This document shows, piece by piece, positions 1 through 64,000 of a DNA stretch of 64,000 nt. Source of the stretch: an uncultured Rhodocyclaceae bacterium (GTDB taxonomy: Bacteria; Pseudomonadota; Gammaproteobacteria; Burkholderiales; Rhodocyclaceae); assembly GCA_964596295.1 (NCBI GenBank), contig CAZQTB010000002.1, forward strand, positions 4,355-68,354. The letters are read 5' to 3'. The position numbers and the translations under genes were made by a program. The notes under the pieces were generated by a model. The model was not told the origin of the DNA and made no database searches. It saw only the letters and a program-made list of their open reading frames with translations. Every line of letters starts with the position of its first letter. Positions within the stretch are counted from its first letter, which is position 1.

Positions 1-133
1 TGATTTCAGGCGTGACATGCTGCGCGGCGCAAACAAGATCGCCCTCGTTTTCGCGGTCTTCCTCATCGACGAGAATGACCATGCGGCCGGCGCGAATGTC
101 GGCAATGATGTCCTGGGTCGGGCTAATGTTCAT
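1..133 (-). CDS. ribB: 3,4-dihydroxy-2-butanone-4-phosphate synthase (RibB/RibBA), N-terminal part, runs off window
   Basis: Manual translation [34 protein letters not shown] contains the DxxxRENEGD motif; downstream of riboflavin synthase. Confidence 0.92.
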
Positions 134-165
134 GGCTTCATCGTCAGCGGAGAAAGGCGCGCATT

Positions 166-780
166 CTACGTTTGAATCCGCCTCTGGACTGCCTCGCTTG
201 CCGAAAGCATCCGTTCAACATAGCGCGCAATGAGGTCGATTTCCAGATTCACCTGGCTGCCGACGCGCAGGTGGCGCAACGTGGTGGCCGCCATGGTGTG
301 GGGAATCAGGTTGATCGAAAAAACGATATCGGCAATCCGGTTGGTAGTCAGGGCGACCCCATCGACGGTGATCGAGCCTTTGGGCGCGATGTATTTCGCC
401 AGCGCTTGTGGCGCGCGTATCACCAGATCATGGGATTCGCCGACCGGCTCACATTTCACCACCTCGCCGATGCCATCGACATGGCCGGCCACCAGATGGC
501 CGCCGAGGCGGTCTGCCAGGCGCAGCGCCTTTTCGAGATTCACGTCATGGAGCCTGTCCAGGCCGACAGTGCAGTTCAGCGTCTCGCGCGAGACATCGAC
601 CTGATAGCTGCCACCTGTTTTACCGATCACCGTCAGGCACACGCCATTGTGGGCGATGGAGTCACCCACGCCGACATCATCCAGATACAGGGCGGGCGCA
701 GCGATTGTCAAGCGCATGCCATCGGCCAGCGAGGCGATCGCGGTGATGTTGCCGATGGCGGAAATGATGCCAGTGAACAT
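166..780 (-). CDS. ribE: Riboflavin synthase alpha chain
   Basis: MFTGII N-terminus, [31 protein letters not shown]; true start ATG at 780 inside ORF 166..1320. Confidence 0.95.
171..189 (+). repeat. Dispersed 19-bp repeat, copy in ribE 3' end
   Basis: TTTGAATCCGCCTCTGGAC; encodes VQRRIQ on the minus strand. Confidence 0.85.
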
Positions 781-800
781 GCGTGCCCCGGATATTCGTT

Positions 801-2603
801 TTAGCGCAGTGCGCGCTCGAGGGTGGGAAGAAACTGTTCTGCCGTCTGAAAGCCGACGACGCGCAGGCCGGGTTTTTCGCGGCCTTGCGCGTCGAAGAAG
901 ATGATGCCCGGCGGGCCGAACAGGCCGAAGCGCGCGAGCAGCGCGCGATCGGCTTCGTTGCTGGCGGTGACGTCCGCCTGCAGCAGCACGAATTCTTTCA
1001 GCCGCGCGGCCACGGCGGCGTCGGCAAAAGTGAAACGCTCCATTTCCTTGCAACTGATGCACCACTCGGCCCAGAAGTCGAGCATCACCGGCTTGCCCGC
1101 AGCGGCCTTGAGCCGCGCATCGAGTTCGGTCGCCGACTGGATGCGCTGGAAAGTCGGCGCTGGCGAAACGGCGGCTGCGGCCCCGCCGGTCGTTCCGGCG
1201 CTGCCGCGCAGGAAGCCCAGCGGCTGCAACGGGTCTTTCGCTCCGCCCAGCACGCCCAGCAGCATTGCCGCGCCACCCAGCAGCAGCACTACGCCGAGGC
1301 CCTTGCCCAAACGCTGCCAACCGTGCGCATGCGCCGGCAAGGGGTCAAGGGCGGAGAGATAGACCGCCGGCACAATCAGCAGCAGCGCCCAGCCCAGCAT
1401 CTGCGTCCACAGCGGCAACACGGGCGACACCAGCCACAGCGCGGTGGCGAGCATGACGACGCCAAAGAATTTCTTCACCCCTTCCATCCACGGCCCCGAT
1501 TTCGGCAGCAAGGAGCGCGAGAATGTGCCCACCAGCAACAGCGGCGCACCCATGCCCAGCGCCAGGGCAAACAGTGCTGCGCCGCCGAGCGACGCATCGC
1601 CCGTCTGCGCGATGTAGAGCAGCGCACCCGCCAGCGGCGCCGCCACGCAGGGCCCGACGATCAGCGCGGACAACGCGCCCATCAGCGCAATGGCCGACAG
1701 CGATCCGCCCTGCCGGTTGGCCGTCGCCGCCAGGCGGCTTTGCAGCGCGGCGGGTACCTGCAATTCGTAAAAACCGAACATCGCAAACGACAGCACGACA
1801 AAAATCAGCGCAAAACCGCCCAGCACCCAGGCGTTTTGCAAGGCGCCGGTAAGCAGGGCGCCCGAGAGTCCGGCCGCCACGCCAGCCACGGTATAGGTGA
1901 GCGCCATGCCCAGTACATAAGCCAGCGAGAGCACGAAAGCGCGCAGATGGCTTACCGCATGCCCGTGATTGACGATGATGCCGGAGAGAATCGGGATCAT
2001 CGGAAAGACGCACGGCGTGAAGGAAAGCAGGAGACCGAAGCCGAAGAAACTGAGCAGCGCCAGCGGCAGGTTGCCGCCTGTGAACAGGCCGGCGATACGC
2101 AAGCTTTCATCACCCGATGGCGCGCCGCCTGTCGCGGATGAGGCTGCGCCGGACGCTGCTGCGGGCAGCGTGAGCTGTGCCGCATACGTCTGCGGCGGAT
2201 AGCAGATTCCGCCATCCCAGCAGCCTTGCGCAACCGCCTGCAGCGTCACTGCGCCGCTGGCTTCCACGGGCAGGCGGATGCTGATTTCCTGGCGATAGGT
2301 TTCCACCGTGCCGAAGAGCTCGTCCTGCTTCATCCGGCCCGGCGGCAGTTGCGGTTCGCCGAGTTTGTCGACAGGTTTGCCGCCTGCGAGGCTAAACCTG
2401 AATTTGTCGCGATACATGTAATAGCCGTCGGCAATCTGCCAGTGCGCTTCCAGCGTTTGCGCATCAAGGACACGCGCCGAGAAACGAAACGCCTGCTCCG
2501 GCGGCAATGGTTCTCCGGGTACAGCTTCAAAAGCGGCGCGGGCCGGCCCGTTGACGGGCGGCAAAACAGCCAGAAAAAGCAGCAGCAGCGCGCGCATCAG
2601 CAT
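801..2603 (-). CDS. dsbD: Thiol:disulfide interchange protein DsbD
   Basis: QGC..GICYPP N-domain, FTPCVFPM and GPCVAAP membrane cysteines, WCISC thioredoxin domain. Confidence 0.95.
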   Translation of the reverse strand: MLMRALLLLFLAVLPPVNGPARAAFEAVPGEPLPPEQAFRFSARVLDAQTLEAHWQIADGYYMYRDKFRFSLAGGKPVDKLGEPQLPPGRMKQDELFGTVETYRQEISIRLPVEASGAVTLQAVAQGCWDGGICYPPQTYAAQLTLPAAASGAASSATGGAPSGDESLRIAGLFTGGNLPLALLSFFGFGLLLSFTPCVFPMIPILSGIIVNHGHAVSHLRAFVLSLAYVLGMALTYTVAGVAAGLSGALLTGALQNAWVLGGFALIFVVLSFAMFGFYELQVPAALQSRLAATANRQGGSLSAIALMGALSALIVGPCVAAPLAGALLYIAQTGDASLGGAALFALALGMGAPLLLVGTFSRSLLPKSGPWMEGVKKFFGVVMLATALWLVSPVLPLWTQMLGWALLLIVPAVYLSALDPLPAHAHGWQRLGKGLGVVLLLGGAAMLLGVLGGAKDPLQPLGFLRGSAGTTGGAAAAVSPAPTFQRIQSATELDARLKAAAGKPVMLDFWAEWCISCKEMERFTFADAAVAARLKEFVLLQADVTASNEADRALLARFGLFGPPGIIFFDAQGREKPGLRVVGFQTAEQFLPTLERALR

Positions 2604-2956
2604 GATTTGAATCCGTACCTGGACGTGTTCCCGGGGGTGGTTTCGCGATCGATCCAGGCCAGATAGTCCGGCAGGCCGTGCGTGACTGGGACAGCGATGA
2701 TTTCAGGAAGTTCGTACGGATGGCGGGCGCGTATCGCCGCCTCCAGTGCGGCATAACGCCCTGCCGTGGTCTTGATCGCCACGGGGACTTCGGTTGCCTG
2801 TTCAATTCCACCCTGCCAGCGATACACCGAGCGGCAGGGCGCAAGGATATTCACGCAGGCGGCCAGACGTTCGCCGACCAGGGCTGCGGCCAGCGTCTCG
2901 GCGCTTGCCCGGTCCGGCAGATGCGTCACGATGAGCAAGACTTGGCGGGTGTCCAT
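2597..2956 (-). CDS. cutA: Divalent-cation tolerance protein CutA
   Basis: LAACVN, SVYRWQG, HPYELPEI motifs; adjacent to dsbD. Confidence 0.95.
   Translation of the reverse strand: MDTRQVLLIVTHLPDRASAETLAAALVGERLAACVNILAPCRSVYRWQGGIEQATEVPVAIKTTAGRYAALEAAIRARHPYELPEIIAVPVTHGLPDYLAWIDRETTPGNTSRYGFKSC
2606..2624 (+). repeat. Dispersed 19-bp repeat, copy in cutA 3' end, just upstream of dsbD start
   Basis: TTTGAATCCGTACCTGGAC; encodes SRYGFK. Confidence 0.85.
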
Positions 2957-3129
2957 CGGCCTATTCTACCCGCGGCCATGCGCCGGCCGGAGACCACGGG
3001 ATCGTTGAGTTCGATTGACGTAGGGGCTTCGCTACTCCAGTTGCATTTGGCCACAATATTTGCTAGCTTGCCACTTAATGCAAGTCCAGCACAGCGTTTT
3101 CTCGTGAATTTACCGGAATTTCACTACTT

Positions 3130-4779
3130 ATGAAAAATAGGACAGTCACCGTGGCAGCCGGTTTGCTGATTGCCATTGCCGCTCTGGCTGCCGGGCCGTT
3201 TGCCCATGCCGCAGAGCAGGATGTCACCTTCGCGGTCAAGCATTTCCAGGTTGAGGGCAACACCCTGTTGCCGCAGGCCCGCGTCAATGAGCTGGTTGCC
3301 CCCTTCACCGGCCCGCGCAAGGTCTATGGCGACATCCAGCAGGCGCTCGAAGCGCTGGACAACGAATACCGCCGCCTCGGCTACGGCACGGTCAGTGTTG
3401 TCGTCCCCGAGCAGGAACTTGCCTCCGGCGTGGTGCGGCTGAAAGTGACGGAAGGCGTGATCGGCAAGGTCACCATCACCGGCAACAAGGCGTTCAATGA
3501 CGAGAACATTCGCGCCAGCCTGCCCGACCTCAAGGAAGGCGCAGCGCCCAACATGCGCAAGCTCTCTGAAAATACCCAGCTCGTTAACGAAAGTCCGGCC
3601 AAGAAAGTCGAGGTTACGCTGGGTGTGGGCGAGGAAGAAGGCAAGGTCAATGCCCGCGTCGATGTGGCAGAAGACGACCCGCAACGCTTCTATGTCACGC
3701 TCGACAACACCGGCACGCGCACCAGCGGCAAGCACAAGATCGGCGTTGCCTGGCAGAACGCCAACCTGTTCAACCGCGACCATATTCTGACGCTGGCCTA
3801 TACCACCGCGATCGATGCGCCGGGCGGCGTGAATGTGGATATCTATTCCATCGGCTACCGTCTGCCGCTCTACAACCTCGGCGACAGCATTGATTTCATC
3901 TACGGCAATTCCAGCACCAATTTGCCCAGCGTCACGCCCAACCTGACCAATCCGCTGGCCATCAACGGCAAGGGCGAGGTGTTTGGCTTGCGCTACAACC
4001 ACATGTTCGCCCGTCAGGGCCTGTACACCTCCAAACTGGTGCTGGGCTACGACTACAAATTCTTCAACAGCACCTGCAACATCGGCGGCCAGCCCACGCC
4101 CTTCGGCAACGCCGGGTGCACGCCGTATACTCTGCAGCCCGTCTCGGCCACCTACAACGGGCAATGGCAGAAGCCCGGCCAGGCCTTCGATTACAACCTT
4201 GGCATTGCCTACAACTTTAACCCCATGGGCGCCAGCTATCCCTTTCCCAGTCCGGCCAGCCCGACCGATCATTACTCTGCCGCCAGCGGCCGCAACATTA
4301 ACGACAAATTCACCGCCTACCGCTTTGGCGGCAACTATCTGCAAGCCTTTGCTGGCGACTGGCTGGGGCACATCGGCGTGACCGCCCAGTACACGCAGAA
4401 TGCCCTGCCCTCGCCCGAGCAATTGGGGCTGGCCGGCAGCACCGCCGTGCGCGGCTTTTCCGAACGCGCAATGGCCACTGACCGCGGTTATGTCACCAAT
4501 CTCGAATTGACCACGCCGGACTTCGCCGGCCGTGTCGGCGCCAGCGGCAGCCTGCGCGGCGTGGTGTTCTACGACTTCGCCAGCGGCCACAATGTCGAAC
4601 CCGCCGCCGGCAGTAACGGCCACGCCAACATTGCTTCGCTTGGCGCCGGTTTGCGCTATAGCCTCAAGAAAGACATTACTGCCCGCCTTGATGTCGCACG
4701 CGTGATGGACGACGGCTGGCCGGGCACTGCCGAGACCGGCGATTTCCTCGGCCACTTTAGTTTGGTATTCGGATTCTGA
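3130..4779 (+). CDS. TpsB (ShlB/FhaC/HecB family) outer-membrane transporter
   Basis: Signal peptide, two POTRA-like segments, LDNTG at barrel start, VRGF loop-6 motif, terminal Phe. Confidence 0.92.
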   Translation: MKNRTVTVAAGLLIAIAALAAGPFAHAAEQDVTFAVKHFQVEGNTLLPQARVNELVAPFTGPRKVYGDIQQALEALDNEYRRLGYGTVSVVVPEQELASGVVRLKVTEGVIGKVTITGNKAFNDENIRASLPDLKEGAAPNMRKLSENTQLVNESPAKKVEVTLGVGEEEGKVNARVDVAEDDPQRFYVTLDNTGTRTSGKHKIGVAWQNANLFNRDHILTLAYTTAIDAPGGVNVDIYSIGYRLPLYNLGDSIDFIYGNSSTNLPSVTPNLTNPLAINGKGEVFGLRYNHMFARQGLYTSKLVLGYDYKFFNSTCNIGGQPTPFGNAGCTPYTLQPVSATYNGQWQKPGQAFDYNLGIAYNFNPMGASYPFPSPASPTDHYSAASGRNINDKFTAYRFGGNYLQAFAGDWLGHIGVTAQYTQNALPSPEQLGLAGSTAVRGFSERAMATDRGYVTNLELTTPDFAGRVGASGSLRGVVFYDFASGHNVEPAAGSNGHANIASLGAGLRYSLKKDITARLDVARVMDDGWPGTAETGDFLGHFSLVFGF

Positions 4780-4809
4780 ACGGCACGTATTTACGCCAGG
4801 AGAGTTGAC

Positions 4810-7800
4810 ATGAAACGCATCCGTAACGACAGCTGCGCCCAGCGCTCATCCGTCCGCCTCTCCACTCCATTGCGCCTGAGCGCCGCCGCAGTTGCCGCCT
4901 GCTTCATTACCGGGCAGGCTGTCGCCAACCCCACCGCGCCGACCGTGGTCAATGGCGCGGCCAGCTTCAACCAGGCGGGCAACGTGCTTACCGTCACCAA
5001 CAGCAACGGCGCAGTCATCAACTGGAACACCTTCTCCATTGCCGCCGGCGAAACCACCCACTTCGCCCAGACCTCGGCCTCGAGCCAGGTGCTCAACCGC
5101 GTGCTGGCCAACGACCCCTCGCTGATCTACGGCACCCTCTCCTCCAACGGCCGCGTCTGGCTGGTCAATCCTGCCGGCATCACGGTCGGTCCCAGCGGCC
5201 GCATCGACGTTGCCGGCTTTGTCGCCTCCACGCTCAACATCAGTAACGCCGACTTCCTCGCCGGACGCCTCAACTTCAACGCCACGCCCGGCGCGGGCAA
5301 TGTCGTCAATCAGGGCGAGATCACTACGCCGGCCGGCGGCAACGTCTATCTGATCGGCGCCAACGTCACCAATGAAGGCATTATCACCACGCCGCAGGGC
5401 GAAACCATCCTTGCCGCAGGGCAAACGGTCAGCCTGATCGACACGGCCACGCCCGGCGTCAAGGTTGATATCACGGGCGCGGAAGGCAATGTCACCAACC
5501 TCGGCGCCATCGTCGCCGATGCCGGGCGCATCGGCATCGCCGGCGTCATCGTCAGGAACAGCGGTGAACTCAATGCGAGCAGCGCTGTCAGCGAAGGCGG
5601 AAGAATTTTCCTCAAGGCCAGCCAGGATGCGTATGTCGATGGTGATGGCCGTATCATCACCACCGGCACCAAGGGCGGCAGTGTCGAAGTCCTCGGCAAT
5701 CGCGTTGCGGTGACGGACAACGCCGAGATCGATGCCAGTGGCCAAAATGGCGGCGGCACGATACTCGTCGGCGGCGATTATCAGGGCAAGAACCCCGCCA
5801 TTCAAAATGCCAGCGTCACGTACTTCGGCCCCAACGCCAGCCTGAAGGCGGACGCGCAAGAAGTCGGCGCTGGCGGCACGGTGATCGTCTGGGCCGACGA
5901 CACCACGCGCGCCTACGGCACCATCAGCGCACGCGGCGGGGCGAATGGCGGCAATGGTGGTTTCGTTGAAACCTCGGGGCATCGTTACCTGGCGGTCGAT
6001 GGCATCCATGTCGATACCCGCGCACCGCAGGGGACGACCGGCAACTGGCTGCTTGATCCGGACGAACTGACCATTCTGAATGGGTCTGGCACTGACATAG
6101 GCATTTATGGCGGCCCGATTTTTTCCACGATTTCCGCTTCCTCGACAATCTATGGCGCCGGAATTGAAACCGCACTAGGCGCAACCAATGTCACTCTGCA
6201 GACTAGCGCCTATGGCGGCGGCAACGGCAACATCACCGCCAGCGGCGTTACGATTAACAACGGCACGGCCGCGTATGGCCTGACCCTCGCCGCCTATGGC
6301 AGCGGCGGCGCCACGGGCAACATCAACATCACCAACAGCAACTTTTACGTGTATGGCGGCATGACGTTGCTGGCGGGCTGGGATGGCGCTGGTTTCACCA
6401 GTGCAGATGTGATTGGCGGCACAGGCGACATCACCATTTCCGGTTCGCAGATGCAGAGCTGGGGTGGTGCGATCGAGTTGTGGGCCGGCCACGATATCAA
6501 ACTATCTTATGGCGGCAGCGTCGGCACCGGGGTGCAAGGCGCCACGATGGATGTCTTCGCCGGACACGACTTGGCGCTCATCGGCGGCAGCAGCGTCAGC
6601 GGCACTTATGGCCCCAGCGTCGTACTCCAGAGCTGGGATACGCAAACCGTCTACGCCGGCAATGCCATTACGCTCACCGCCGGCAGCGCCAACAACACTT
6701 ACGGCGGCGTTTCCTTTTATGGCGGCTCGGTGGCTATTCAGGCCAATGGCGATCAGACTGTTTCCGCCGCTACCATCGAGCTCGTTGCGGGCACAGCGGG
6801 ACATGACAATACCGCGATCATCGAAGGCGGCGGGTCGATGCAGACTATTAACGTCACCACCCTGCTGGACGTGAAGGGCGGTGGCGGCGGCATCGACAAC
6901 TATGCGCATATCCATGCCACCGGTGCCTACGGAAGCCAGATCATCAACGCCGGTGGCGCGGCCATCATCCTGACCGGTGGCGCCAGCGGCGGCGCGCTGG
7001 ATCACGAAAACGGCGCCAACATCAATCTGGGCAGCAGCAACACCGGTGGCTCGCAAACCGTCTATGCCGACAGCATTACCACCTACGGCGGCGCGGCCAC
7101 CTATGGCGGGGCCGGATTTGGCAGTGAAAACGGAAACGACCAGTCGTTCTATGTCACCGGCGACCTGACGATGAACGGCGGCAGTTCGTCCAACAGCGAT
7201 TTTCGCGCCACGCCAGTCTGGATCGGCAGTGAGTATGGCGGCGGCATGATCAATGTGAATGTGGACGGCAATATCTTCCTCAACGGCGGTTCCACCTACG
7301 GCGGCGGCGTGCTGATCGGCGCTCTCAATGATGACACCTGCGGCGGCTTCGAGTGTCCTACCACTACGAACGTCATGCTTTCCGCCGGCAGGAGCATCAT
7401 CGCCACGGGCAACACCGGCGGCGTCTGGCTGGGGGTCAAGAACCTGACGGGCAGCAGTCTCAACGGCGTCACCCTGAACGCCGGCTCAATCGACAACTCC
7501 CCGAGCTTTTACGGCGGCAACATTGCGATGACCGGGCCGGGAGGCATCCAGACCGACAGCAGCGGCACGGTGGAAATGGTTGCCTACAGAAGCAGTTCGG
7601 AGGCCTACGGCGGCATTTCCTTGGGGTCCGGCACAACGATCTACGGGGGCGGCATCAGCCTCTATGCCGATAGCGATGTGAAGCTGAATGGCCGGGTGGA
7701 GGCAGTGAACAACCTGTATATCTATGCCGGGCTGGATAATTCCAGCGGGCCGGGCGATCAGTACTACAACAGTTTTTACGGCGGCAACATAGCGCTCGGC

Positions 7801-9147
7801 GCAAGCAGCCAGATTTATGGCGGGGATGTGGAACTCATTGCCAACCGCGGCACGGATGATGCTACGACCGGCAATATCACCCAACTGGCAGGCGGCCATC
7901 TCCATTCAACCGTTTGGGATAGCCTCTACGCCTATGCCGCCGGCAATATCGAGCTGCTGGGCACGACGGTCGTTGATAACAGTGCGCCGGTTAATATTTC
8001 GGCTGGGGATAGCTGTGCCGACGGTTGTAATGATATTCAGGATAAACACATCACCATCAGTTCGCTCGACGCTTTCGGTAGCAGCGTGAATCTTTACGCC
8101 ACCAGCCACATTTCCGCCAACACGCAGGATGTCTCTTCCATTCAGGCAAACATTAACAACAATATCAACGGCGGCGGCATCGTCATTAACAACACCGGTG
8201 CGGCACAGCCGTACTCTGTGAGTTTGTCCGACAATAGCACGGGCCTGTACAGCGATGGCACGGCGCACAGCTCAGTGACTTTCATCCATACCGGCAGCGA
8301 CCTCACGCTTGACTATAACTATTACTTTTCCACGAATAACGGTTCCATTCTCGTCGCCGCACCGTCGAACAATCTGACCTACACCAGCGGCGAGGGCGGT
8401 TTGTATGGCGCCAGCGTTATCCTGGCGGCGGGGAATAATCTCGATATAAATAACAGTCTGTATACCCCCGGCGATCTTAGCCTTGGTGCTGGCAATACCC
8501 TGAACATCAACAGCAGCGTGTATAGCGACAACGCTGTCGTGCTGGCCGCGTCAACCATCAATGTGGGTAGCGGCGCCGACGTGACGGGGTACAGCGGCCT
8601 CGGCTTCTTTGCCGGCAGTCTGAACATGACGGCGAATAGCTGCCTGCATACGTCCGGCAATATCGTCGGCGAGGTCAGCGGCAATATCACGCTCGACGAC
8701 AATTCCTTCATGGAAGCCGGCGACGACATTGCGCTCACGCTAAGGGGCGCAAATTCCACGCTGTCGCTTGCCAACGGCAGCTATCTGCTGGCGGATGCTG
8801 TGACGATGATTCAGGCGACCATCTTCGTCGATTTCACCGCGCGCAGCTCGGGCGGAATTTTCATTAACGGGACCGAGACCACGAGGAATGATGGCTCCAC
8901 CGGCTTCTTTGTGGTGGATGCCAGTACGCCGGCCATGCTCGATTCAGGCCTCCTCGTCACTTATACCCGCCCCGCCAACGAGCAGGTTCTTGCCATTCTC
9001 GATTCGAACCTGGATCGTTCAACCAGCGGGCTGGACAATGAGGATGAGACTGAAGAAGAACGCGCCCGGCGTCTGCGCGATGCCAATGAAACTCAAGATG
9101 GAGAAAACAATGGTCAAGCTGACAAACCCGTTGCCCAGTGCAGTTAA
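4810..9147 (+). CDS. TpsA filamentous-haemagglutinin-like exoprotein (HMW1/CdrA-like TPS domain)
   Basis: Signal peptide, INWNTFSI, NPAGI, GGFVETSG, GNWLLDP; Gly/Asn/Thr-rich beta-helix-like passenger; directly after tpsB. Confidence 0.92.
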   Translation: MKRIRNDSCAQRSSVRLSTPLRLSAAAVAACFITGQAVANPTAPTVVNGAASFNQAGNVLTVTNSNGAVINWNTFSIAAGETTHFAQTSASSQVLNRVLANDPSLIYGTLSSNGRVWLVNPAGITVGPSGRIDVAGFVASTLNISNADFLAGRLNFNATPGAGNVVNQGEITTPAGGNVYLIGANVTNEGIITTPQGETILAAGQTVSLIDTATPGVKVDITGAEGNVTNLGAIVADAGRIGIAGVIVRNSGELNASSAVSEGGRIFLKASQDAYVDGDGRIITTGTKGGSVEVLGNRVAVTDNAEIDASGQNGGGTILVGGDYQGKNPAIQNASVTYFGPNASLKADAQEVGAGGTVIVWADDTTRAYGTISARGGANGGNGGFVETSGHRYLAVDGIHVDTRAPQGTTGNWLLDPDELTILNGSGTDIGIYGGPIFSTISASSTIYGAGIETALGATNVTLQTSAYGGGNGNITASGVTINNGTAAYGLTLAAYGSGGATGNINITNSNFYVYGGMTLLAGWDGAGFTSADVIGGTGDITISGSQMQSWGGAIELWAGHDIKLSYGGSVGTGVQGATMDVFAGHDLALIGGSSVSGTYGPSVVLQSWDTQTVYAGNAITLTAGSANNTYGGVSFYGGSVAIQANGDQTVSAATIELVAGTAGHDNTAIIEGGGSMQTINVTTLLDVKGGGGGIDNYAHIHATGAYGSQIINAGGAAIILTGGASGGALDHENGANINLGSSNTGGSQTVYADSITTYGGAATYGGAGFGSENGNDQSFYVTGDLTMNGGSSSNSDFRATPVWIGSEYGGGMINVNVDGNIFLNGGSTYGGGVLIGALNDDTCGGFECPTTTNVMLSAGRSIIATGNTGGVWLGVKNLTGSSLNGVTLNAGSIDNSPSFYGGNIAMTGPGGIQTDSSGTVEMVAYRSSSEAYGGISLGSGTTIYGGGISLYADSDVKLNGRVEAVNNLYIYAGLDNSSGPGDQYYNSFYGGNIALGASSQIYGGDVELIANRGTDDATTGNITQLAGGHLHSTVWDSLYAYAAGNIELLGTTVVDNSAPVNISAGDSCADGCNDIQDKHITISSLDAFGSSVNLYATSHISANTQDVSSIQANINNNINGGGIVINNTGAAQPYSVSLSDNSTGLYSDGTAHSSVTFIHTGSDLTLDYNYYFSTNNGSILVAAPSNNLTYTSGEGGLYGASVILAAGNNLDINNSLYTPGDLSLGAGNTLNINSSVYSDNAVVLAASTINVGSGADVTGYSGLGFFAGSLNMTANSCLHTSGNIVGEVSGNITLDDNSFMEAGDDIALTLRGANSTLSLANGSYLLADAVTMIQATIFVDFTARSSGGIFINGTETTRNDGSTGFFVVDASTPAMLDSGLLVTYTRPANEQVLAILDSNLDRSTSGLDNEDETEEERARRLRDANETQDGENNGQADKPVAQCS

Positions 9148-9844
9148 GCCTTGGGGTCTGTTGCTGGCAGTCGCCGCTGCCAGCTTGTTGTGGGGGTCAG
9201 CGGCGTTGGCCGCCACGGCGGGCGAGATCACGCATCTTTCCGGCACGCTGTCCACGCAGCGGGCGGATGGCACGCGCAAGCTGCTCGCGGTGAAATCCGA
9301 GGTGCAGGAAGGCGACACGCTGACTACCGAGGCGGGCACCTATGCCCGCGTCAAGTTCGTCGATGGCGGCGAAGTGGTGTTGCGTCCCGGCAGCGAGTTG
9401 AAGATTCAAAATTACAGTTACAACATTGCCAAGCCGGAGAGCGACAACATGGTGCTCTCGATGTTCAAGGGAGGTCTGCGCGCGATCACCGGACTGCTGG
9501 GCAAGCGCAGCCGCGACAAGGTGAGCTTCCAGACCGCGACGGCGACCATCGGCATTCGCGGCACGCACTTTGGCGCCTTGCTGTGCCAGAACGATTGCGG
9601 CGGCGTGCCGACCACCAGCGGCCAGCCGCCGGCCAACGGCCTGCATCTGGACGTGACCGACGGCGCCATCGTGGTCAGTAACGGCGCCGGCAGCGTGCAG
9701 ATCAACCTCGGCCAGTTCGGCTTCGTCGCCGATTCCGGCACGCCGCCGGCGATTGTGCCGCCGGGGCAGGGCGTGCAGGTAACGGTGCCAAGCGCCATCG
9801 AACGCGGCGTAGGCAACAGCGGCGGCAGCGAGTGCCGGATCTAG
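9110..9844 (+). CDS. Exported FecR-domain protein
   Basis: GGAGA RBS before ATG 9110; signal peptide ending AALA; EGDTLTT, TATIGIRGT.F and VTDGAIVV FecR motifs; overlaps tpsA end by 38 bp. Confidence 0.85.
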   Translation: MVKLTNPLPSAVKPWGLLLAVAAASLLWGSAALAATAGEITHLSGTLSTQRADGTRKLLAVKSEVQEGDTLTTEAGTYARVKFVDGGEVVLRPGSELKIQNYSYNIAKPESDNMVLSMFKGGLRAITGLLGKRSRDKVSFQTATATIGIRGTHFGALLCQNDCGGVPTTSGQPPANGLHLDVTDGAIVVSNGAGSVQINLGQFGFVADSGTPPAIVPPGQGVQVTVPSAIERGVGNSGGSECRI

Positions 9845-9851
9845 CGGCGTA

Positions 9852-9870
9852 GCGTCTAGACCCTAGACGC
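9852..9870. terminator. Short hairpin between convergent genes, possible terminator
   Basis: GCGTCTAG-acc-CTAGACGC; no clear U-tract. Confidence 0.35.
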
Positions 9871-9920
9871 CCGGAGACGGACGGGTTCAACAACAGAGAT
9901 TCAAACCGTGCCCGCCGTGG

Positions 9921-10253
9921 TTAATCGCCTTTCGCCGGATACTTGACGGCATTTTTGGCGATCTTCTGTCGCGCAGCGGCAATGGGGTCGATGTCCAGCA
10001 CATCGGCCAACTGGGTGAGGTACATCAGCACGTCGGCGATTTCGTCAGCCACGGCGGCTTTTTGCTGCGGCGTGAGTTGCCGGCTTTCCTCGGGCGTGGC
10101 CCACTGAAAGTGTTCGACCAGTTCGGCGGCCTCCTTGATCAGCGCCATGCTCAGGTTTTTCGGCGTGTGATACGGTTGCCAGCGGCGTGCGGCGCAAAAT
10201 TCGCGCAGGGCGTCGCGCAGGCTGCCCAGGTCTGTGATCGGATCAGCGGGCAT
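9921..10253 (-). CDS. MazG-like nucleotide pyrophosphohydrolase (dCTPase-like)
   Basis: W..YHTPKNL, EAAEL.E.FQW, DEIADV, K..KNA.KYP. Confidence 0.9.
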   Translation of the reverse strand: MPADPITDLGSLRDALREFCAARRWQPYHTPKNLSMALIKEAAELVEHFQWATPEESRQLTPQQKAAVADEIADVLMYLTQLADVLDIDPIAAARQKIAKNAVKYPAKGD

Positions 10254-11400
10254 GGGAGGAGGGGTGCAGCACGAGCCAGGGCAGGACGAGGTAAGGCCAC
10301 AACGCAGTCACGAAGTGGGTGAGGCCGTGAAAGTTGAGAAACTGGCCGGGGTTCCATGCGTGCAGCGCATTTTCCAGGTAGGGATTGACCGGTGCGAGGT
10401 TGACCAGCACGCTGGTCGCCAGCAAAGCCAGCGCAGCCAGCGCCCGCTGCAGGGCAGGCGGCAGGGCCAGGGCCGCCAGCCATAACCCACAGCCTGCGCC
10501 CAGCCCCGTCATGCTGCCGGGCGTGGCCCATGCGAATGCCGCCTGCGGCTGCATCATGAGGGCGAAGGCGAGGGTTTTTGCCGCCAGACCGAAGGTGAGG
10601 AGCAGGACGGGGAAAAGTGCCGCCTTCGGCGTCCAACCAATCAGGCTACGCAAGGACAACCATTGCCGGCTTGCGCCGGCGCGTTGCCGACGCTGGTTTG
10701 AATCCGTTTCTGGACGATGCGGCGCGATAAGGCTGGCCGCCAGCAGCGCAGCCAGCGCGCCGCTGGCGGCAATCAGGCTTTCCATGCGCTGGAAGCCCGC
10801 GGCGCTGAAGGCTTGCGTGGCAGGCAACGCGATCAGCCGGCGCAGGTCGCCGGCGCCGAACAGCAGCGTCGCCGGGTCGAGCTGGATCAGCAGCCACAAA
10901 CCCATCAGCACCAGACCCGTTTCGACGCTTTGCCCCTGATCCGGCCAGTGCGTGTGCCGCAGGTTGTCGATCAGCCGCCGCCCCCGGAATGCGCCGGGCA
11001 GTGCGCCGAGCAGCGCGCCCAGGGCGTTGCCGGCAAGGTCGAGATTGGATGCAACGCGGCTGGGCAGATAGTTCTGCGCCAACTCCATGAGAAAGCTCAA
11101 GGCGACTGCCGCGAGCACGGCCAGCCACCAGGCGTATGCCGCGGCCAGCCACTGGCGCAGGGCCGCCGCGAGGAAGAAACCCAAAGGCACGTAGGCGGCC
11201 AGATTGGTCAGCAGATCGAAGGCGGTGGTGTAGCGCGGCCAGCCGGCAAAAAGAAAGTCCAGCGCCGAAGCGCCGCTGCTGCGCCAAGTGGTGAGCGGGT
11301 AGAGGCTGGCATAGACGATCAGCAGCGCATAGCCGAGGCTGAGATACAACGCCAGGGGTGTGTGGGTGTGCGTGAATGGTCTAGTCACGAACTTTGTCAT
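10243..11400 (-). CDS. VanZ-family membrane protein
   Basis: YASLYP, NLAAYVPLGF, ELAQNYLPSRVAS..DL..N..G; many TM helices. Confidence 0.8.
   Translation of the reverse strand: MTKFVTRPFTHTHTPLALYLSLGYALLIVYASLYPLTTWRSSGASALDFLFAGWPRYTTAFDLLTNLAAYVPLGFFLAAALRQWLAAAYAWWLAVLAAVALSFLMELAQNYLPSRVASNLDLAGNALGALLGALPGAFRGRRLIDNLRHTHWPDQGQSVETGLVLMGLWLLIQLDPATLLFGAGDLRRLIALPATQAFSAAGFQRMESLIAASGALAALLAASLIAPHRPETDSNQRRQRAGASRQWLSLRSLIGWTPKAALFPVLLLTFGLAAKTLAFALMMQPQAAFAWATPGSMTGLGAGCGLWLAALALPPALQRALAALALLATSVLVNLAPVNPYLENALHAWNPGQFLNFHGLTHFVTALWPYLVLPWLVLHPSSHAR
10689..10716 (+). repeat. Dispersed repeat, extended copy inside VanZ-family gene
   Basis: GACGCTGG-TTTGAATCCGTTTCTGGAC-G; encodes RPETDSNQR in a polar loop. 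Confidence 0.9.
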
Positions 11401-12904
11401 GCAGGTGCAGCGCATGCGCATGATGCGGCTCGGTCACATGATGCGTCTGCGCCGCCGCGTGGTGGCCGTGACGCAGCGCATCGTGGATGCCTGCGTCGTG
11501 GTGCATCACCTGCGGCAGCAGCGAGCCGGCAATCATGCCCGCGATGCTGGCCAGCAAGCCGGCGAACTGGGCGGGGACAAAAGGATCCTCGGGTCCGAAG
11601 ATGAGCAGCGCCAGCCAGGTGGATAAACCGAGAAATATCGCCGTTGCCGCCCCCTGATTGGTGGCGCGCCGCCAGTAAATGCCGCATACCAGCGGCACAA
11701 AAGCCGTCACCAGCGTGATCTGGTAGGCATTCTCGACCATCTTGAAAATGCTGGCCTTGGAATTCACCGCATACAGTGTGACCAGCAGGGTGAACGTCAG
11801 CGTCACGGCGCGCATGGCAAACAGCAGCTTGCGGTCGGACATCCGTCCCAGCATGGGTTTCAGGATGTTTTCGGTGAACGTGACCGACGGCGCCAGCAGC
11901 GTGGCCGAAGCGCAGCTCTTGATGGCCGACAGCAGCGCGCCGAAGAACATGATCTGCGCCACCAGCGGGGCTTTTTCCAGCACCAGCCGCGGCAGAATCA
12001 TCTGCGGGTCGGTGTCGGCCAGTTCGGCGACCATCTGCGGGGCGATCAATGTCGCCGAATAGGCGAGGAACATGGGCACAAACGCGAACATGAAATAGAG
12101 GCTGCCGCCCAGCACCGCGCCCCAGACGGCGATTTTCTCGGTACGCGACGACTGTACGCGCTGGAACACGTCCTGTTGCGGAATCGAGCCGAACATCATG
12201 GTTATCCACGCCGCAGTGAAGGCGAGGATTTCCTTGAGATCAGGGGCGGGCCAGAAGTCGAACTTGCCGGCCCGTGCGGCGTGATCGATGACCACGCCGA
12301 CGCCGCCGACCATGCCGCTGACCTCGCCCCCTATCCACAGCATGCCGATGACGATAATGATCATTTGCAGAAAGTCGGTAATCGCCACTGCCCACATGCC
12401 GCCGAACAGGGTGTAAATGAGGATGGTGGACGAACCGATCCACATGCCGGCAAGACGGCTGATCTCGCCATCCGAGAGCACATTGAAGACCAGGCCCAGC
12501 GCGGTAATCTGCGCCCCCACCCAGCCCAGGTAGGAAATGACGATGGCAATCGTCGTCGCCGTTTCGACGGTGCGGCCGAAACGCTTCCTGTAAAAATCGC
12601 CTATGGTCAGCAGATTCATGCGGTACAGCGGCGCAGCGAAGAACAGGCCGACCAGAATCAGGCACAGCGAGGCGCCAAACGGATCAGTCACGACACCGTG
12701 CAAGCCTTCCTTGAGAAAGGTGGCAGGAATGCCGAGCACGGTTTCCGCGCCGAACCAGGTGGCGAACACGGTCGCCGTCACCATGTAAAAAGGCAGGTGG
12801 CGGCCGGCGATGGCGAAGTCGCGGGTGTTGTGTACGCGGGTGCCTGCATAGAGGCCGATACCGACCGAGATGATCCAATAGGCAATGACAAACCAGAACA
12901 GCAT
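11381..12904 (-). CDS. Sodium:solute symporter (SSS) family transporter with His-rich C-terminal tail
   Basis: DFAIAGRHLP, ATWFGAE, YT.FGGMWAVAITD..Q, QQDVFQRV. Confidence 0.9.
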   Translation of the reverse strand: MLFWFVIAYWIISVGIGLYAGTRVHNTRDFAIAGRHLPFYMVTATVFATWFGAETVLGIPATFLKEGLHGVVTDPFGASLCLILVGLFFAAPLYRMNLLTIGDFYRKRFGRTVETATTIAIVISYLGWVGAQITALGLVFNVLSDGEISRLAGMWIGSSTILIYTLFGGMWAVAITDFLQMIIIVIGMLWIGGEVSGMVGGVGVVIDHAARAGKFDFWPAPDLKEILAFTAAWITMMFGSIPQQDVFQRVQSSRTEKIAVWGAVLGGSLYFMFAFVPMFLAYSATLIAPQMVAELADTDPQMILPRLVLEKAPLVAQIMFFGALLSAIKSCASATLLAPSVTFTENILKPMLGRMSDRKLLFAMRAVTLTFTLLVTLYAVNSKASIFKMVENAYQITLVTAFVPLVCGIYWRRATNQGAATAIFLGLSTWLALLIFGPEDPFVPAQFAGLLASIAGMIAGSLLPQVMHHDAGIHDALRHGHHAAAQTHHVTEPHHAHALHLHDKVRD

Positions 12905-12918
12905 GTGCGTCGTCTCCG

Positions 12919-14466
12919 TTAGCGCATGAGCAGGGCGGCCAATATGCCGCCTAATAGTAAAGCAATCAAGACCAGCAACCGGCGTTCTTGCGCTGCCTCG
13001 GCGCGCAGGGCGGCAAGCTCGGCGAGCACGTCGCCGTGGCGATCGGCGCTGAGCGCCTGGTGCGCCAGGCGCGGCAGCGCGGGCAGCAGCGTGACCCAGG
13101 CGGGGGCTTCGCGCTTCAGGTTGTTGAGGAGGCCGCGCCAGCCAAGCTGTTCGCTCATCCAGCGTTCAAGAAAAGGCTTGGCCGTCTTCCACAGGTCAAG
13201 GTCGGGATCGAGCTCGCGGCCGAGGCCTTCGATGTTGAGCAGGGTTTTTTGCAGCAGCACAAGCTGCGGCTGCACCGCGACATTGAAGCGGCGCGAGGTC
13301 TGGAACAGGCGCAGCAGCACGCGGCCGAATGAAATGTCTTTCAGCGGGCGGTCGAATATCGGCTCGCAGACGGCGCGAATGGCCGACTCGAATTCGTCAA
13401 TGCGGGTGTCTTTGGGCGCCCAGCCGGATTCGACATGCACTTCGGCCACGCGCTTGTAGTCGCGCTGGAAAAAGGCGAGAAAATTTTGCGCCAGATAGTT
13501 TTTATCGACGTCCGTCAGCGTGCCGACAATGCCGAAATCGAGCGCAATGTAGCGGCCTTTTGTTGCGCCTGTGGTGGCGACAAAAATGTTGCCGGGGTGC
13601 ATGTCGGCGTGGAAAAAACCATCGCGGAACACCTGGGTGAAAAAAATCTCGACCCCGGCGCGGGCCAGGCGCGGAATGTCCACGCCCGCTTCACGCAGGG
13701 CTTCGACATGCGAAATCGGCATGCCGTGCATGCGCTCCATCACCATCACATTGTGCGTGCACCAGTCCCAATACACTTCCGGCACGATGAGCAATGCGGA
13801 ATCCGCAAAATTGCGCCGCAGTTGCGAGCAATTCGCGGCCTCGCGCATCAGGTCCAACTCGTCATGCAGGTACTTGTCGAATTCGGCCACCACTTCGCGC
13901 GGCTTCAGCCGCCGGCCATCGGCCCAGAGCCTTTCCAGCCAGGCGGCGGCAATCTCCAGCAGCGCGATGTCGTGGTCAATCACCGGGCGAATGCCGGGGC
14001 GCAGAATTTTCACCGCCACCTGGCGGCCCCCATCGCGTTCATGCAGGGTGGCGAGATGCACCTGTGCTACCGAAGCCGAGGCCACCGGCTCGCGGCTGAA
14101 TTCGGCGAAAACCTGATGCACCGGCTTGCCGTAGGCGGCTTCCAGTTCAGCCACGGCGAGCGCCGGGGCAAACGGCGGCACACGATCCTGGAGTTTGGCC
14201 AGCTCTTCCGCCAGATCGCCCGGCAAAAGATCGCGGCGGGTGGAGAGCACCTGGCCGAATTTGACGAAGATCGGCCCCAATTCTTCCAGCGCCTGGCGCA
14301 GGCGCTGACCGCGCGGGGCGGAAAGATCGCGCCAGAACAGCAGTTTCTGCAAGGACAATAACATCCGTCCCCAGAGACCGAAGACATTGTCATTGTCGAG
14401 AATCATGCGGTCCAGACCATAAAGGTAGACCACACGCGCAATACGGAAGATGCGGAAGATGCGCAC
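12919..14466 (-). CDS. ubiB: Ubiquinone biosynthesis protein kinase-like UbiB
   Basis: [39 protein letters not shown]. Confidence 0.96.
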
Positions 14467-14517
14467 GGCAGGGGGCGGGTGTTCAGAAAACGGGAAGTAT
14501 AATTCAGCGCCCGTTCA

Positions 14518-16284
14518 ATGCCTGTCCCAGCCATGCCGTCCGCTACCAGCCCCACTCTCCGTCAGCACCTCACCGACTTGTTGCGCGCTGCGCTGCTCAG
14601 CGTTGCCCCCGATCAGTGGGACGCCGACATCCTCCTCGAACGCCCCAAGCAGGCAAGCCATGGCGACTTTGCCAGCAGCCTGGCGCTGCAATTGGCGCGC
14701 CGCCTGAAGACCGGCCCGCGGCAAATCGCCGAGCGCCTGATGCGCGAGCTGCCGCCTTCGCCTTTTGTCGCAAAAGCTGAAATTGCCGGCGCCGGTTTCA
14801 TCAATTTCACGCTGACGCCGGCGGCCCGCACGGCGGTTATTCACGCGGTGCTGGCGGCAGGGGAAAACTTCGGCCGCGCCCCGTCCAGCGGACGCCGGGT
14901 GCAAGTCGAGTTCGTTTCCGCCAATCCCACCGGGCCGTTGCATGTCGGCCACGGCCGCGGCGCGGCGTATGGCGCCAGCCTTTCTTCACTGCTGGCTTTT
15001 GCCGGCTTTGCGGTCAGCCGCGAATACTACGTGAATGATGCCGGACGGCAGATGGATATCCTCGCCGTTTCCACCTGGCTGCGCTACCTTGAACTTTTTG
15101 GCGAAGTCGCGCCCTTCCCACCCAACGCCTATCAGGGCGACTATGTGCGCGACATGGCCGGGCAGATCAAGGCGGCGCACGGCGACCGCTATGTGCACCC
15201 GGCGGCGGCCGTGATGGCCTGTGTGCCGGAGACCGGCGAACCCGATGCGCGGCTTGACGCTTGCATCGTCGCCGGCAAGGATTTGCTGGGCGAAGGCTGG
15301 GGCTACATCCATCAGCATGTGCTGAACGAACAGCTTATTGATTGTCGCACCGACCTGGAAGAATTCGGCGTGCATTTCGATGCCTGGTTTTCCGAGCGCA
15401 GCCTGTACGATACCGGCAAGGTGGCGCAGGCCGTGGCCATGCTGACAGCCAGTCACCACACCTACGAACAGGATGGCGCGCTGTGGTTTCGTTCCACCGC
15501 CTTCGGCGACGAAAAGGATCGCGTGCTGCGCCGTGACAACGGCATTTACACTTATTTTGCTTCCGACATCGCCTATCACCTGAACAAGTTTGAGCGCGGC
15601 TTCGACAAGCTGATCGATGTCTGGGGAGCCGATCACCACGGCTATATTTCGCGCGTCAAGGGTGCGCTTACCGCCGTCGGGGCCGACGCCAGCCGGCTCG
15701 ACGTGCCGCTGGTGCAATTCGTCAGCCTGTTTCGCAACGGCGAGAAGGCTTCGATGTCAACCCGTTCGGGCGAGTATGTGACCTTGCGCCAGTTGCGCGC
15801 CGAAGTCGGCAACGATGCCTGCCGCTTTTTTTACATGCTGCGCAAATGCGATCAGGCGCTGGATTTCGACCTCGATCTGGCAAAAAGCCAGAGCAACGAT
15901 AATCCGGTGTATTACGTGCAGTATGCGCACGCCCGCATCTGCTCGGTGCTGGCGCAATGTGACGACGCTGCGGCGGGGGATGCCGCCGCGCTGGCCACGG
16001 CCGACCTGGCGCCCCTGACGCATGAACGCGAAGCTGCGCTATGCCAGCGCCTGGCCGAATTTCCCGAACTGATTCAAACCGCGGCGCGCGATTATGCGCC
16101 GCATGCGCTGGCCTTCTACCTCAAGGACCTGGCTGCCGATTTTCACGGCTGGTACAACGCCGAGCGCGTGCTGGTGGATGAGGAGGCGACCCGCCATGCG
16201 CGGCTGGCGCTTGCGCTGGCCACGCGGCAAGTGTTGCAAAATGGCCTTTCCCTTCTTGGCGTCTCCCAACCTGAAAGTATGTAA
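14518..16284 (+). CDS. argS: Arginine--tRNA ligase
   Basis: EFVSANPTGPLHVGHGR (HIGH-like), MSTRSG, NPVYYVQYAHAR; alternative start 14533. Confidence 0.97.
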   Translation: MPVPAMPSATSPTLRQHLTDLLRAALLSVAPDQWDADILLERPKQASHGDFASSLALQLARRLKTGPRQIAERLMRELPPSPFVAKAEIAGAGFINFTLTPAARTAVIHAVLAAGENFGRAPSSGRRVQVEFVSANPTGPLHVGHGRGAAYGASLSSLLAFAGFAVSREYYVNDAGRQMDILAVSTWLRYLELFGEVAPFPPNAYQGDYVRDMAGQIKAAHGDRYVHPAAAVMACVPETGEPDARLDACIVAGKDLLGEGWGYIHQHVLNEQLIDCRTDLEEFGVHFDAWFSERSLYDTGKVAQAVAMLTASHHTYEQDGALWFRSTAFGDEKDRVLRRDNGIYTYFASDIAYHLNKFERGFDKLIDVWGADHHGYISRVKGALTAVGADASRLDVPLVQFVSLFRNGEKASMSTRSGEYVTLRQLRAEVGNDACRFFYMLRKCDQALDFDLDLAKSQSNDNPVYYVQYAHARICSVLAQCDDAAAGDAAALATADLAPLTHEREAALCQRLAEFPELIQTAARDYAPHALAFYLKDLAADFHGWYNAERVLVDEEATRHARLALALATRQVLQNGLSLLGVSQPESM

Positions 16285-16287
16285 TCC

Positions 16288-16908
16288 ATGAAAAAAGACA
16301 ACATCGCCTTTGCATCCGCTTCCGGACAACGTCCATCGCGCAGGAACAGCAACGGCGGCACGCTGCTGGGCATGTTTATCGGCCTGGTCACCGGTCTGGT
16401 CATTGCGTTTGCCGTGGTCTGGTATCTCAACAAGACGCCATTGCCTTTCCAGGACAGGGCCGCAGATGAGCCGCATGTTGCCAACAGCCAGGGAGCGGCG
16501 ACCCCTGCGCCCTTGCCGGGCAAGCCCGGCGACAAGCCGCGCTTCGAGTTTTATGGCATTCTCGAAGGCAAGCAGCAGGCGACGCCGGGCGCTGCCTCCG
16601 GCGCACCTTCGGCGGCGCCCGCTGTTACGGTCACGTCGCCGTCCGAAGTCAAACCCGTCGATGTATTCTTTCTTCAGGTGGGCGCTTTCCAGAAAACCCA
16701 GGACGTCGACAAGCTGAAGGCCAAGCTGGCGCTCATGGGCCTTGAAGCCAGCGTGCAGGAAATCAGCGTTGCCGACAAGGGCGTGATGCAGCGTGTGCGC
16801 GTCGGCCCTTTCCGCAGCCCCGAAGAAATGAATCGCGCCCGCACAGCGCTGGCGCAGGGCGGGGTGCAGACCACGGTGGTCAAACAGAAGGAACCGCCCG
16901 CCCAATGA
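16288..16908 (+). CDS. SPOR-domain cell division protein (FtsN-like)
   Basis: Single N-terminal TM, FEFYGIL, Pro/Ala linker, LQVGAF..RVRVGPF SPOR domain; argS-SPOR-dsbA order. Confidence 0.88.
   Translation: MKKDNIAFASASGQRPSRRNSNGGTLLGMFIGLVTGLVIAFAVVWYLNKTPLPFQDRAADEPHVANSQGAATPAPLPGKPGDKPRFEFYGILEGKQQATPGAASGAPSAAPAVTVTSPSEVKPVDVFFLQVGAFQKTQDVDKLKAKLALMGLEASVQEISVADKGVMQRVRVGPFRSPEEMNRARTALAQGGVQTTVVKQKEPPAQ
16309..16327 (+). repeat. Dispersed 19-bp repeat, degenerate copy in SPOR gene N-terminus
   Basis: TTTGCATCCGCTTCCGGAC (3 differences from consensus); encodes FASASG. Confidence 0.6.
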
Positions 16909-17546
16909 AACACTGGAAACGCTGGCGCGAAGTCCTGCTTATCCTGCTGCTCTGCCTTGGCGGCAGCGCGATGGCGGATGAACTTCGTCCGGGGCGGGAT
17001 TTTCGCCTGATCGATCCGCCGCTGGCGACGGAGGCGAAAGGCAGGATCGAGGTCATCGAGTTCTTCTGGTACGGCTGTCCGCATTGTTTCGACCTTGAGC
17101 CGCTGCTTGCGGCCTGGACCAGGACTTTGCCTGCGGATGCCGCCTTGCGGCGCGTGCCGGCGATTTTCCACAGCAAATGGGAGCCCGGAGCGCGGCTTTA
17201 TTACACGTTGGAAGCCATGCATCTCGTCGACTCCCTGCATAGCGCCGTGTTCAATGCCATTCACGTTGAGCGCCTGCGCCTTAATGACGAAAAAATCCTG
17301 TTTGACTGGGTGGCCCAGAAAGGAATCGATGCAAAGGCGTTTGCCGAGGCATGGAATTCTTTCGGCGTGCAAAGCCGCGTGCGCGAGGCCCAGCGGCTGA
17401 CCCAGGAATCGCGCATCACCGGCGTGCCGTCGCTGGTGATCGCCGGGCGCTACCAGGCGCTGACAACCGGCAATTACGGCAATCTGTTGCAGCGCGCCGG
17501 GCAGTTGATCGAACGCGCGCGCAACGAAGCGCTGCCGGGCAAGTAG
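16905..17546 (+). CDS. dsbA: Thiol:disulfide oxidoreductase DsbA
   Basis: Signal peptide, EFFWYGCPHC, GVP cis-Pro loop. Confidence 0.93.
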   Translation: MKHWKRWREVLLILLLCLGGSAMADELRPGRDFRLIDPPLATEAKGRIEVIEFFWYGCPHCFDLEPLLAAWTRTLPADAALRRVPAIFHSKWEPGARLYYTLEAMHLVDSLHSAVFNAIHVERLRLNDEKILFDWVAQKGIDAKAFAEAWNSFGVQSRVREAQRLTQESRITGVPSLVIAGRYQALTTGNYGNLLQRAGQLIERARNEALPGK

Positions 17547-17562
17547 GCAAGCAGGCCAGGCA

Positions 17563-18324
17563 GTGCGCGTTTTTATTACCGGCGCATCCAGCGGCATCGG
17601 CGAGGCGCTGGCCCGCCACTACGCGGCCACGGGTGCTGTGCTGGGCTTGGCGGCGCGTCGCCAGCGCCGACTTTCCGCGCTGGCCGCCAGCCTGCCCGGC
17701 GAGCATGCCTGCTATCCCATTGATGTGGCCGACAGCGCCGCCCTCGATGCGGCGGCCGCCGATTTCATCACGCGTTTCGGCTGCCCCGATATCGTGATCG
17801 CCAATGCCGGCATCTCGGTTGGCACCCTGACCGGCGAGGTCGAAGACCTGCCTGCCTTTCGCCGCGTTTTCGAAACCAATGTGCTGGGCATGGCGCATAC
17901 CTTCGCCCCTTTCATCCGGGCCATGCAGGCGCGCGGCAACGGGCGGCTGGCCGGCATCGCCTCGGTGGCAGGCATTCGCGGTCTGCCCGGCGCGGGCGCC
18001 TATTCCGCCTCGAAAGCCGCTGTCATCGCTTATCTCGAAGCGTTGCGGGTCGAGTTGCGCGGCAGCGGTATCAGGGTTGTCACCCTGGCCCCCGGCTACA
18101 TCGCCACCCCGATGACGGCAAACAATCCCTATCCGATGCCCTTTCTGCTGCCGGCGGACAAAGCCGCGCGGCGCTTTGCCCGCGCCATCGCACGCGGCGC
18201 CAGCTACACCGTGATTCCCTGGCCGATGGGCGTGGTGGCCAAGGTGTTGCGGTTGTTGCCCAATCCGCTGTTCGACTGGCTCTTCGCCCGTGCTGCGCGC
18301 AAGCCGCGCGGCCTGGATCTGTAA
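17563..18324 (+). CDS. Short-chain dehydrogenase/reductase
   Basis: TGASSGIG, NAG, YSASK. Confidence 0.92.
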   Translation: MRVFITGASSGIGEALARHYAATGAVLGLAARRQRRLSALAASLPGEHACYPIDVADSAALDAAAADFITRFGCPDIVIANAGISVGTLTGEVEDLPAFRRVFETNVLGMAHTFAPFIRAMQARGNGRLAGIASVAGIRGLPGAGAYSASKAAVIAYLEALRVELRGSGIRVVTLAPGYIATPMTANNPYPMPFLLPADKAARRFARAIARGASYTVIPWPMGVVAKVLRLLPNPLFDWLFARAARKPRGLDL

Positions 18325-18327
18325 AAC

Positions 18328-19122
18328 ATGGCCCTGGTCGATGCCCTCGGCCGCGAACACGTCCCGTTTAACGGCGCGCGGCGCATTGTCAGCCTGGTCC
18401 CCAGCCTGACCGAACTGATCTGCGATCTCGGCCTGGCCGCCTGCCTGGTGGGCCGCACAGGTTTTTGCATTCATCCGCGCGACACGTTGCGCGGCATACC
18501 GAAGATCGGCGGCACCAAGGATGTAAAAATCGCCGCGGTGCGCGCCCTTGCCCCCACGCATCTGATTGCTGACATTGACGAGAATCGCCGCGAGCAGGTC
18601 GAGGCGATGATGGCGTTTGTGCCGCAGGTCGTCGTCGTGCATCCGCGCACGCTGGACGACAATCTCGGGCTGTATTCCCTGCTCGGCGCAATTTTTCGCC
18701 GGGATGTCGAGGCGGCGCAGCTCAGCGCTGCCTTTCACGCCGCGCGCGCTGAACTGGCCGCCGTTGCCGCCACTCGCCCGCGCGAAGCCGTGCTGTACCC
18801 TATCTGGCGCGAGCCGTGGATGACCGTGAGCCGCGCAACCTACATCGCCTCAATGCTCGCCGCCGCGGGCTGGGACACGTTGCCCGCCGAGTCACCGGTG
18901 CGCTTTCCACAATTCGCCTGGGACGCGCCCTGGCTTGCCGCTATCGACCGCGTGCTGCTGCCTTCAGAGCCGTATGCCTTCACCGCGCGCGATCAGGCCG
19001 AAGTCGCTAGCCTGAGCGGCAGGCCCGTGCAGGCGATCGACGGCGAAATGGTCTCCTGGTACGGCAGCCGCGCCGTCGCGGGCTTGCGCTATCTGACCGA
19101 ACTGCGCCGGCAACCCGGTTGA
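18328..19122 (+). CDS. Helical-backbone metal receptor / BtuF-like binding protein
   Basis: RIVSLVPSLTE, VGRT.FCIHP, GGTK, SEPY.F, DGEMVSWYG; no obvious signal peptide. Confidence 0.8.
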   Translation: MALVDALGREHVPFNGARRIVSLVPSLTELICDLGLAACLVGRTGFCIHPRDTLRGIPKIGGTKDVKIAAVRALAPTHLIADIDENRREQVEAMMAFVPQVVVVHPRTLDDNLGLYSLLGAIFRRDVEAAQLSAAFHAARAELAAVAATRPREAVLYPIWREPWMTVSRATYIASMLAAAGWDTLPAESPVRFPQFAWDAPWLAAIDRVLLPSEPYAFTARDQAEVASLSGRPVQAIDGEMVSWYGSRAVAGLRYLTELRRQPG

Positions 19123-19131
19123 ATCGGCACC

Positions 19132-19158
19132 GTCCGGAACCGGATTCAAACCAGCGCC
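19132..19158 (-). repeat. Dispersed repeat, extended intergenic copy
   Basis: Reverse complement GGCGCTGG-TTTGAATCCGGTTCCGGAC; partial inverted partner GGTTGAATCGG at 19117-19127. Confidence 0.85.
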
Positions 19159-19171
19159 GAAATTTACGCTG

Positions 19172-19372
19172 TTACTTATGCAAACTTGCCGTGGTTTTGC
19201 CACCCAACCACTCTGGTAGCTCGCGCGTTCCGGCGTTATCGATGATGTACTGCCGTATGAGTTTTCTCACTACCTGGGAAGTGGTGAGGTCCTGGCTGGC
19301 GCAAATCTCCTCGAAGATTTTCTTTTTCTGCGGGTCGAGCAGGAGAGTCAGGCGGGCTGTTCGGTTTTCCAT
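19172..19372 (-). CDS. Ribbon-helix-helix (CopG-like) transcriptional regulator
   Basis: 66 aa; TARLTLLLD beta strand then two helices (SQVVRKLIRQYI); divergent from hyf-like operon. Confidence 0.8.
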   Translation of the reverse strand: MENRTARLTLLLDPQKKKIFEEICASQDLTTSQVVRKLIRQYIIDNAGTRELPEWLGGKTTASLHK

Positions 19373-19415
19373 GCGTATTTGATGTGTGTAAGGTTAGAAT
19401 TTTGATTGTATAGAG

Positions 19416-19431
19416 TGCTAATATAATTGCA
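19416..19431. promoter_or_regulatory. Imperfect palindrome containing a TATAAT -10 box in the divergent promoter region
   Basis: TGCTAATATAATTGCA in an AT-rich gap between RHH gene and hyfB-like gene. Confidence 0.4.
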
Positions 19432-19499
19432 ACCTGATTGACGGGGCAAGCAGTTTCTCGACACAACCCTGCAAGCTTGAGACAAGGACACGGCGCGGA

Positions 19500-21527
19500 A
19501 TGCTGAACTGGCTGGCGATGGACTGGGCGCTTGGGGTGATTGCCGTCTGGCTGGTGCTGGGTTTGCTGGGTATCGCGGTATTGCGTCGATTCGAAATTGT
19601 CGCCTGGGTGCTTTTCCCCTTAGGCGGCCTGGCCGGCCTGGTACTGGCGTTCACTGCCATGCTGGGATTGGCCGGTGCAACGGAAATCGCAATCCTGCCC
19701 ATCGGTCTGCCGCAATTGCCTTTCCATCTGCGGCTTGACAGCCTTGCGGCCTTCTTCCTGTTTATCATCGGCGCCGCCGGGTTCGGCATTTCGCTGTTTG
19801 CCGCCGGTTATTTCCGCAAGGGCGAAGGCACGCCGCCGGGTTTGCTGTGTTTCGAGTACCACGCCTTTCTCGCCGGCATGGCGCTGGTGGTGCTGGCCGA
19901 CGATGCCTATGCTTTCATGGTGGCGTGGGAGAGCATGGCGCTGTCATCCTATTTTCTGGTAACGGCCAATCACAAGGTGCCGGAAATTCGTGCCGCGGGT
20001 TTCCTCTATCTCCTGATCGCGCACGTCGGCGCCATTGCCATCCTGCTCTGTTTTGGCGTTCTGCAGGCCAATACCGGCGATTACACCTTTGCCAACATGC
20101 GCGCGCAGGAACTCTCGCCGTTCTGGGCTTCTGCGGCTTTTCTACTCGCCGTGTTTGGCTTTGGCGCCAAGGCCGGCATGCTACCCTGGCACGTCTGGTT
20201 GCCCGAGGCGCATCCGGCCGCGCCTTCGCCGGTTTCGGCGCTGATGAGCGGAGTCATGTTGAAGACGGCGATCTACGGCCTGCTGCGCATCGCTTTCGAC
20301 CTGTTGCATCTGCATCTGTGGTGGTGGGGTGTCGTGTTGCTGGCATTGGGCCTCGCCACAGCGCTGTTCGGTGTCGTCTTCGCCGCCGTGCAGTCCGACA
20401 TGAAACGCCTTCTGGCCTATTCCTCGATCGAGAATATCGGCCTGTTGCTCGCTGCGATAGGTCTTGGCCTGCTCTTTCGCGCCTACGGCATGACCGCACT
20501 TGCGGCGCTCGCGCTCACCGCCTGCCTTTATCACGTCGCCAGTCACGCCTTTTTCAAGAGTCTGTTGTTCCTTACCACCGGATCGGTGCTGCATGCCACC
20601 GGCGAGCGCAATCTGGGGCATCTGGGCGGCCTCATCCGTTTCATGCCCTGGGTGGCGTGGCTGGCACTGATCGGGGTCTTCGCCAGTTCGGGTCTGCCGC
20701 CGTTTTCCGGCTTCGTCTCGGAATGGCTGCTGCTGCAAAGCTTCCTGTTCACCCCCGGTTTGCCCGACCCCTTTCTCAACATGCTGATTCCGATTGCCGC
20801 AGCCTCGGTTGCACTTACCGCTGCGCTTGCCGGTTATGCCATGGTGAAATTTTTCGGCGTCATCTTTTTGGGACGGCCGCGCGAAGAAAAACTGTGCGCA
20901 GCCCATGATGCAGGCTCCTGGGAAAAGGCCGGCATGCTCTGGCTGGCGGCCTGGTGCGTTGCCCTCGGTGTGTTGCCCAACCTGATGGTTCGCTTCATCG
21001 ACCCGGTGACCCGGATGCTCGTTGACGCGGGGCTGGCCCGGCAGGCGGCAGCCCATGGCTGGTGGCTGCTCACCCCCACCTCGATCGAGCGGGCGAGTTA
21101 CGGGCCGCTGTTCTTCCTGCTCGGTGTCGCGGCGGCCTGCGCCCTGGCCTTCATCCTGGTGCGCTTGTTCTATCATGGCCGTTTGCGTCGCGCGGCGGCA
21201 TGGGACTGCGGCTATCCGTGGCAGACGCCGCGCATGCAGGATACCGCCGAGGGCTACGGACAGCCGATCCGGCAAATCTTCGAGCCGTTCTTCCGTCTTG
21301 AGAGGCATCTGCCCGCACCCGCGGATACCCAGCCGTTCTACAAGGTAACGGCAACCGACAGGTTCTGGTACGGGCTGTACCTGCCGATTGCCCGTGTCAT
21401 CGAATTCTTCGCCGTGCAGGTTGGCCGCCTGCAACAGGGGCGCATTGCGGTTTATCTGCTCTACAGTTTCCTGACCCTGCTGTTCATGCTGCTTATGGTG
21501 CCGGGAGTCCCCGGAGTGATGCGATGA
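19500..21527 (+). CDS. hyfB: Hydrogenase-4 subunit B-like antiporter module (NuoL/MrpA family)
   Basis: AWESM, KAG..P.HVWLPEAHPAAPSPVSALMSG, KRLLAYSSIENIG, WDCGY. Confidence 0.9.
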   Translation: MLNWLAMDWALGVIAVWLVLGLLGIAVLRRFEIVAWVLFPLGGLAGLVLAFTAMLGLAGATEIAILPIGLPQLPFHLRLDSLAAFFLFIIGAAGFGISLFAAGYFRKGEGTPPGLLCFEYHAFLAGMALVVLADDAYAFMVAWESMALSSYFLVTANHKVPEIRAAGFLYLLIAHVGAIAILLCFGVLQANTGDYTFANMRAQELSPFWASAAFLLAVFGFGAKAGMLPWHVWLPEAHPAAPSPVSALMSGVMLKTAIYGLLRIAFDLLHLHLWWWGVVLLALGLATALFGVVFAAVQSDMKRLLAYSSIENIGLLLAAIGLGLLFRAYGMTALAALALTACLYHVASHAFFKSLLFLTTGSVLHATGERNLGHLGGLIRFMPWVAWLALIGVFASSGLPPFSGFVSEWLLLQSFLFTPGLPDPFLNMLIPIAAASVALTAALAGYAMVKFFGVIFLGRPREEKLCAAHDAGSWEKAGMLWLAAWCVALGVLPNLMVRFIDPVTRMLVDAGLARQAAAHGWWLLTPTSIERASYGPLFFLLGVAAACALAFILVRLFYHGRLRRAAAWDCGYPWQTPRMQDTAEGYGQPIRQIFEPFFRLERHLPAPADTQPFYKVTATDRFWYGLYLPIARVIEFFAVQVGRLQQGRIAVYLLYSFLTLLFMLLMVPGVPGVMR

Positions 21528-22471
21528 ACGTCTCCGGTTTTTTCTCTCAATTCCTGGCAGTCGTGGCGGCGCTGCTGCTGGCGCCGCTGCTGATGGGCTG
21601 GATCAACCAATGGCGAGCATGGTTGCAGAACCGCTCCGGTCCCGGCCTCATGCAGCCTTACCGCATGCTGCACAAACTGTTCAACAAGGAATCGGTGGTC
21701 GCGGCAACCGCTTCGCCGCTGTTTCGCTTCGCCCCCTATGCGATTTTCGGCTGCATGCTGCTCGCCAGCGCCATCATCCCGACGCTGTCCACTGACCTGC
21801 CGCTCTCCCTTGCTGCCGATGCCATCGCCCTGGTCGGCCTGTTCGCACTGGCGCGGGTATTCATTGCGCTGGCGGCGATGGATATCGGCACGGCCTTCGG
21901 CACGCTGGGTGCGCGGCGCGAAATGCTGGTCGGCTTTCTTGCCGAGCCTGCGTTGTTGTCCGTGTTGTTTACCGCATCCCTTATCGGCCAATCCACGGCG
22001 TTGACTACCATCGTTGAGAATCTCGCGCACAGGGAATTTGCCATCTACCCGAGCCTGGCTTTCGCCGGCATCGCCTTCACCCTGGTCTCCTTTGCCGAGA
22101 ATGCCCGCGTGCCGGTCGACAACCCCGCTACCCATCTTGAACTGACCATGATTCACGAGGCGCTGATTCTCGAGTATTCGGGCCGTCATCTGGCCTTGAT
22201 CGAATGGGCTGCGGCACTGAAACTGTTCGCCTATTCCGGCATCGGACTGGCGCTGTTCTTCCCGTGGGGCATCGCCGAGGCGCGTGCGCCGATGGCCATG
22301 CTCTACGCCTTGCCGGTATTGATGTTCAAGCTCGCCATCGGCGGCTTCCTGCTGGCGCTGATTGAAACCCTCGCCGCCAAGATGCGTATCTTCAGGGTAC
22401 CGGAATTTCTGGCGACCGCCTTTCTGCTGGCGGTCATTGGCATGCTCATACACATCCTGCTGGGCGCCTGA
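21524..22471 (+). CDS. hyfC: HyfC/HycD (NuoH-like) membrane subunit
   Basis: QNRSGP...QPY, GARRE, ENARVPVDNPATHLELTMIHEA..LEYSG. Confidence 0.9.
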   Translation: MNVSGFFSQFLAVVAALLLAPLLMGWINQWRAWLQNRSGPGLMQPYRMLHKLFNKESVVAATASPLFRFAPYAIFGCMLLASAIIPTLSTDLPLSLAADAIALVGLFALARVFIALAAMDIGTAFGTLGARREMLVGFLAEPALLSVLFTASLIGQSTALTTIVENLAHREFAIYPSLAFAGIAFTLVSFAENARVPVDNPATHLELTMIHEALILEYSGRHLALIEWAAALKLFAYSGIGLALFFPWGIAEARAPMAMLYALPVLMFKLAIGGFLLALIETLAAKMRIFRVPEFLATAFLLAVIGMLIHILLGA

Positions 22472-22475
22472 CACC

Positions 22476-23135
22476 ATGACGGCATTGATCACCCAGCTCA
22501 TCAACCTGTTTGCCGCCTTGATTCTCATGCTGGCTTTCGCCATGCTGGCCCAGCGCCGCATCCTGACCCTGATTCACCTGTTCGCCTTGCAGGGACTCGC
22601 CGTAGTGGGCGCAACCACGGTCGTCGCCTACGTGACCCACCAGCCCCATCTCTACTATTCGGCGGCGCTGACGCTGGCGCTCAAGGTGTTTGTCATCCCC
22701 TGGGTGCTGCATCGCCTGATCAACCGCCTGAACGTGCGCTGGGATATCGAGACCCTGATCAACATCCCCAGCACGATGCTGATCGGCATCGTGCTGGTGG
22801 TCTTTGCCTTCAATCTGGCCCTGCCGGTTTCGCAACTCTCCGCCGCCATTACCCGCGGCACGCTGGGCATTGCACTGGCCTGCGTCCTGCTTTCGTTCAT
22901 GATGATGATCACCCGCTCCAAGGCAGTGCCGCAGGTGATTGGCTTCCTCGCCATGGAAAATGCCCTGTTTTTCGCCGCCACTTCGGCTACCCACGGCATG
23001 CCGATGGTGGTTGAACTCGGCATTGCGCTCGACGTGCTGGTCGGCGTGTTCATTCTCGGCGTGTTCATGTTCCAGATCCGGGAGCAGTTCGACAGCCTGG
23101 ACATCCGTCATCTCGAAAGCCTCAAGGAAGATTAA
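22476..23135 (+). CDS. hyfE: HyfE-like membrane subunit
   Basis: Hydrophobic 219 aa, QVIGFLAMEN, MPMVVELG; position in operon. Confidence 0.87.
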   Translation: MTALITQLINLFAALILMLAFAMLAQRRILTLIHLFALQGLAVVGATTVVAYVTHQPHLYYSAALTLALKVFVIPWVLHRLINRLNVRWDIETLINIPSTMLIGIVLVVFAFNLALPVSQLSAAITRGTLGIALACVLLSFMMMITRSKAVPQVIGFLAMENALFFAATSATHGMPMVVELGIALDVLVGVFILGVFMFQIREQFDSLDIRHLESLKED

Positions 23136-24590
23136 ATGAGTATCCTGATCTTGGTTTTCGCCACCCCACTCGCCGGCGCGCTGGTGCTCGCCCTGACGGG
23201 CCATCGCCCGCAGGCGCGCAACGTCAATGTCATCTTCAGCTGCGGCACTTTTCTCGCCGCGGCGCTGCTGACCGTTGAAATCATTGCCGAAGGCCCGGTG
23301 TTCGCTCTTGACCGGCAGTTCTTCATTGATCCCCTGAATGTTTTTCTGGTGACGCTGACGGCTTTTGTCGGCTTTACCACTTCGGTGTTTTCACGGCCCT
23401 ATATGCGAGTCGAGGAAGACCACGGCAAGATGACGCCCAACCGCATGCGACTCTATTTCAGCATGTATCAACTGTTCTCTTTCACCATGCTGCTGGCGCT
23501 CACCACCAACAACATGGGCATTCTCTGGGTGGCAATGGAAGCGGCGACATTGACCACGGTGCTGCTGGTTTCCATCTACCGCACGCCGGCCAGTCTCGAA
23601 GCGGCCTGGAAATACTTCATCCTCTGCGGGGTCGGCATCGCCCAGGCGCTGTTTGGCACCATCCTGCTCTACATGGCAGCCCAGCGGGTGCTTGGCGATG
23701 GGGCCGGCGCGCTGCTATGGACCAATCTCGATACGGTCAAAACCCAGCTCAATCCCGCCATCATGGCGCTGGCCTTTGTCTTTCTCTTCATCGGCTATGG
23801 CACCAAGGTCGGCCTCGTGCCCTTGCACAACTGGCTGCCGGATGCGCATGCCGAAGGCCCGACGCCGATCTCTGCGGTGCTCTCGGGACTGCTGCTGAAC
23901 GTGGCGTTGTACGCCGTCATCCGCTGCAAGGTGCTGACCGACGGCGCGCTCGCCAATCGCTTTGCCGGCGACCTGATGGTGGGCTTCGGCCTGCTCTCGG
24001 TCGTTGCCGCGGCTTTCTTCCTGTTCCGCCAGAAAGATGTCAAGCGCATGTTCTCGTATTCGTCGATCGAGCACATGGGGCTGATGACCTTCGCTTTCGG
24101 TCTCGGCGGGCCGATCGCCAATTTCGCCGGGTTGCTGCACATGACGGTGCACTCGCTGGTCAAGTCGGCGATTTTTTTTGCTGTCGGTCACGCGGCACAG
24201 AAGGCTGGAACGCAGCTCATGGAAAATATCCGCGGCCTGATCACGGTCAGCCCCACCGTCGGCTGGGGCCTGATGCTGGGTTCGCTGGCCATTCTTGGCA
24301 TGCCGCCGTTCGGTATTTTCGCCAGCGAGTTTCTCATCCTGACCAGCGCCATGCGCCAGCTGCCGTGGGCTACGCCATTTCTCCTGTTGGGACTGGGTGT
24401 CGCCTTCGCTGCCATTTTCAGCCGCGTGCAACCGATGGTATTTGGCCAGACCAGCGTCAGGCCGCTGGCTCACCCGCCGGCGCTGCTGCCGGTTTTTGTG
24501 CACCTCGGGCTGGGATTGATGCTGGGTTTTTACATTCCGCCCTATCTGAGCGACTGGTACCGCCAGGCTGCCCGGATCATTGGAGGCTGA
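23136..24590 (+). CDS. hyfF: HyfF-like antiporter module
   Basis: WVAMEAATL, EAAWKY, GTKVGLVPLHNWLPDAHAEGP, KRMFSYSSIEHMG. Confidence 0.9.
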   Translation: MSILILVFATPLAGALVLALTGHRPQARNVNVIFSCGTFLAAALLTVEIIAEGPVFALDRQFFIDPLNVFLVTLTAFVGFTTSVFSRPYMRVEEDHGKMTPNRMRLYFSMYQLFSFTMLLALTTNNMGILWVAMEAATLTTVLLVSIYRTPASLEAAWKYFILCGVGIAQALFGTILLYMAAQRVLGDGAGALLWTNLDTVKTQLNPAIMALAFVFLFIGYGTKVGLVPLHNWLPDAHAEGPTPISAVLSGLLLNVALYAVIRCKVLTDGALANRFAGDLMVGFGLLSVVAAAFFLFRQKDVKRMFSYSSIEHMGLMTFAFGLGGPIANFAGLLHMTVHSLVKSAIFFAVGHAAQKAGTQLMENIRGLITVSPTVGWGLMLGSLAILGMPPFGIFASEFLILTSAMRQLPWATPFLLLGLGVAFAAIFSRVQPMVFGQTSVRPLAHPPALLPVFVHLGLGLMLGFYIPPYLSDWYRQAARIIGG

Positions 24591-24594
24591 TGCC

Positions 24595-26151
24595 ATGCAA
24601 ATAGCCGGCCTCAACATCGATCTTCGCTGCCTGCCGGTCCCTTTCCCGCTCCTGCGCGGCAGGGTTTGCGTCAGCGAGTGGTCGGCGGCGGCTCTGGCCA
24701 TTGCGGAAAGTCATGGCCGCCTTGTTTCGTTCTGGGGCAGCGACGGTCGCTGCGGCGCATCCGGTGACTTCGTCGTTTCCGCCGTTTATGCAGTCGCGGA
24801 CGGGACACTGGTCTGGCTCGATCTGCCGCTTGCCGGCCGGCAGGTGAATTACCCCGATATTTCCGGCATCTTCCCCTATGCGTCACGCATGCAGCGCGCT
24901 ACGGCCGATCTGCTTGGCCTGCATGCGGAAGGCGCCGCCGACAACCGCCCGTGGCTGAATCACGGCGCCTGGCCGGCAGACTATTTTCCGTTGCGACGGG
25001 AGTTTTCCGGCGCCGAAACGCATGATGGGCCGGCTGCGACCGACTACCCTTTTGTGACTGTCGCTGGCGAAGGCGTGCATGAAATTGCCGTCGGCCCGGT
25101 CCATGCCGGCATCATCGAACCCGGCCATTTCCGTTTTTCGGTGGCGGGCGAAAAAACGCTGCGTCTGGAAGAACGCATGGGCTATGCGCACAAAGGCATC
25201 GACAAGCGCTTCGAGCATCTGCCGGCGACAGAGGCTTACCGACTGGCCGGCCGCATCTCGGGCGACTCCACCGTAGCTTATGCCTGGGCCTACTGCATGG
25301 CGCTGGAAATGGCATGGAACTGGCCGGTTCCAGCGCGCGCCCTGTGGCTGCGGGCGCTGATGCTGGAGCGCGAACGGGTGGCAAACCACCTTGGCGATCT
25401 CGGCGCCCTGGCCAACGATGCTGCCTTCGCCTTCGGTTTTTCCCAGTTCATGCGCCTCAAGGAAGACTGGCTGCGCCTGAACAAGACCATGTTTGGCCAT
25501 CGTTTCATGATGGATTGCGTTGTTCCCGGCGGCACGGCAATCGACCTGGACGCTGCCGGCTTCGCGCAAATCACCACCCAGTGCGATGCCGTCGAAGCCG
25601 AAGTGCGCGAGTTGCGCGCCATCTACGACGATCACGCCGGTTTGCAGGATCGCTTCCTTGCCACCGGCCGCGTCACCACGGAACAGGCCGCTCAACTCGG
25701 GCTGACCGGGTTGGCGGGACGGGCCAGCGGCATTGTCCGCGACGTACGCATCAACTTCCCTTCGCCACCCTATGCGGAATTGAAGGTCAACGTCGCCTGC
25801 CACAACGGGGGCGATGTTGCCGCCCGGGTGACGGTGCGCTTTGACGAGACCATGGAATCGTTGCGACTGATCCGCCAAATTGCCCGCCGGCTGCCTGTCG
25901 GCGCAATTGTCGGCGCGCCGGACAACGGCATGCCCGAAGGCAGCGGCGCCGGCTGGATCGAAGGCTGGCGCGGCGAGATTTTCGTTGCCCTGACGGTGGA
26001 GAAAGAAAATCGCATCGGCCGTTGTCACTGCCACGATCCTTCATGGCAAAACTGGCCGGTGCTGGAACATGCGGTGATCGGCAACATCGTGCCCGACTTT
26101 CCGCTGATCAATAAATCCTTCAACCTCAGTTATTCGGGGCATGACCGCTGA
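24595..26151 (+). CDS. HyfG/HycE-like (NuoCD-type) large subunit lacking NiFe cysteines (Ehr type)
   Basis: GGAGG RBS; VGPVHAGIIEPGHFRF, GYAHKG, ERERVANHLGD, EGWRGE; RISGDS and NLSYSG where CxxC motifs are expected. Confidence 0.9.
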   Translation: MQIAGLNIDLRCLPVPFPLLRGRVCVSEWSAAALAIAESHGRLVSFWGSDGRCGASGDFVVSAVYAVADGTLVWLDLPLAGRQVNYPDISGIFPYASRMQRATADLLGLHAEGAADNRPWLNHGAWPADYFPLRREFSGAETHDGPAATDYPFVTVAGEGVHEIAVGPVHAGIIEPGHFRFSVAGEKTLRLEERMGYAHKGIDKRFEHLPATEAYRLAGRISGDSTVAYAWAYCMALEMAWNWPVPARALWLRALMLERERVANHLGDLGALANDAAFAFGFSQFMRLKEDWLRLNKTMFGHRFMMDCVVPGGTAIDLDAAGFAQITTQCDAVEAEVRELRAIYDDHAGLQDRFLATGRVTTEQAAQLGLTGLAGRASGIVRDVRINFPSPPYAELKVNVACHNGGDVAARVTVRFDETMESLRLIRQIARRLPVGAIVGAPDNGMPEGSGAGWIEGWRGEIFVALTVEKENRIGRCHCHDPSWQNWPVLEHAVIGNIVPDFPLINKSFNLSYSGHDR

Positions 26152-26750
26152 TGTGGAAGATACTCAGACGGATTGCCAGAACCGGCATCGCGACGGAAGC
26201 GCCGCCAAAAGTCGGCGCTGGTGAAGCGCCTGCGCTACAAGGCGGGCGAGCAAAAAACGCTCGCCTCGCCGTAGCGGATGGCGACACGGCGACGGCGCAG
26301 CATATCCACGACGAGATTCTGCAAATCCTCGGCCGCGCGCTGACCATCCGCGAAGTGGACGCCGGCAGCTGCAATGGTTGCGAACTGGAGATCCATGCCA
26401 CCGGCAACGTTTACTACAACCTTGAAGGCCTGGGTATCAGGTTCGTCGCCAGCCCGCGGCATGCCGATATGCTGCTGGTCACCGGGCCGGTATCGCGCAA
26501 CATGGCGCTGGCGTTGCAGCGTACCTACGACGCCACGCCCGAGCCCAAGCTGGTCGTTGCTGTCGGCGATTGCGCCGCGAATGGCGGCATCTTCGGCGAG
26601 AGTTATGCCACGCTCGGCGGAGTGGCCAAGGTATTGCCCGTTGATCTTGTGATTCCCGGCTGCCCGCCCGAACCGATTGAAATTCTGCGAGGCATCCTGA
26701 CGGCGGTGCGCTATCGACTGAAGTTGCGTTCCGTCACCGGCCATAAATAA
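26151..26750 (+). CDS. HyfI/HycG-like (NuoB family) Fe-S small subunit
   Basis: GSCNGCELE, SPRHAD.LLVTG, VGDCA, PGCPP. Confidence 0.92.
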   Translation: MWKILRRIARTGIATEAPPKVGAGEAPALQGGRAKNARLAVADGDTATAQHIHDEILQILGRALTIREVDAGSCNGCELEIHATGNVYYNLEGLGIRFVASPRHADMLLVTGPVSRNMALALQRTYDATPEPKLVVAVGDCAANGGIFGESYATLGGVAKVLPVDLVIPGCPPEPIEILRGILTAVRYRLKLRSVTGHK

Positions 26751-26756
26751 AGCAGC

Positions 26757-26775
26757 ATCCAGAGACGAATTCAAG
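26757..26775 (-). repeat. Dispersed 19-bp repeat, intergenic copy between convergent genes
   Basis: Reverse complement CTTGAATTCGTCTCTGGAT. Confidence 0.75.
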
Positions 26776-26783
26776 CCGGATTT

Positions 26784-27290
26784 TTACAGCGCCGCTTCAG
26801 GGGTGAGGATGCGAAACAGGCCGCGCAGACGGTCACGCCGCGCCAGTTCGAGCAAGGCCTTGTCGGCCGTCACCAGCCAGTCGGCTGCGCCATCGCGAGC
26901 GGTCTCGAGAAATTTCTGGTCATCGCGATCCCTGCAACGCGGCAACTCAATGGGCAGTTCATTGCCTGCTGCCGTTGCCGGAATGAGCGTCACGCAGGCG
27001 GCATAGGTGGCGTATGCGGCTTCCTGCACGGCGGCCGCAAGACCAAACTGCGGGTAATTCAACACGCGGCGGAATTCGGCCAGGCAAGCTGCGCTGCTGA
27101 CCACCCGCCATTTGCCGCCGTCGATTTTGGCGCGTAGCGGCGCAAAGCGGCTGTCGGCGAAAATGTAGAGCGAGACCAGGACGTTGGTATCCAGCACGAC
27201 CCGCAGTGCCACATCGGGCGCAGATGGAAAAACAGGCGCGGAAGCCGACGGCGCCGTGCTCGCTTCATGTCCTGCAAAGAGGCTAGTCAC
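26784..27290 (-). CDS. PIN-domain protein (putative toxin component)
   Basis: RVVLDTNVLVS, E...VL, CRDRDDQKFLE.A..G.AD.LVT.D; start uncertain (GTG 27290 overlaps phaC stop). Confidence 0.85.
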   Translation of the reverse strand: MTSLFAGHEASTAPSASAPVFPSAPDVALRVVLDTNVLVSLYIFADSRFAPLRAKIDGGKWRVVSSAACLAEFRRVLNYPQFGLAAAVQEAAYATYAACVTLIPATAAGNELPIELPRCRDRDDQKFLETARDGAADWLVTADKALLELARRDRLRGLFRILTPEAAL

Positions 27291-29109
27291 GCCGCCTATC
27301 GAGACGGAACCTGGCGTAAGCGCCCGGCGCATCTTCCACCACGTCAAGTTTGCCCTTGGCCGGATCACGGGCGGGCACTTTGTCGCCGTTGAGCGCAGTG
27401 ATCCAGGCTTGCCAGTCGGTCCACCACGAGCCTGCATGTTTCTGGGCTGCCTTGAACCAGCCATCCGCGCTGGCAGGCAGGGCTTTCTTCCTGCCCTCGC
27501 GGGTTCGTTCATGGGTCCAGTAGCCATACTTGCCGGCGTCCGGCGGATTGACGATGCCGGCAATATGCCCGGAGCCGCCGAGGACGAAACGCACCGGCCC
27601 GCCGAGCAGGGTGGCGCCAAGATAGGTGCTCTGCCAGGGCGCGATGTGGTCTTCAAGCGTGGAAATAAAATAGCTCGGCACAGTGATTTTCGACAGATCG
27701 ATCGGCGTATCGAGCAGGGCAATGCCGCCCGGTTCCCTGAGCAGGTTTTTCAGGTACATGTTGCGCAGATAGTCGCTGTGCATCTTGTAGGGCATGCGCG
27801 TGGAATCCGAATTCCAGTAGAGCAGGTCGAAGGGGAAGGGATCCTTGCCCATCAGGTAGTTGTTCACCACGAATGACCAGATCAGATCGTTGGAGCGCAG
27901 CATGTTGAAGGCGGCCGCCATTTCACTGCCTTCCAGATAACCGCGCTCCTGCATCTTTTTTTCGAGATCCGCCACCAGCCCTTCGTCGATAAAGACGCCC
28001 AGGTCGCCGGGGACGGAAAAATCCAGCAGGGTGACGAAAAATGTCGCCGAGGCGATGCGCTTGTCTTGTTTGGCCGCCATGTAGCCCATGGTTGATGCCA
28101 GCAATGTGCCGCCAAGGCAATAGCCGATGAGATTGATCTCCGTTTCGCCGGTCTGCGCGCATACCGCGTCGATCGCGGCCAGCGATCCTTCGGCGAGATA
28201 ATCCGCGAAGCTTTTTTCGGCCAGCCTGGCATCCGGATTCACCCAGGAAACGACGAACACCGTATGCCCCTGATCGGTTGCCCACCGGATGAAGGAGTTG
28301 GCCGGACGCAAATCAAGGATGTAGTACTTGTTGATCCACGGCGGAATGATCAGCAGCGGGCGCTTGTACTGCTCTTGCGTCGCGGGATTGAACTGGAGCA
28401 ACTGCATCAGCTCATTCTGGAATATCACCTTGCCCGGCGTGGCCCCGATGTTCCTGCCCAGTTCGAAAGCGTCCGCATCGGCCATCTTGACGCGCAACTG
28501 GCCATCGCCCGCCTCGATATCGCGCAGCAGGTTGTTGAAGCCATTGAGCAGATTCCGGCCGTGGCTTTTCACCGTCTCGCGCACGACTGCCGGGTTGGTC
28601 AGGGCGAAATTCGAGGGCGATAGCGCATCGACGAACTGATGCGTAAAAAAGTTCACCTTCTTTTGCGAAACGGCATCGAGACCTTCAATGCCGCCGACAA
28701 CATCGTAAATGTGGCGCGCGGTGATGAGATAGCTTTGCTTGATGAAGTCAAACAGGAAATCATCGTCCCACTGCGCATCCTTGAAGCGGTTATCGCCTTT
28801 GGGCGCACTGGCGACCGGAGGGGAATTCATGCCCATGGCACGCAACATCGCATGCTGCCACAGCGAAAAATAGTCCCATGCCAGGCTCATCTGCGACTGG
28901 GCCAGCTTGTACGGGTTGGCCAGCATCCTGGACATCATGCCCATGAAGGCCTGAGCCACCCCCAGATCGTCTGACGGTGCGGCAAGGCCTTTTTTCATCT
29001 GGCGCTGCATGTGCTCGGTAATCAGCTTTGCGGCCCGCTGCGCCACCTCCGCATAGGTTTTGGCAACGTCCTGGGGCTGGGGCGGTTCCTTGTTCTCTGG
29101 CGCAGCCAC
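27283..29109 (-). CDS. phaC: Class I poly(3-hydroxyalkanoate) synthase
   Basis: PPWINKYYILDL, lipase box GYCLGG, DHIAPW, SGHIAG, GSWW; GTG start with AAGGA RBS. Confidence 0.95.
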   Translation of the reverse strand: MAAPENKEPPQPQDVAKTYAEVAQRAAKLITEHMQRQMKKGLAAPSDDLGVAQAFMGMMSRMLANPYKLAQSQMSLAWDYFSLWQHAMLRAMGMNSPPVASAPKGDNRFKDAQWDDDFLFDFIKQSYLITARHIYDVVGGIEGLDAVSQKKVNFFTHQFVDALSPSNFALTNPAVVRETVKSHGRNLLNGFNNLLRDIEAGDGQLRVKMADADAFELGRNIGATPGKVIFQNELMQLLQFNPATQEQYKRPLLIIPPWINKYYILDLRPANSFIRWATDQGHTVFVVSWVNPDARLAEKSFADYLAEGSLAAIDAVCAQTGETEINLIGYCLGGTLLASTMGYMAAKQDKRIASATFFVTLLDFSVPGDLGVFIDEGLVADLEKKMQERGYLEGSEMAAAFNMLRSNDLIWSFVVNNYLMGKDPFPFDLLYWNSDSTRMPYKMHSDYLRNMYLKNLLREPGGIALLDTPIDLSKITVPSYFISTLEDHIAPWQSTYLGATLLGGPVRFVLGGSGHIAGIVNPPDAGKYGYWTHERTREGRKKALPASADGWFKAAQKHAGSWWTDWQAWITALNGDKVPARDPAKGKLDVVEDAPGAYARFRLDRRRD

Positions 29110-29119
29110 CAAAAATCCT

Positions 29120-30133
29120 TTAACTGATGAAGCGGACCGAACCGCCTTCTTCCACGCGCCGCATTTTGCCGGCATGCGCGAGATAGTTCAGGTGCGCGAT
29201 GGCCTCGCCCATGGCGAACATGGTCTGGTGCGGGTCGCTGAATTCGCGGTCAAACAGCGTGGGAATCAGTTCGGCAGCGTTGTACGCACGGTCCTTGCAG
29301 GCGTTCAGCAATATCCCGCAACGCTCGGCATGGTGGGCGTGCAATTGCGCCACGCGGCCATGCAGCCCGCGAAAGGGCCTGCCGTGGGAAGGCAGCACCA
29401 GCGTGTCTTGCGGCAAGTCGAGAAAGGCATCGATGGAATCGAGGAACAGCTTGAGCGGGTTGCCGTAAGGATTGGCCGGTTGCACCGAGATGTTGGTGGA
29501 AATGCGCGGCAACAGCATATCGCCGGAAATCAGCACATGCAGTTCGTCGCAATACAGGCTCATGTGTTCGGCGGCGTGACCGTAGCCGACGATCGTGCGC
29601 CAGGCATGGCGGCCGACGTGCAGCACTTCATTGGCAAATATCTGCCGGTAGTGTTCGGGCAAAGTCGGCACGCCATTCCTGTAAGCATTGCCGCGCTGTT
29701 CCAGGGCTGTTGCGCCGGCTTCGTCCAGCCCGTGCCGGCGAAAAAAATCGACCATGGCGGAAACCGAAAACGGGCTGACTCCGGCGTGAATCATTTTGGC
29801 GGTCAGGTAGTCGCCCTGCGACATCCACAGGGGCGCGCCCTTTTCCTGTTCCAGCCAGCTGGCCAGCCCGACGTGATCGGGATGCAGGTGGGTGACGATG
29901 GCGCGGGTGAGCCGGCGGTCAGCCAGGAGGGTATTCCACGCATCGCGCACTTCAGGCGTCGCGATGCCGGTATCGACGGCAGCGTAGCCTGCGCCATCCG
30001 CCAGCAACCACAGGTTGATATGGTTTAACGCAAAGGGCAATGGCATGCATACCCAGTCAACCCCCGGGGCGACGGGAACCGCGACACCGGGAGCGGGGGA
30101 TGTCTCGCGGGAGTAAACCAGGGGAGCGTTCAC
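29120..30133 (-). CDS. MBL-fold metallo-hydrolase
   Basis: THLHPDHVG, GHAAEH, SGD, PSHG; start uncertain. Confidence 0.88.
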   Translation of the reverse strand: MNAPLVYSRETSPAPGVAVPVAPGVDWVCMPLPFALNHINLWLLADGAGYAAVDTGIATPEVRDAWNTLLADRRLTRAIVTHLHPDHVGLASWLEQEKGAPLWMSQGDYLTAKMIHAGVSPFSVSAMVDFFRRHGLDEAGATALEQRGNAYRNGVPTLPEHYRQIFANEVLHVGRHAWRTIVGYGHAAEHMSLYCDELHVLISGDMLLPRISTNISVQPANPYGNPLKLFLDSIDAFLDLPQDTLVLPSHGRPFRGLHGRVAQLHAHHAERCGILLNACKDRAYNAAELIPTLFDREFSDPHQTMFAMGEAIAHLNYLAHAGKMRRVEEGGSVRFIS

Positions 30134-30325
30134 GGAGGGAATCTTTCGTTGTTGGCCTGATAGAATCGCGCCAGAAGAAAATTTATCGGCCAAAAAAGAC
30201 GGCCATCAGCAACCGGCTCCATATTAGCGGATTTTCTGTTTCCTGCCCCGCCTTTTCTCCCCGTGTTCCGTGCAGGTACTGAATCTCCCGGCAACGATAC
30301 GAAGGAATACAAAGGAACACGCGCA

Positions 30326-31522
30326 ATGATCGGACTGAATTTCGGCCTTGGCGAAGACCTTGACGCGCTGCGCGAGGCGGTGTGGCAATTCGCCAAAAAG
30401 GAGATCGCCCCGCGCGCCGCGCAGATTGACCGCGACAACCTGTTCCCCGCCGATTTGTGGCGCAAACTCGGTGAAATGGGGCTGCTGGGAATCAGTGTGG
30501 AAGAGGAGTATGGCGGCACGCAGATGGGCTATCTCGCCCACATCGTGGCGATCGAGGAACTCTCTCGCGCCTCGGCCTCCGTCGGGCTTTCCTACGGCGC
30601 CCACTCCAATCTGTGCGTGAACCAGTTGCGGCGCAACGGCAACGAGACGCAGAAAAGAAAATATCTGCCCCGGCTCATTTCCGGCGAGCATGTCGGCGCA
30701 CTGGCGATGTCCGAGTCGAGTGCCGGTTCCGACGTGGTTTCCATGACGTTGCGGGCCGACAGAAAAGGCGACCGCTATGTGCTGAACGGTTCGAAGATGT
30801 GGATCACCAACGGCGGCGAAGCCGATGTCCTCATCGTCTATGCCAAGACCGATATGTCGGCCGGCGCGCACGGTATTACCGCCTTCATCATAGAGAAGGG
30901 TTTTGCGGGCTTCAGCCAGGGCGCGCATCTCGACAAGCTGGGCATGCGCGGCTCGAACACCTGTCCGCTGTTTTTCGACAACTGCGAAGTACCCGCTGAA
31001 AACGTGCTGGGCCGTGCAGGCGAGGGCGTCAAGATATTGATGAGCGGGCTGGACTACGAGCGTGCCGTGCTGTCGGGCGGGCCGTTGGGGATCATGGCCG
31101 CCTGCATGGACGTGGTGCTGCCATACCTGCATGAGCGCAGGCAGTTCAATCAGGCCATCGGCGAATTCCAGTTGATGCAGGGCAAGCTGGCCGACATGTA
31201 CACCACCTGGCAGGCAGCGCGCGCTTATGTCTATGCCGTGGGCCGCGTGTGCGATATGGCGGATCACGCGGCCCACACGGGCAACAGCGGGAGCCGGACA
31301 AAACAACTGCGCAAGGATGCCGCCGGCGCGATTCTGCATGCCGCCGAAAAAGCCACCTGGATGGCCGGCGAAGCGATACAAGCGCTGGGCGGCAACGGCT
31401 ACACCAATGATTATCCGGCGGGCCGTCTGTGGCGTGATGCCAAGCTCTACGAAATCGGCGCCGGCACGTCGGAAATCCGCCGTATACTCATCGGCCGCGA
31501 ACTTTTTAATGAACCTCTGTGA
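30326..31522 (+). CDS. liuA: Isovaleryl-CoA dehydrogenase
   Basis: [45 protein letters not shown]. Confidence 0.93.
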
Positions 31523-31533
31523 GGTGCAGCGCC

Positions 31534-32136
31534 ATGCCCGGTCCGCTCGAATTCTGGTTCGATTTTTCGTCGCCTTATTCGTATCTGGCGGCTGAAAAAA
31601 TTGATGCGCTGGCCGCCATGTACCAGCGCGCAGTCCATTGGCATCCCATTTTGCTCGGCGCGGTGTTCCAGAAAACCAACGCCGTGCCGCTGGTGCAACT
31701 GCCGCTGAAAGGCGAGTACAGCCTGCGCGATTTTGCGCGCTCGGCGCGCTTCCTCGACCTGCCGTTCGCGATGCCGGAGAAATTTCCGCTGCCCACGCAG
31801 TCGGCCGCCCGGGCTTACTACTGGATCAGCGAGCGCGACATGAACACGGCGCACACTTTTGCGCGCGCCGTGTTCCGCGCCTTCTTTGTCGTCGGCCGGG
31901 ACATTTCCGATCTGGCGGTGGTGCTCGACATTGCCGCACGGATGGACATCGACAGCGATGCATTGTCGCAGGCGGTGGCTACGCCTGAAATCAAGGAACG
32001 GCTGAGACGCGAAACCGAAATGGCGCTTGCGCAAGGCATGTTTGGCGCGCCTTTTTTCATGGTCGACAAGGAACCGTTCTGGGGCGTTGACCGGTTGCCG
32101 CAAATTGAGCAGTGGCTGGCCACGGGGGGCTTTTAG
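31534..32136 (+). CDS. 2-hydroxychromene-2-carboxylate isomerase-like / kappa-class GST (DsbA fold)
   Basis: [20 protein letters not shown]. Confidence 0.87.
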
Positions 32137-33755
32137 TGTCTGTCATCCAATCTGCCCTGCACACCCGCAGCGACGAGTTCAAGGCCAATGCCGCCGCCAT
32201 GGGCGCGCTGGTCGCCGACCTGCGCGAAAAGTCGGCGCTGGCGGCACGGGGAGGTTCCGCAGAGGCGCGCGCCAGGCATCTTGCGCGCGGCAAGCTGCTG
32301 CCCCGCGAGCGCATCGACGCGCTGCTCGACCCCGGCGCCGCCTTCCTTGAACTCTCGCCGCTGGCGGCATATGGCATGTATGGCGCCGATGGTTCCGATG
32401 AAGTGCCGTCCGCCGGCGTGGTCACCGGCATCGGCCGCATCAATGGCGTGGAATGCATGATCGTTGCCAACGATGCCACGGTGAAGGGCGGCACGTATTA
32501 CCCGCTGACGCTGAAAAAACATTTGCGGGCGCAGGAAATCGCGCAGCAGAACCGCCTGCCCTGCGTTTATCTGGTGGACTCCGGCGGCGCCTTCCTGCCG
32601 GCGCAGGACGAAGTTTTCCCTGACCGCGATCACTTTGGCCGCATCTTTTTCAACCAGGCCAACATGAGCGCCGCCGGCATCCCGCAAATCGCGGTGGTCA
32701 TGGGTTCGTGCACGGCGGGCGGCGCCTATGTTCCCGCCATGAGCGACGAAAGCGTCATTGTCAGGAACCAGGGCACCATTTTCCTCGGCGGCCCGCCGCT
32801 GGTGAAGGCCGCGACGGGCGAGACAGTCAGCGTTGAAGATCTCGGCGGCGGCGATGTGCACACCCGCATCTCCGGCGTCTGCGATCACCTGGCGGAAAAC
32901 GACCACCACGCGCTGGCCATTGCCCGCCGCATTGTCGGCAACCTCAACTGGCAGAAGCCGGTTGCCCTTGATCTGGCGGCGCCGGAAGAACCGCTTTACG
33001 ATCCGGCTGAACTGTGGGGCGTTATTCCCGCCGACATGAAAAAGCCTTACGACGTGCGCGAGGTCATTGCCCGCCTGGTGGATGGTTCGCGCTTCGACGA
33101 ATTCAAGGCGCGCTACGGTACGACGCTGGTCACCGGGTTCGCCCGGCTGCATGGCTATCCCATCGGCATTCTCGCCAATAACGGCATCCTGTTTTCCGAA
33201 TCGGCGCTGAAGGGCGCGCATTTCATCGAGTTGTGCGCCCAGCGCGGCATCCCGCTGGTGTTTCTGCAGAACATCACCGGCTTCATGGTCGGCCGCAAAT
33301 ACGAAAACGGCGGCATTGCCAAGGACGGCGCCAAACTGGTCGCCGCCGTGGCCACGGCACAGGTGCCGAAGTTCACCCTGATCATTGGCGGCTCGTTTGG
33401 CGCCGGCAATTACGGCATGTGCGGTCGCGCCTACTCGCCGCGCCTGCTATGGATGTGGCCCAATGCGCGCATCGGCGTCATGGGCGGCGAGCAGGCCGCG
33501 TCGGTGCTGGCCGCCGTCAAGCGCGACGGCCTGGAAGCCGCCGGGAAAACGTGGAGCAAAGAGGAAGAGAACGCCTTCAGGCAGCCGATCCGCGCGCAGT
33601 ATGAAACACAAGGCCACCCGTATTACGCCACAGCGCGCCTGTGGGACGATGGCGTGCTCGATCCGGCGCAATCGCGGCACGCCCTGGCCCTGGGAATTTC
33701 TGCTGCGCTCAATGCGCCCATCCAGCCCACCCGGTTCGGCATTTTCCGTATGTAA
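32136..33755 (+). CDS. liuB: 3-methylcrotonyl-CoA carboxylase beta (carboxyltransferase) subunit
   Basis: [39 protein letters not shown] terminus. Confidence 0.94.
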
Positions 33756-33779
33756 CACGCAACACGTAACGCGTAACAT
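33752..33779 (+). repeat. Four tandem heptamers
   Basis: GTAACAC GCAACAC GTAACGC GTAACAT. Confidence 0.7.
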
Positions 33780-33814
33780 GCGGCGGGCGCATCATCCGAT
33801 GACAAAGGGAAAGC

Positions 33815-34612
33815 ATGTATCAGACCATCCTCACTGAAGTCGATGCCGGCGTCGGCATCATTACCCTCAATCGCGCCGAGCGGCACAACGCGTTTGACGA
33901 TGTGCTGATCGGCGAGCTGACGCAGGCGATTGACGCGATGACGGCCGATGCCGCCGTGCGCATCATCGTTCTTTCCAGCAGCGGCAAAAGTTTTTGCGCC
34001 GGCGCCGACCTGAACTGGATGCGGCGTGCCGCGGATTATTCGGATGAAGAGAATCTGCGCGATGCGCGCGCCCTCGCCGAAATGCTGCGCCGCCTGGCGC
34101 AGTGCCCCAAACCCACGATTGCGCGCGTGCAGGGTCCGGCCTATGCTGGCGGCGTGGGCCTGGTGGCCTGTTGCGATATCGCCATCGCCACGTTCGATGT
34201 CCAGTTCGCGCTGACGGAAACGCGCATCGGCCTCGTGCCGGCAACCATCAGCCCGCATCTGGTCAGCGTCATCGGCGAGCGCCATGCGCGCCGCTACATG
34301 CTGACCGCCGAACGCTTTTCCGCTGCCGAGGCGTATCGCATCGGCCTGGTGCACGAGCTGGTGGTGGATGTGGCGGCGCTCGATGAAGCCGTGGGCGAAA
34401 TTGCGGATACGCTGCTGAAGAACGGCCCCGCCGCGCTGGCCGAATGCAAATCACTGGTCTCGGCCGTTGCCGGCAAGCCGCTCTCGCCCGAAATCATCGA
34501 AGACACCGCGCAGCGCATCATGCGTTTGCGCGCCAATGCGGAAGGGCGCGAAGGCATCAGTGCCTTCCTTGAAAAACGCACCCCTCGATGGGTTGCCGGC
34601 GGGGCTGCCTAG
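33815..34612 (+). CDS. liuC: Methylglutaconyl-CoA hydratase (crotonase family)
   Basis: FCAGADLNWM, GG.GLVACCD, EGREG..AFLEKR; liu cluster position. Confidence 0.85.
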   Translation: MYQTILTEVDAGVGIITLNRAERHNAFDDVLIGELTQAIDAMTADAAVRIIVLSSSGKSFCAGADLNWMRRAADYSDEENLRDARALAEMLRRLAQCPKPTIARVQGPAYAGGVGLVACCDIAIATFDVQFALTETRIGLVPATISPHLVSVIGERHARRYMLTAERFSAAEAYRIGLVHELVVDVAALDEAVGEIADTLLKNGPAALAECKSLVSAVAGKPLSPEIIEDTAQRIMRLRANAEGREGISAFLEKRTPRWVAGGAA

Positions 34613-34648
34613 GGCGCATCGGCGAGGCTGACCGCACAGGGCTGAATC

Positions 34649-36685
34649 ATGTTCACCAAAATCCTCATCGCCAATCGCGGCGAGATTGCCTGCCGCATCA
34701 TCAAAACGGCGCGCCGCATGGGCATCCGCACCGTCGCCGTGTATTCGACGGCGGACATCCATGCCCGTCATGTGCGCCTGGCCGATGAAGCGCTGTGCAT
34801 TGGCGCGCCGCCGCCCGCAGAGTCCTATCTCGCCATCGGGAAGATCATCGACGCCGCAAAAGCCACCGGCGCACAGGCCATTCACCCGGGCTACGGCTTT
34901 CTTTCCGAGAATGCGGAATTCGCCGCTGCCTGCGCGCAAAGCGGAATTGTTTTCATCGGCCCGCCGGTAGCCGCGATGCGCGCCATGGGCTCGAAATCGG
35001 CAGCAAAAAATCTGATGGGGAAAGCCGGCGTGCCGCTGACGCCGGGCTATCACGGCGACAACCAGGAGCCTGGTTTTCTCCGGCAACAGGCAGACCGGAT
35101 TGGCTACCCGGTGCTGATCAAGGCGGCGGCGGGCGGCGGCGGCAAGGGCATGCGCGTGGTGTCGTCATCCGCGGCGTTTCCTGATGCCCTGGCTTCCTGC
35201 AAGCGCGAGGCGGCAGCCAGCTTCGGCGACGAGCAGGTGCTGCTCGAAAAATATCTGCAGCGGGCGCGGCATATCGAAGTTCAGGTGTTCGGCGACAGCC
35301 ATGGCAATTGCGTCCATCTGTTCGAGCGCGACTGCTCGGTGCAGCGCCGCCACCAGAAAGTCCTGGAAGAAGCGCCCGCGCCCAACCTGTCGCCCGCGCG
35401 CCGCGCCGCGCTGGGCAAAGCGGCTGTCGATGCCGCCAGGGCCGTCGGCTACATCGGGGCCGGCACGGTCGAATTCATCGTTCCGGGCGATGCGCAGGAC
35501 GATGCGTTCTACTTCATGGAAATGAATACGCGCCTGCAGGTCGAACATCCGGTCACGGAAATGATTACCGGACTTGACCTGGTGGAATGGCAGTTGAAAG
35601 TCGGCGCTGGCGAGACGCTGCCGCTGGCGCAGGAACAGTTGGCCATCCGCGGCCACGCGCTGGAAGCGCGCATCTACGCCGAAGATCCGGACAAGGGCTT
35701 TTTGCCCGCCACCGGCCGGCTGATTCATCTGGCGCCGCCGGCCGAAACGCTGAATGTGCGCATCGACACCGGCGTCGAAGAGGGCGATGAAATCACGCCG
35801 CACTACGACCCGATGATCGCCAAGCTGATTGTCTGGGACAACAGCGAAACGAATGCGCGCGAGCGTGCCTGCGCGCGCATGCTGCAGGCGCTGGCCGATT
35901 ACGAGATAGCCGGTGTGGCGAACAATATCGGCTTCCTCTCCCGCCTCGTTGCCTGTCCAGCCTTTGCCCATGCCGATCTGGATACCGGCCTGATCGAACG
36001 CGAGCGCGGCTTCCTGTTTCCCGATGCCGCCGAGCCGCCTCACGAAGCGTGGCTGAGCGCCGCGCTCGCCGAGCTGCTCCGCGACCGGCAGCAGGCGGCG
36101 GCCGATGCCGCCGCCCACGCTCGCAGCGACCCGCACTCGCCCTGGCACCGGCGCGACGGCTGGCGCGTCAATGACGATGCCCGGCGCGCGCTGCGCCTGC
36201 AGTACGGCGGGACGGAAAAGAGCGTCGAGGTGACTTATCGCGGACAGCATTTCGTGCTCGCCTGCGCCGGGCGGAGCATTGCCGCTATGGGGATGCTCAC
36301 GCCGGACGGCGAGTTGCGCGCCGATCTTGACGGCCGGCGGCTGGAGGCGACCGTCGTGGCCGCCGGCGAACACCGTCATGTCTTCATCGACGGCCGCAGT
36401 TTCGTATTTACCCTGGTCGATCCGCTGCTCCAGGCCGGCAGCAGTGACGGCATGGAAGGCAGCCTGGTGGCGCCGATGCCGGGCAAGGTCGTCGCCCTGA
36501 TTGCCGCAGTCGGCGCAAGGATCGAGAAAGGCGCACCGCTGCTGATTCTTGAAGCCATGAAAATGGAACACACCCTCGCCGCGCCGGCGGCAGGCAGGGT
36601 CAAGGCGTTTCATTGCACTGCCGGCGAACAAGTCGGCGATGGCGCAGAGCTAGTAGAATTCGAAGCCGAACAAAAGAAGACGTGA
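34649..36685 (+). CDS. liuD: 3-methylcrotonyl-CoA carboxylase alpha (biotin carboxylase plus biotinyl domain)
   Basis: [37 protein letters not shown]. Confidence 0.94.
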   Translation: MFTKILIANRGEIACRIIKTARRMGIRTVAVYSTADIHARHVRLADEALCIGAPPPAESYLAIGKIIDAAKATGAQAIHPGYGFLSENAEFAAACAQSGIVFIGPPVAAMRAMGSKSAAKNLMGKAGVPLTPGYHGDNQEPGFLRQQADRIGYPVLIKAAAGGGGKGMRVVSSSAAFPDALASCKREAAASFGDEQVLLEKYLQRARHIEVQVFGDSHGNCVHLFERDCSVQRRHQKVLEEAPAPNLSPARRAALGKAAVDAARAVGYIGAGTVEFIVPGDAQDDAFYFMEMNTRLQVEHPVTEMITGLDLVEWQLKVGAGETLPLAQEQLAIRGHALEARIYAEDPDKGFLPATGRLIHLAPPAETLNVRIDTGVEEGDEITPHYDPMIAKLIVWDNSETNARERACARMLQALADYEIAGVANNIGFLSRLVACPAFAHADLDTGLIERERGFLFPDAAEPPHEAWLSAALAELLRDRQQAAADAAAHARSDPHSPWHRRDGWRVNDDARRALRLQYGGTEKSVEVTYRGQHFVLACAGRSIAAMGMLTPDGELRADLDGRRLEATVVAAGEHRHVFIDGRSFVFTLVDPLLQAGSSDGMEGSLVAPMPGKVVALIAAVGARIEKGAPLLILEAMKMEHTLAAPAAGRVKAFHCTAGEQVGDGAELVEFEAEQKKT

Positions 36686-36691
36686 ATCTGC

Positions 36692-37603
36692 ATGGCTCTC
36701 CCCAGTAAAGTCCGCATTATTGAAGTTGGCCCGCGCGACGGATTGCAAAACGAAAAGCAGGCGGTTGCCACTGCCACCAAGGTTGAGCTGATTCACCGCC
36801 TGGCGGCGGCAGGCTTGCAATCCATCGAGGTGACCGCCTTCGTCTCGCCCAAGTGGGTGCCGCAGATGGCGGATGGCGCCAAAGTTTTTGCGGCCGTCAA
36901 AAAACTGCCCAAGGTCGCCTATCCCGTGCTGACGCCGAACATGAAGGGCTTCGAAGCCGCCCTGGCGGCCGGGGCGAAAGAGGTCAGCGTGTTTAGCGCC
37001 GCTTCCGAAACCTTTTCGCAGAAGAACACCAATTGCTCCATCGGCGAATCGCTGGAGCGCTTTCGTCCGGTGATTGAAGCGGCCAAGGCCGCGGACATCA
37101 AGGTGCGCGGCTATGTCTCCTGCGTTCTCGGTTGCCCCTACGAGGGCGACGTGGCGCCGCGCGCCGTTGCCGACGTGGCGCAAGCCCTGTTCGAGATGGG
37201 CTGCTATGAAATCAGCCTGGGCGACACCATCGGCACCGGCACGCCGGAAAAGACGAAGGCGATGATCGAGGCCGTGGCGCGCCGCGTGCCGCTCAAAAAA
37301 CTTGCCGGCCATTTCCATGATACCTGGGGCATGGCCATCGCCAATATCTATGCTTCGCTGCAGGCAGGCATTGCGGTTTTCGACAGTTCCGTTGCCGGCC
37401 TGGGCGGCTGCCCATATGCGCCCGGCGCCCTGGGCAATGTCGCCACCGAAGATGTGGTCTGGCTGTTGCAGGGCTGCGGCATTAATTGCGGCGCCAATCT
37501 TGAGTCACTGGTCGATACCGCTGCGTGGATTTCCCGCGAACTTGGCCGCGAGCCTGCCTCGCGTGTCGCGCGCGCCATGCTCGCGCGGCGTGCCGTGGCC
37601 TGA
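36692..37603 (+). CDS. liuE: Hydroxymethylglutaryl-CoA lyase
   Basis: EVGPRDGLQNE, GHFHDT, GLGGCPYA. Confidence 0.95.
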   Translation: MALPSKVRIIEVGPRDGLQNEKQAVATATKVELIHRLAAAGLQSIEVTAFVSPKWVPQMADGAKVFAAVKKLPKVAYPVLTPNMKGFEAALAAGAKEVSVFSAASETFSQKNTNCSIGESLERFRPVIEAAKAADIKVRGYVSCVLGCPYEGDVAPRAVADVAQALFEMGCYEISLGDTIGTGTPEKTKAMIEAVARRVPLKKLAGHFHDTWGMAIANIYASLQAGIAVFDSSVAGLGGCPYAPGALGNVATEDVVWLLQGCGINCGANLESLVDTAAWISRELGREPASRVARAMLARRAVA

Positions 37604-37618
37604 AAACCCGGCGCTGGC

Positions 37619-37825
37619 ATGACGGCGATTACTTCACCCTGCGTGAATGTTTGCCGCATGCAGGGCAGCCTGTGCGTCGGCTGCTACCGTACACTGGACG
37701 AAATCGCCGGCTGGAGCCAGATGGGCGACGCTGAAAAGCAGCGCGTGCTCTGCGCCGCGGCGCAACGCGCCGGAACCGGCGGTGCGGCCGTTGCGGGGCA
37801 GAACGCAGCAAGCCAAAAAAAGTAG
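37619..37825 (+). CDS. DUF1289-family small Cys-rich protein
   Basis: SPCVNVC...CVGCYRTLDEI..W. Confidence 0.85.
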   Translation: MTAITSPCVNVCRMQGSLCVGCYRTLDEIAGWSQMGDAEKQRVLCAAAQRAGTGGAAVAGQNAASQKK

Positions 37826-37886
37826 AAGCTGCCGATTGGGCATCTTGGACGCAACGTGCAATCACTATCCTGGAGCGCAGATCACC

Positions 37887-38663
37887 ATGCCGCTGGACAC
37901 CGTCACCATCAACGAGCTTGCCGAAACCCTGTTGCGGGCGGAGCGCGATCGCGCGCCGATCGATACGCTGTCGGAGCGCTACCCGGACCTTGACGAGGCC
38001 GATGCCTATGCGATCGCCAAGGCGAAGCTGCGTCTGCGCCAGCGCCGTACGGTCGGCTACAAACTCGGGTATACCAGCGCAGCGATGCGCAAGCAGATGA
38101 ACATCGATCAGCCAAACTACGGCGTGCTCACGGACGACATGTTCGTCGAGCAGGACGCGCTATCCTTCGACGCGCTGATACATCCGCTGGTTGAACCCGA
38201 AATAGCGATATGCCTCGAGCGCGATCTGGCGGGAGGCGGGCACGACCGCGAATCGGTGATGCGTGCCGGACCGCTGTTCATGCCGGCGATCGAGGTTTGC
38301 GACACGCGCTATCGGGAATACAAGTTCAAGGCAGTCGACAACATCGCCGACAACAGTTCCGGCGCCCGTTATGCGCTCGGTGCGCCGCAGCCGGTGACAG
38401 GTGCAGACGATCTGCGCGCATTGACGATCGAACTGTGGATAGGCGACACGCTGACAGATCAGGGTGTCGGCGCCAATGCCCTGGACGATCCGCTGCTCGC
38501 CGTCGCATGGCTGGCCAACCGGCTGCATGCAGAGGGCACATCGCTGAAGGCGGGCGAGGTGGTGCTCACCGGAGGCTTGACGCGGGGCTACCTTGCGCAG
38601 CGCAACCAGACGATCATCGCCAGGCTTGTCGGCTCGGGCGCGGTGACGTTGCGCTTTTACTGA
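37887..38663 (+). CDS. 2-keto-4-pentenoate hydratase-like (FAA hydrolase superfamily)
   Basis: [25 protein letters not shown]. Confidence 0.85.
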
Positions 38664-38716
38664 ACTGCCCTGTTCGCGACTGCCATTTCAGCGATCAATC
38701 CGTTATCCTTTATCCC

Positions 38717-39559
38717 ATGCAAGTCGTTCTCATCAGCGGGCTTTCCGGCTCCGGCAAATCCATCGCCCTCAATGTGCTGGAGGACGCGGGCTACTATTGC
38801 ATCGACAACCTGCCGGCGCCGCTGCTTTTCGATCTGGTCAGCTATCTGCGCCTGGAAGGCCAGGAGCGCGTAGCCGTAGCGGTGGACATGCGCGGCGGCG
38901 CTTCCATCGCCGCCTTGCCGCCGCAACTGCGCAGGCTTGAAGCGGAAGGCATCACCCTGCGCTTCGTGTTTCTCGATGCGCGCAACGACATCCTGATCCG
39001 GCGCTTTTCCGAGACGCGCCGCCGCCACCCGCTGGCCGGCAACGACGTGACGCTGGAAGAGGCCATCGGCCGCGAACGCGATGCGCTGGAGCTGCTCGCT
39101 TCTCTCGGCCACCACATCGACACCAGCCACCTGCGGCCAAACGCCCTGCGGGCCTGCATCAGGGATTTCATCATGCTGGATTCCCACCGCGGGCTGACCC
39201 TGCTGTTTGAATCCTTCGGCTTCAAGCACGGCATTCCGCTCGATGCCGATCTGGTCTTCGATGTGCGTTGCCTGCCCAACCCGCACTACGACCCCGCGCT
39301 GCGCCCGCTCACCGGACGCGATGCCGAGGTGATCGGCTTCCTCGCGGCGGAAGCCGAGGTGCAGCGCATGGAAGACGATATCCGCCGCTTCGTCGCCGAA
39401 TGGCTGCCCGCCTATGCCCGCGATAACCGCGTCTATCTGACCGTCGCCCTTGGCTGCACCGGCGGCCAGCATCGGTCGGTCTATCTGGCGGAAAGGCTGG
39501 CCGCCCACTTTCGCGACCAGGCCAACGTGCTGGTGCGCCACCGCAGCCTGGTGGAATGA
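38717..39559 (+). CDS. rapZ: RNase adapter RapZ
   Basis: [41 protein letters not shown]. Confidence 0.95.
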
Positions 39560-39990
39560 AAGCCGCACTGCCTGAAGACCTGCGCCGGCTGTTCAGGGAC
39601 GCGCGTCACGGCGGCCCGTGGCGCCGGCTGTTCAAGCCCGGCGACTGGCTCACGCTGCTGCTCGGGCTGGCCCTGGTTACCTTCTCCTATCCGCTGCTGT
39701 GGCGCGGCGGCGCGGCGGATCGCGCCATCGTCAAGCGGGACGGCAAAACGATCACCGCGCTGGGCCTGCATGCAGCGCGCCGGGTTGCCGTCAGCGGTCC
39801 CATCGGCATCACCGTGATCGAAGTGCAGCCCGGCCGCGCCCGCGTATTCTCGGACCCCGGCCCGCGCCAGTATTGCGTGCAACAGGGCTGGCTGACGCGC
39901 GCCAATGCCGTCGCCATCTGCGCGCCGAACCATATTACGTTGCAACTCGCCGGAGGCGGGGGCGCCGGGTATGACTCCCTCAACTATTGA
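39556..39990 (+). CDS. NusG domain II-containing (DUF1312, EetA-like) membrane-anchored protein
   Basis: KPGD followed by TM helix, [18 protein letters not shown]. Confidence 0.8.
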
Positions 39991-40498
39991 ACTGCCGGTA
40001 ACAGAGGCCGATCGCCGCATCGCGCGCTACGCGGCGGCGGCGATCGCGCTGACCGTAGCCGAAGCGGCCCTGCCCAGCCCGCTGCCCGGCATCAAGCCGG
40101 GGCTGGCCAATATCATCGTGCTGGTGGTGCTCCTGCGGCATGGCTGGCGCGATGCCGCCTGGGTCAGCCTGTTGCGCGTCGTGGCAGGCAGCCTGGTGAT
40201 TGGCCAGCTTTTCGCGCCGGGGTTTTTCCTTGCGCTGGCGGGCGCGGTCAGCAGCCTGGCGCTGCTGTCTGTCGCCATGCATTTGCCGCAGCGCTGGTTT
40301 GGCGCTGTCACGCTCAGCATACTCGCCGCGTTTGCCCATATCGGCGGCCAGCTTTTGCTGGCGCGGCTATGGCTGGTGCCGCACGACGGCGTGTTTTATC
40401 TGGTGCCGCTGTTTGCCACGGCGGCCCTGGCTTTCGGCGCGATCAACGGGCTGGTTGCCGCCCGCCTGCTGGCCGCTGCGCCGCCTCGCGCGCGCTGA
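39971..40498 (+). CDS. Gx transporter / heptaprenyl-diphosphate synthase component I family (EetB-like)
   Basis: PLPGIKPGLAN, LRV..G, AHIGGQL; mostly TM. Confidence 0.82.
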   Translation: MTPSTIELPVTEADRRIARYAAAAIALTVAEAALPSPLPGIKPGLANIIVLVVLLRHGWRDAAWVSLLRVVAGSLVIGQLFAPGFFLALAGAVSSLALLSVAMHLPQRWFGAVTLSILAAFAHIGGQLLLARLWLVPHDGVFYLVPLFATAALAFGAINGLVAARLLAAAPPRAR

Positions 40499-41579
40499 CC
40501 TCTTCGATAATGCGCCTGACCGGCGCCGGCAGCGCGGCGGCATGCAGCGCATCGAAGGCGAGCCAGCGCAAACCCGGTTCCATGGCGCCGGGGCGGATCT
40601 TCACGCGGCAGAGCAGTGGCGTGATATGCAGGCGAAAATGGCTGAAGGCATGCACAAAAGTCTTGAGTTCGTCGCTGGACGGCGCTGGTTTGAATCCGTG
40701 TCTGGACGAGACGGCGATCAGGGTGGCGCCGAAGGCTTTTGCGACATGCGCGGCGGCATCCCCGCCCGCCGGCAATTCCGGCAGCGAGAGCAGACCGCCC
40801 CAGATGCCGACGGGCGGGCGGGTTTCCAGCAGCACGCGATCGCCATGCAATACAACCAGCAGCGTGGCATGGCGTTCGGGAATCGTCCGCCGCGGTTTGC
40901 GTTGCGGCAACTCCGCCGTGCGGCCGCTGGCGCGCGCCACGCAGAGGCCGGCCAGCGGGCAGGCGGCGCACTGCGGCCGGCTGCGCGTGCACAGGGTGGC
41001 GCCGAGATCCATCTGCGCCTGGATGTAGGTGGCCACGTTGCGTCGCGGCAACAGTTCCGCGGCGTGTTGCCAGAGCCGACTTTCCAGCGCCGCCGTACCC
41101 GGCGCGCCTTCGATGCCGAACGCGCGGCAGAGTATGCGTTTGACATTGCCATCCAGAATCGGCGCGCGCGCGCCGAAGCAGGCGACCGCGATGGCGTTTG
41201 CGGTGGAACGGCCGATGCCGGGCAAGCGCGCAATGGCTTCCGGCGTCTGCGGAAACAGGCCGCCATGCAGCGTCATCACGGTCCGTGCCGCAGCATGCAG
41301 ATTGCGCGCGCGCGCGTAGTATCCCAGACCGCTCCATAGCGACATGATCTCCTCGACCGGCGCGGCGGCCAGCCGGGCAAGCGTGGGGAAGCGGGCAAGG
41401 AAGCGCCGATAGTAGGGAATAACCGTCGCCACCTGCGTCTGCTGCAACATGATTTCCGCAAGCCAGACGCGGTAGGGGTCGCGCGTGTTCTGCCAGGGCA
41501 GGTCATGCCGGCCGTGATGCGCGTGCCAGCGGATGAGCAGGGCGGAAAAGTCTTTTGCCACGGAAAATTTGTTGCGCAA
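40443..41579 (-). CDS. mutY: A/G-specific adenine glycosylase
   Basis: EIMLQQTQV, WSGLGYYARARN, LPGIG.STA, DGNV, C-x6-C-x2-C-x5-C Fe-S motif. Confidence 0.96.
   Translation of the reverse strand: MRNKFSVAKDFSALLIRWHAHHGRHDLPWQNTRDPYRVWLAEIMLQQTQVATVIPYYRRFLARFPTLARLAAAPVEEIMSLWSGLGYYARARNLHAAARTVMTLHGGLFPQTPEAIARLPGIGRSTANAIAVACFGARAPILDGNVKRILCRAFGIEGAPGTAALESRLWQHAAELLPRRNVATYIQAQMDLGATLCTRSRPQCAACPLAGLCVARASGRTAELPQRKPRRTIPERHATLLVVLHGDRVLLETRPPVGIWGGLLSLPELPAGGDAAAHVAKAFGATLIAVSSRHGFKPAPSSDELKTFVHAFSHFRLHITPLLCRVKIRPGAMEPGLRWLAFDALHAAALPAPVRRIIEEVSAREAAQRPAGGRQPAR
40662..40707 (+). repeat. Dispersed repeat, tandem pair with 27-bp period inside mutY
   Basis: CTTGAGTTCGTCGCTGGAC-GGCGCTGG-TTTGAATCCGTGTCTGGAC; encodes SRHGFKPAPSSDELK. 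Confidence 0.88.
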
Positions 41580-41591
41580 TGCCGGCTGCGC

Positions 41592-42818
41592 TTAATCGCT
41601 TCTGACCGGTTTCACCAGGCTGGCCGCGAGCTTTGCCCTGGCGCGCGCTTCGTCGGTCGACTCCGCATTCGCCAGCGCCACGCCCATGCGGCGTTTGACA
41701 AAGCTCTCCGGCTTGCCGAACAGCCGCAGGTCGGATTCCGGCACGCGCAGGGCTTCCGCCACGCCCTCGAAGGCAATGCCTTTTGCATCGATGCCGCCAT
41801 AGATGACGGCCGAAGCTCCTGCGCGCCGCAAGCCGGTATCGACAGGCAAGCCAAGGATGGCGCGGGCGTGCAGCTCGAATTCCGACAGGCGTTGCGTGAC
41901 GAGCGTCACCAGTCCGGTGTCATGCGGGCGCGGGCTGACTTCGGAAAACCACACGTCATCGCCCTTGATGAACAGTTCGACGCCAAAGATGCCGCGTCCG
42001 CCGAGGTTGCCGGTAATGGCGCGGGCAATCTCGCGCGACTTGTGCAGGGCCACGGCCGACATCGCCATCGGCTGCCATGATTCAACGTAGTCGCCATTCA
42101 CCTGCACGTGGCCTATGGGTTCGCAAAAAAAGGTTTCCACTGCGCCCGATGCACCAACGGCGCGCACGGTCAATTGGGTGATCTCGTAATCAAAATCGAT
42201 GAAGCCCTCGACGATCACCCGTCCCGCCCCGACGCGGCCGCCCGCTTGCGCGTAATCCCAGGCATTGGCGACGTCCGCCGGCGTCCTGATGAGCGACTGG
42301 CCCTTGCCGGAGGACGACATGACCGGCTTGACCACGCAGGGGTAGCCGATGCCGCCGGCGATGGCGGCCTGCAGCTCGGCCAGCGAGTCGGCAAACCGGT
42401 ACGGCGAGGTGGGCAAGCCGAGTTCTTCCGCCGCCAGCCGGCGGATGCCTTCGCGGTTCATGGTGAGTTGCGCAGCGCGTGCAGCGGGAATGATTTCCGG
42501 AAAATATCCGGCAATGCCTTCCTGCTCGATCTCGACCAGTGTCGCCGTGGCGATGGCTTCGATCTCGGGCACCACCAGATGCGGCTTTTCCTGCGCGATC
42601 ACCGCACGCAAGGCCGCGCCGTCGGTCATGTTGATCACGTGGCTGCGGTGCGCCACCTGCATGCCGGGGGCATCGGCATAGCGATCCACGCCGATCACTT
42701 CGCAACCCAGCCGCTGCAATGCGATAATGACTTCCTTGCCCAACTCGCCGCAGCCCAGCAGCATGACGCGCGTGGCGCAGGGCGACAACGGCGTGCCGAT
42801 CCGAATATTTTTTTCCAT
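41592..42818 (-). CDS. purT: Formate-dependent phosphoribosylglycinamide formyltransferase
   Basis: [40 protein letters not shown]. Confidence 0.96.
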
Positions 42819-42918
42819 TACCAGTCCTTATTTTCAAGCTGCGGCAGATGGCTGATTTTAGCCGACCCCTCGCGCATGGCGCGGGATATCACGACACTAT
42901 TCCAACACGTGCAAACCC

Positions 42919-43809
42919 ATGTCCGAACCGACCGTCTCCCCTGCGTTTTTGCGTAGCGGCTGGATAACCCTTCTAGCCACCCTGTGCATCTGGACAGGCT
43001 TCATTCTTGTTTCGCGGGTCGGCGGCAAAGGGGTGCTGACCGGCTGGGATGTCGCCGCGCTGCGCCTGGGCACGGGCGGCTTTATCGCGCTGTTCTGTTT
43101 GTCGCGCGTTACGCTGCCGCCGCTTAAAACCATACTGCTGTTTTCGCTTTTCGGCGGCGTCGGCTATGCCTGCTTTGTGTATTCCGGTTTTCGCCTTGCT
43201 CCGGCGGCGCATGCGGCGGTGCTGTTGCCCGGCGCTCTGCCTTTTTCCACGGCGATCATCGCCTGGCTATGGCTGAAACAGGCGCCCACCCGTGCGCAGC
43301 GCATCGCACTGATCGGCGTCTTTGCCGGCATCGTACTCATCGCCGCCGATACGCTCTCGCACAGCGCGCAAATCACCGGCCTGCAGATGGCGGGGGACCT
43401 GCTCTTCCTGTGCGGCGCGTCTTCATGGGCCGTATTCACCCTGCTGCTGCGCCGCCACCCCATGCCGCCATTGACGGCCACCGTAGCCACCCTGCTCGGC
43501 GCCGCCCTGATCTATCTGCCCGTCTGGTGGTTTTTCCTGCCCAGCACGATGGGCAGTGCGCCGCGCAGCGAAATAGCGCTGCAGGCCTTGTATCAGGGCG
43601 TGCTGGTGGTCTTTGTCTCCCTGCTGCTGTATGCGCAGGCGGTGCGCCAGCTCGGGCCGCAAAAGGTGGCGCTCACGATGGCCCTTGTCCCCGGCATTGC
43701 CGCGCTTGCCGCCGTACCCGTGCTGGGCGAGCCGCTCTCGCTCCTGGCGCTGGCGGGCCTCGCCGCCGTCACGGCGGCGGCGGTGCTGGGCGTGCGGTCC
43801 GGGCGATGA
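42919..43809 (+). CDS. DMT/EamA family transporter
   Basis: About ten TM helices in two halves, LGE near C-terminus. Confidence 0.85.
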   Translation: MSEPTVSPAFLRSGWITLLATLCIWTGFILVSRVGGKGVLTGWDVAALRLGTGGFIALFCLSRVTLPPLKTILLFSLFGGVGYACFVYSGFRLAPAAHAAVLLPGALPFSTAIIAWLWLKQAPTRAQRIALIGVFAGIVLIAADTLSHSAQITGLQMAGDLLFLCGASSWAVFTLLLRRHPMPPLTATVATLLGAALIYLPVWWFFLPSTMGSAPRSEIALQALYQGVLVVFVSLLLYAQAVRQLGPQKVALTMALVPGIAALAAVPVLGEPLSLLALAGLAAVTAAAVLGVRSGR

Positions 43810-43932
43810 ATGCGTGTAGTCGGCGTGCTCGCATGCCACCATCGCGGAATAAGCATAGAGCAGAAGAATATAAGCCGGTTCCTGCCGGGTTCGTAAAATA
43901 CCGACTTGTTGAAAGTTGAAAAGGACGTTTAC

Positions 43933-44709
43933 ATGGCATCCGTTGCAACCGAGCAGGTCATCAGCGTGCATCACTGGAACGACACCCTGTTCAGTTTTCG
44001 CACCACGCGTGATCGCGGCCTGCGCTTCGAGAACGGGCATTTCATCATGATCGGGCTGGAAGTCGACGGCCGCCCGCTGCTGCGCGCCTACAGCATCGCC
44101 AGCCCGAACCATGAGGAGTATCTCGAGTTTTTCAGCATCAAGGTGTCCAACGGCCCGCTGACCTCGCGCCTGCAAAAAATCCAGGTGGGCGCGCCTGTCC
44201 TGGTGGGCAGCAAACCCACGGGTACGCTGGTGCTGCGCGACCTGAAGCCGGGGAAAAATCTTTACCTGTTCTCCACCGGCACCGGGCTGGCGCCGTTTCT
44301 GAGCATCGTGCAGGATCCGGAAACCTATGCGCGTTTTGAAAAAGTGGTGCTGGTTCACGGCGTGCGTTTTACCAGCGAGCTGGCCTACGCCAAATTGTTC
44401 GCCGAGGATCTGCCGCAGCATGAATATCTGGGCGATATGGTGCGTGAGAAGCTGATTTACTATCCGACCGTCACGCGCGAGCCTTTCCGCAACCAGGGGC
44501 GCATCACCGCGCTGATCGAATCCGGCAGGCTGTCTGCGGATACCGGCCTGCCTCCGCTTGATCCGGCAACCGATCGCGCCATGATCTGCGGCAGTTCGCA
44601 CATGCTGGCCGACTGTTCGGCCCTGCTGGATGTGCGCGGATTTTCGATTTCGCCGCACACCGGCGTGGCCGGCGATTACGTCATCGAGCGGGCGTTCGTC
44701 GAGCGCTGA
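43933..44709 (+). CDS. fpr: Ferredoxin--NADP reductase (subclass I)
   Basis: RAYSIAS, GPLTSRLQ, TGTGLAPF, MICGS, ERAFVER. Confidence 0.95.
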   Translation: MASVATEQVISVHHWNDTLFSFRTTRDRGLRFENGHFIMIGLEVDGRPLLRAYSIASPNHEEYLEFFSIKVSNGPLTSRLQKIQVGAPVLVGSKPTGTLVLRDLKPGKNLYLFSTGTGLAPFLSIVQDPETYARFEKVVLVHGVRFTSELAYAKLFAEDLPQHEYLGDMVREKLIYYPTVTREPFRNQGRITALIESGRLSADTGLPPLDPATDRAMICGSSHMLADCSALLDVRGFSISPHTGVAGDYVIERAFVER

Positions 44710-44726
44710 CTTTTCGGGGTGCGCTT

Positions 44727-46067
44727 TTAGTGATCCTTCAACCCGGCGGGTTTTTCATGGCGACGGATAAACAGGGTGGCTGTCGCAGTGAGCAAGCAAA
44801 TTGCGCCGAAGACCATGAAATAAACATCCAGTCCCAGAGCCATGGCGATCAAGGCGCCGGCCAGCACAGGCCCGATGATGGAGCCGGAGCGGCCGATGCC
44901 GAAAGCCCAGCCCATGCCGGTTGAGCGAATCGCCGTGGGATAAATGTAGCTCGCCAGGGCATTCAGGCTGATTTGTCCGCCGACGATAAAAAAGCCGGCA
45001 AAAAACGCCATGACCTGCAGCATGGCGAGGGATGCGGAGAGTTTTCCCAGCAGCATCATGCTCAGCGCGCCGAGCAGGAAATAGCCAACGATCACCGGCC
45101 GCGATCCCCATCGATGCATCATCCAGGCAGACGCAAACGGGCTGATGGCCCCGCCAATATTCAGCAGGATCACGGTGGTCGAGGCTTGCCCCAGGGCATA
45201 GCCTGAGCCCACCAGCAAGGTGGGAATCCAGCTATAGAGAAAATAAGCCACCATCAGATTCAAGAAGAAGGCCGCCCACAGCAACAGGGTGTCCCTGGCA
45301 TACCCCGGCATAAAGAGCGCCTTGATCGGCGAATGTTGCTGCGCTTCTTCAGCGGGATGAATAAACACGGCGTTTGGCGGAATGGTCTGGTTGCGGGCGA
45401 TTTTCCGGGCAATGCGGCGCAACAGGGCATCATTATCCTTGTTCTGCGCGGTCAGAAAGCGCGGTGATTCAGGCAGCCAGAAAAACAGCACGGGCACTAA
45501 CAGCAGGGGCATCCAGCCACCCCAGAAAAAGATCGACGGCCAGCCGTAGGCCGGGATGATGTGAGCCGCCAGCAAACCGCCGGTAATGGCGCCGATCGGC
45601 ATACCCAGAAAAATCACCGCCACGGCGATGTTGCGCATCCTGCCGGCGACGTATTCGGTCATCAATGCCGTGGCGTTGGGCATGGCGCCGCCCAAGCCAA
45701 GGCCGGTCAAAAACCGCAGCAGGATCAGTTCGCGGTAGCTGGTGATGTAGCCGGTTAATACGCTGAACACGCCGAATATCACCACGCTCGCAATAACCGC
45801 CTGCCGCCGGCCGTATTTGTCGCCTAGCGGGCCCAGCACCAGGGCGCCGATCATCATGCCAATCAATCCGGCCGCAAAAACCAGGCCCAACTGCCCTTTG
45901 GCGATGTTGAGCTCGGCGCTCAAGGCGGGGGCGGCATAGGCAATCGCCAGCACGTCAAAGCCGTCAAATATGATGACCAGGGCGCATAACAGCATGACCA
46001 GTTTTTGAAATCCGCCCAACGGGTTGGATTCAATGATGTCATTGATGAACAGCTTCGGTTCCTGCAC
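44727..46067 (-). CDS. MFS aromatic acid:H+ symporter (PcaK/BenK-like)
   Basis: DGFD in TM1, GPLGDKYGRR, RFLTGLGLGG.MP, LPESPRFL, YPT.IRSTG.GWA...GR; GTG start with GGAGG RBS. Confidence 0.88.
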   Translation of the reverse strand: MQEPKLFINDIIESNPLGGFQKLVMLLCALVIIFDGFDVLAIAYAAPALSAELNIAKGQLGLVFAAGLIGMMIGALVLGPLGDKYGRRQAVIASVVIFGVFSVLTGYITSYRELILLRFLTGLGLGGAMPNATALMTEYVAGRMRNIAVAVIFLGMPIGAITGGLLAAHIIPAYGWPSIFFWGGWMPLLLVPVLFFWLPESPRFLTAQNKDNDALLRRIARKIARNQTIPPNAVFIHPAEEAQQHSPIKALFMPGYARDTLLLWAAFFLNLMVAYFLYSWIPTLLVGSGYALGQASTTVILLNIGGAISPFASAWMMHRWGSRPVIVGYFLLGALSMMLLGKLSASLAMLQVMAFFAGFFIVGGQISLNALASYIYPTAIRSTGMGWAFGIGRSGSIIGPVLAGALIAMALGLDVYFMVFGAICLLTATATLFIRRHEKPAGLKDH

Positions 46068-46083
46068 GGTCTTCCTCCTGAAG

Positions 46084-46101
46084 TCCCCGGCATGCCGGGG
46101 A
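46084..46101. promoter_or_regulatory. Perfect 18-bp palindrome upstream of the MFS gene (operator or terminator)
   Basis: TCCCCGGCATGCCGGGGA, followed by TGTTTTTT on the + strand. Confidence 0.5.
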
Positions 46102-46163
46102 TGTTTTTTGCTCAATGTATCGGCATCCTATCATCGCCTCGGGTGACGGATGACACCGGCACC

Positions 46164-46688
46164 CTAGTCAAAATAACTGCGCGCTTCCTCGAACCGCGCG
46201 GCGAACCAGCCGCTGGCCAGGCTGTCGATTCTTACCTTGCCCCGGCTATTCGGCGCATGGATGAAGCGCCCCTCGCCAATGTAGATGCCGACATGGGAGT
46301 GCGGCCGGTTACCGGTGTTGAAAAACACCAGGTCGCCGGGTTGCATCTGCGCCATGTCCACCGCGCGGCCCAGCCGCGCGAGATCGGCGGCCGAGCCTTG
46401 CAGCCTGAGGCTGACCGCCTGGTCAAAAACGTAGCTGACCATGCCGCTGCAGTCGAGCCCGGCCTCCGGATTTTTGCCGCCAAAACGGTAGCCGGTATTG
46501 ATCAGCCCAAGCGAAAACAGCACCACTTCGCTGGCTTTTTCGCGCGCGGAAAGTGAATTCGCCGTTCCGTCAGAGCCGATTTTTGTTATCGGCGCGCTGC
46601 CGCACGCAACCATCAGCAGCGCCGAAACAAGCAGCAGGGCAAGGCATGTGAGTCGGGGCAGACGCATCGATTCAGCATACTTTGCCAT
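46164..46688 (-). CDS. NlpC/P60 (C40 peptidase) lipoprotein
   Basis: Lipobox MVAC, Y.FGG, DCSG, HVGIY, FIHA; alternative start 46667. Confidence 0.9.
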   Translation of the reverse strand: MAKYAESMRLPRLTCLALLLVSALLMVACGSAPITKIGSDGTANSLSAREKASEVVLFSLGLINTGYRFGGKNPEAGLDCSGMVSYVFDQAVSLRLQGSAADLARLGRAVDMAQMQPGDLVFFNTGNRPHSHVGIYIGEGRFIHAPNSRGKVRIDSLASGWFAARFEEARSYFD

Positions 46689-46776
46689 GGTGTTTTCGAA
46701 TGACGGGAGAAAGCCGTAAAAGTTTGAATACGCTTTCGTGCGCGGGAAATTCCGCGTCAGGCTCCTGCTCCGCATG

Positions 46777-47949
46777 CTACCGGCTGTAGTGTGTCATGCT
46801 GACCAGCAGGCGCACCAGCATATACGCGGTGTTATTGAACAGCCGCAGCAGCCACGAGCGTTGCCCCTGATCGTCGCGATGAATTTCGAGAGCATCCTGG
46901 CGGATTGCCGCGCGAAGGTGTGCGCCAAGCTCTGCGGCAAACTGCGTATCGCGGACAACGACATTGGCTTCGCGCGACAGCAAGAGGCTGAACGGATCGA
47001 TGTTTGACGAGCCAACCGTGGCCCATGCGCCGTCGATTACCGCTACCTTGGCATGCAGGAAGGCAGGCTGGTATTCGAAAATGCGCACGTTGGCAGCCAG
47101 CAGGCGGTCATAGAGGGATTGCGTGGCATGATGCTGGAACGCATATTCCACGCGGCCTTGCAGTAGTAATGTGACATGTACCCCGCGCTGGGCGGCGGCC
47201 AGCAGTGCCTCGCGGAAGCGCCGACCTGGTAGGAAATAAGCATTGGCAAGCATGATTTCCTGTTGGGCATTGGTTATGGCGTCCAGATAAGCGTCCTCAA
47301 TATCACGCCGGTGGCGCAGGTTGTCGCGAATGAGGAAGGCGGCCTGAACAGCGCCTGCCGGCTCCTGCCGGGGTGGCAGAAAATCCGGCTCGCGGACGCG
47401 ATGGCCTAGGCGTGACCAGCTGACCAGATGCCACAGATGACGTACAGCAGCATGAATTCTGGCTACTAGCGGGCCTTCGACGCTCACGGCATAATCGAAA
47501 CGCGGCGCGGTGGCTTGTTCGTTGTCAAAATCGTGAATGACATTGATGCCGCCAACAAAAGCCGTGCGGCCATCAATCACGGCCAGCTTGCGGTGTAAGC
47601 GGCGCAAACGATGACGGCGTATTCGCAGAGAAGGAATTTCCGGACGATAAGTCAGCAGCTTGGCGCCATCGGCCGCCAGCGCCCTTCCCAGGCCAGCGGC
47701 AAATTCGCGTGCGCCAAAACCGTCTATCAGTACGCGTACCGTGACACCGCGCCGTGCTGCCCGGCTTAGCGCCGCAGCGACGCTGCGGCCGGTGGCGTCG
47801 TCGGCAAAAATATAAGTTTCCAGGTGCACTTCATGCGCTGCGCCATCAATCGCTGCGATCAATGCCGGAAAATACGCCACGCCGGCCACCAGTAGTTGCA
47901 GCCTGTTGCCGGATGAAAAGTCTTGAGTCCGTTTCTGGGCGGCGCTCAT
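46777..47949 (-). CDS. clsB: Cardiolipin synthase B
   Basis: Two HKD motifs (HRKLAVID, HAKVAVID), no N-terminal TM; preceded by a YbhP-like gene. Confidence 0.9.
   Translation of the reverse strand: MSAAQKRTQDFSSGNRLQLLVAGVAYFPALIAAIDGAAHEVHLETYIFADDATGRSVAAALSRAARRGVTVRVLIDGFGAREFAAGLGRALAADGAKLLTYRPEIPSLRIRRHRLRRLHRKLAVIDGRTAFVGGINVIHDFDNEQATAPRFDYAVSVEGPLVARIHAAVRHLWHLVSWSRLGHRVREPDFLPPRQEPAGAVQAAFLIRDNLRHRRDIEDAYLDAITNAQQEIMLANAYFLPGRRFREALLAAAQRGVHVTLLLQGRVEYAFQHHATQSLYDRLLAANVRIFEYQPAFLHAKVAVIDGAWATVGSSNIDPFSLLLSREANVVVRDTQFAAELGAHLRAAIRQDALEIHRDDQGQRSWLLRLFNNTAYMLVRLLVSMTHYSR
47922..47940 (+). repeat. Dispersed repeat, variant copy in clsB N-terminus
   Basis: CTTGAGTCCGTTTCTGGGC; shares flank AAAAGTCTTGAGT with the first mutY copy. 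Confidence 0.7.
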
Positions 47950-48716
47950 GGGACGGCGATATTCAGCGTGGCAGAAAGCGCCGCGTGATCTGAAATGGCT
48001 GACCATGGCGGGCCGGCGTGCAGATGCGCGGCCGTGATCGTCAACCCGCGCTGGTAAATGCGGTCGAGCCGGAACAGCGGCAGCGCAGCGGGGTAGCTGC
48101 GCGACGGGCGTGCACCTTCGCGCCGGCCCGCTATGGCGAATATCTCGTCCAGCCCCAGCCGCTGCGCCAGCAGTTTGCCGGCACGATTGCGCCAGTCATT
48201 GAAGTCTCCGGCAATCAGGAGCGGCGCATCCGCCGGCGCCATGACTTCGATGTAAGCGGCAAGCGCATCAAGCTGCCGGCGCCGCGAGCGCGCAAAAAGC
48301 GACAGATGCACGCACACGCAATGCAGCGGCCGGTCAAGCTGCGGCAACTTGATGGCGCAATGCAGCAGGCCGCGCCGTTCGAAACGCAGATGCGTTACGT
48401 CCTGATTGTGCTGATGCAGGATGGGAAAGCGCGAAAGGATTGCATTGCCGTGATGTCCGTGGTCATACACCATGTTCTGGCCATAGGCGCTGCTGTGCCA
48501 CACGTCGGCGGCGAGAAACTCATGCTGTGGCGCAGATGGCCACTGCGCGTGCTGCTCGGCGTGTTTCAGATGCAATCCCTGCACCTCTTGCAGAAACACG
48601 ATATCGGCGCCCAGCGCACGCAGGCGCTCACGCAGCTCATGCACCATCATGCGGCGATTGAACTGGGAAAAGCCTTTGTGGATATTCCAGGTGACAACTG
48701 AAAACGGTTGCGTCAC
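47946..48716 (-). CDS. Endonuclease/exonuclease/phosphatase family protein (YbhP-like)
   Basis: TWNIHKG, LQEV, GNAILS, GDFNDW, LDRIY, SDH. Confidence 0.9.
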   Translation of the reverse strand: MTQPFSVVTWNIHKGFSQFNRRMMVHELRERLRALGADIVFLQEVQGLHLKHAEQHAQWPSAPQHEFLAADVWHSSAYGQNMVYDHGHHGNAILSRFPILHQHNQDVTHLRFERRGLLHCAIKLPQLDRPLHCVCVHLSLFARSRRRQLDALAAYIEVMAPADAPLLIAGDFNDWRNRAGKLLAQRLGLDEIFAIAGRREGARPSRSYPAALPLFRLDRIYQRGLTITAAHLHAGPPWSAISDHAALSATLNIAVP

Positions 48717-48719
48717 GTC

Positions 48720-49430
48720 TCAGAACCGGATGTGAAACGGGTTGAAGTCGGTGTTGCGGTCGTACCAGTCCTCGTTCTCGGCGCGCTTGAGGAAGGCGAC
48801 GGCGCGATAAGTCACCGGCGTCATGACAATTTCCCAGCCGGTCTTCAGCACATACTGGGTGAGGGCGATTGTTGCGACCTGGGCATCGGGCCAGATACCG
48901 TAGAAGGCAATGACGTAGAACAGGCCGGAATCCACCGCCTCGCCGACCAGCGTCGAGCCGATGGTGCGCGTCCACAGCCAGCGGCCCGCACTCCAGATTT
49001 TCATTTTCGCCATCACGTAGCTGTTGGCGAAACTGCCGCACCAGAAGGCGATCATGGAGCCGGCCACAATGCGCCAGGTATTGCCGAAAACCGCCTCGAG
49101 ATGCGCCTGGTAGCTTTGGTTGAATGCATCCGGCACGGGGGGTAATGCCAGCACCACGGCTGCCATGAAACTGGCGAACGCCAGTGCCGCAAAGCCCGCC
49201 CAAACCACGCGCCGGTCACGGCCGTAACCGTAAACCTCGGTGAGGATGTCGCCGAAAATGTAGGAGATCGGGAAGAACAGCACGCCGCCGCTGAAGGACA
49301 CCGGACCTATCAGCGGCAGCGCGAGTTGCGCCGCCTTGGCCGCGCCGATCAGGTTGGCGCAGAGCAGGACGCAGACGAAAGCCGCCATTACGAAATCGTA
49401 ATAGCGGTAGCTGCGCTGTGCATCGTTCAT
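48720..49430 (-). CDS. Queuosine precursor transporter (YhhQ/VUT family)
   Basis: FP..YI.GDILTEVYG, RI..GS..AF, RT..ST.VGE.VDS. Confidence 0.88.
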   Translation of the reverse strand: MNDAQRSYRYYDFVMAAFVCVLLCANLIGAAKAAQLALPLIGPVSFSGGVLFFPISYIFGDILTEVYGYGRDRRVVWAGFAALAFASFMAAVVLALPPVPDAFNQSYQAHLEAVFGNTWRIVAGSMIAFWCGSFANSYVMAKMKIWSAGRWLWTRTIGSTLVGEAVDSGLFYVIAFYGIWPDAQVATIALTQYVLKTGWEIVMTPVTYRAVAFLKRAENEDWYDRNTDFNPFHIRF

Positions 49431-49440
49431 CGGTTCGAAT

Positions 49441-50538
49441 TCACGAAACAGCCAGCATGCGCTCCAGTGCGATCTTGGCGGGCGCCGCTTCGTGTTCCGG
49501 CACGCGGATCCGATTGACTACCTTGCCTGCAACCAGATTTTCCAGGGCCCAGGCCAGATGCTGCGGATCGATGCGCTGCATGGTGGAACACATGCATACT
49601 GTGCTGGCCATGAACTGCACGATCTTGCCTTGCGCTTTTACCTCGCGGCCCAGGCGCTCGACCAGGTTGAGTTCGGTGCCGACCAGCCAGCGCGTGTCGG
49701 GCGGCGCTTCCTTGACTGTCTTGAGGATGTATTCGGTGCTGCCAACATAGTCGGACTGTTTGCACACCTCGAAGCTGCATTCCGGGTGCGAGATGACCAT
49801 GCCGTCCGGATGCTGGTTGCGAAACCGGATGATGTCGCGCGGCTGGAACATCTGATGCACGGAACAGAAGCCGTGCCACAGGATGATCTTTGCCCTGCCG
49901 ATTTGTTCACGGGTCAGGCCGCCTTGCTCTAGGTCCGGATTCCAGATCGCCATGTCATCCAGCGGAATGCCCATCTTGTAGCCGCTCCAGCGGCCCAGGT
50001 GCTGATCGGGAAAGAACAGCACCTTTTCGCGCCGCTTGAACGACCACTCCAGAATCCTCGTTGCATTGGACGAGGTGCATACAATGCCGCCATGCATGCC
50101 GCAGAAGGCCTTGAGATCAGCGGCCGAGTTGATGTAGGTGACGGGCGTAATTTTTTCGTCGGGATCCGTCAGGGCCGATAGTTCGCGCCAGCACCGCTCA
50201 ACCTTGGCCAGATTGGCCATGTCGGCCATGGAGCAGCCTGCGGCAAGGTCGGGCAGAATCGAAATCTGTTCCGGCCGCGAGAGAATGTCGGCGACTTCGG
50301 CCATAAAATGCACGCCGCAGAAGATGATGTTTTCCGCGTCCGACTGCCCGGCGAGGCGCGAGAGCTTGAGCGAGTCGCCGGTGAGATCGGCGTGCTCATA
50401 AACATCGGCGCGCTGGTAGTGGTGGCAAAGCAGTACCGCTTTTTTGCCGAGTGCGGCCTTGGCGGCACGAATGCGTTCCCCCGCTTCTTTATCCGCCAGT
50501 GCGTTGAAATGGTCGAACTTGATGGTTGCAGTTTGCAT
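49441..50538 (-). CDS. nadA: Quinolinate synthase
   Basis: HHYQ, FCGVHFMAE, GCSMAD, TYINS, CSVH, HPEC, CMCSTM. Confidence 0.95.
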   Translation of the reverse strand: MQTATIKFDHFNALADKEAGERIRAAKAALGKKAVLLCHHYQRADVYEHADLTGDSLKLSRLAGQSDAENIIFCGVHFMAEVADILSRPEQISILPDLAAGCSMADMANLAKVERCWRELSALTDPDEKITPVTYINSAADLKAFCGMHGGIVCTSSNATRILEWSFKRREKVLFFPDQHLGRWSGYKMGIPLDDMAIWNPDLEQGGLTREQIGRAKIILWHGFCSVHQMFQPRDIIRFRNQHPDGMVISHPECSFEVCKQSDYVGSTEYILKTVKEAPPDTRWLVGTELNLVERLGREVKAQGKIVQFMASTVCMCSTMQRIDPQHLAWALENLVAGKVVNRIRVPEHEAAPAKIALERMLAVS

Positions 50539-50548
50539 GACCGGGCTT

Positions 50549-51001
50549 TCAGCCCTGATACCAGGGCAGGCCGGCATGGCGCCAGCCGCCGGTACGGTTG
50601 CGTTGCCCGCTGGCGTCCTTGTCGCCTTCAAAGCCTTCGAGAACGTTGTAGCAGGCGGGGTAGCCTGTTTCTGCCGCGGCTTTGGCGGCGGCGCCGGAGC
50701 GTACACCGGAGCGGCATATGAACAGCAGCAAGGATTCGCTGGTGACGGCGCGTTGCAGCGTCTGGATGAAATGCGCATTGGGCTGCATGTCCGGATAAGT
50801 CAGCCATTCGATTTCGACGGCATCCGGTATACGCCCCACCCAATCCCACTCGGCGCGGGTGCGCACGTCGATGATTTTGGCGTTGGGGGCGAGTTGCAGC
50901 GCTGCATGCGCCTCTTGCGGCGTGATTGCGCCCGCGTAGGGCAGATGCATGTCGCGGGCACGTGCCTGCGCCAGTGTGAGAATTTCGTTAAGACGTCCCA
51001 T
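50549..51001 (-). CDS. Rhodanese-like protein
   Basis: IDVRT.AEW, ICRSGVRS, GFEG, GW...GLPW. Confidence 0.9.
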   Translation of the reverse strand: MGRLNEILTLAQARARDMHLPYAGAITPQEAHAALQLAPNAKIIDVRTRAEWDWVGRIPDAVEIEWLTYPDMQPNAHFIQTLQRAVTSESLLLFICRSGVRSGAAAKAAAETGYPACYNVLEGFEGDKDASGQRNRTGGWRHAGLPWYQG

Positions 51002-51059
51002 GAAAAGAACCCGCCAGTTAGAATATAAACGTCAAGAGTATAGCTTTCCCCTTTCCCTT

Positions 51060-52235
51060 ATGCTACGCGGAACCCACGATCCCCTGCACAGACATGCCCC
51101 GGGCGCCACCCAGCGCTTTGCCGATGGCCAGCGCATTACCTGGGTCAGCGTCGGCGTGAATATCGTGCTGACCGCCATGCAGATGGTGGTTGGTTTTCTC
51201 GCCCATTCTCAGAGCCTGATTGCGGATGCAACGCATACGCTCTCCGACATCATTTCAGATGCGTTTGTTCTTTACGCCAACCGCAAAGGGGCGGAGGCTG
51301 CCGATGCAGACCATCCCTACGGCCATGGCCGTTACGAAACCGCCGCATCGCTGGTGCTGGGTCTGCTGCTGGCGGCTACCGGCGTTGGCATCCTGATCTC
51401 GGCGGCCGGGCGCTTGTCGAATGTGGACAGCCTGCCGCCCGTCGGCGTGGCGGCGATGTGGGCGGCGCTATTTACGTTGGCGGCCAAGGAAGGGCTCTTC
51501 CGCTACATGCTGGACACGGCGGAACGCCTGCGTTCGCCGATGCTGGTGGCCAATGCCTGGCATGCCCGCGCCGATGCCCTGTCTTCGCTGGTGGTGGCGG
51601 CGGGTGTTGGCGGCGCATTGCTGGGCCTGAATTTTGCGGATGCCGTAGCGGCCATCATCGTCGGCGCGATGATTGTGCGGGCCGGGCTGCGTTTCGCCTG
51701 GCAAGCCCTGCGCGAACTGATTGACACGGGTCTTTCGGCAGAAGAACTGGCCGCCATACGCCAGACGGTGACAGCAACTCCGGGGGTCCTCGGCTTGCAT
51801 GAGTTGCGTACCCGCCACATGGCTTATCAGGTGCTGGTTGATGCTCATGTGCAAGTTGATCCGCGCATCAGCGTTTCGGAAGGGCACTGGATTGCGGAGA
51901 CGGCCCGCAACCGTGTTCTCGATAGCCATCCTGAAGTGCTCGATGTCTTGGTTCATGTGGATGCCGAAAACGACATATCCGGCAATGCATCCTTGCAGTT
52001 GCCTGCGCGGGCGACACTGCTGGCACACCTGCGCGACATTCTGGGCTGTGAACTGCCGGAATTCAAACACACGCTGCTACACTATCTTGGCAGCCGGGTT
52101 GAGGCGGATGTATTTCTTCCCGTCAATTTTGACGACGCAACACGCCTGAAAGAAATGCAGCGTCGTGTGGCAGAGATTTTGCCTGCAGATCCATGGTTTT
52201 CTGTCGTACGCATCAACCAAAAAACCGCACCATAA
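51060..52235 (+). CDS. Cation diffusion facilitator transporter
   Basis: [26 protein letters not shown]-terminal dimerisation domain (DVLVHVD). Confidence 0.92.
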
Positions 52236-52274
52236 CAGTGTAAATTGCCAACATGCATGCACAACCTTTGTGCA
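52226..52274. promoter_or_regulatory. Tandem NtrC binding sites (glnA enhancer)
   Basis: CGCACCATAACAGTGTA (52226-52242) and TGCACAACCTTTGTGCA (52258-52274) resemble the 17-bp NtrC palindrome; centres 32 bp apart. Confidence 0.75.
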
Positions 52275-52346
52275 TGCATGTTGGCTTGTTGTATCGGGAG
52301 TCTGTGTCGAGACTTGTGGCACAATCCATTCTTGCATCGGTGAATG

Positions 52347-52362
52347 TGGCATGGTAACTGCT
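52347..52362 (+). promoter_or_regulatory. Sigma-54 promoter of glnA
   Basis: TGGCATGGTAACTGCT, GG-N10-GC spacing. Confidence 0.8.
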
Positions 52363-52437
52363 TTGAGAGCCTACACCGCTTTTGGTTTTGGAATAATTTC
52401 GCACCAATTTTTCGTGTCATTTTCAGGAGAGCAACTC

Positions 52438-53847
52438 ATGACCCCGCAGGACGTACTCAAACTGGTTGAAGAAAAGGAAGTTCGTTTCGTTGATTTCCGC
52501 TTCACCGATACTCGTGGCAAGGAGCAGCACGTTGGCGTGCCGGTTTCCGCTTTCGGCATGGAGAAATTTGAGGATGGCCACGCTTTTGATGGTTCCTCCA
52601 TTGCCGGCTGGAAGGGCATCCAGGCTTCCGACATGCTGCTGATGCCGGATGCGGGCAGCGCCTACATTGACCCGTTCATGGACGAGACCACGCTTATCCT
52701 GACCTGTGACGTAGTGGAACCCTCCGATGGCAAGGGTTATGACCGCGATCCGCGTTCGATTGCCAAGCGCGCCGAGGCCTATCTCAAATCCTCCGGCATC
52801 GGCGACACAGCCTATTTTGGCCCCGAGCCCGAATTTTTCATTTTCGACTCCGTCGAATGGAAGGTGGATATGTCCGGGGCCTATTGCAAGGTGTTCTCCG
52901 AAGAAGCCGCATGGGCCAGCGCCGACAAGTTCGAAGGCGGCAACACCGGCCACCGTCCCACCGTCAAGGGCGGCTACTTCCCGGTGCCGCCGGTGGATAG
53001 CCTGAACGACATCCGTGCGCAGATGTGTCTGGCGTTGGAAGCCTGCGGCGTGCCGGTCGAAGTCCATCACCACGAAGTCGCCACCGCCGGACAGTGCGAA
53101 ATTGGCACCAAGTTCAGCAGCCTGGTGCAGCGTGCCGACTGGACGCAGATCCTCAAATACATCGTGCATAACGTCGCCCACAGCTACGGCAAGACAGCGA
53201 CCTTCATGCCCAAGCCCATTGTTGGCGACAATGGTTCCGGCATGCACGTGCATCAGTCAATCTGGAAGGGCGGCAAGAATTTGTTTGCCGGTAATGGATA
53301 TGCCGGCCTGTCCGATTTTGCGCTGTAGTACCTCGGCGGCATCATCAAGCACGCCAGGGCGCTGAACGCCATCACCAACCCGCTGACCAACTCCTACAAG
53401 CGTCTGGTGCCCGGCTTCGAGGCCCCGGTGAAGCTGGCCTACTCCGCGCGCAATCGCTCTGCGTCGATCCGCATCCCCTACGTCCAGTCGGACAAGGCCC
53501 GCCGCATCGAAGTCCGCTTCCCGGATCCGGGCGCAAACCCGTACCTTGCCTTTACCGCGATGATGATGGCTGGCCTCGATGGCGTGCAGAACAAGATTCA
53601 TCCCGGTGATCCGGCCGACAAGAATCTTTACGATTTGCCGCCGGAAGAAGATGCCAAGATTCCTACTGTCTGCTCTTCGCTGGACCAGGCGCTGGAGTAC
53701 CTCGACAAGGATCGTGAATTTCTCACCCGTGGCGGCGTGTTCAGCAATGAGATGCTTGATGCCTACATCGAACTCAAGATGGAAGAAGTCACGCGGTTTC
53801 GCATGACGACGCATCCGGTTGAGTACGACATGTACTATTCGATCTGA
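52438..53847 (+). pseudogene. glnA: Glutamine synthetase type I interrupted by an in-frame TAG at 53326-53328 (nonsense mutation or sequence error)
   Basis: [34 protein letters not shown]; same frame continues after TAG with [27 protein letters not shown]; 469 codons in total. Confidence 0.9.
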
Positions 53848-53871
53848 TTCCCTGCTGTTCGGACGCATGGC

Positions 53872-53901
53872 AAAAAGGACGGGCATGCCCGTCCTTTTTT
53901 T
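53872..53901 (+). terminator. Rho-independent (likely bidirectional) terminator after glnA
   Basis: AAAAAGGACGGGC-AT-GCCCGTCCTTTTTTT. Confidence 0.85.
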
Positions 53902-53930
53902 GTCGCCGCACTTGGCATACACTCGGCAAT

Positions 53931-54455
53931 ATGAAAACGACCAATAATCAATGTCCGGATGCAATGGCGCAGAGCAAACCCTCCCCCAAACTTTTTTTTG
54001 CCGGCCGTACCCTGTGTATCTGCGCCGCATGCCTGTTCCCGCTGGCCGCCTCGGCCAGCACCTTCTACAAATGCACGGATGCGTCCGGCAAAGTACTTTT
54101 TACCAACACCAATCAACGGGGCGGCAAGACGAAGTGCACGGTGCTTTCCTACCAGCGCGTGCCGCAAGGTTCTGCTTTATCCGGCGGCACTCGCGATGCC
54201 AGACCGCGCGCTACTGCCATGCCGACTCCGGGCGACTTTCCGCGCATCTCGGGGAACGAACAAAAAAATCGCGATAACGACCGCCGTGCAATTCTCGAAA
54301 AGGAGCTGGGCGGCGAACAGGAAAACCTCGAGAAAGCCCAAAAACTGCTGAGAGAGGCTGGTCCGCCGCAAAAAACTCAGGCGCAGCGGGATACAGTGGC
54401 GCTGCATGAGCGCAATATCCGGGCGCTGCAGAAAGAACTCGGCAATCTGCGTTGA
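53931..54455 (+). CDS. DUF4124-like exported protein
   Basis: Signal-like segment, YKCTDASGKVLFTN, FPRIS..EQK.RD.DRR.IL coiled coil; start uncertain. Confidence 0.75.
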   Translation: MKTTNNQCPDAMAQSKPSPKLFFAGRTLCICAACLFPLAASASTFYKCTDASGKVLFTNTNQRGGKTKCTVLSYQRVPQGSALSGGTRDARPRATAMPTPGDFPRISGNEQKNRDNDRRAILEKELGGEQENLEKAQKLLREAGPPQKTQAQRDTVALHERNIRALQKELGNLR

Positions 54456-54470
54456 CTAAACCTGAAAACA

Positions 54471-54487
54471 CTGGTGCGTTTCTTGCT
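54471..54487 (+). promoter_or_regulatory. Possible sigma-54 promoter upstream of ntrB
   Basis: CTGGTGCGTTTCTTGCT, GG-N10-GC spacing; also contains an NtrC-like half site TGGTGCG. Confidence 0.5.
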
Positions 54488-54520
54488 TTTTATTGCGCAT
54501 AGCTCCTTGTAAACCTATCA

Positions 54521-55597
54521 GTGATGAGTGTGCCTGCTTTCCCCCCCTTTGGCGGCCTTGACCTGCTTTCTTCCGCCGTCGTGCTGGTCGATGACAAGCG
54601 TGTCGTTCGTTATGCCAACCCGGCGGCGGAAAATTTATTTGCCATAAGCTCGCGGCAACTGATCGGGCGACCCCTGAAAAAACTGCTGGGCGAACCGCCC
54701 GGACTCGCTGCCGCGCTGGATAGCGCTCTGACCAACAACTGGAGTTACACCAGCCACAATATTCCGATCAGCCTGACGCCGGACATGCTGTTGCACGTTG
54801 ATTGCACCGTGACGCCGGTCATGGCGGGCGGCGCGCAATTGCTGCTGGAAGTCCGTCCAATCGACCAGCAACTCAAAGCCGCGCGCGAGGAGCAGCTTGC
54901 CCAACAGCAACAGGCCAACCGCGAACTGGTGAGAAATCTCGCGCATGAGATCAAGAATCCGCTGGGCGGAATTCGCGGTTCGGCGCAATTGCTCGAGCGC
55001 GAACTGGCCAATGACCATCTCAAGGAATACACCCAGGTCATCATCGAAGAAGTCGATCGTCTGCAGGACCTGATGCAGCGCCTGCTTTCCTCGCATCGCG
55101 TGATGCAGCCGACGCTGGTGAATATTCACGAGATTCTCGAACGCGTGCGCCGCCTGATCCATGCCGAGTATCCCGACGTCAGCGTGCAGCGTGATTACGA
55201 TACCTCGCTGCCGGACCTTACCGGCGACCGCGAACAGTTGATTCAGGCCGTGCTCAATATTGCCATGAATGCCGCTCAGGCCATGCATGGCAAGGGCAAG
55301 ATTACTTTCTGCACGCGCGCCGCGCGCCGGGTCATACTGGCGAAGAAGCATTACCGGCTGGCACTCGAATTGCAGATCATTGACGATGGACCGGGCATCC
55401 CTGACAACTTGCAGGACAGGATATTTTATCCACTGGTCTCCGGCCGCGAAAACGGCAGCGGCCTCGGCCTCACCATCGCCCAGAGTTTTATCCAGCAGCA
55501 CGGCGGTACCATTGAGGTGAAATCCCGGCCGGGACATACCTGTTTTTCGCTCATGCTGCCGTTGACTTCGCGGCCAAAATCAAAGGACAGCCAATGA
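54521..55597 (+). CDS. glnL: Nitrogen regulation sensor kinase NtrB
   Basis: PAS domain, LAHEIKNPLGGIRG, DYDTSLP, DDGPG, IFYPLVSGR, GLGL. Confidence 0.95.
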   Translation: MMSVPAFPPFGGLDLLSSAVVLVDDKRVVRYANPAAENLFAISSRQLIGRPLKKLLGEPPGLAAALDSALTNNWSYTSHNIPISLTPDMLLHVDCTVTPVMAGGAQLLLEVRPIDQQLKAAREEQLAQQQQANRELVRNLAHEIKNPLGGIRGSAQLLERELANDHLKEYTQVIIEEVDRLQDLMQRLLSSHRVMQPTLVNIHEILERVRRLIHAEYPDVSVQRDYDTSLPDLTGDREQLIQAVLNIAMNAAQAMHGKGKITFCTRAARRVILAKKHYRLALELQIIDDGPGIPDNLQDRIFYPLVSGRENGSGLGLTIAQSFIQQHGGTIEVKSRPGHTCFSLMLPLTSRPKSKDSQ

Positions 55598-57012
55598 TAA
55601 TGAACCCCGTCTGGATCATCGACGACGACCGCTCCATCCGCTGGGTGCTGGAAAAGGCGCTTGGCCGTGAGAACATCCCGGTCAAAAGCTTTGCTTCGGC
55701 CGATGAAGCGCTTGCCGCCCTGGGGAGCGCCCCTGCGCCGGCGGTGCTGATTTCCGACATTCGCATGCCGGGCACTGGCGGGCTTGAGCTGTTGCGCCAG
55801 GTCAAGGCGCACTATCCCGATCTGCCGGTCATCATCATGACGGCCTATTCCGATCTCGATTCGGCGGTCGCCGCATTTCAGGGCGGGGCGTTCGAGTATT
55901 TGCCCAAACCTTTCGATGTCGATCAGGCCGTCGCCCTGGTAAGACGCGCCCTGGCCCAGTCGGTGCACCAGAGCGGGGTAACAGAAGCAGCGGGTGCCGT
56001 GCCCGAGATTCTGGGACAGGGTGCCGCCATGCAGGAGGTTTTTCGCGCCATTGGCCGGCTTTCCCAGTCGCTTGCCACGGTCCTCATCAATGGCGAGTCG
56101 GGCACCGGCAAAGAGCTGGTGGCGCAAGCCCTCCACCGCCATAGCCCGCGCAAGAATGCGCCTTTCATCGCCATCAACACGGCGGCGATTCCGAAGGACC
56201 TGCTTGAATCTGAACTTTTCGGCCACGAAAAAGGCGCTTTCACGGGGGCCACGGCGCAGCGTCGCGGCCGTTTCGAGCAAGCCGAGAACGGCACCCTGTT
56301 TCTCGACGAAATTGGCGATATGCCAGCCGAGTTGCAAACGCGGCTGCTGCGCGTACTCTCGGATGGCAACTTTTATCGTGTCGGCGGCCATCAGCCGGTG
56401 AAGGCCAATGTGCGCGTTATCGCCGCTACCCACCAGGATCTGGAAGAGCGCGTCAGGGAAGGGTTGTTTCGTGAGGACCTGTTCCACCGTCTGAACGTCA
56501 TCCGCTTGCGCCTGCCCCCTTTGCGCGAGCGCAGCGACGATATTCCGCTTCTGGCGCGCCACTTTCTGCAAAAAAGTGCGCAGGAACTCGGCGGCGAACC
56601 GAAGCGGCTTTCCGACGCCGCGCAGAAATACCTGCAAGGACTGGATTTCCCCGGCAATGTGCGGCAACTGGAAAACCTGTGTCACTGGCTGACGGTCATG
56701 GCGCCGGGGCAGAGCATTGATGTGGCCGACTTGCCAGCGGAATTGCGCGACCAGCCGCCCCGTGTCACCGGCGCCGACTGGCTGTCCGCCCTGGCGCACG
56801 AGGCCGATCACCTGCTGGCCAGCGCCCCCGGGCAGGTGGCCGAACGGCTGACGCGCCAGTTTGAAGCGACGCTGATCCGGCGTGCGCTGAGTGCGACGGG
56901 AGGCCGCCGGATCGAAGCCGCGCAGTTGCTGGGCCTTGGCCGCAATACCATCACGCGCAAGATCCAGGAACTGGGTCTGGAAGACGATAAAGGCAAGGTG
57001 CAGGCGAGTTGA
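55594..57012 (+). CDS. glnG: Nitrogen regulation response regulator NtrC
   Basis: Receiver DDDRSIRWVL..DIRMP, GESGTGKE, GAFTGA, HTH GRNTITRK; alternative start 55600. Confidence 0.96.
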   Translation: MIMNPVWIIDDDRSIRWVLEKALGRENIPVKSFASADEALAALGSAPAPAVLISDIRMPGTGGLELLRQVKAHYPDLPVIIMTAYSDLDSAVAAFQGGAFEYLPKPFDVDQAVALVRRALAQSVHQSGVTEAAGAVPEILGQGAAMQEVFRAIGRLSQSLATVLINGESGTGKELVAQALHRHSPRKNAPFIAINTAAIPKDLLESELFGHEKGAFTGATAQRRGRFEQAENGTLFLDEIGDMPAELQTRLLRVLSDGNFYRVGGHQPVKANVRVIAATHQDLEERVREGLFREDLFHRLNVIRLRLPPLRERSDDIPLLARHFLQKSAQELGGEPKRLSDAAQKYLQGLDFPGNVRQLENLCHWLTVMAPGQSIDVADLPAELRDQPPRVTGADWLSALAHEADHLLASAPGQVAERLTRQFEATLIRRALSATGGRRIEAAQLLGLGRNTITRKIQELGLEDDKGKVQAS

Positions 57013-57031
57013 GCATGCTCCGGGTTTTGCC

Positions 57032-57856
57032 ATGACACGAGGCATCTCGGTTGACACTGCTGCCCTCGTTGCGGCCTTGGGCATGGCATCGCGTCGCTTC
57101 GACATCGATATGCTGCCTCGTTGCGCTTCGACCAACGCGGTGATGCTGGCGCGTGCCGAGGCTGGCGCTCCTTCGGGCACGGTCGTCGTGGCCGAGGAAC
57201 AAACTGCCGGACGCGGGCGGCGCGGGCGAAGCTGGATTGCGGCGCCTGGCGACAGCCTCACGTTTTCCCTGCTCTGGCGATTTGCTCCAGCCACTGTGCC
57301 GGCCGGCCTTTCGCTGGCGACGGGCGTGGCGGTGGCCCGTGCGCTGGAAAAAATTATGCGCAGCGGTATCCAGCAGGATGGCACTGGCAGTACGGCGCTC
57401 AAGTGGCCGAACGATATCCTGCTCCAGGGCAAAAAGCTGGGTGGCATCCTGATCGAACTCGTACCCGGCGCACCCCATGCGGCAGTCATTGGCATCGGCA
57501 TCAACCGGCGCTTGCCCGCGGCACTGCCGCCCGATGTGCGTGCGGCATCCGCCGCTCTGGAGGACGTGATTGACAATACCGTTGACAACAGCGCGCTGCT
57601 CGCGGCGCTGCTGACCGAACTGCTGGCGGTGCTGGAGAGTTTTGCCGTTGCCGGCTTCGGCGCGCTGCGTCCGGACTGGCTGGCGCGCCATGCATTCCAG
57701 GATGCGCCTGTCGTGCTGTTGTCCGATTTTGCGCCGCCGCAACATGGAATCTGCCGCGGTGTCGATAACGACGGCGCACTGCTGCTGGAGGTCGCCGGCC
57801 GCATCGAACGCGTCCTCTCCGGCGAAATTTCCCTGCGGGCGGCTGACACCGGATAG
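57032..57856 (+). CDS. birA: Biotin--[acetyl-CoA-carboxylase] ligase without DNA-binding domain
   Basis: STN, AEEQTAGRGRRGR.W, KWPND, KLGGILIE, GIGIN. Confidence 0.93.
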   Translation: MTRGISVDTAALVAALGMASRRFDIDMLPRCASTNAVMLARAEAGAPSGTVVVAEEQTAGRGRRGRSWIAAPGDSLTFSLLWRFAPATVPAGLSLATGVAVARALEKIMRSGIQQDGTGSTALKWPNDILLQGKKLGGILIELVPGAPHAAVIGIGINRRLPAALPPDVRAASAALEDVIDNTVDNSALLAALLTELLAVLESFAVAGFGALRPDWLARHAFQDAPVVLLSDFAPPQHGICRGVDNDGALLLEVAGRIERVLSGEISLRAADTG

Positions 57857-57915
57857 TACGGGTTTAAGATAGCGTCCGATCCCACGTTACGTACCATTAC
57901 GCGGCAAACCGATAC

Positions 57916-58752
57916 ATGGCAACTTACGCAATCGGCGATGTGCAGGGCTGTTTTGATCCCCTGCGCCAGCTTCTTGACTCCCTCCATTTCGACCCGGCCA
58001 GCGACCGCCTCTGGTTCGTCGGCGATCTCGTCAATCGCGGGCCGCAGTCGCTTGACGTGCTGCGCTACGTCAAGTCGCTGGACACGGCTGCGGTGGTCGT
58101 GCTCGGCAATCACGACCTGCACCTGGTGATGCAGGCCGAAGGCTATGGGCGTGCCGCCAAGGAAGACACCCTGGACGCCGTGCTCGCTGCGCCCGATCGC
58201 GATGAACTGCTGGCGTGGCTGCGCGCACAACCGCTGTTCCATATGGTCGGCCCATGGGCGATGGTGCACGCAGGGCTCTTGCCGGAGTGGACGGCGGCGC
58301 AGGCAAACGCCTTGTCGGATGAAGTTTCTGCTGCGCTGACGGCGAGCAACTATCGCGAGTTTCTGGCGCACATGTGGGGTTCGGAGCCCGCCGCCTGGCG
58401 CGATGATCTTACAGGTTGGGACAGGCTACGCGTAGTGGTGAATGCCATGACGCGCATGCGTTACGTGACGGCTGCCGGTGCGATGGAGTTGCGCGCGCCC
58501 GGAGCCAAAGCCCCGCCTGAGCAAGGGCCGGCGGGATGTGTGCCATGGTTCGCTGCGCCCGCGCGGGCGAGCGCCGGCCATCTTGTCATCTGCGGGCACT
58601 GGTCGGCGCTGGGCTACCGCGAGCAGCCGAATTTGCTGGCGATCGACACCGGTTGCCTGTGGGGCGGCGCGCTTACGGCAGTGCGGCTGGAAGACCGGCG
58701 GGTGTTTCGCCAGCCGTGTCCGCAACAGGCAAAGCCTGCAGGCTGGGATTGA
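57916..58752 (+). CDS. apaH: Symmetrical bis(5'-nucleosyl)-tetraphosphatase
   Basis: [37 protein letters not shown]. Confidence 0.95.
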
Positions 58753-59593
58753 CAGTCTTCTGCATCAGCCGGTGCGCGACGGCGTGGTGTGCATGCGCTG
58801 CGAGGTGGCGGCGATCAACGCCGGCGGATGCAAGCGCGGGCAAGGGCTCAAGCTGCGCGATGAGCCCTCCGCTGGCGGCAATCGACCACAGGCATGCGAT
58901 GAGCGTCATTTCGCCCACGTAGTCGGCGGCATGGCTGGGCTGATGGCTGTGCGCATCGACATAGCGCAAAACCAGGGGTATCACGGGCGCCGCCGCATCG
59001 ACCGCGCTTTGCAACAAGGCGCTGTGAAAAGGCTGCACTCCGTGGCCATCGCTGGTGGTACCTTCGGGAAATATCGCGACCAGCCGCCCCGCGCGCAACT
59101 GGCCGACCAGGTGATCGCGCGCGGCATGCGCCGCACGGCGCGAGCCGCGCTCCAGAAAAATCGTTTCGGTACGCTGGCTCAGCCAGCCGATCAAAGGCCA
59201 GTTGCGCACGTCGTCCTTGGCCACAAAAGCCGCAGGCGTCCAGGCGTTGATGACAAAAATGTCGAGGAACGAGATGTGGTTGGCAACCAGCATGCCCGCG
59301 GGCGGAGCTGCCATTGCCTCGCTCGCCGTCCCGCTGGAGGACTTTCCAGAAACGGATTCAAAACTTCGCGGCGTCTCGCCAGCGCCGACTTTTAGTGCCA
59401 CACACAATATGTTGAGGAGCTGCCGCGACCAGCGCTGTTTGAGCGCCAGGCGTTTGTTTTGCGGGACGCAGGGATAGATCAGCGCAACGGTCAGCATGCC
59501 GCCTGCCAGATGCAGGGCAGTGCGGCTTAAGCGGAATGTTGCGCGTAACCCGCAGCGTAAATTGCCGGCAAGTTGTGCCAACGGCGTTGCCAT
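58673..59593 (-). CDS. Lysophospholipid acyltransferase (PlsC family)
   Basis: NHISFLD, FVAK, FLER, FPEGT. Confidence 0.9.
59344..59362 (-). repeat. Dispersed 19-bp repeat inside PlsC-family gene
   Basis: Reverse complement TTTGAATCCGTTTCTGGAA; encodes FESVSG in a low-complexity loop. Confidence 0.85.
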
Positions 59594-59602
59594 CCGTCAA
59601 TG

Positions 59603-59621
59603 TTTGAATCCGTCTCTGGAC
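59603..59621 (+). repeat. Dispersed 19-bp repeat, intergenic consensus copy
   Basis: TTTGAATCCGTCTCTGGAC, enclosed by a 12-bp inverted repeat. Confidence 0.9.
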
Positions 59622-59662
59622 TGCGGCAACGCCGTTATCTGCGTGTGACAGTCTGGCTTGAC

Positions 59663-60112
59663 TCAGTGTGTGACGCGCGTTGCACCGCCGCCCGAGAGCA
59701 CGCGTACGCGCTCGCCGGGGCGGAACTGCTCGTCGGCTTCCTGCGTTACGGCGATCAGTTGCCCGCTCTCCAGCTTGACGGTAATTTCAAAGCCGGCCTT
59801 GCGTGTTGCGCTGTCTTCAATGGCATTTCCGGCAACACCGCCGAGCACGGCGCCGACTACCGCGCCGACCGAAGAGCCTTTGCCGCCGCCGACGTTGCTG
59901 CCGCCAAGACCGCCGACTGCCGCGCCGGCGACAGCGCCAACGCCCGATTTCGTGCCTTCGATGGTCACGGAACGCACGGATTCGACCACGCCCAGGCGCA
60001 CGGTTTGTTCGCTGCGGGTTTGCGTGCGCGAGTAAGACGAGCCGGACTGGCTGGCACATGCGGCCAGCATCACGGTGGAGAATGCGACGAGCAACAAGCG
60101 ATAATTTTTCAT
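59663..60112 (-). CDS. Glycine-zipper 2TM outer-membrane lipoprotein (SlyB/Pcp-like)
   Basis: Lipobox LAAC, GAVAGAAVGG..GAVLGGVAG, F.PG.RVRV. Confidence 0.88.
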   Translation of the reverse strand: MKNYRLLLVAFSTVMLAACASQSGSSYSRTQTRSEQTVRLGVVESVRSVTIEGTKSGVGAVAGAAVGGLGGSNVGGGKGSSVGAVVGAVLGGVAGNAIEDSATRKAGFEITVKLESGQLIAVTQEADEQFRPGERVRVLSGGGATRVTH

Positions 60113-60145
60113 GTCATTTTCCTTTAGTAAATTTAGTAAAGTGTG

Positions 60146-61078
60146 TCAAAGAATTTCCGCAAATGTTGCATGGTAACGCGCAGCAATTTCATCATACGTC
60201 GGTTTGTGATTCTGGCCGCCGCGATGGGCAATCTTGATCGCGCCCATCAATGAAGCCAGCCGCCCGGTTTTTTCCCACGCCCATCCCTGGCTGATGCCAT
60301 GCAGCAGGCCGGCGCGATAAGCGTCGCCGCAGCCGGTGGGGTCGATGACTGCATCGGCTGGAGCAGCAGGAATTTCGATGCAGCGTCCTCCCGTATAAAT
60401 CTGCGATCCCTTGGCGCCGAGCGTAACGACCAGAGCTTCCATCCCGCTTGCCAATTGCTCCAGCGTACGCCCGGTGCGCTCCGTCAGCAGCTTCGCTTCG
60501 TAGTCATTGACCGTGCAGTAGCCGGCAAGTTGCATAAAGTTAAGCAGGTCGTCCTTGTCGAACATCGGCAGGCCCTGGCCGGGGTCGAAAATGAACGGGA
60601 TGTTTGCGGCGTGGAATTCGCGGGCATGCTGCAGCATGCCGTCGCGGCCGTCGGGGGCGACAATGCCGAGGCGCACCCCTGCCGTATCGCTGACTTTGTT
60701 CTGATGCGAATGCGTCATCGCGCCGGGATGAAAGGCGGTGATCTGGTTGTCGTCGAGATCAGTCGTGATAAAGGCTTGCGCCGTGAAGCTGCCGGTGATT
60801 TCGCGCACGTGCCGGGTATCGAGGCCGAGCTGTTTCAAGCGATGCCGGTAGGGCGCGCTATCCTCGCCGAGGGTGGCCATGATGAGCGGCGAACCGCCCA
60901 GCAGCTTCAGGTTGTAGGCAATGTTGCCCGCGCAGCCGCCGAACTCGCGACGCATGTCGGGAACCAGGAAGGCGACATTGAGGATATGAATCTGCTCAGG
61001 CAGGATATGGTTTTTGAAACGGTCGCCGAACACCATGATGGTGTCGTAGGCAAGCGAACCGCAAATCAGTGTGGCCAT
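60146..61078 (-). CDS. PfkB-family carbohydrate/nucleoside kinase (adenosine kinase-like)
   Basis: GSLAYD, GGCAGNIAY, DPGQ, NDYE, DPTGCGDAY. Confidence 0.9.
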   Translation of the reverse strand: MATLICGSLAYDTIMVFGDRFKNHILPEQIHILNVAFLVPDMRREFGGCAGNIAYNLKLLGGSPLIMATLGEDSAPYRHRLKQLGLDTRHVREITGSFTAQAFITTDLDDNQITAFHPGAMTHSHQNKVSDTAGVRLGIVAPDGRDGMLQHAREFHAANIPFIFDPGQGLPMFDKDDLLNFMQLAGYCTVNDYEAKLLTERTGRTLEQLASGMEALVVTLGAKGSQIYTGGRCIEIPAAPADAVIDPTGCGDAYRAGLLHGISQGWAWEKTGRLASLMGAIKIAHRGGQNHKPTYDEIAARYHATFAEIL

Positions 61079-61099
61079 GTATTTTCCGGGACTGAAGGC

Positions 61100-61984
61100 T
61101 TAAGGGTAAAACAGATAGAGCCGGTAACCATTGGCCGGCAGTTGCCCGATATCGACGACAAAGCTGACGGCAATATCCGCATTCGGCCGCATGCCGCCGG
61201 CGGAGGGTGTTTGCGGCGGCAGGTAATCTGCGGCGGTGAGCACTTTACGCACGACGGCTTTGTCCGCAATGTCGGTAAGGGTGAGTTCCAGATGCGGAAA
61301 TTGCTGGCTGAAGGGCGCGCGATTTTTCAGGGTGGCCGACACGATCAGGCGACCCGGCTGCGCAAGGTCGGGATGCAGGTCGGAGGATTCAATGCCGATC
61401 AGTTCGGCCCTGGCTGGCAGGCTTACCGTGCAGCCGGCGATGTTGCACAGAGAGACAAGTGCGGGACGGGCTGCGGGCGCCAGTACCGCCAGTTCAACGC
61501 GAAAGGCAATGACCGCCTGGATGCCCAGTGCGACCAGCAACAGCAGGCTGCCGGCAAGCCACAGCCAGCGGCGCGGCGCGGCAGGGCCGGGTAATAATTC
61601 TGGAAAGGGCGTATCCAGAAGCCTATGTTCGCGCACTGCCGGGACTTCTGCGTTTACATCTTCCGGCATTGCGGCAAGCGGTGGCTCGGATGCCGCATCA
61701 TCAAAAGTCGGCGCTGGCGCGACGGCAGATTTGTCTGCGGGTTCAACCAGGTCGGCGGGTCCAATTGACTCCGCTGGCGACCCGCTTGTTTCAATTGTTT
61801 CAACCGGTTCGATCTGCCCAGTCCCGGCAGGCGGGATAGCGCTGCCGGCGGACTCGTCAACCAATGTGTCCAGCGCATTGAACGCATGCCGGCACGTGCC
61901 ACAACGCACGCGACCCGCGCGCGCCCTGAGCTGTTCGGCCGCGACGCGGAACGTGGTGCTGCACGCCGGGCACCGGGTTAGCAC
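61100..61984 (-). CDS. Zinc-ribbon plus DUF3426 protein
   Basis: TRCPAC.T.F...G.VRCGTC, acidic linker, TM helix, GYRLYLFYP terminus. Confidence 0.88.
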   Translation of the reverse strand: MLTRCPACSTTFRVAAEQLRARAGRVRCGTCRHAFNALDTLVDESAGSAIPPAGTGQIEPVETIETSGSPAESIGPADLVEPADKSAVAPAPTFDDAASEPPLAAMPEDVNAEVPAVREHRLLDTPFPELLPGPAAPRRWLWLAGSLLLLVALGIQAVIAFRVELAVLAPAARPALVSLCNIAGCTVSLPARAELIGIESSDLHPDLAQPGRLIVSATLKNRAPFSQQFPHLELTLTDIADKAVVRKVLTAADYLPPQTPSAGGMRPNADIAVSFVVDIGQLPANGYRLYLFYP

Positions 61985-62877
61985 GCTGCGCCCTCCAGCC
62001 GCACCCAGCCTTCATGTGCCGCGCCGACGCGCAGGGCGATGAAGGGGACGTAGGCGTCAATTACTTGCTGCGCTTGCGCCGCCAGCACGCCCGAGAGAGC
62101 CAGCCGTCCGCCTGGCGCAACGCGGCCCGCGAGCAGGGGGGCGAGCATGCACAAGGGATTGGTGAGAATGTTGGCGACGACGATGGCAAAACGCTCGTCC
62201 AGCGGCTGGCGCGAATGGCGCAGCTCAAGCACGACGGCGTTGGCAGCGGCGTTATCGCGTGCGGCGCGCAGCGCGTTGTCGTCGATATCCACACCCAGCA
62301 CCCGGCTGGCGCCCAGCTTTGCGGCGGCGATGGCCAGAATGCCCGAGCCGCAACCATAGTCGAGCAGCGTCTCGCCGCCCCGCACGGTGTCGGCCAGCCA
62401 GTGCAGGCAAAGAAAAGTCGTCGGATGCGAACCGGTGCCAAAGGCCAGGCCGGGATCCAGTACCAGATTGATGGCGCTGGCATCGGGCGCGGCATGCCAG
62501 GAAGGCACGATCCACAAGCGACCGGTAATGCAGATGGGCTCGAATTGCGCTTGCGTCAGCCGCACCCAGTCCTGTTCCCCAATTTCATTCAGTTCGATCT
62601 CGGGCAGGTCAGTGATGCCGGCTTCCAGCGCGGCACGGCTAACGCGGCCAACGAGGTCGGCTGCGGGTTCGAACAGCGCGATCACGCGGCTCTCGCGCCA
62701 TAAGGGCGTTGCTGGCGCTGCTGCGGTTCCGTCCGGTTCGTCAAACTGCGGAGTTTCCAGATCGGTACCGGCCAGCGCGTCTTCCACGCTGACGGAGATT
62801 GCACCTGTGCCAAGCAGCGCATCGGAGAGCGCGTCGGCATGCACAGCGTCAGTCTCCAGCGCGATGCTGACCCACAT
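61978..62877 (-). CDS. prmA: Ribosomal protein L11 methyltransferase
   Basis: LDPGLAFGTGSHPTT, LDYGCGSGILAI, VANIL. Confidence 0.96.
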   Translation of the reverse strand: MWVSIALETDAVHADALSDALLGTGAISVSVEDALAGTDLETPQFDEPDGTAAAPATPLWRESRVIALFEPAADLVGRVSRAALEAGITDLPEIELNEIGEQDWVRLTQAQFEPICITGRLWIVPSWHAAPDASAINLVLDPGLAFGTGSHPTTFLCLHWLADTVRGGETLLDYGCGSGILAIAAAKLGASRVLGVDIDDNALRAARDNAAANAVVLELRHSRQPLDERFAIVVANILTNPLCMLAPLLAGRVAPGGRLALSGVLAAQAQQVIDAYVPFIALRVGAAHEGWVRLEGAAC

Positions 62878-62882
62878 GGGCG

Positions 62883-64000
62883 CTATTTCTCCTTGGTAGC
62901 CGCGCTTTTTTTGGCGAGCTTTTCTTCGAGATAATGGATGCTCGTCGCGCCTTGCCGGAAGCGTTCGTCCAGCATCAGTTCCTGGTGCAGCGGAATGTTG
63001 GTCTTGATGCCGGTAACCATCATTTCAGACAACGCGATGCTCATGCGCAGGATGGCCTGCTCGCGCGTGTCGCCGGTGCTGATGACCTTGCCGATCATGG
63101 AATCGTAATGCGGTGGCACGATGTAGCCCGAGTAGGCATGCGAATCAACCCGGATGCCAGGCCCGCCGGGCGGATGCCAGGTGTCGATCCTGCCCGGCGA
63201 AGGCGTGAATTTGAAGGGGTCTTCGGCATTGATGCGGCATTCGATGGCGTGGCCGCGAATTTCAATGTCGCGCTGCTTGAAGCGGAGTTTTTCGCCTGCG
63301 GCGATGCGTAGTTGCGCCTGGACGATATCGATACCGGTGACCTGCTCGGTCACCGGGTGTTCAACCTGAACACGGGTGTTCATTTCAATGAAATAGAACC
63401 CGCCATTTTCGTAGAGGAATTCGAAGGTGCCCGCGCCACGGTAATTGATGCGGCGGCAGGCTTCGGCGCAGCGCTCGCCAAGGCGGGTGACCAGCCGCCG
63501 GTTGATGCCGGGGGCGGGCGCTTCTTCGACCACTTTCTGGTGCCGGCGCTGCATGGAACAATCGCGCTCACCCAGATAGATGGAGTTGCCATAGGCGTCG
63601 GACAGCACCTGAATTTCCACATGACGCGGATTTTCGAGGAATTTTTCCATATAGACGATGGGATTGTTGAAGGCGGCCCCGGCTTCGCTGCGCGTCATGT
63701 TGACGGCGTTGAGCAGCGCGGCTTCGGTATGCACCACGCGCATGCCGCGGCCGCCGCCGCCGCCGGCCGCCTTGATGATGACGGGATAGCCCACAGCGCG
63801 GCCTATCTTGATGATCTCCCGGGGATCGTCGGGCAAGGCGCCTTCGGAGCCGGGCACGCAAGGCACGCCGGCTTCCTTCATGGTGTTCTTGGCGCTGACC
63901 TTGTCGCCCATGAGCCGTATGGTTTCCGGACGCGGGCCGATGAAGGCGAAACCGGACTTTTCGACGCGCTCGGCAAAGTCGGCATTTTCCGACAGGAAGC
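62883..64000 (-). CDS. accC: Acetyl-CoA carboxylase biotin carboxylase subunit, start beyond window
   Basis: [34 protein letters not shown]; upstream of prmA; frame is open to the window edge. Confidence 0.95.

Follow-up and report, generated by a model that had tools for sequence, protein, structure and literature searches.

A precise 18-bp in-frame insertion unit and a conserved, evenly spaced 24-bp motif in a Rhodocyclaceae genome

The closest known case to the one described here is that of the cyanobacterial SDR elements inserted in HIP1. These elements are reportedly 21-27 nt long, nested and of a shared fold; to our knowledge, no mechanism for SDR-type elements has become known since 2008. 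Nested insertions within a DNA uptake sequence (DUS or USS) are also not known to have been described. Published descriptions cover SDR1-8, the small dispersed repeats of Nostocaceae, with SDR5 inserted in HIP1 (Elhai et al. 2008, doi 10.1101/gr.074336.107, as cited in PMC4390886, PMC5861425 and PMC3116915), and HIP1 has been proposed as an uptake watermark (PMC13756078). Established uptake sequences are, as stated in PMC2817400, known from only two proteobacterial families: the DUS of Neisseriaceae and the USS of Pasteurellaceae.

Here we analyse a stretch of 64,000 nucleotides (the window) from an uncultured Rhodocyclaceae bacterium. It contains an 18-bp unit, B, with the consensus YTTGARTCCGTNTCTGGA, and a non-palindromic 24-bp motif, A (AAAAGTCGGCGCTGGYRRNACGSC), which is much commoner than B across the genome. 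Unit B is one member of a family of 18-27-bp hairpin units that includes C (24 bp), D (21 bp), E (27 bp) and others. A literature search found no published account of either B or A. The sites in the window are listed below, where G011 is a sister genome.

171..188, +, B at a non-A site, read as VQRRIQ, in the riboflavin synthase gene (166-780, -) at its 3' end; absent from G011, leaving a clean 18-bp gap
1149..1171, +, intact A, matrix score 35
2606..2623, +, B at a non-A site, cutA 3' end, shortly before dsbD starts; empty in G011 (clean 18-bp gap)
5859..5881, +, intact A, matrix score 31
9855..9905, -, apparent decayed B-in-B nest, intergenic, from sequence reading only, no empty allele seen
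10688..10724, +, degenerate A with B (10697-10714) at bond 15/16, VanZ-like gene; intact A and 18-bp gap in G011
16309..16326, +, B variant right after the SPOR gene start, read as FASASG, matrix score 25; empty allele not alignable
17653..17675, -, intact A, matrix score 30
19123..19165, -, A holding B (19133-19150) at bond 15/16, between genes; G011 has another nest of units here
26207..26289, +, A interrupted at bond 12/13 by a composite unit of 60 bp (26219-26278) that lengthens the product of the hydrogenase small-subunit gene by 20 aa; intact A and 20-aa gap in G011
26758..26775, -, B variant, intergenic, matrix score 26
32227..32249, +, intact A, matrix score 36, conserved in G011
35596..35618, +, intact A, matrix score 34, conserved in G011
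37603..37625, +, A variant, matrix score 28, conserved in G011
40656..40716, +, mutY A site with B1 (40662-40679, bond 6/7) and B2 (40689-40706, bond 15/16), from ortholog alignment
41062..41084, -, A variant in mutY, matrix score 29
46562..46584, -, A variant, matrix score 26
47916..47956, +, degenerate A with B1 (47922-47939), clsB 5' end; also in G011 and G007, empty A in G005
57349..57394, +, degenerate A carrying at bond 6/7 a C unit of 24 bp (57355-57378) with a GNA triloop; the host gene (57143-57856) is BirA-like by our reading; the G011 orthologue reads KVGAGDT, an intact A
59324..59393, -, plsC A site with a 45-bp nest (59328-59372) of E (27 bp) enclosing B (59345-59362), adding 15 aa; G011 lacks exactly these 45 bp and 15 aa
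59603..59620, +, B between genes, a short way upstream of where plsC starts (59593, -); present in G011 too, there with another 18-bp unit nested within it
61703..61725, +, intact A, matrix score 35

A preliminary description had listed eleven copies of a dispersed 19-mer, and the repeat is real. Allowing up to three mismatches, the 19-mer has ten matches in the window (171, 2606, 10697, 16309, 40689, 47922 and 59603 on the plus strand; 19132, 26757 and 59344 on the minus strand), against a mean of 0.02 and a maximum of 1 in 100 shuffles. The remaining copy, at 40662, has more than three mismatches, yet it reaches 20 bits with a matrix trained on the genome. The true unit is 18 bp, the final C of the 19-mer belonging to the target, and what was taken for a 27-bp form consists of B and 9 bp of motif A. 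The remnant suspected at about 9871-9907 reads on the minus strand as the probable decayed nest listed above.

Genome-wide (2.06 Mb) there are 24 exact 18-mers, compared with 0 in each of five synonymous-codon shuffles, and 89 copies that score at least 20 bits, compared with 0-6 in codon shuffles. Of these 89, 47 lie in genes and 40 are intergenic by our own gene calls, the latter number being somewhat inflated because the gene caller overlooks some genes, such as plsC. The coding copies use several reading frames, five of the six (16, 13, 9, 5 and 4 copies) and not only the four seen in the window; the sixth is the frame in which B reads TGA. A placement at gene termini, also suggested earlier, does not hold for the genome, where no more than 16 of the 47 copies in genes are 60 nt or less from a gene end. 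There are two close pairs of B, both direct, and copy number varies from 0 to 47 across species of one genus. The host genes in the window match the Pfam families Lum_binding, CutA1, VanZ, SPOR, HhH-GPD/NUDIX_4, PLDc and Acyltransferase, in agreement with the names RibE, CutA, VanZ, SPOR, MutY, ClsB and PlsC-like first given to them.

The B sites of the genome that holds the window (G000) were compared with the 1.2 Mb of G011's 2.9 Mb that was covered, and 29 of the 89 are alignable there. By our own tally, nine show one clean 18-bp gap, four an exact composite gap (36, 42, 42 and 45 bp), four an A site without B and four B in both genomes, while eight are ambiguous. No target duplication is found at the insertion gaps in this comparison. 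B is a precise in-frame insertion that adds a peptide to host proteins, which bears out the earlier suggestion of a miniature selfish element; the riboflavin synthase, cutA, VanZ-like and plsC sites are all empty in G011. Because five of the clean gaps fall outside intact A, insertion of B requires no homology, and clean insertions without A homology are seen at 171, 2606, C23:18803 and C2:112647.

Excision of B in silico regenerates an A site for 20 of the 89 copies, against 7 of 3000 random windows, and a further 19 copies sit within another unit. The units nest in one another, B in either orientation and also in B itself, and their lengths are multiples of three, so that whole codons are added. 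Units C, D, E, F and G each keep to a set bond of A, among 6/7, 12/13, 15/16 and 21/22. C and D use an identical A bond in three genera; they are seen in genera g1, g2 and g74 and not among g3, g11, g37 and g64. When ten genomes are aligned at the mutY A site, A is intact in G008, eight further genomes carry other units and G027 is without A.

The stem of B covaries at pairs 1-6 (93 of 116 copies, 57 expected) and 7-18 (90 of 116, 55 expected), each with 0 of 2000 shuffles, these statistics counting copies and not independent events. Pairs 10-15, 11-14 and 12-13 show no or weak covariation in the same 116 copies. The stem of B is short and has no GNA triloop; the loop of unit C is GNA in 39 of 42 pattern matches, with most of the stem fixed by the pattern itself.

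Motif A is an old and conserved motif, regularly spaced and restricted to a single Rhodocyclaceae clade. The 2064-kb genome has 333 matrix sites (9-19 in shuffles) and 144 perfect 12-mers, and up to 640 of the latter are found in 3.7 Mb (G014). Strands are balanced (170 plus, 163 minus), also on one replichore (89 plus, 73 minus), which rejects a polar motif of the KOPS or Chi type. Spacing is near 5.8 kb with a coefficient of variation of 0.69 against 0.99 (0 of 2000 simulations). Synonymous identity is 219/283 inside A and 5681/10969 outside, and at 3 of 77 A sites substitutions are the sole difference from G011. Accessory DNA accounts for three stretches of 75-123 kb without A, in one genome (1.2 of 2.9 Mb). 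As to an origin of A by substitution and not insertion, the pattern in DUS and USS, seven A sites can be aligned to an A-free genome, two gap-free and five with gaps of unequal length.

This is the profile of a DNA uptake sequence, and A is likely a new, putative uptake signal. As described for DUS and USS in PMC2817400, it is non-palindromic, occurs in both orientations, is spaced more regularly than by chance, is depleted in coding DNA and strongly biased in frame there, is missing from accessory genes, is retained at orthologous positions and is clade-restricted. It differs in having its own sequence, in a density about tenfold below Neisseria/Haemophilus cores (about 0.8 perfect cores per kb), and in the absence of inverted terminator pairs, a DUS/USS feature: none of the 333 sites form inverted pairs within 40 bp. 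ComEC is intact in the genome and also present in A-poor genomes. Among the profiled pilins none is specific to the clade: the PF16732 pilin occurs in A-rich and likewise in A-poor or A-free genomes, and the FimT-like pilin is not conserved across the A-rich genera.

B is a non-coding 18-bp insertion unit that has been placed precisely and without target duplication at dozens of sites. We consider it rather probable that it moves as a single-stranded DNA hairpin and that its favoured target A is an uptake sequence. A candidate break-and-join enzyme (HUH-like or similar) would act on B in trans. The host-maintained A may be a hot spot because a protein binds or opens the DNA there.

The units resemble SDR elements in being tiny and precisely inserted, in using a set bond of a host motif that is over-represented, in lacking a known transposase, in nesting in their own copies (reportedly so for SDR), and in a secondary structure with compensatory changes, counted for B in copies and not independent events. 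C, D and E fall within the length range reported for SDR; B, at 18, is shorter. In plasmid NC_010631, HIP1 is split by a GCGNAGC-bearing insert in 10 matches (control 0), mostly 15-19-nt double hairpins similar to unit C, the triloop being part of the search pattern. However, our unit sequences are unlike these Nostoc inserts, B also hits IS5 genes, and the host is of Rhodocyclaceae type, not Nostocaceae. A itself is like HIP1 in being selected, genome-wide, in several frames and host to tiny insertions, but it is asymmetric, 24 bp long and entered at several bonds, whereas HIP1 is an 8-bp methylated palindrome.

Rickettsia palindromic elements also add peptides in frame to unrelated proteins, but RPE-1 is about 150 bp, while the present units measure 18-27 bp and target a motif of the host. 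REP, REPIN and BIME repeats with RAYT are likewise short hairpins, some in-frame in genes and in mosaic composites (PMC3733652). We reject this identity for B: the units lack the GTAG tag, or the unpaired CGTC with an 8-9-bp stem, of the repeats described there, are not in extragenic doublets, have more than half of their copies in genes and flank no RAYT.

Three IS5 transposases, 59-76% identical, carry 2-3 B each at many bonds, one of which is occupied in all three; B peptides occur in 2 of 120 close homologues. In G001 both B copies lie within one IS5 remnant. The ends of the B-bearing IS5 do not match B, and with clean gaps lacking duplication a MITE is rejected. In G000, the most B-rich genome, profile searches recovered no Y1_Tnp (RAYT), IS110, RVT_1 or IS5 match; the assembly is 96% complete, so the enzyme gene may lie in the missing part. 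The RAYT/IS200-type transposase suggested earlier did not emerge: RAYT-like genes in four of five relatives are flanked by their own palindromes and not by these units, and G003 has such a gene and no B.

More tentatively, A could be a third, independently evolved uptake watermark, in at least seven Rhodocyclaceae genera, parasitised by gene-less 18-27-nt DNA hairpins. These would travel between genera on A-tagged DNA and be joined at bonds opened by the uptake or recombination machinery. A putative host-encoded joining activity would also put B into transposase genes and yield more than a third of medium-sized internal protein indels between sister species.

A possible, if doubtful, alternative leaves B an insertion unit and makes A the site of a chromosome-organising or replication-associated protein, which would stall forks or nick the DNA where the units insert. 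The even spacing, long consensus, low density, missing terminator pairs and lack of a clade-specific pilin are consistent with this, and HIP1 is argued to shape chromosome structure (PMC5861425). Even spacing is however also a DUS/USS trait (PMC2817400), and the lack of replichore polarity, with plus-strand sites spread round the entire G011 chromosome, and the large A-free islands argue against it.

Movement via RNA, by reverse splicing or reverse transcription, has been proposed for cyanobacterial SDR elements and is unlikely here. G-T pairs in the stem of B (positions 10-15, 83 of 116 copies), insertion without duplication and reverse transcriptase genes in three of five genomes searched would agree with it, but RVT_1 has no match in either of the B-rich genomes G000 and G011, and B lies both ways round at one bond and on both strands of genes. 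The GNA triloops also favour DNA, as GCGNAGC mini-hairpins are reported to be much more stable in the DNA form than in the RNA form (PMC13037366).

It is equally hard to credit that units arose rarely and spread among A sites without a dedicated catalyst, by gene conversion or transformation on A's short homology, helped by hairpins that escape mismatch repair. The confinement of C and D to one A bond and the failure to find an enzyme point that way, as does their patchy distribution, an outcome expected of horizontal transfer between cells that bear A. Against it stand the clean B insertions without A homology and the many bonds used in IS5 genes; further, a locus-specific A variant is retained beside the unit at 47922, which argues against co-conversion. 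Such a process could nevertheless help C and D to spread. That B itself is a selected uptake or recognition signal, the first option of the preliminary description, is very improbable in spite of nucleotide-level conservation in five frames and the four sites shared with G011, because B inserts (the empty alleles largely refute a signal), nests in itself, varies from none to dozens of copies within a genus and sits in transposase genes, as in the G001 remnant; the uptake idea fits the neighbouring A, first noticed only as a "GRCGCTGG extension".

If A is a third uptake-sequence case, the origin of such sequences becomes open to a comparative test, and if the parasitised watermark is real, HIP1/SDR would join it under a general rule that uptake watermarks breed micro-parasites. 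With several units, exact target bonds and empty alleles defined, there is a ready substrate for an enzyme hunt, and an activity that joins short DNA into a chosen bond precisely and without a scar would be technically interesting. The units alter host proteins as well: among 115 internal indels of 5-16 aa between orthologues of G000 and G011, 44 contain an A or unit motif, compared with 69 of 1872 control windows.

The dispersed repeat of the preliminary description is real: the window has 10 matches to its 19-mer at up to three mismatches, where 100 shuffles give 0.02 on average, and the eleventh copy named there (40662) is recovered with a matrix trained on the genome. In the whole genome (G000; 2.06 Mb, 60.6% GC, with the window on contig C2) the exact 18-mer occurs 24 times, against none in five codon shuffles, and the matrix finds 89 copies, against 0-6. 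The unit, here called B, is 18 bp long (YTTGARTCCGTNTCTGGA) and not 19, as the C that follows is a base of the target. The 5' extension GRCGCTGG exists as described, but it is the middle of a second motif, A, and not a part of the repeat. An Rfam search and a tRNA scan of the window gave no match. Within the species, the indels listed for contigs of 4 runs against window positions 40001-60000 are all of one base; as contigs drop rare variants, this has no bearing on current activity.

To study insertion we used a sister genome, G011, to the fetched part of which 29 of the 89 B sites could be aligned. At nine of these, including 171, 2606 and 10697 in the window, G011 has a single clean 18-bp gap, and at four more the gap is composite and exact, with a length of 36-45 bp. 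Of the remaining sites, G011 has A but no B at four and shares B at another four, and eight are ambiguous. No target duplication was seen at the 29 sites. For B, neither a crossover of the integron type (G^TT) nor a TCAA end as in IS200/IS605 could be upheld, since the empty alleles and the right flanks other than C fix the unit as YTTGA...GGA. The earlier suggestion that the element adds peptide to host proteins agrees with these clean gaps and with the orthologues: compared with G011, the window's PlsC is 15 residues longer and its hydrogenase small subunit 20 residues longer, both from unit insertion. Among internal indels of 5-16 residues between orthologues, 44 of 115 contain an A or unit motif, compared with 69 of 1872 control windows. 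The small subunit belongs to a six-gene membrane-bound hydrogenase-4/Ehr-like operon (window 19500-26750, + strand).

When B is taken out, an A site is re-formed at 20 of the 89 copies, compared with 7 of 3000 random windows. Another 19 copies lie inside another unit, 8 near a half A site and 42 elsewhere, the last usually 5' of a C followed by a purine. B is an 18-bp insertion unit aimed at A, in a family resembling the small dispersed repeats (SDR) of cyanobacteria. Many of the copies outside A in G000 are found within a few bases of CAT or ATG, i.e. often near start codons. The 24-bp motif A, with consensus AAAAGTCGGCGCTGGYRRNACGSC, is also split by other units.

Units that split motif A, by the bond that is split
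After base 6: B (named B1 here, 18 bp), C (24 bp, TATGCGNAGCGGTATCCNNNNGGA) or D (21 bp)
After base 12: a composite of 42-60 bp
After base 15: B (named B2 here)
After base 21: E (27 bp)

Units also enter each other: B is found inside B at two bonds, one of them hit in both orientations, as well as inside C and E. At the mutY site (40656-40716) one relative has an intact A and eight others have different units. Among 18 genomes, C and D occur at their shared bond in three genera (g1, g2 and g74), and the matches listed contain no units in four others (g3, g11, g37 and g64). At one mismatch or less, 12 of 41 genomes contain 2 to 47 copies of B each, and these 12 belong without exception to the genus of the window; the exact composite of motifs occurs in two public genomes only, titled Sulfurisoma sp. 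and Rugosibacter sp.

Insertion is precise, at fixed bonds, nested and frame-preserving, and the stems of the units covary. For B, 116 copies from two genomes were scored, counted as copies and not as independent events. Bases 1 and 6 pair in 93 of them, where 57 would be expected, and bases 7 and 18 in 90, against an expectation of 55; three further position pairs showed no clear covariation in this set. The loop of C is GNA in 39 of 42 pattern matches, and the loops of D and E are of the GAA type. Target duplication by E was rejected, as the covariation of its 3' end is with the stem of the unit and not with the flank. According to the available part of PMC13037366, GNA-type mini-hairpins are far more stable as DNA than as RNA, from which we infer a single-stranded DNA intermediate. 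The unit would then move as a hairpin of single-stranded DNA, and a break-and-join enzyme acting in trans would insert it; we favour this route over its two alternatives and give it about an even chance. Movement through RNA is improbable; the original SDR study, with nested units of 21-27 nt, reportedly used an RNA model. Spread by pure gene conversion between A sites is equally improbable, and it cannot explain the clean B insertions at sites without A.

The RAYT/IS200-type transposase that had been proposed as a partner did not emerge: Y1_Tnp has no match in G000, and in the relatives (four of five positive) the RAYT-like genes are not flanked by units. Two such genes (L068 and L069) have short flanking inverted repeats of their own, unrelated to the units. 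Nor does G000 contain a match to IS110 (one of five genomes searched is positive), to the IS5 query or to RVT_1, the last absent also from G011 and found in three of the five genomes searched. A weak motif screen of the predicted proteome returned two tyrosine-recombinase motifs and no Cas1 motif.

Several copies of B are carried by transposase genes. In three IS5 transposases from three genomes, 59-76% identical, B is present in frame two or three times per gene, with one bond occupied in every case.

Copies of B that lie in IS5 DNA, by genome
G001: 2 of 2
G010: 4 of 9
G005: 4 of 10 (9 examined)
G006: 2 of 8 (5 examined)
G009: 0 of 7 examined

Two 98%-identical IS5 copies in G010 share three B units but differ in their flanks, so the element moved after the B insertions. 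B peptides occur in 2 of 120 close IS5 homologues, one being the query's own cluster. Five homologues from other sources (P0063, P0084, P0114, P0108 and P0079) have unrelated inserts of 8-26 residues at or beside the B bonds, which suggests that other micro-elements use the same bonds. Relaxed selection and hitch-hiking may account for part of the recurrence of B in IS5. Among plasmids, a piece of IS5 that bears B had six weak matches, none covering 80%. Of 62 metagenome matches to B, seven lie within IS5 DNA, six have identical flanks and represent a single IS110 locus, counted once, and several in unrelated proteins (e.g. L424, L428, L432, L433 and L451) are probably due to chance. One IS110 locus carries two B units; in the IS110/IS1111-type element at L406:1002-1419, B stands just before the recombinase SSGG motif and in the 3' non-coding region, and this element appears, from its sequence, to sit in an attC-like site.

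The most over-represented words of G000 belong to A. At 22 bits or more there are 333 sites, against 9-19 in shuffles, with 170 on the plus and 163 on the minus strand; our own gene calls place 236 within genes and 84 between them, with 13 straddling. They are spaced more evenly than by chance, with a CV of 0.69 compared with 0.99, an evenness reached in none of 2000 simulations. On 1.2 Mb of the closed genome G011, with positive GC skew throughout, the split is 89 plus to 73 minus, which shows that A lacks the polarity of KOPS or Chi. A is conserved at the nucleotide level: G000 and G011 agree at 219 of 283 four-fold third positions inside A, compared with 5681 of 10969 outside. An orthologue in G011 is available for 77 of the coding A sites, and A is kept at 60 of these; at 11 of the other 17 the A of G011 is, by manual reading, split by an inserted unit. 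G011 has three gaps without A, of 75-123 kb, where orthologues cover 2-8% compared with 65% elsewhere.

Accessory islands without A in G011
C1:60428-142292
C1:532785-607705
C1:942895-1066137

Absence of A could act as an island detector in the clade that bears it. Five phage-like viral records (G698-G702), picked because each had an A match, contain 20 sites in about 260 kb, 2-6 each, with none in the control; this is roughly half the host density, while the genomic islands of the host lack A.

At least 49 copies of a 14-mer of A are present in 27 of 301 genomes of the family, from seven genera, and every other genome has at most 16. Outside the family, among 401 genomes of the order, a 21-mer of A never exceeds four copies per genome. 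In a fast tree of a single gene (gyrB, 30 genomes), the 14 A-rich genomes form a clade with two A-poor ones (SH-aLRT 92.3). One of these, G054, has seven good A sites in 280 kb, a lower density. Loss of competence was rejected as the cause of A-poor relatives, as ComEC is intact in five of five and G054 still has sparse A. The commonest 12-mer in those 280 kb (L355-L368) is the palindrome CTTCTATAGAAG. One-strand clusters of the 14-mer in two other A-poor genomes (G065:C1:1602368-1605626 and G134:C1:1461275-1502253) are likely KVGAG repeats of large adhesins or transferred DNA.

As to its role, we favour A as a DNA uptake sequence, a reading that we judge about as probable as all others together; a chromosome-protein site is possible but clearly less probable. 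A has most of the traits of DUS/USS listed in the available part of PMC2817400, but it is sparser and lacks terminator pairs, with no two of the 333 sites within 40 bp. No receptor stood out: ComEC and the PF16732 pilin occur in A-poor genomes as well, and a FimT-like pilin varies among the A-rich genera. A short type IV pilin of 60 residues is encoded at G000:C4:12895-13077, beside ABC-transporter and glycosylation-like genes.

The closest known case is that of SDR and their host motif HIP1, which works alike, although the present system is no member by host or target. SDR5 interrupts HIP1 after its third base (available parts of PMC4390886 and PMC5861425), and HIP1 itself has now been put forward as a watermark for uptake (PMC13756078, in the part available). 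By the definition in the available parts of PMC3733652 and PMC3116915, the units fall outside REP/RAYT systems. No description of A or B was found in the main texts of the open-access papers searched; A is an apparently undescribed, clade-wide motif that likely serves DNA uptake. On the Nostoc plasmid NC_010631.1, 10 matches to HIP1 are split by inserts with GCGNAGC, most built like C. Among the split sites are double-hairpin inserts of 15-19 nt (e.g. 163329-163351), shorter than the 21-27 nt reported for SDR. Within the window, a two-partner secretion pair is found at 3130-9147 (+ strand), with a ShlB/FhaC-type transporter and a TPS-domain protein of 1445 residues.
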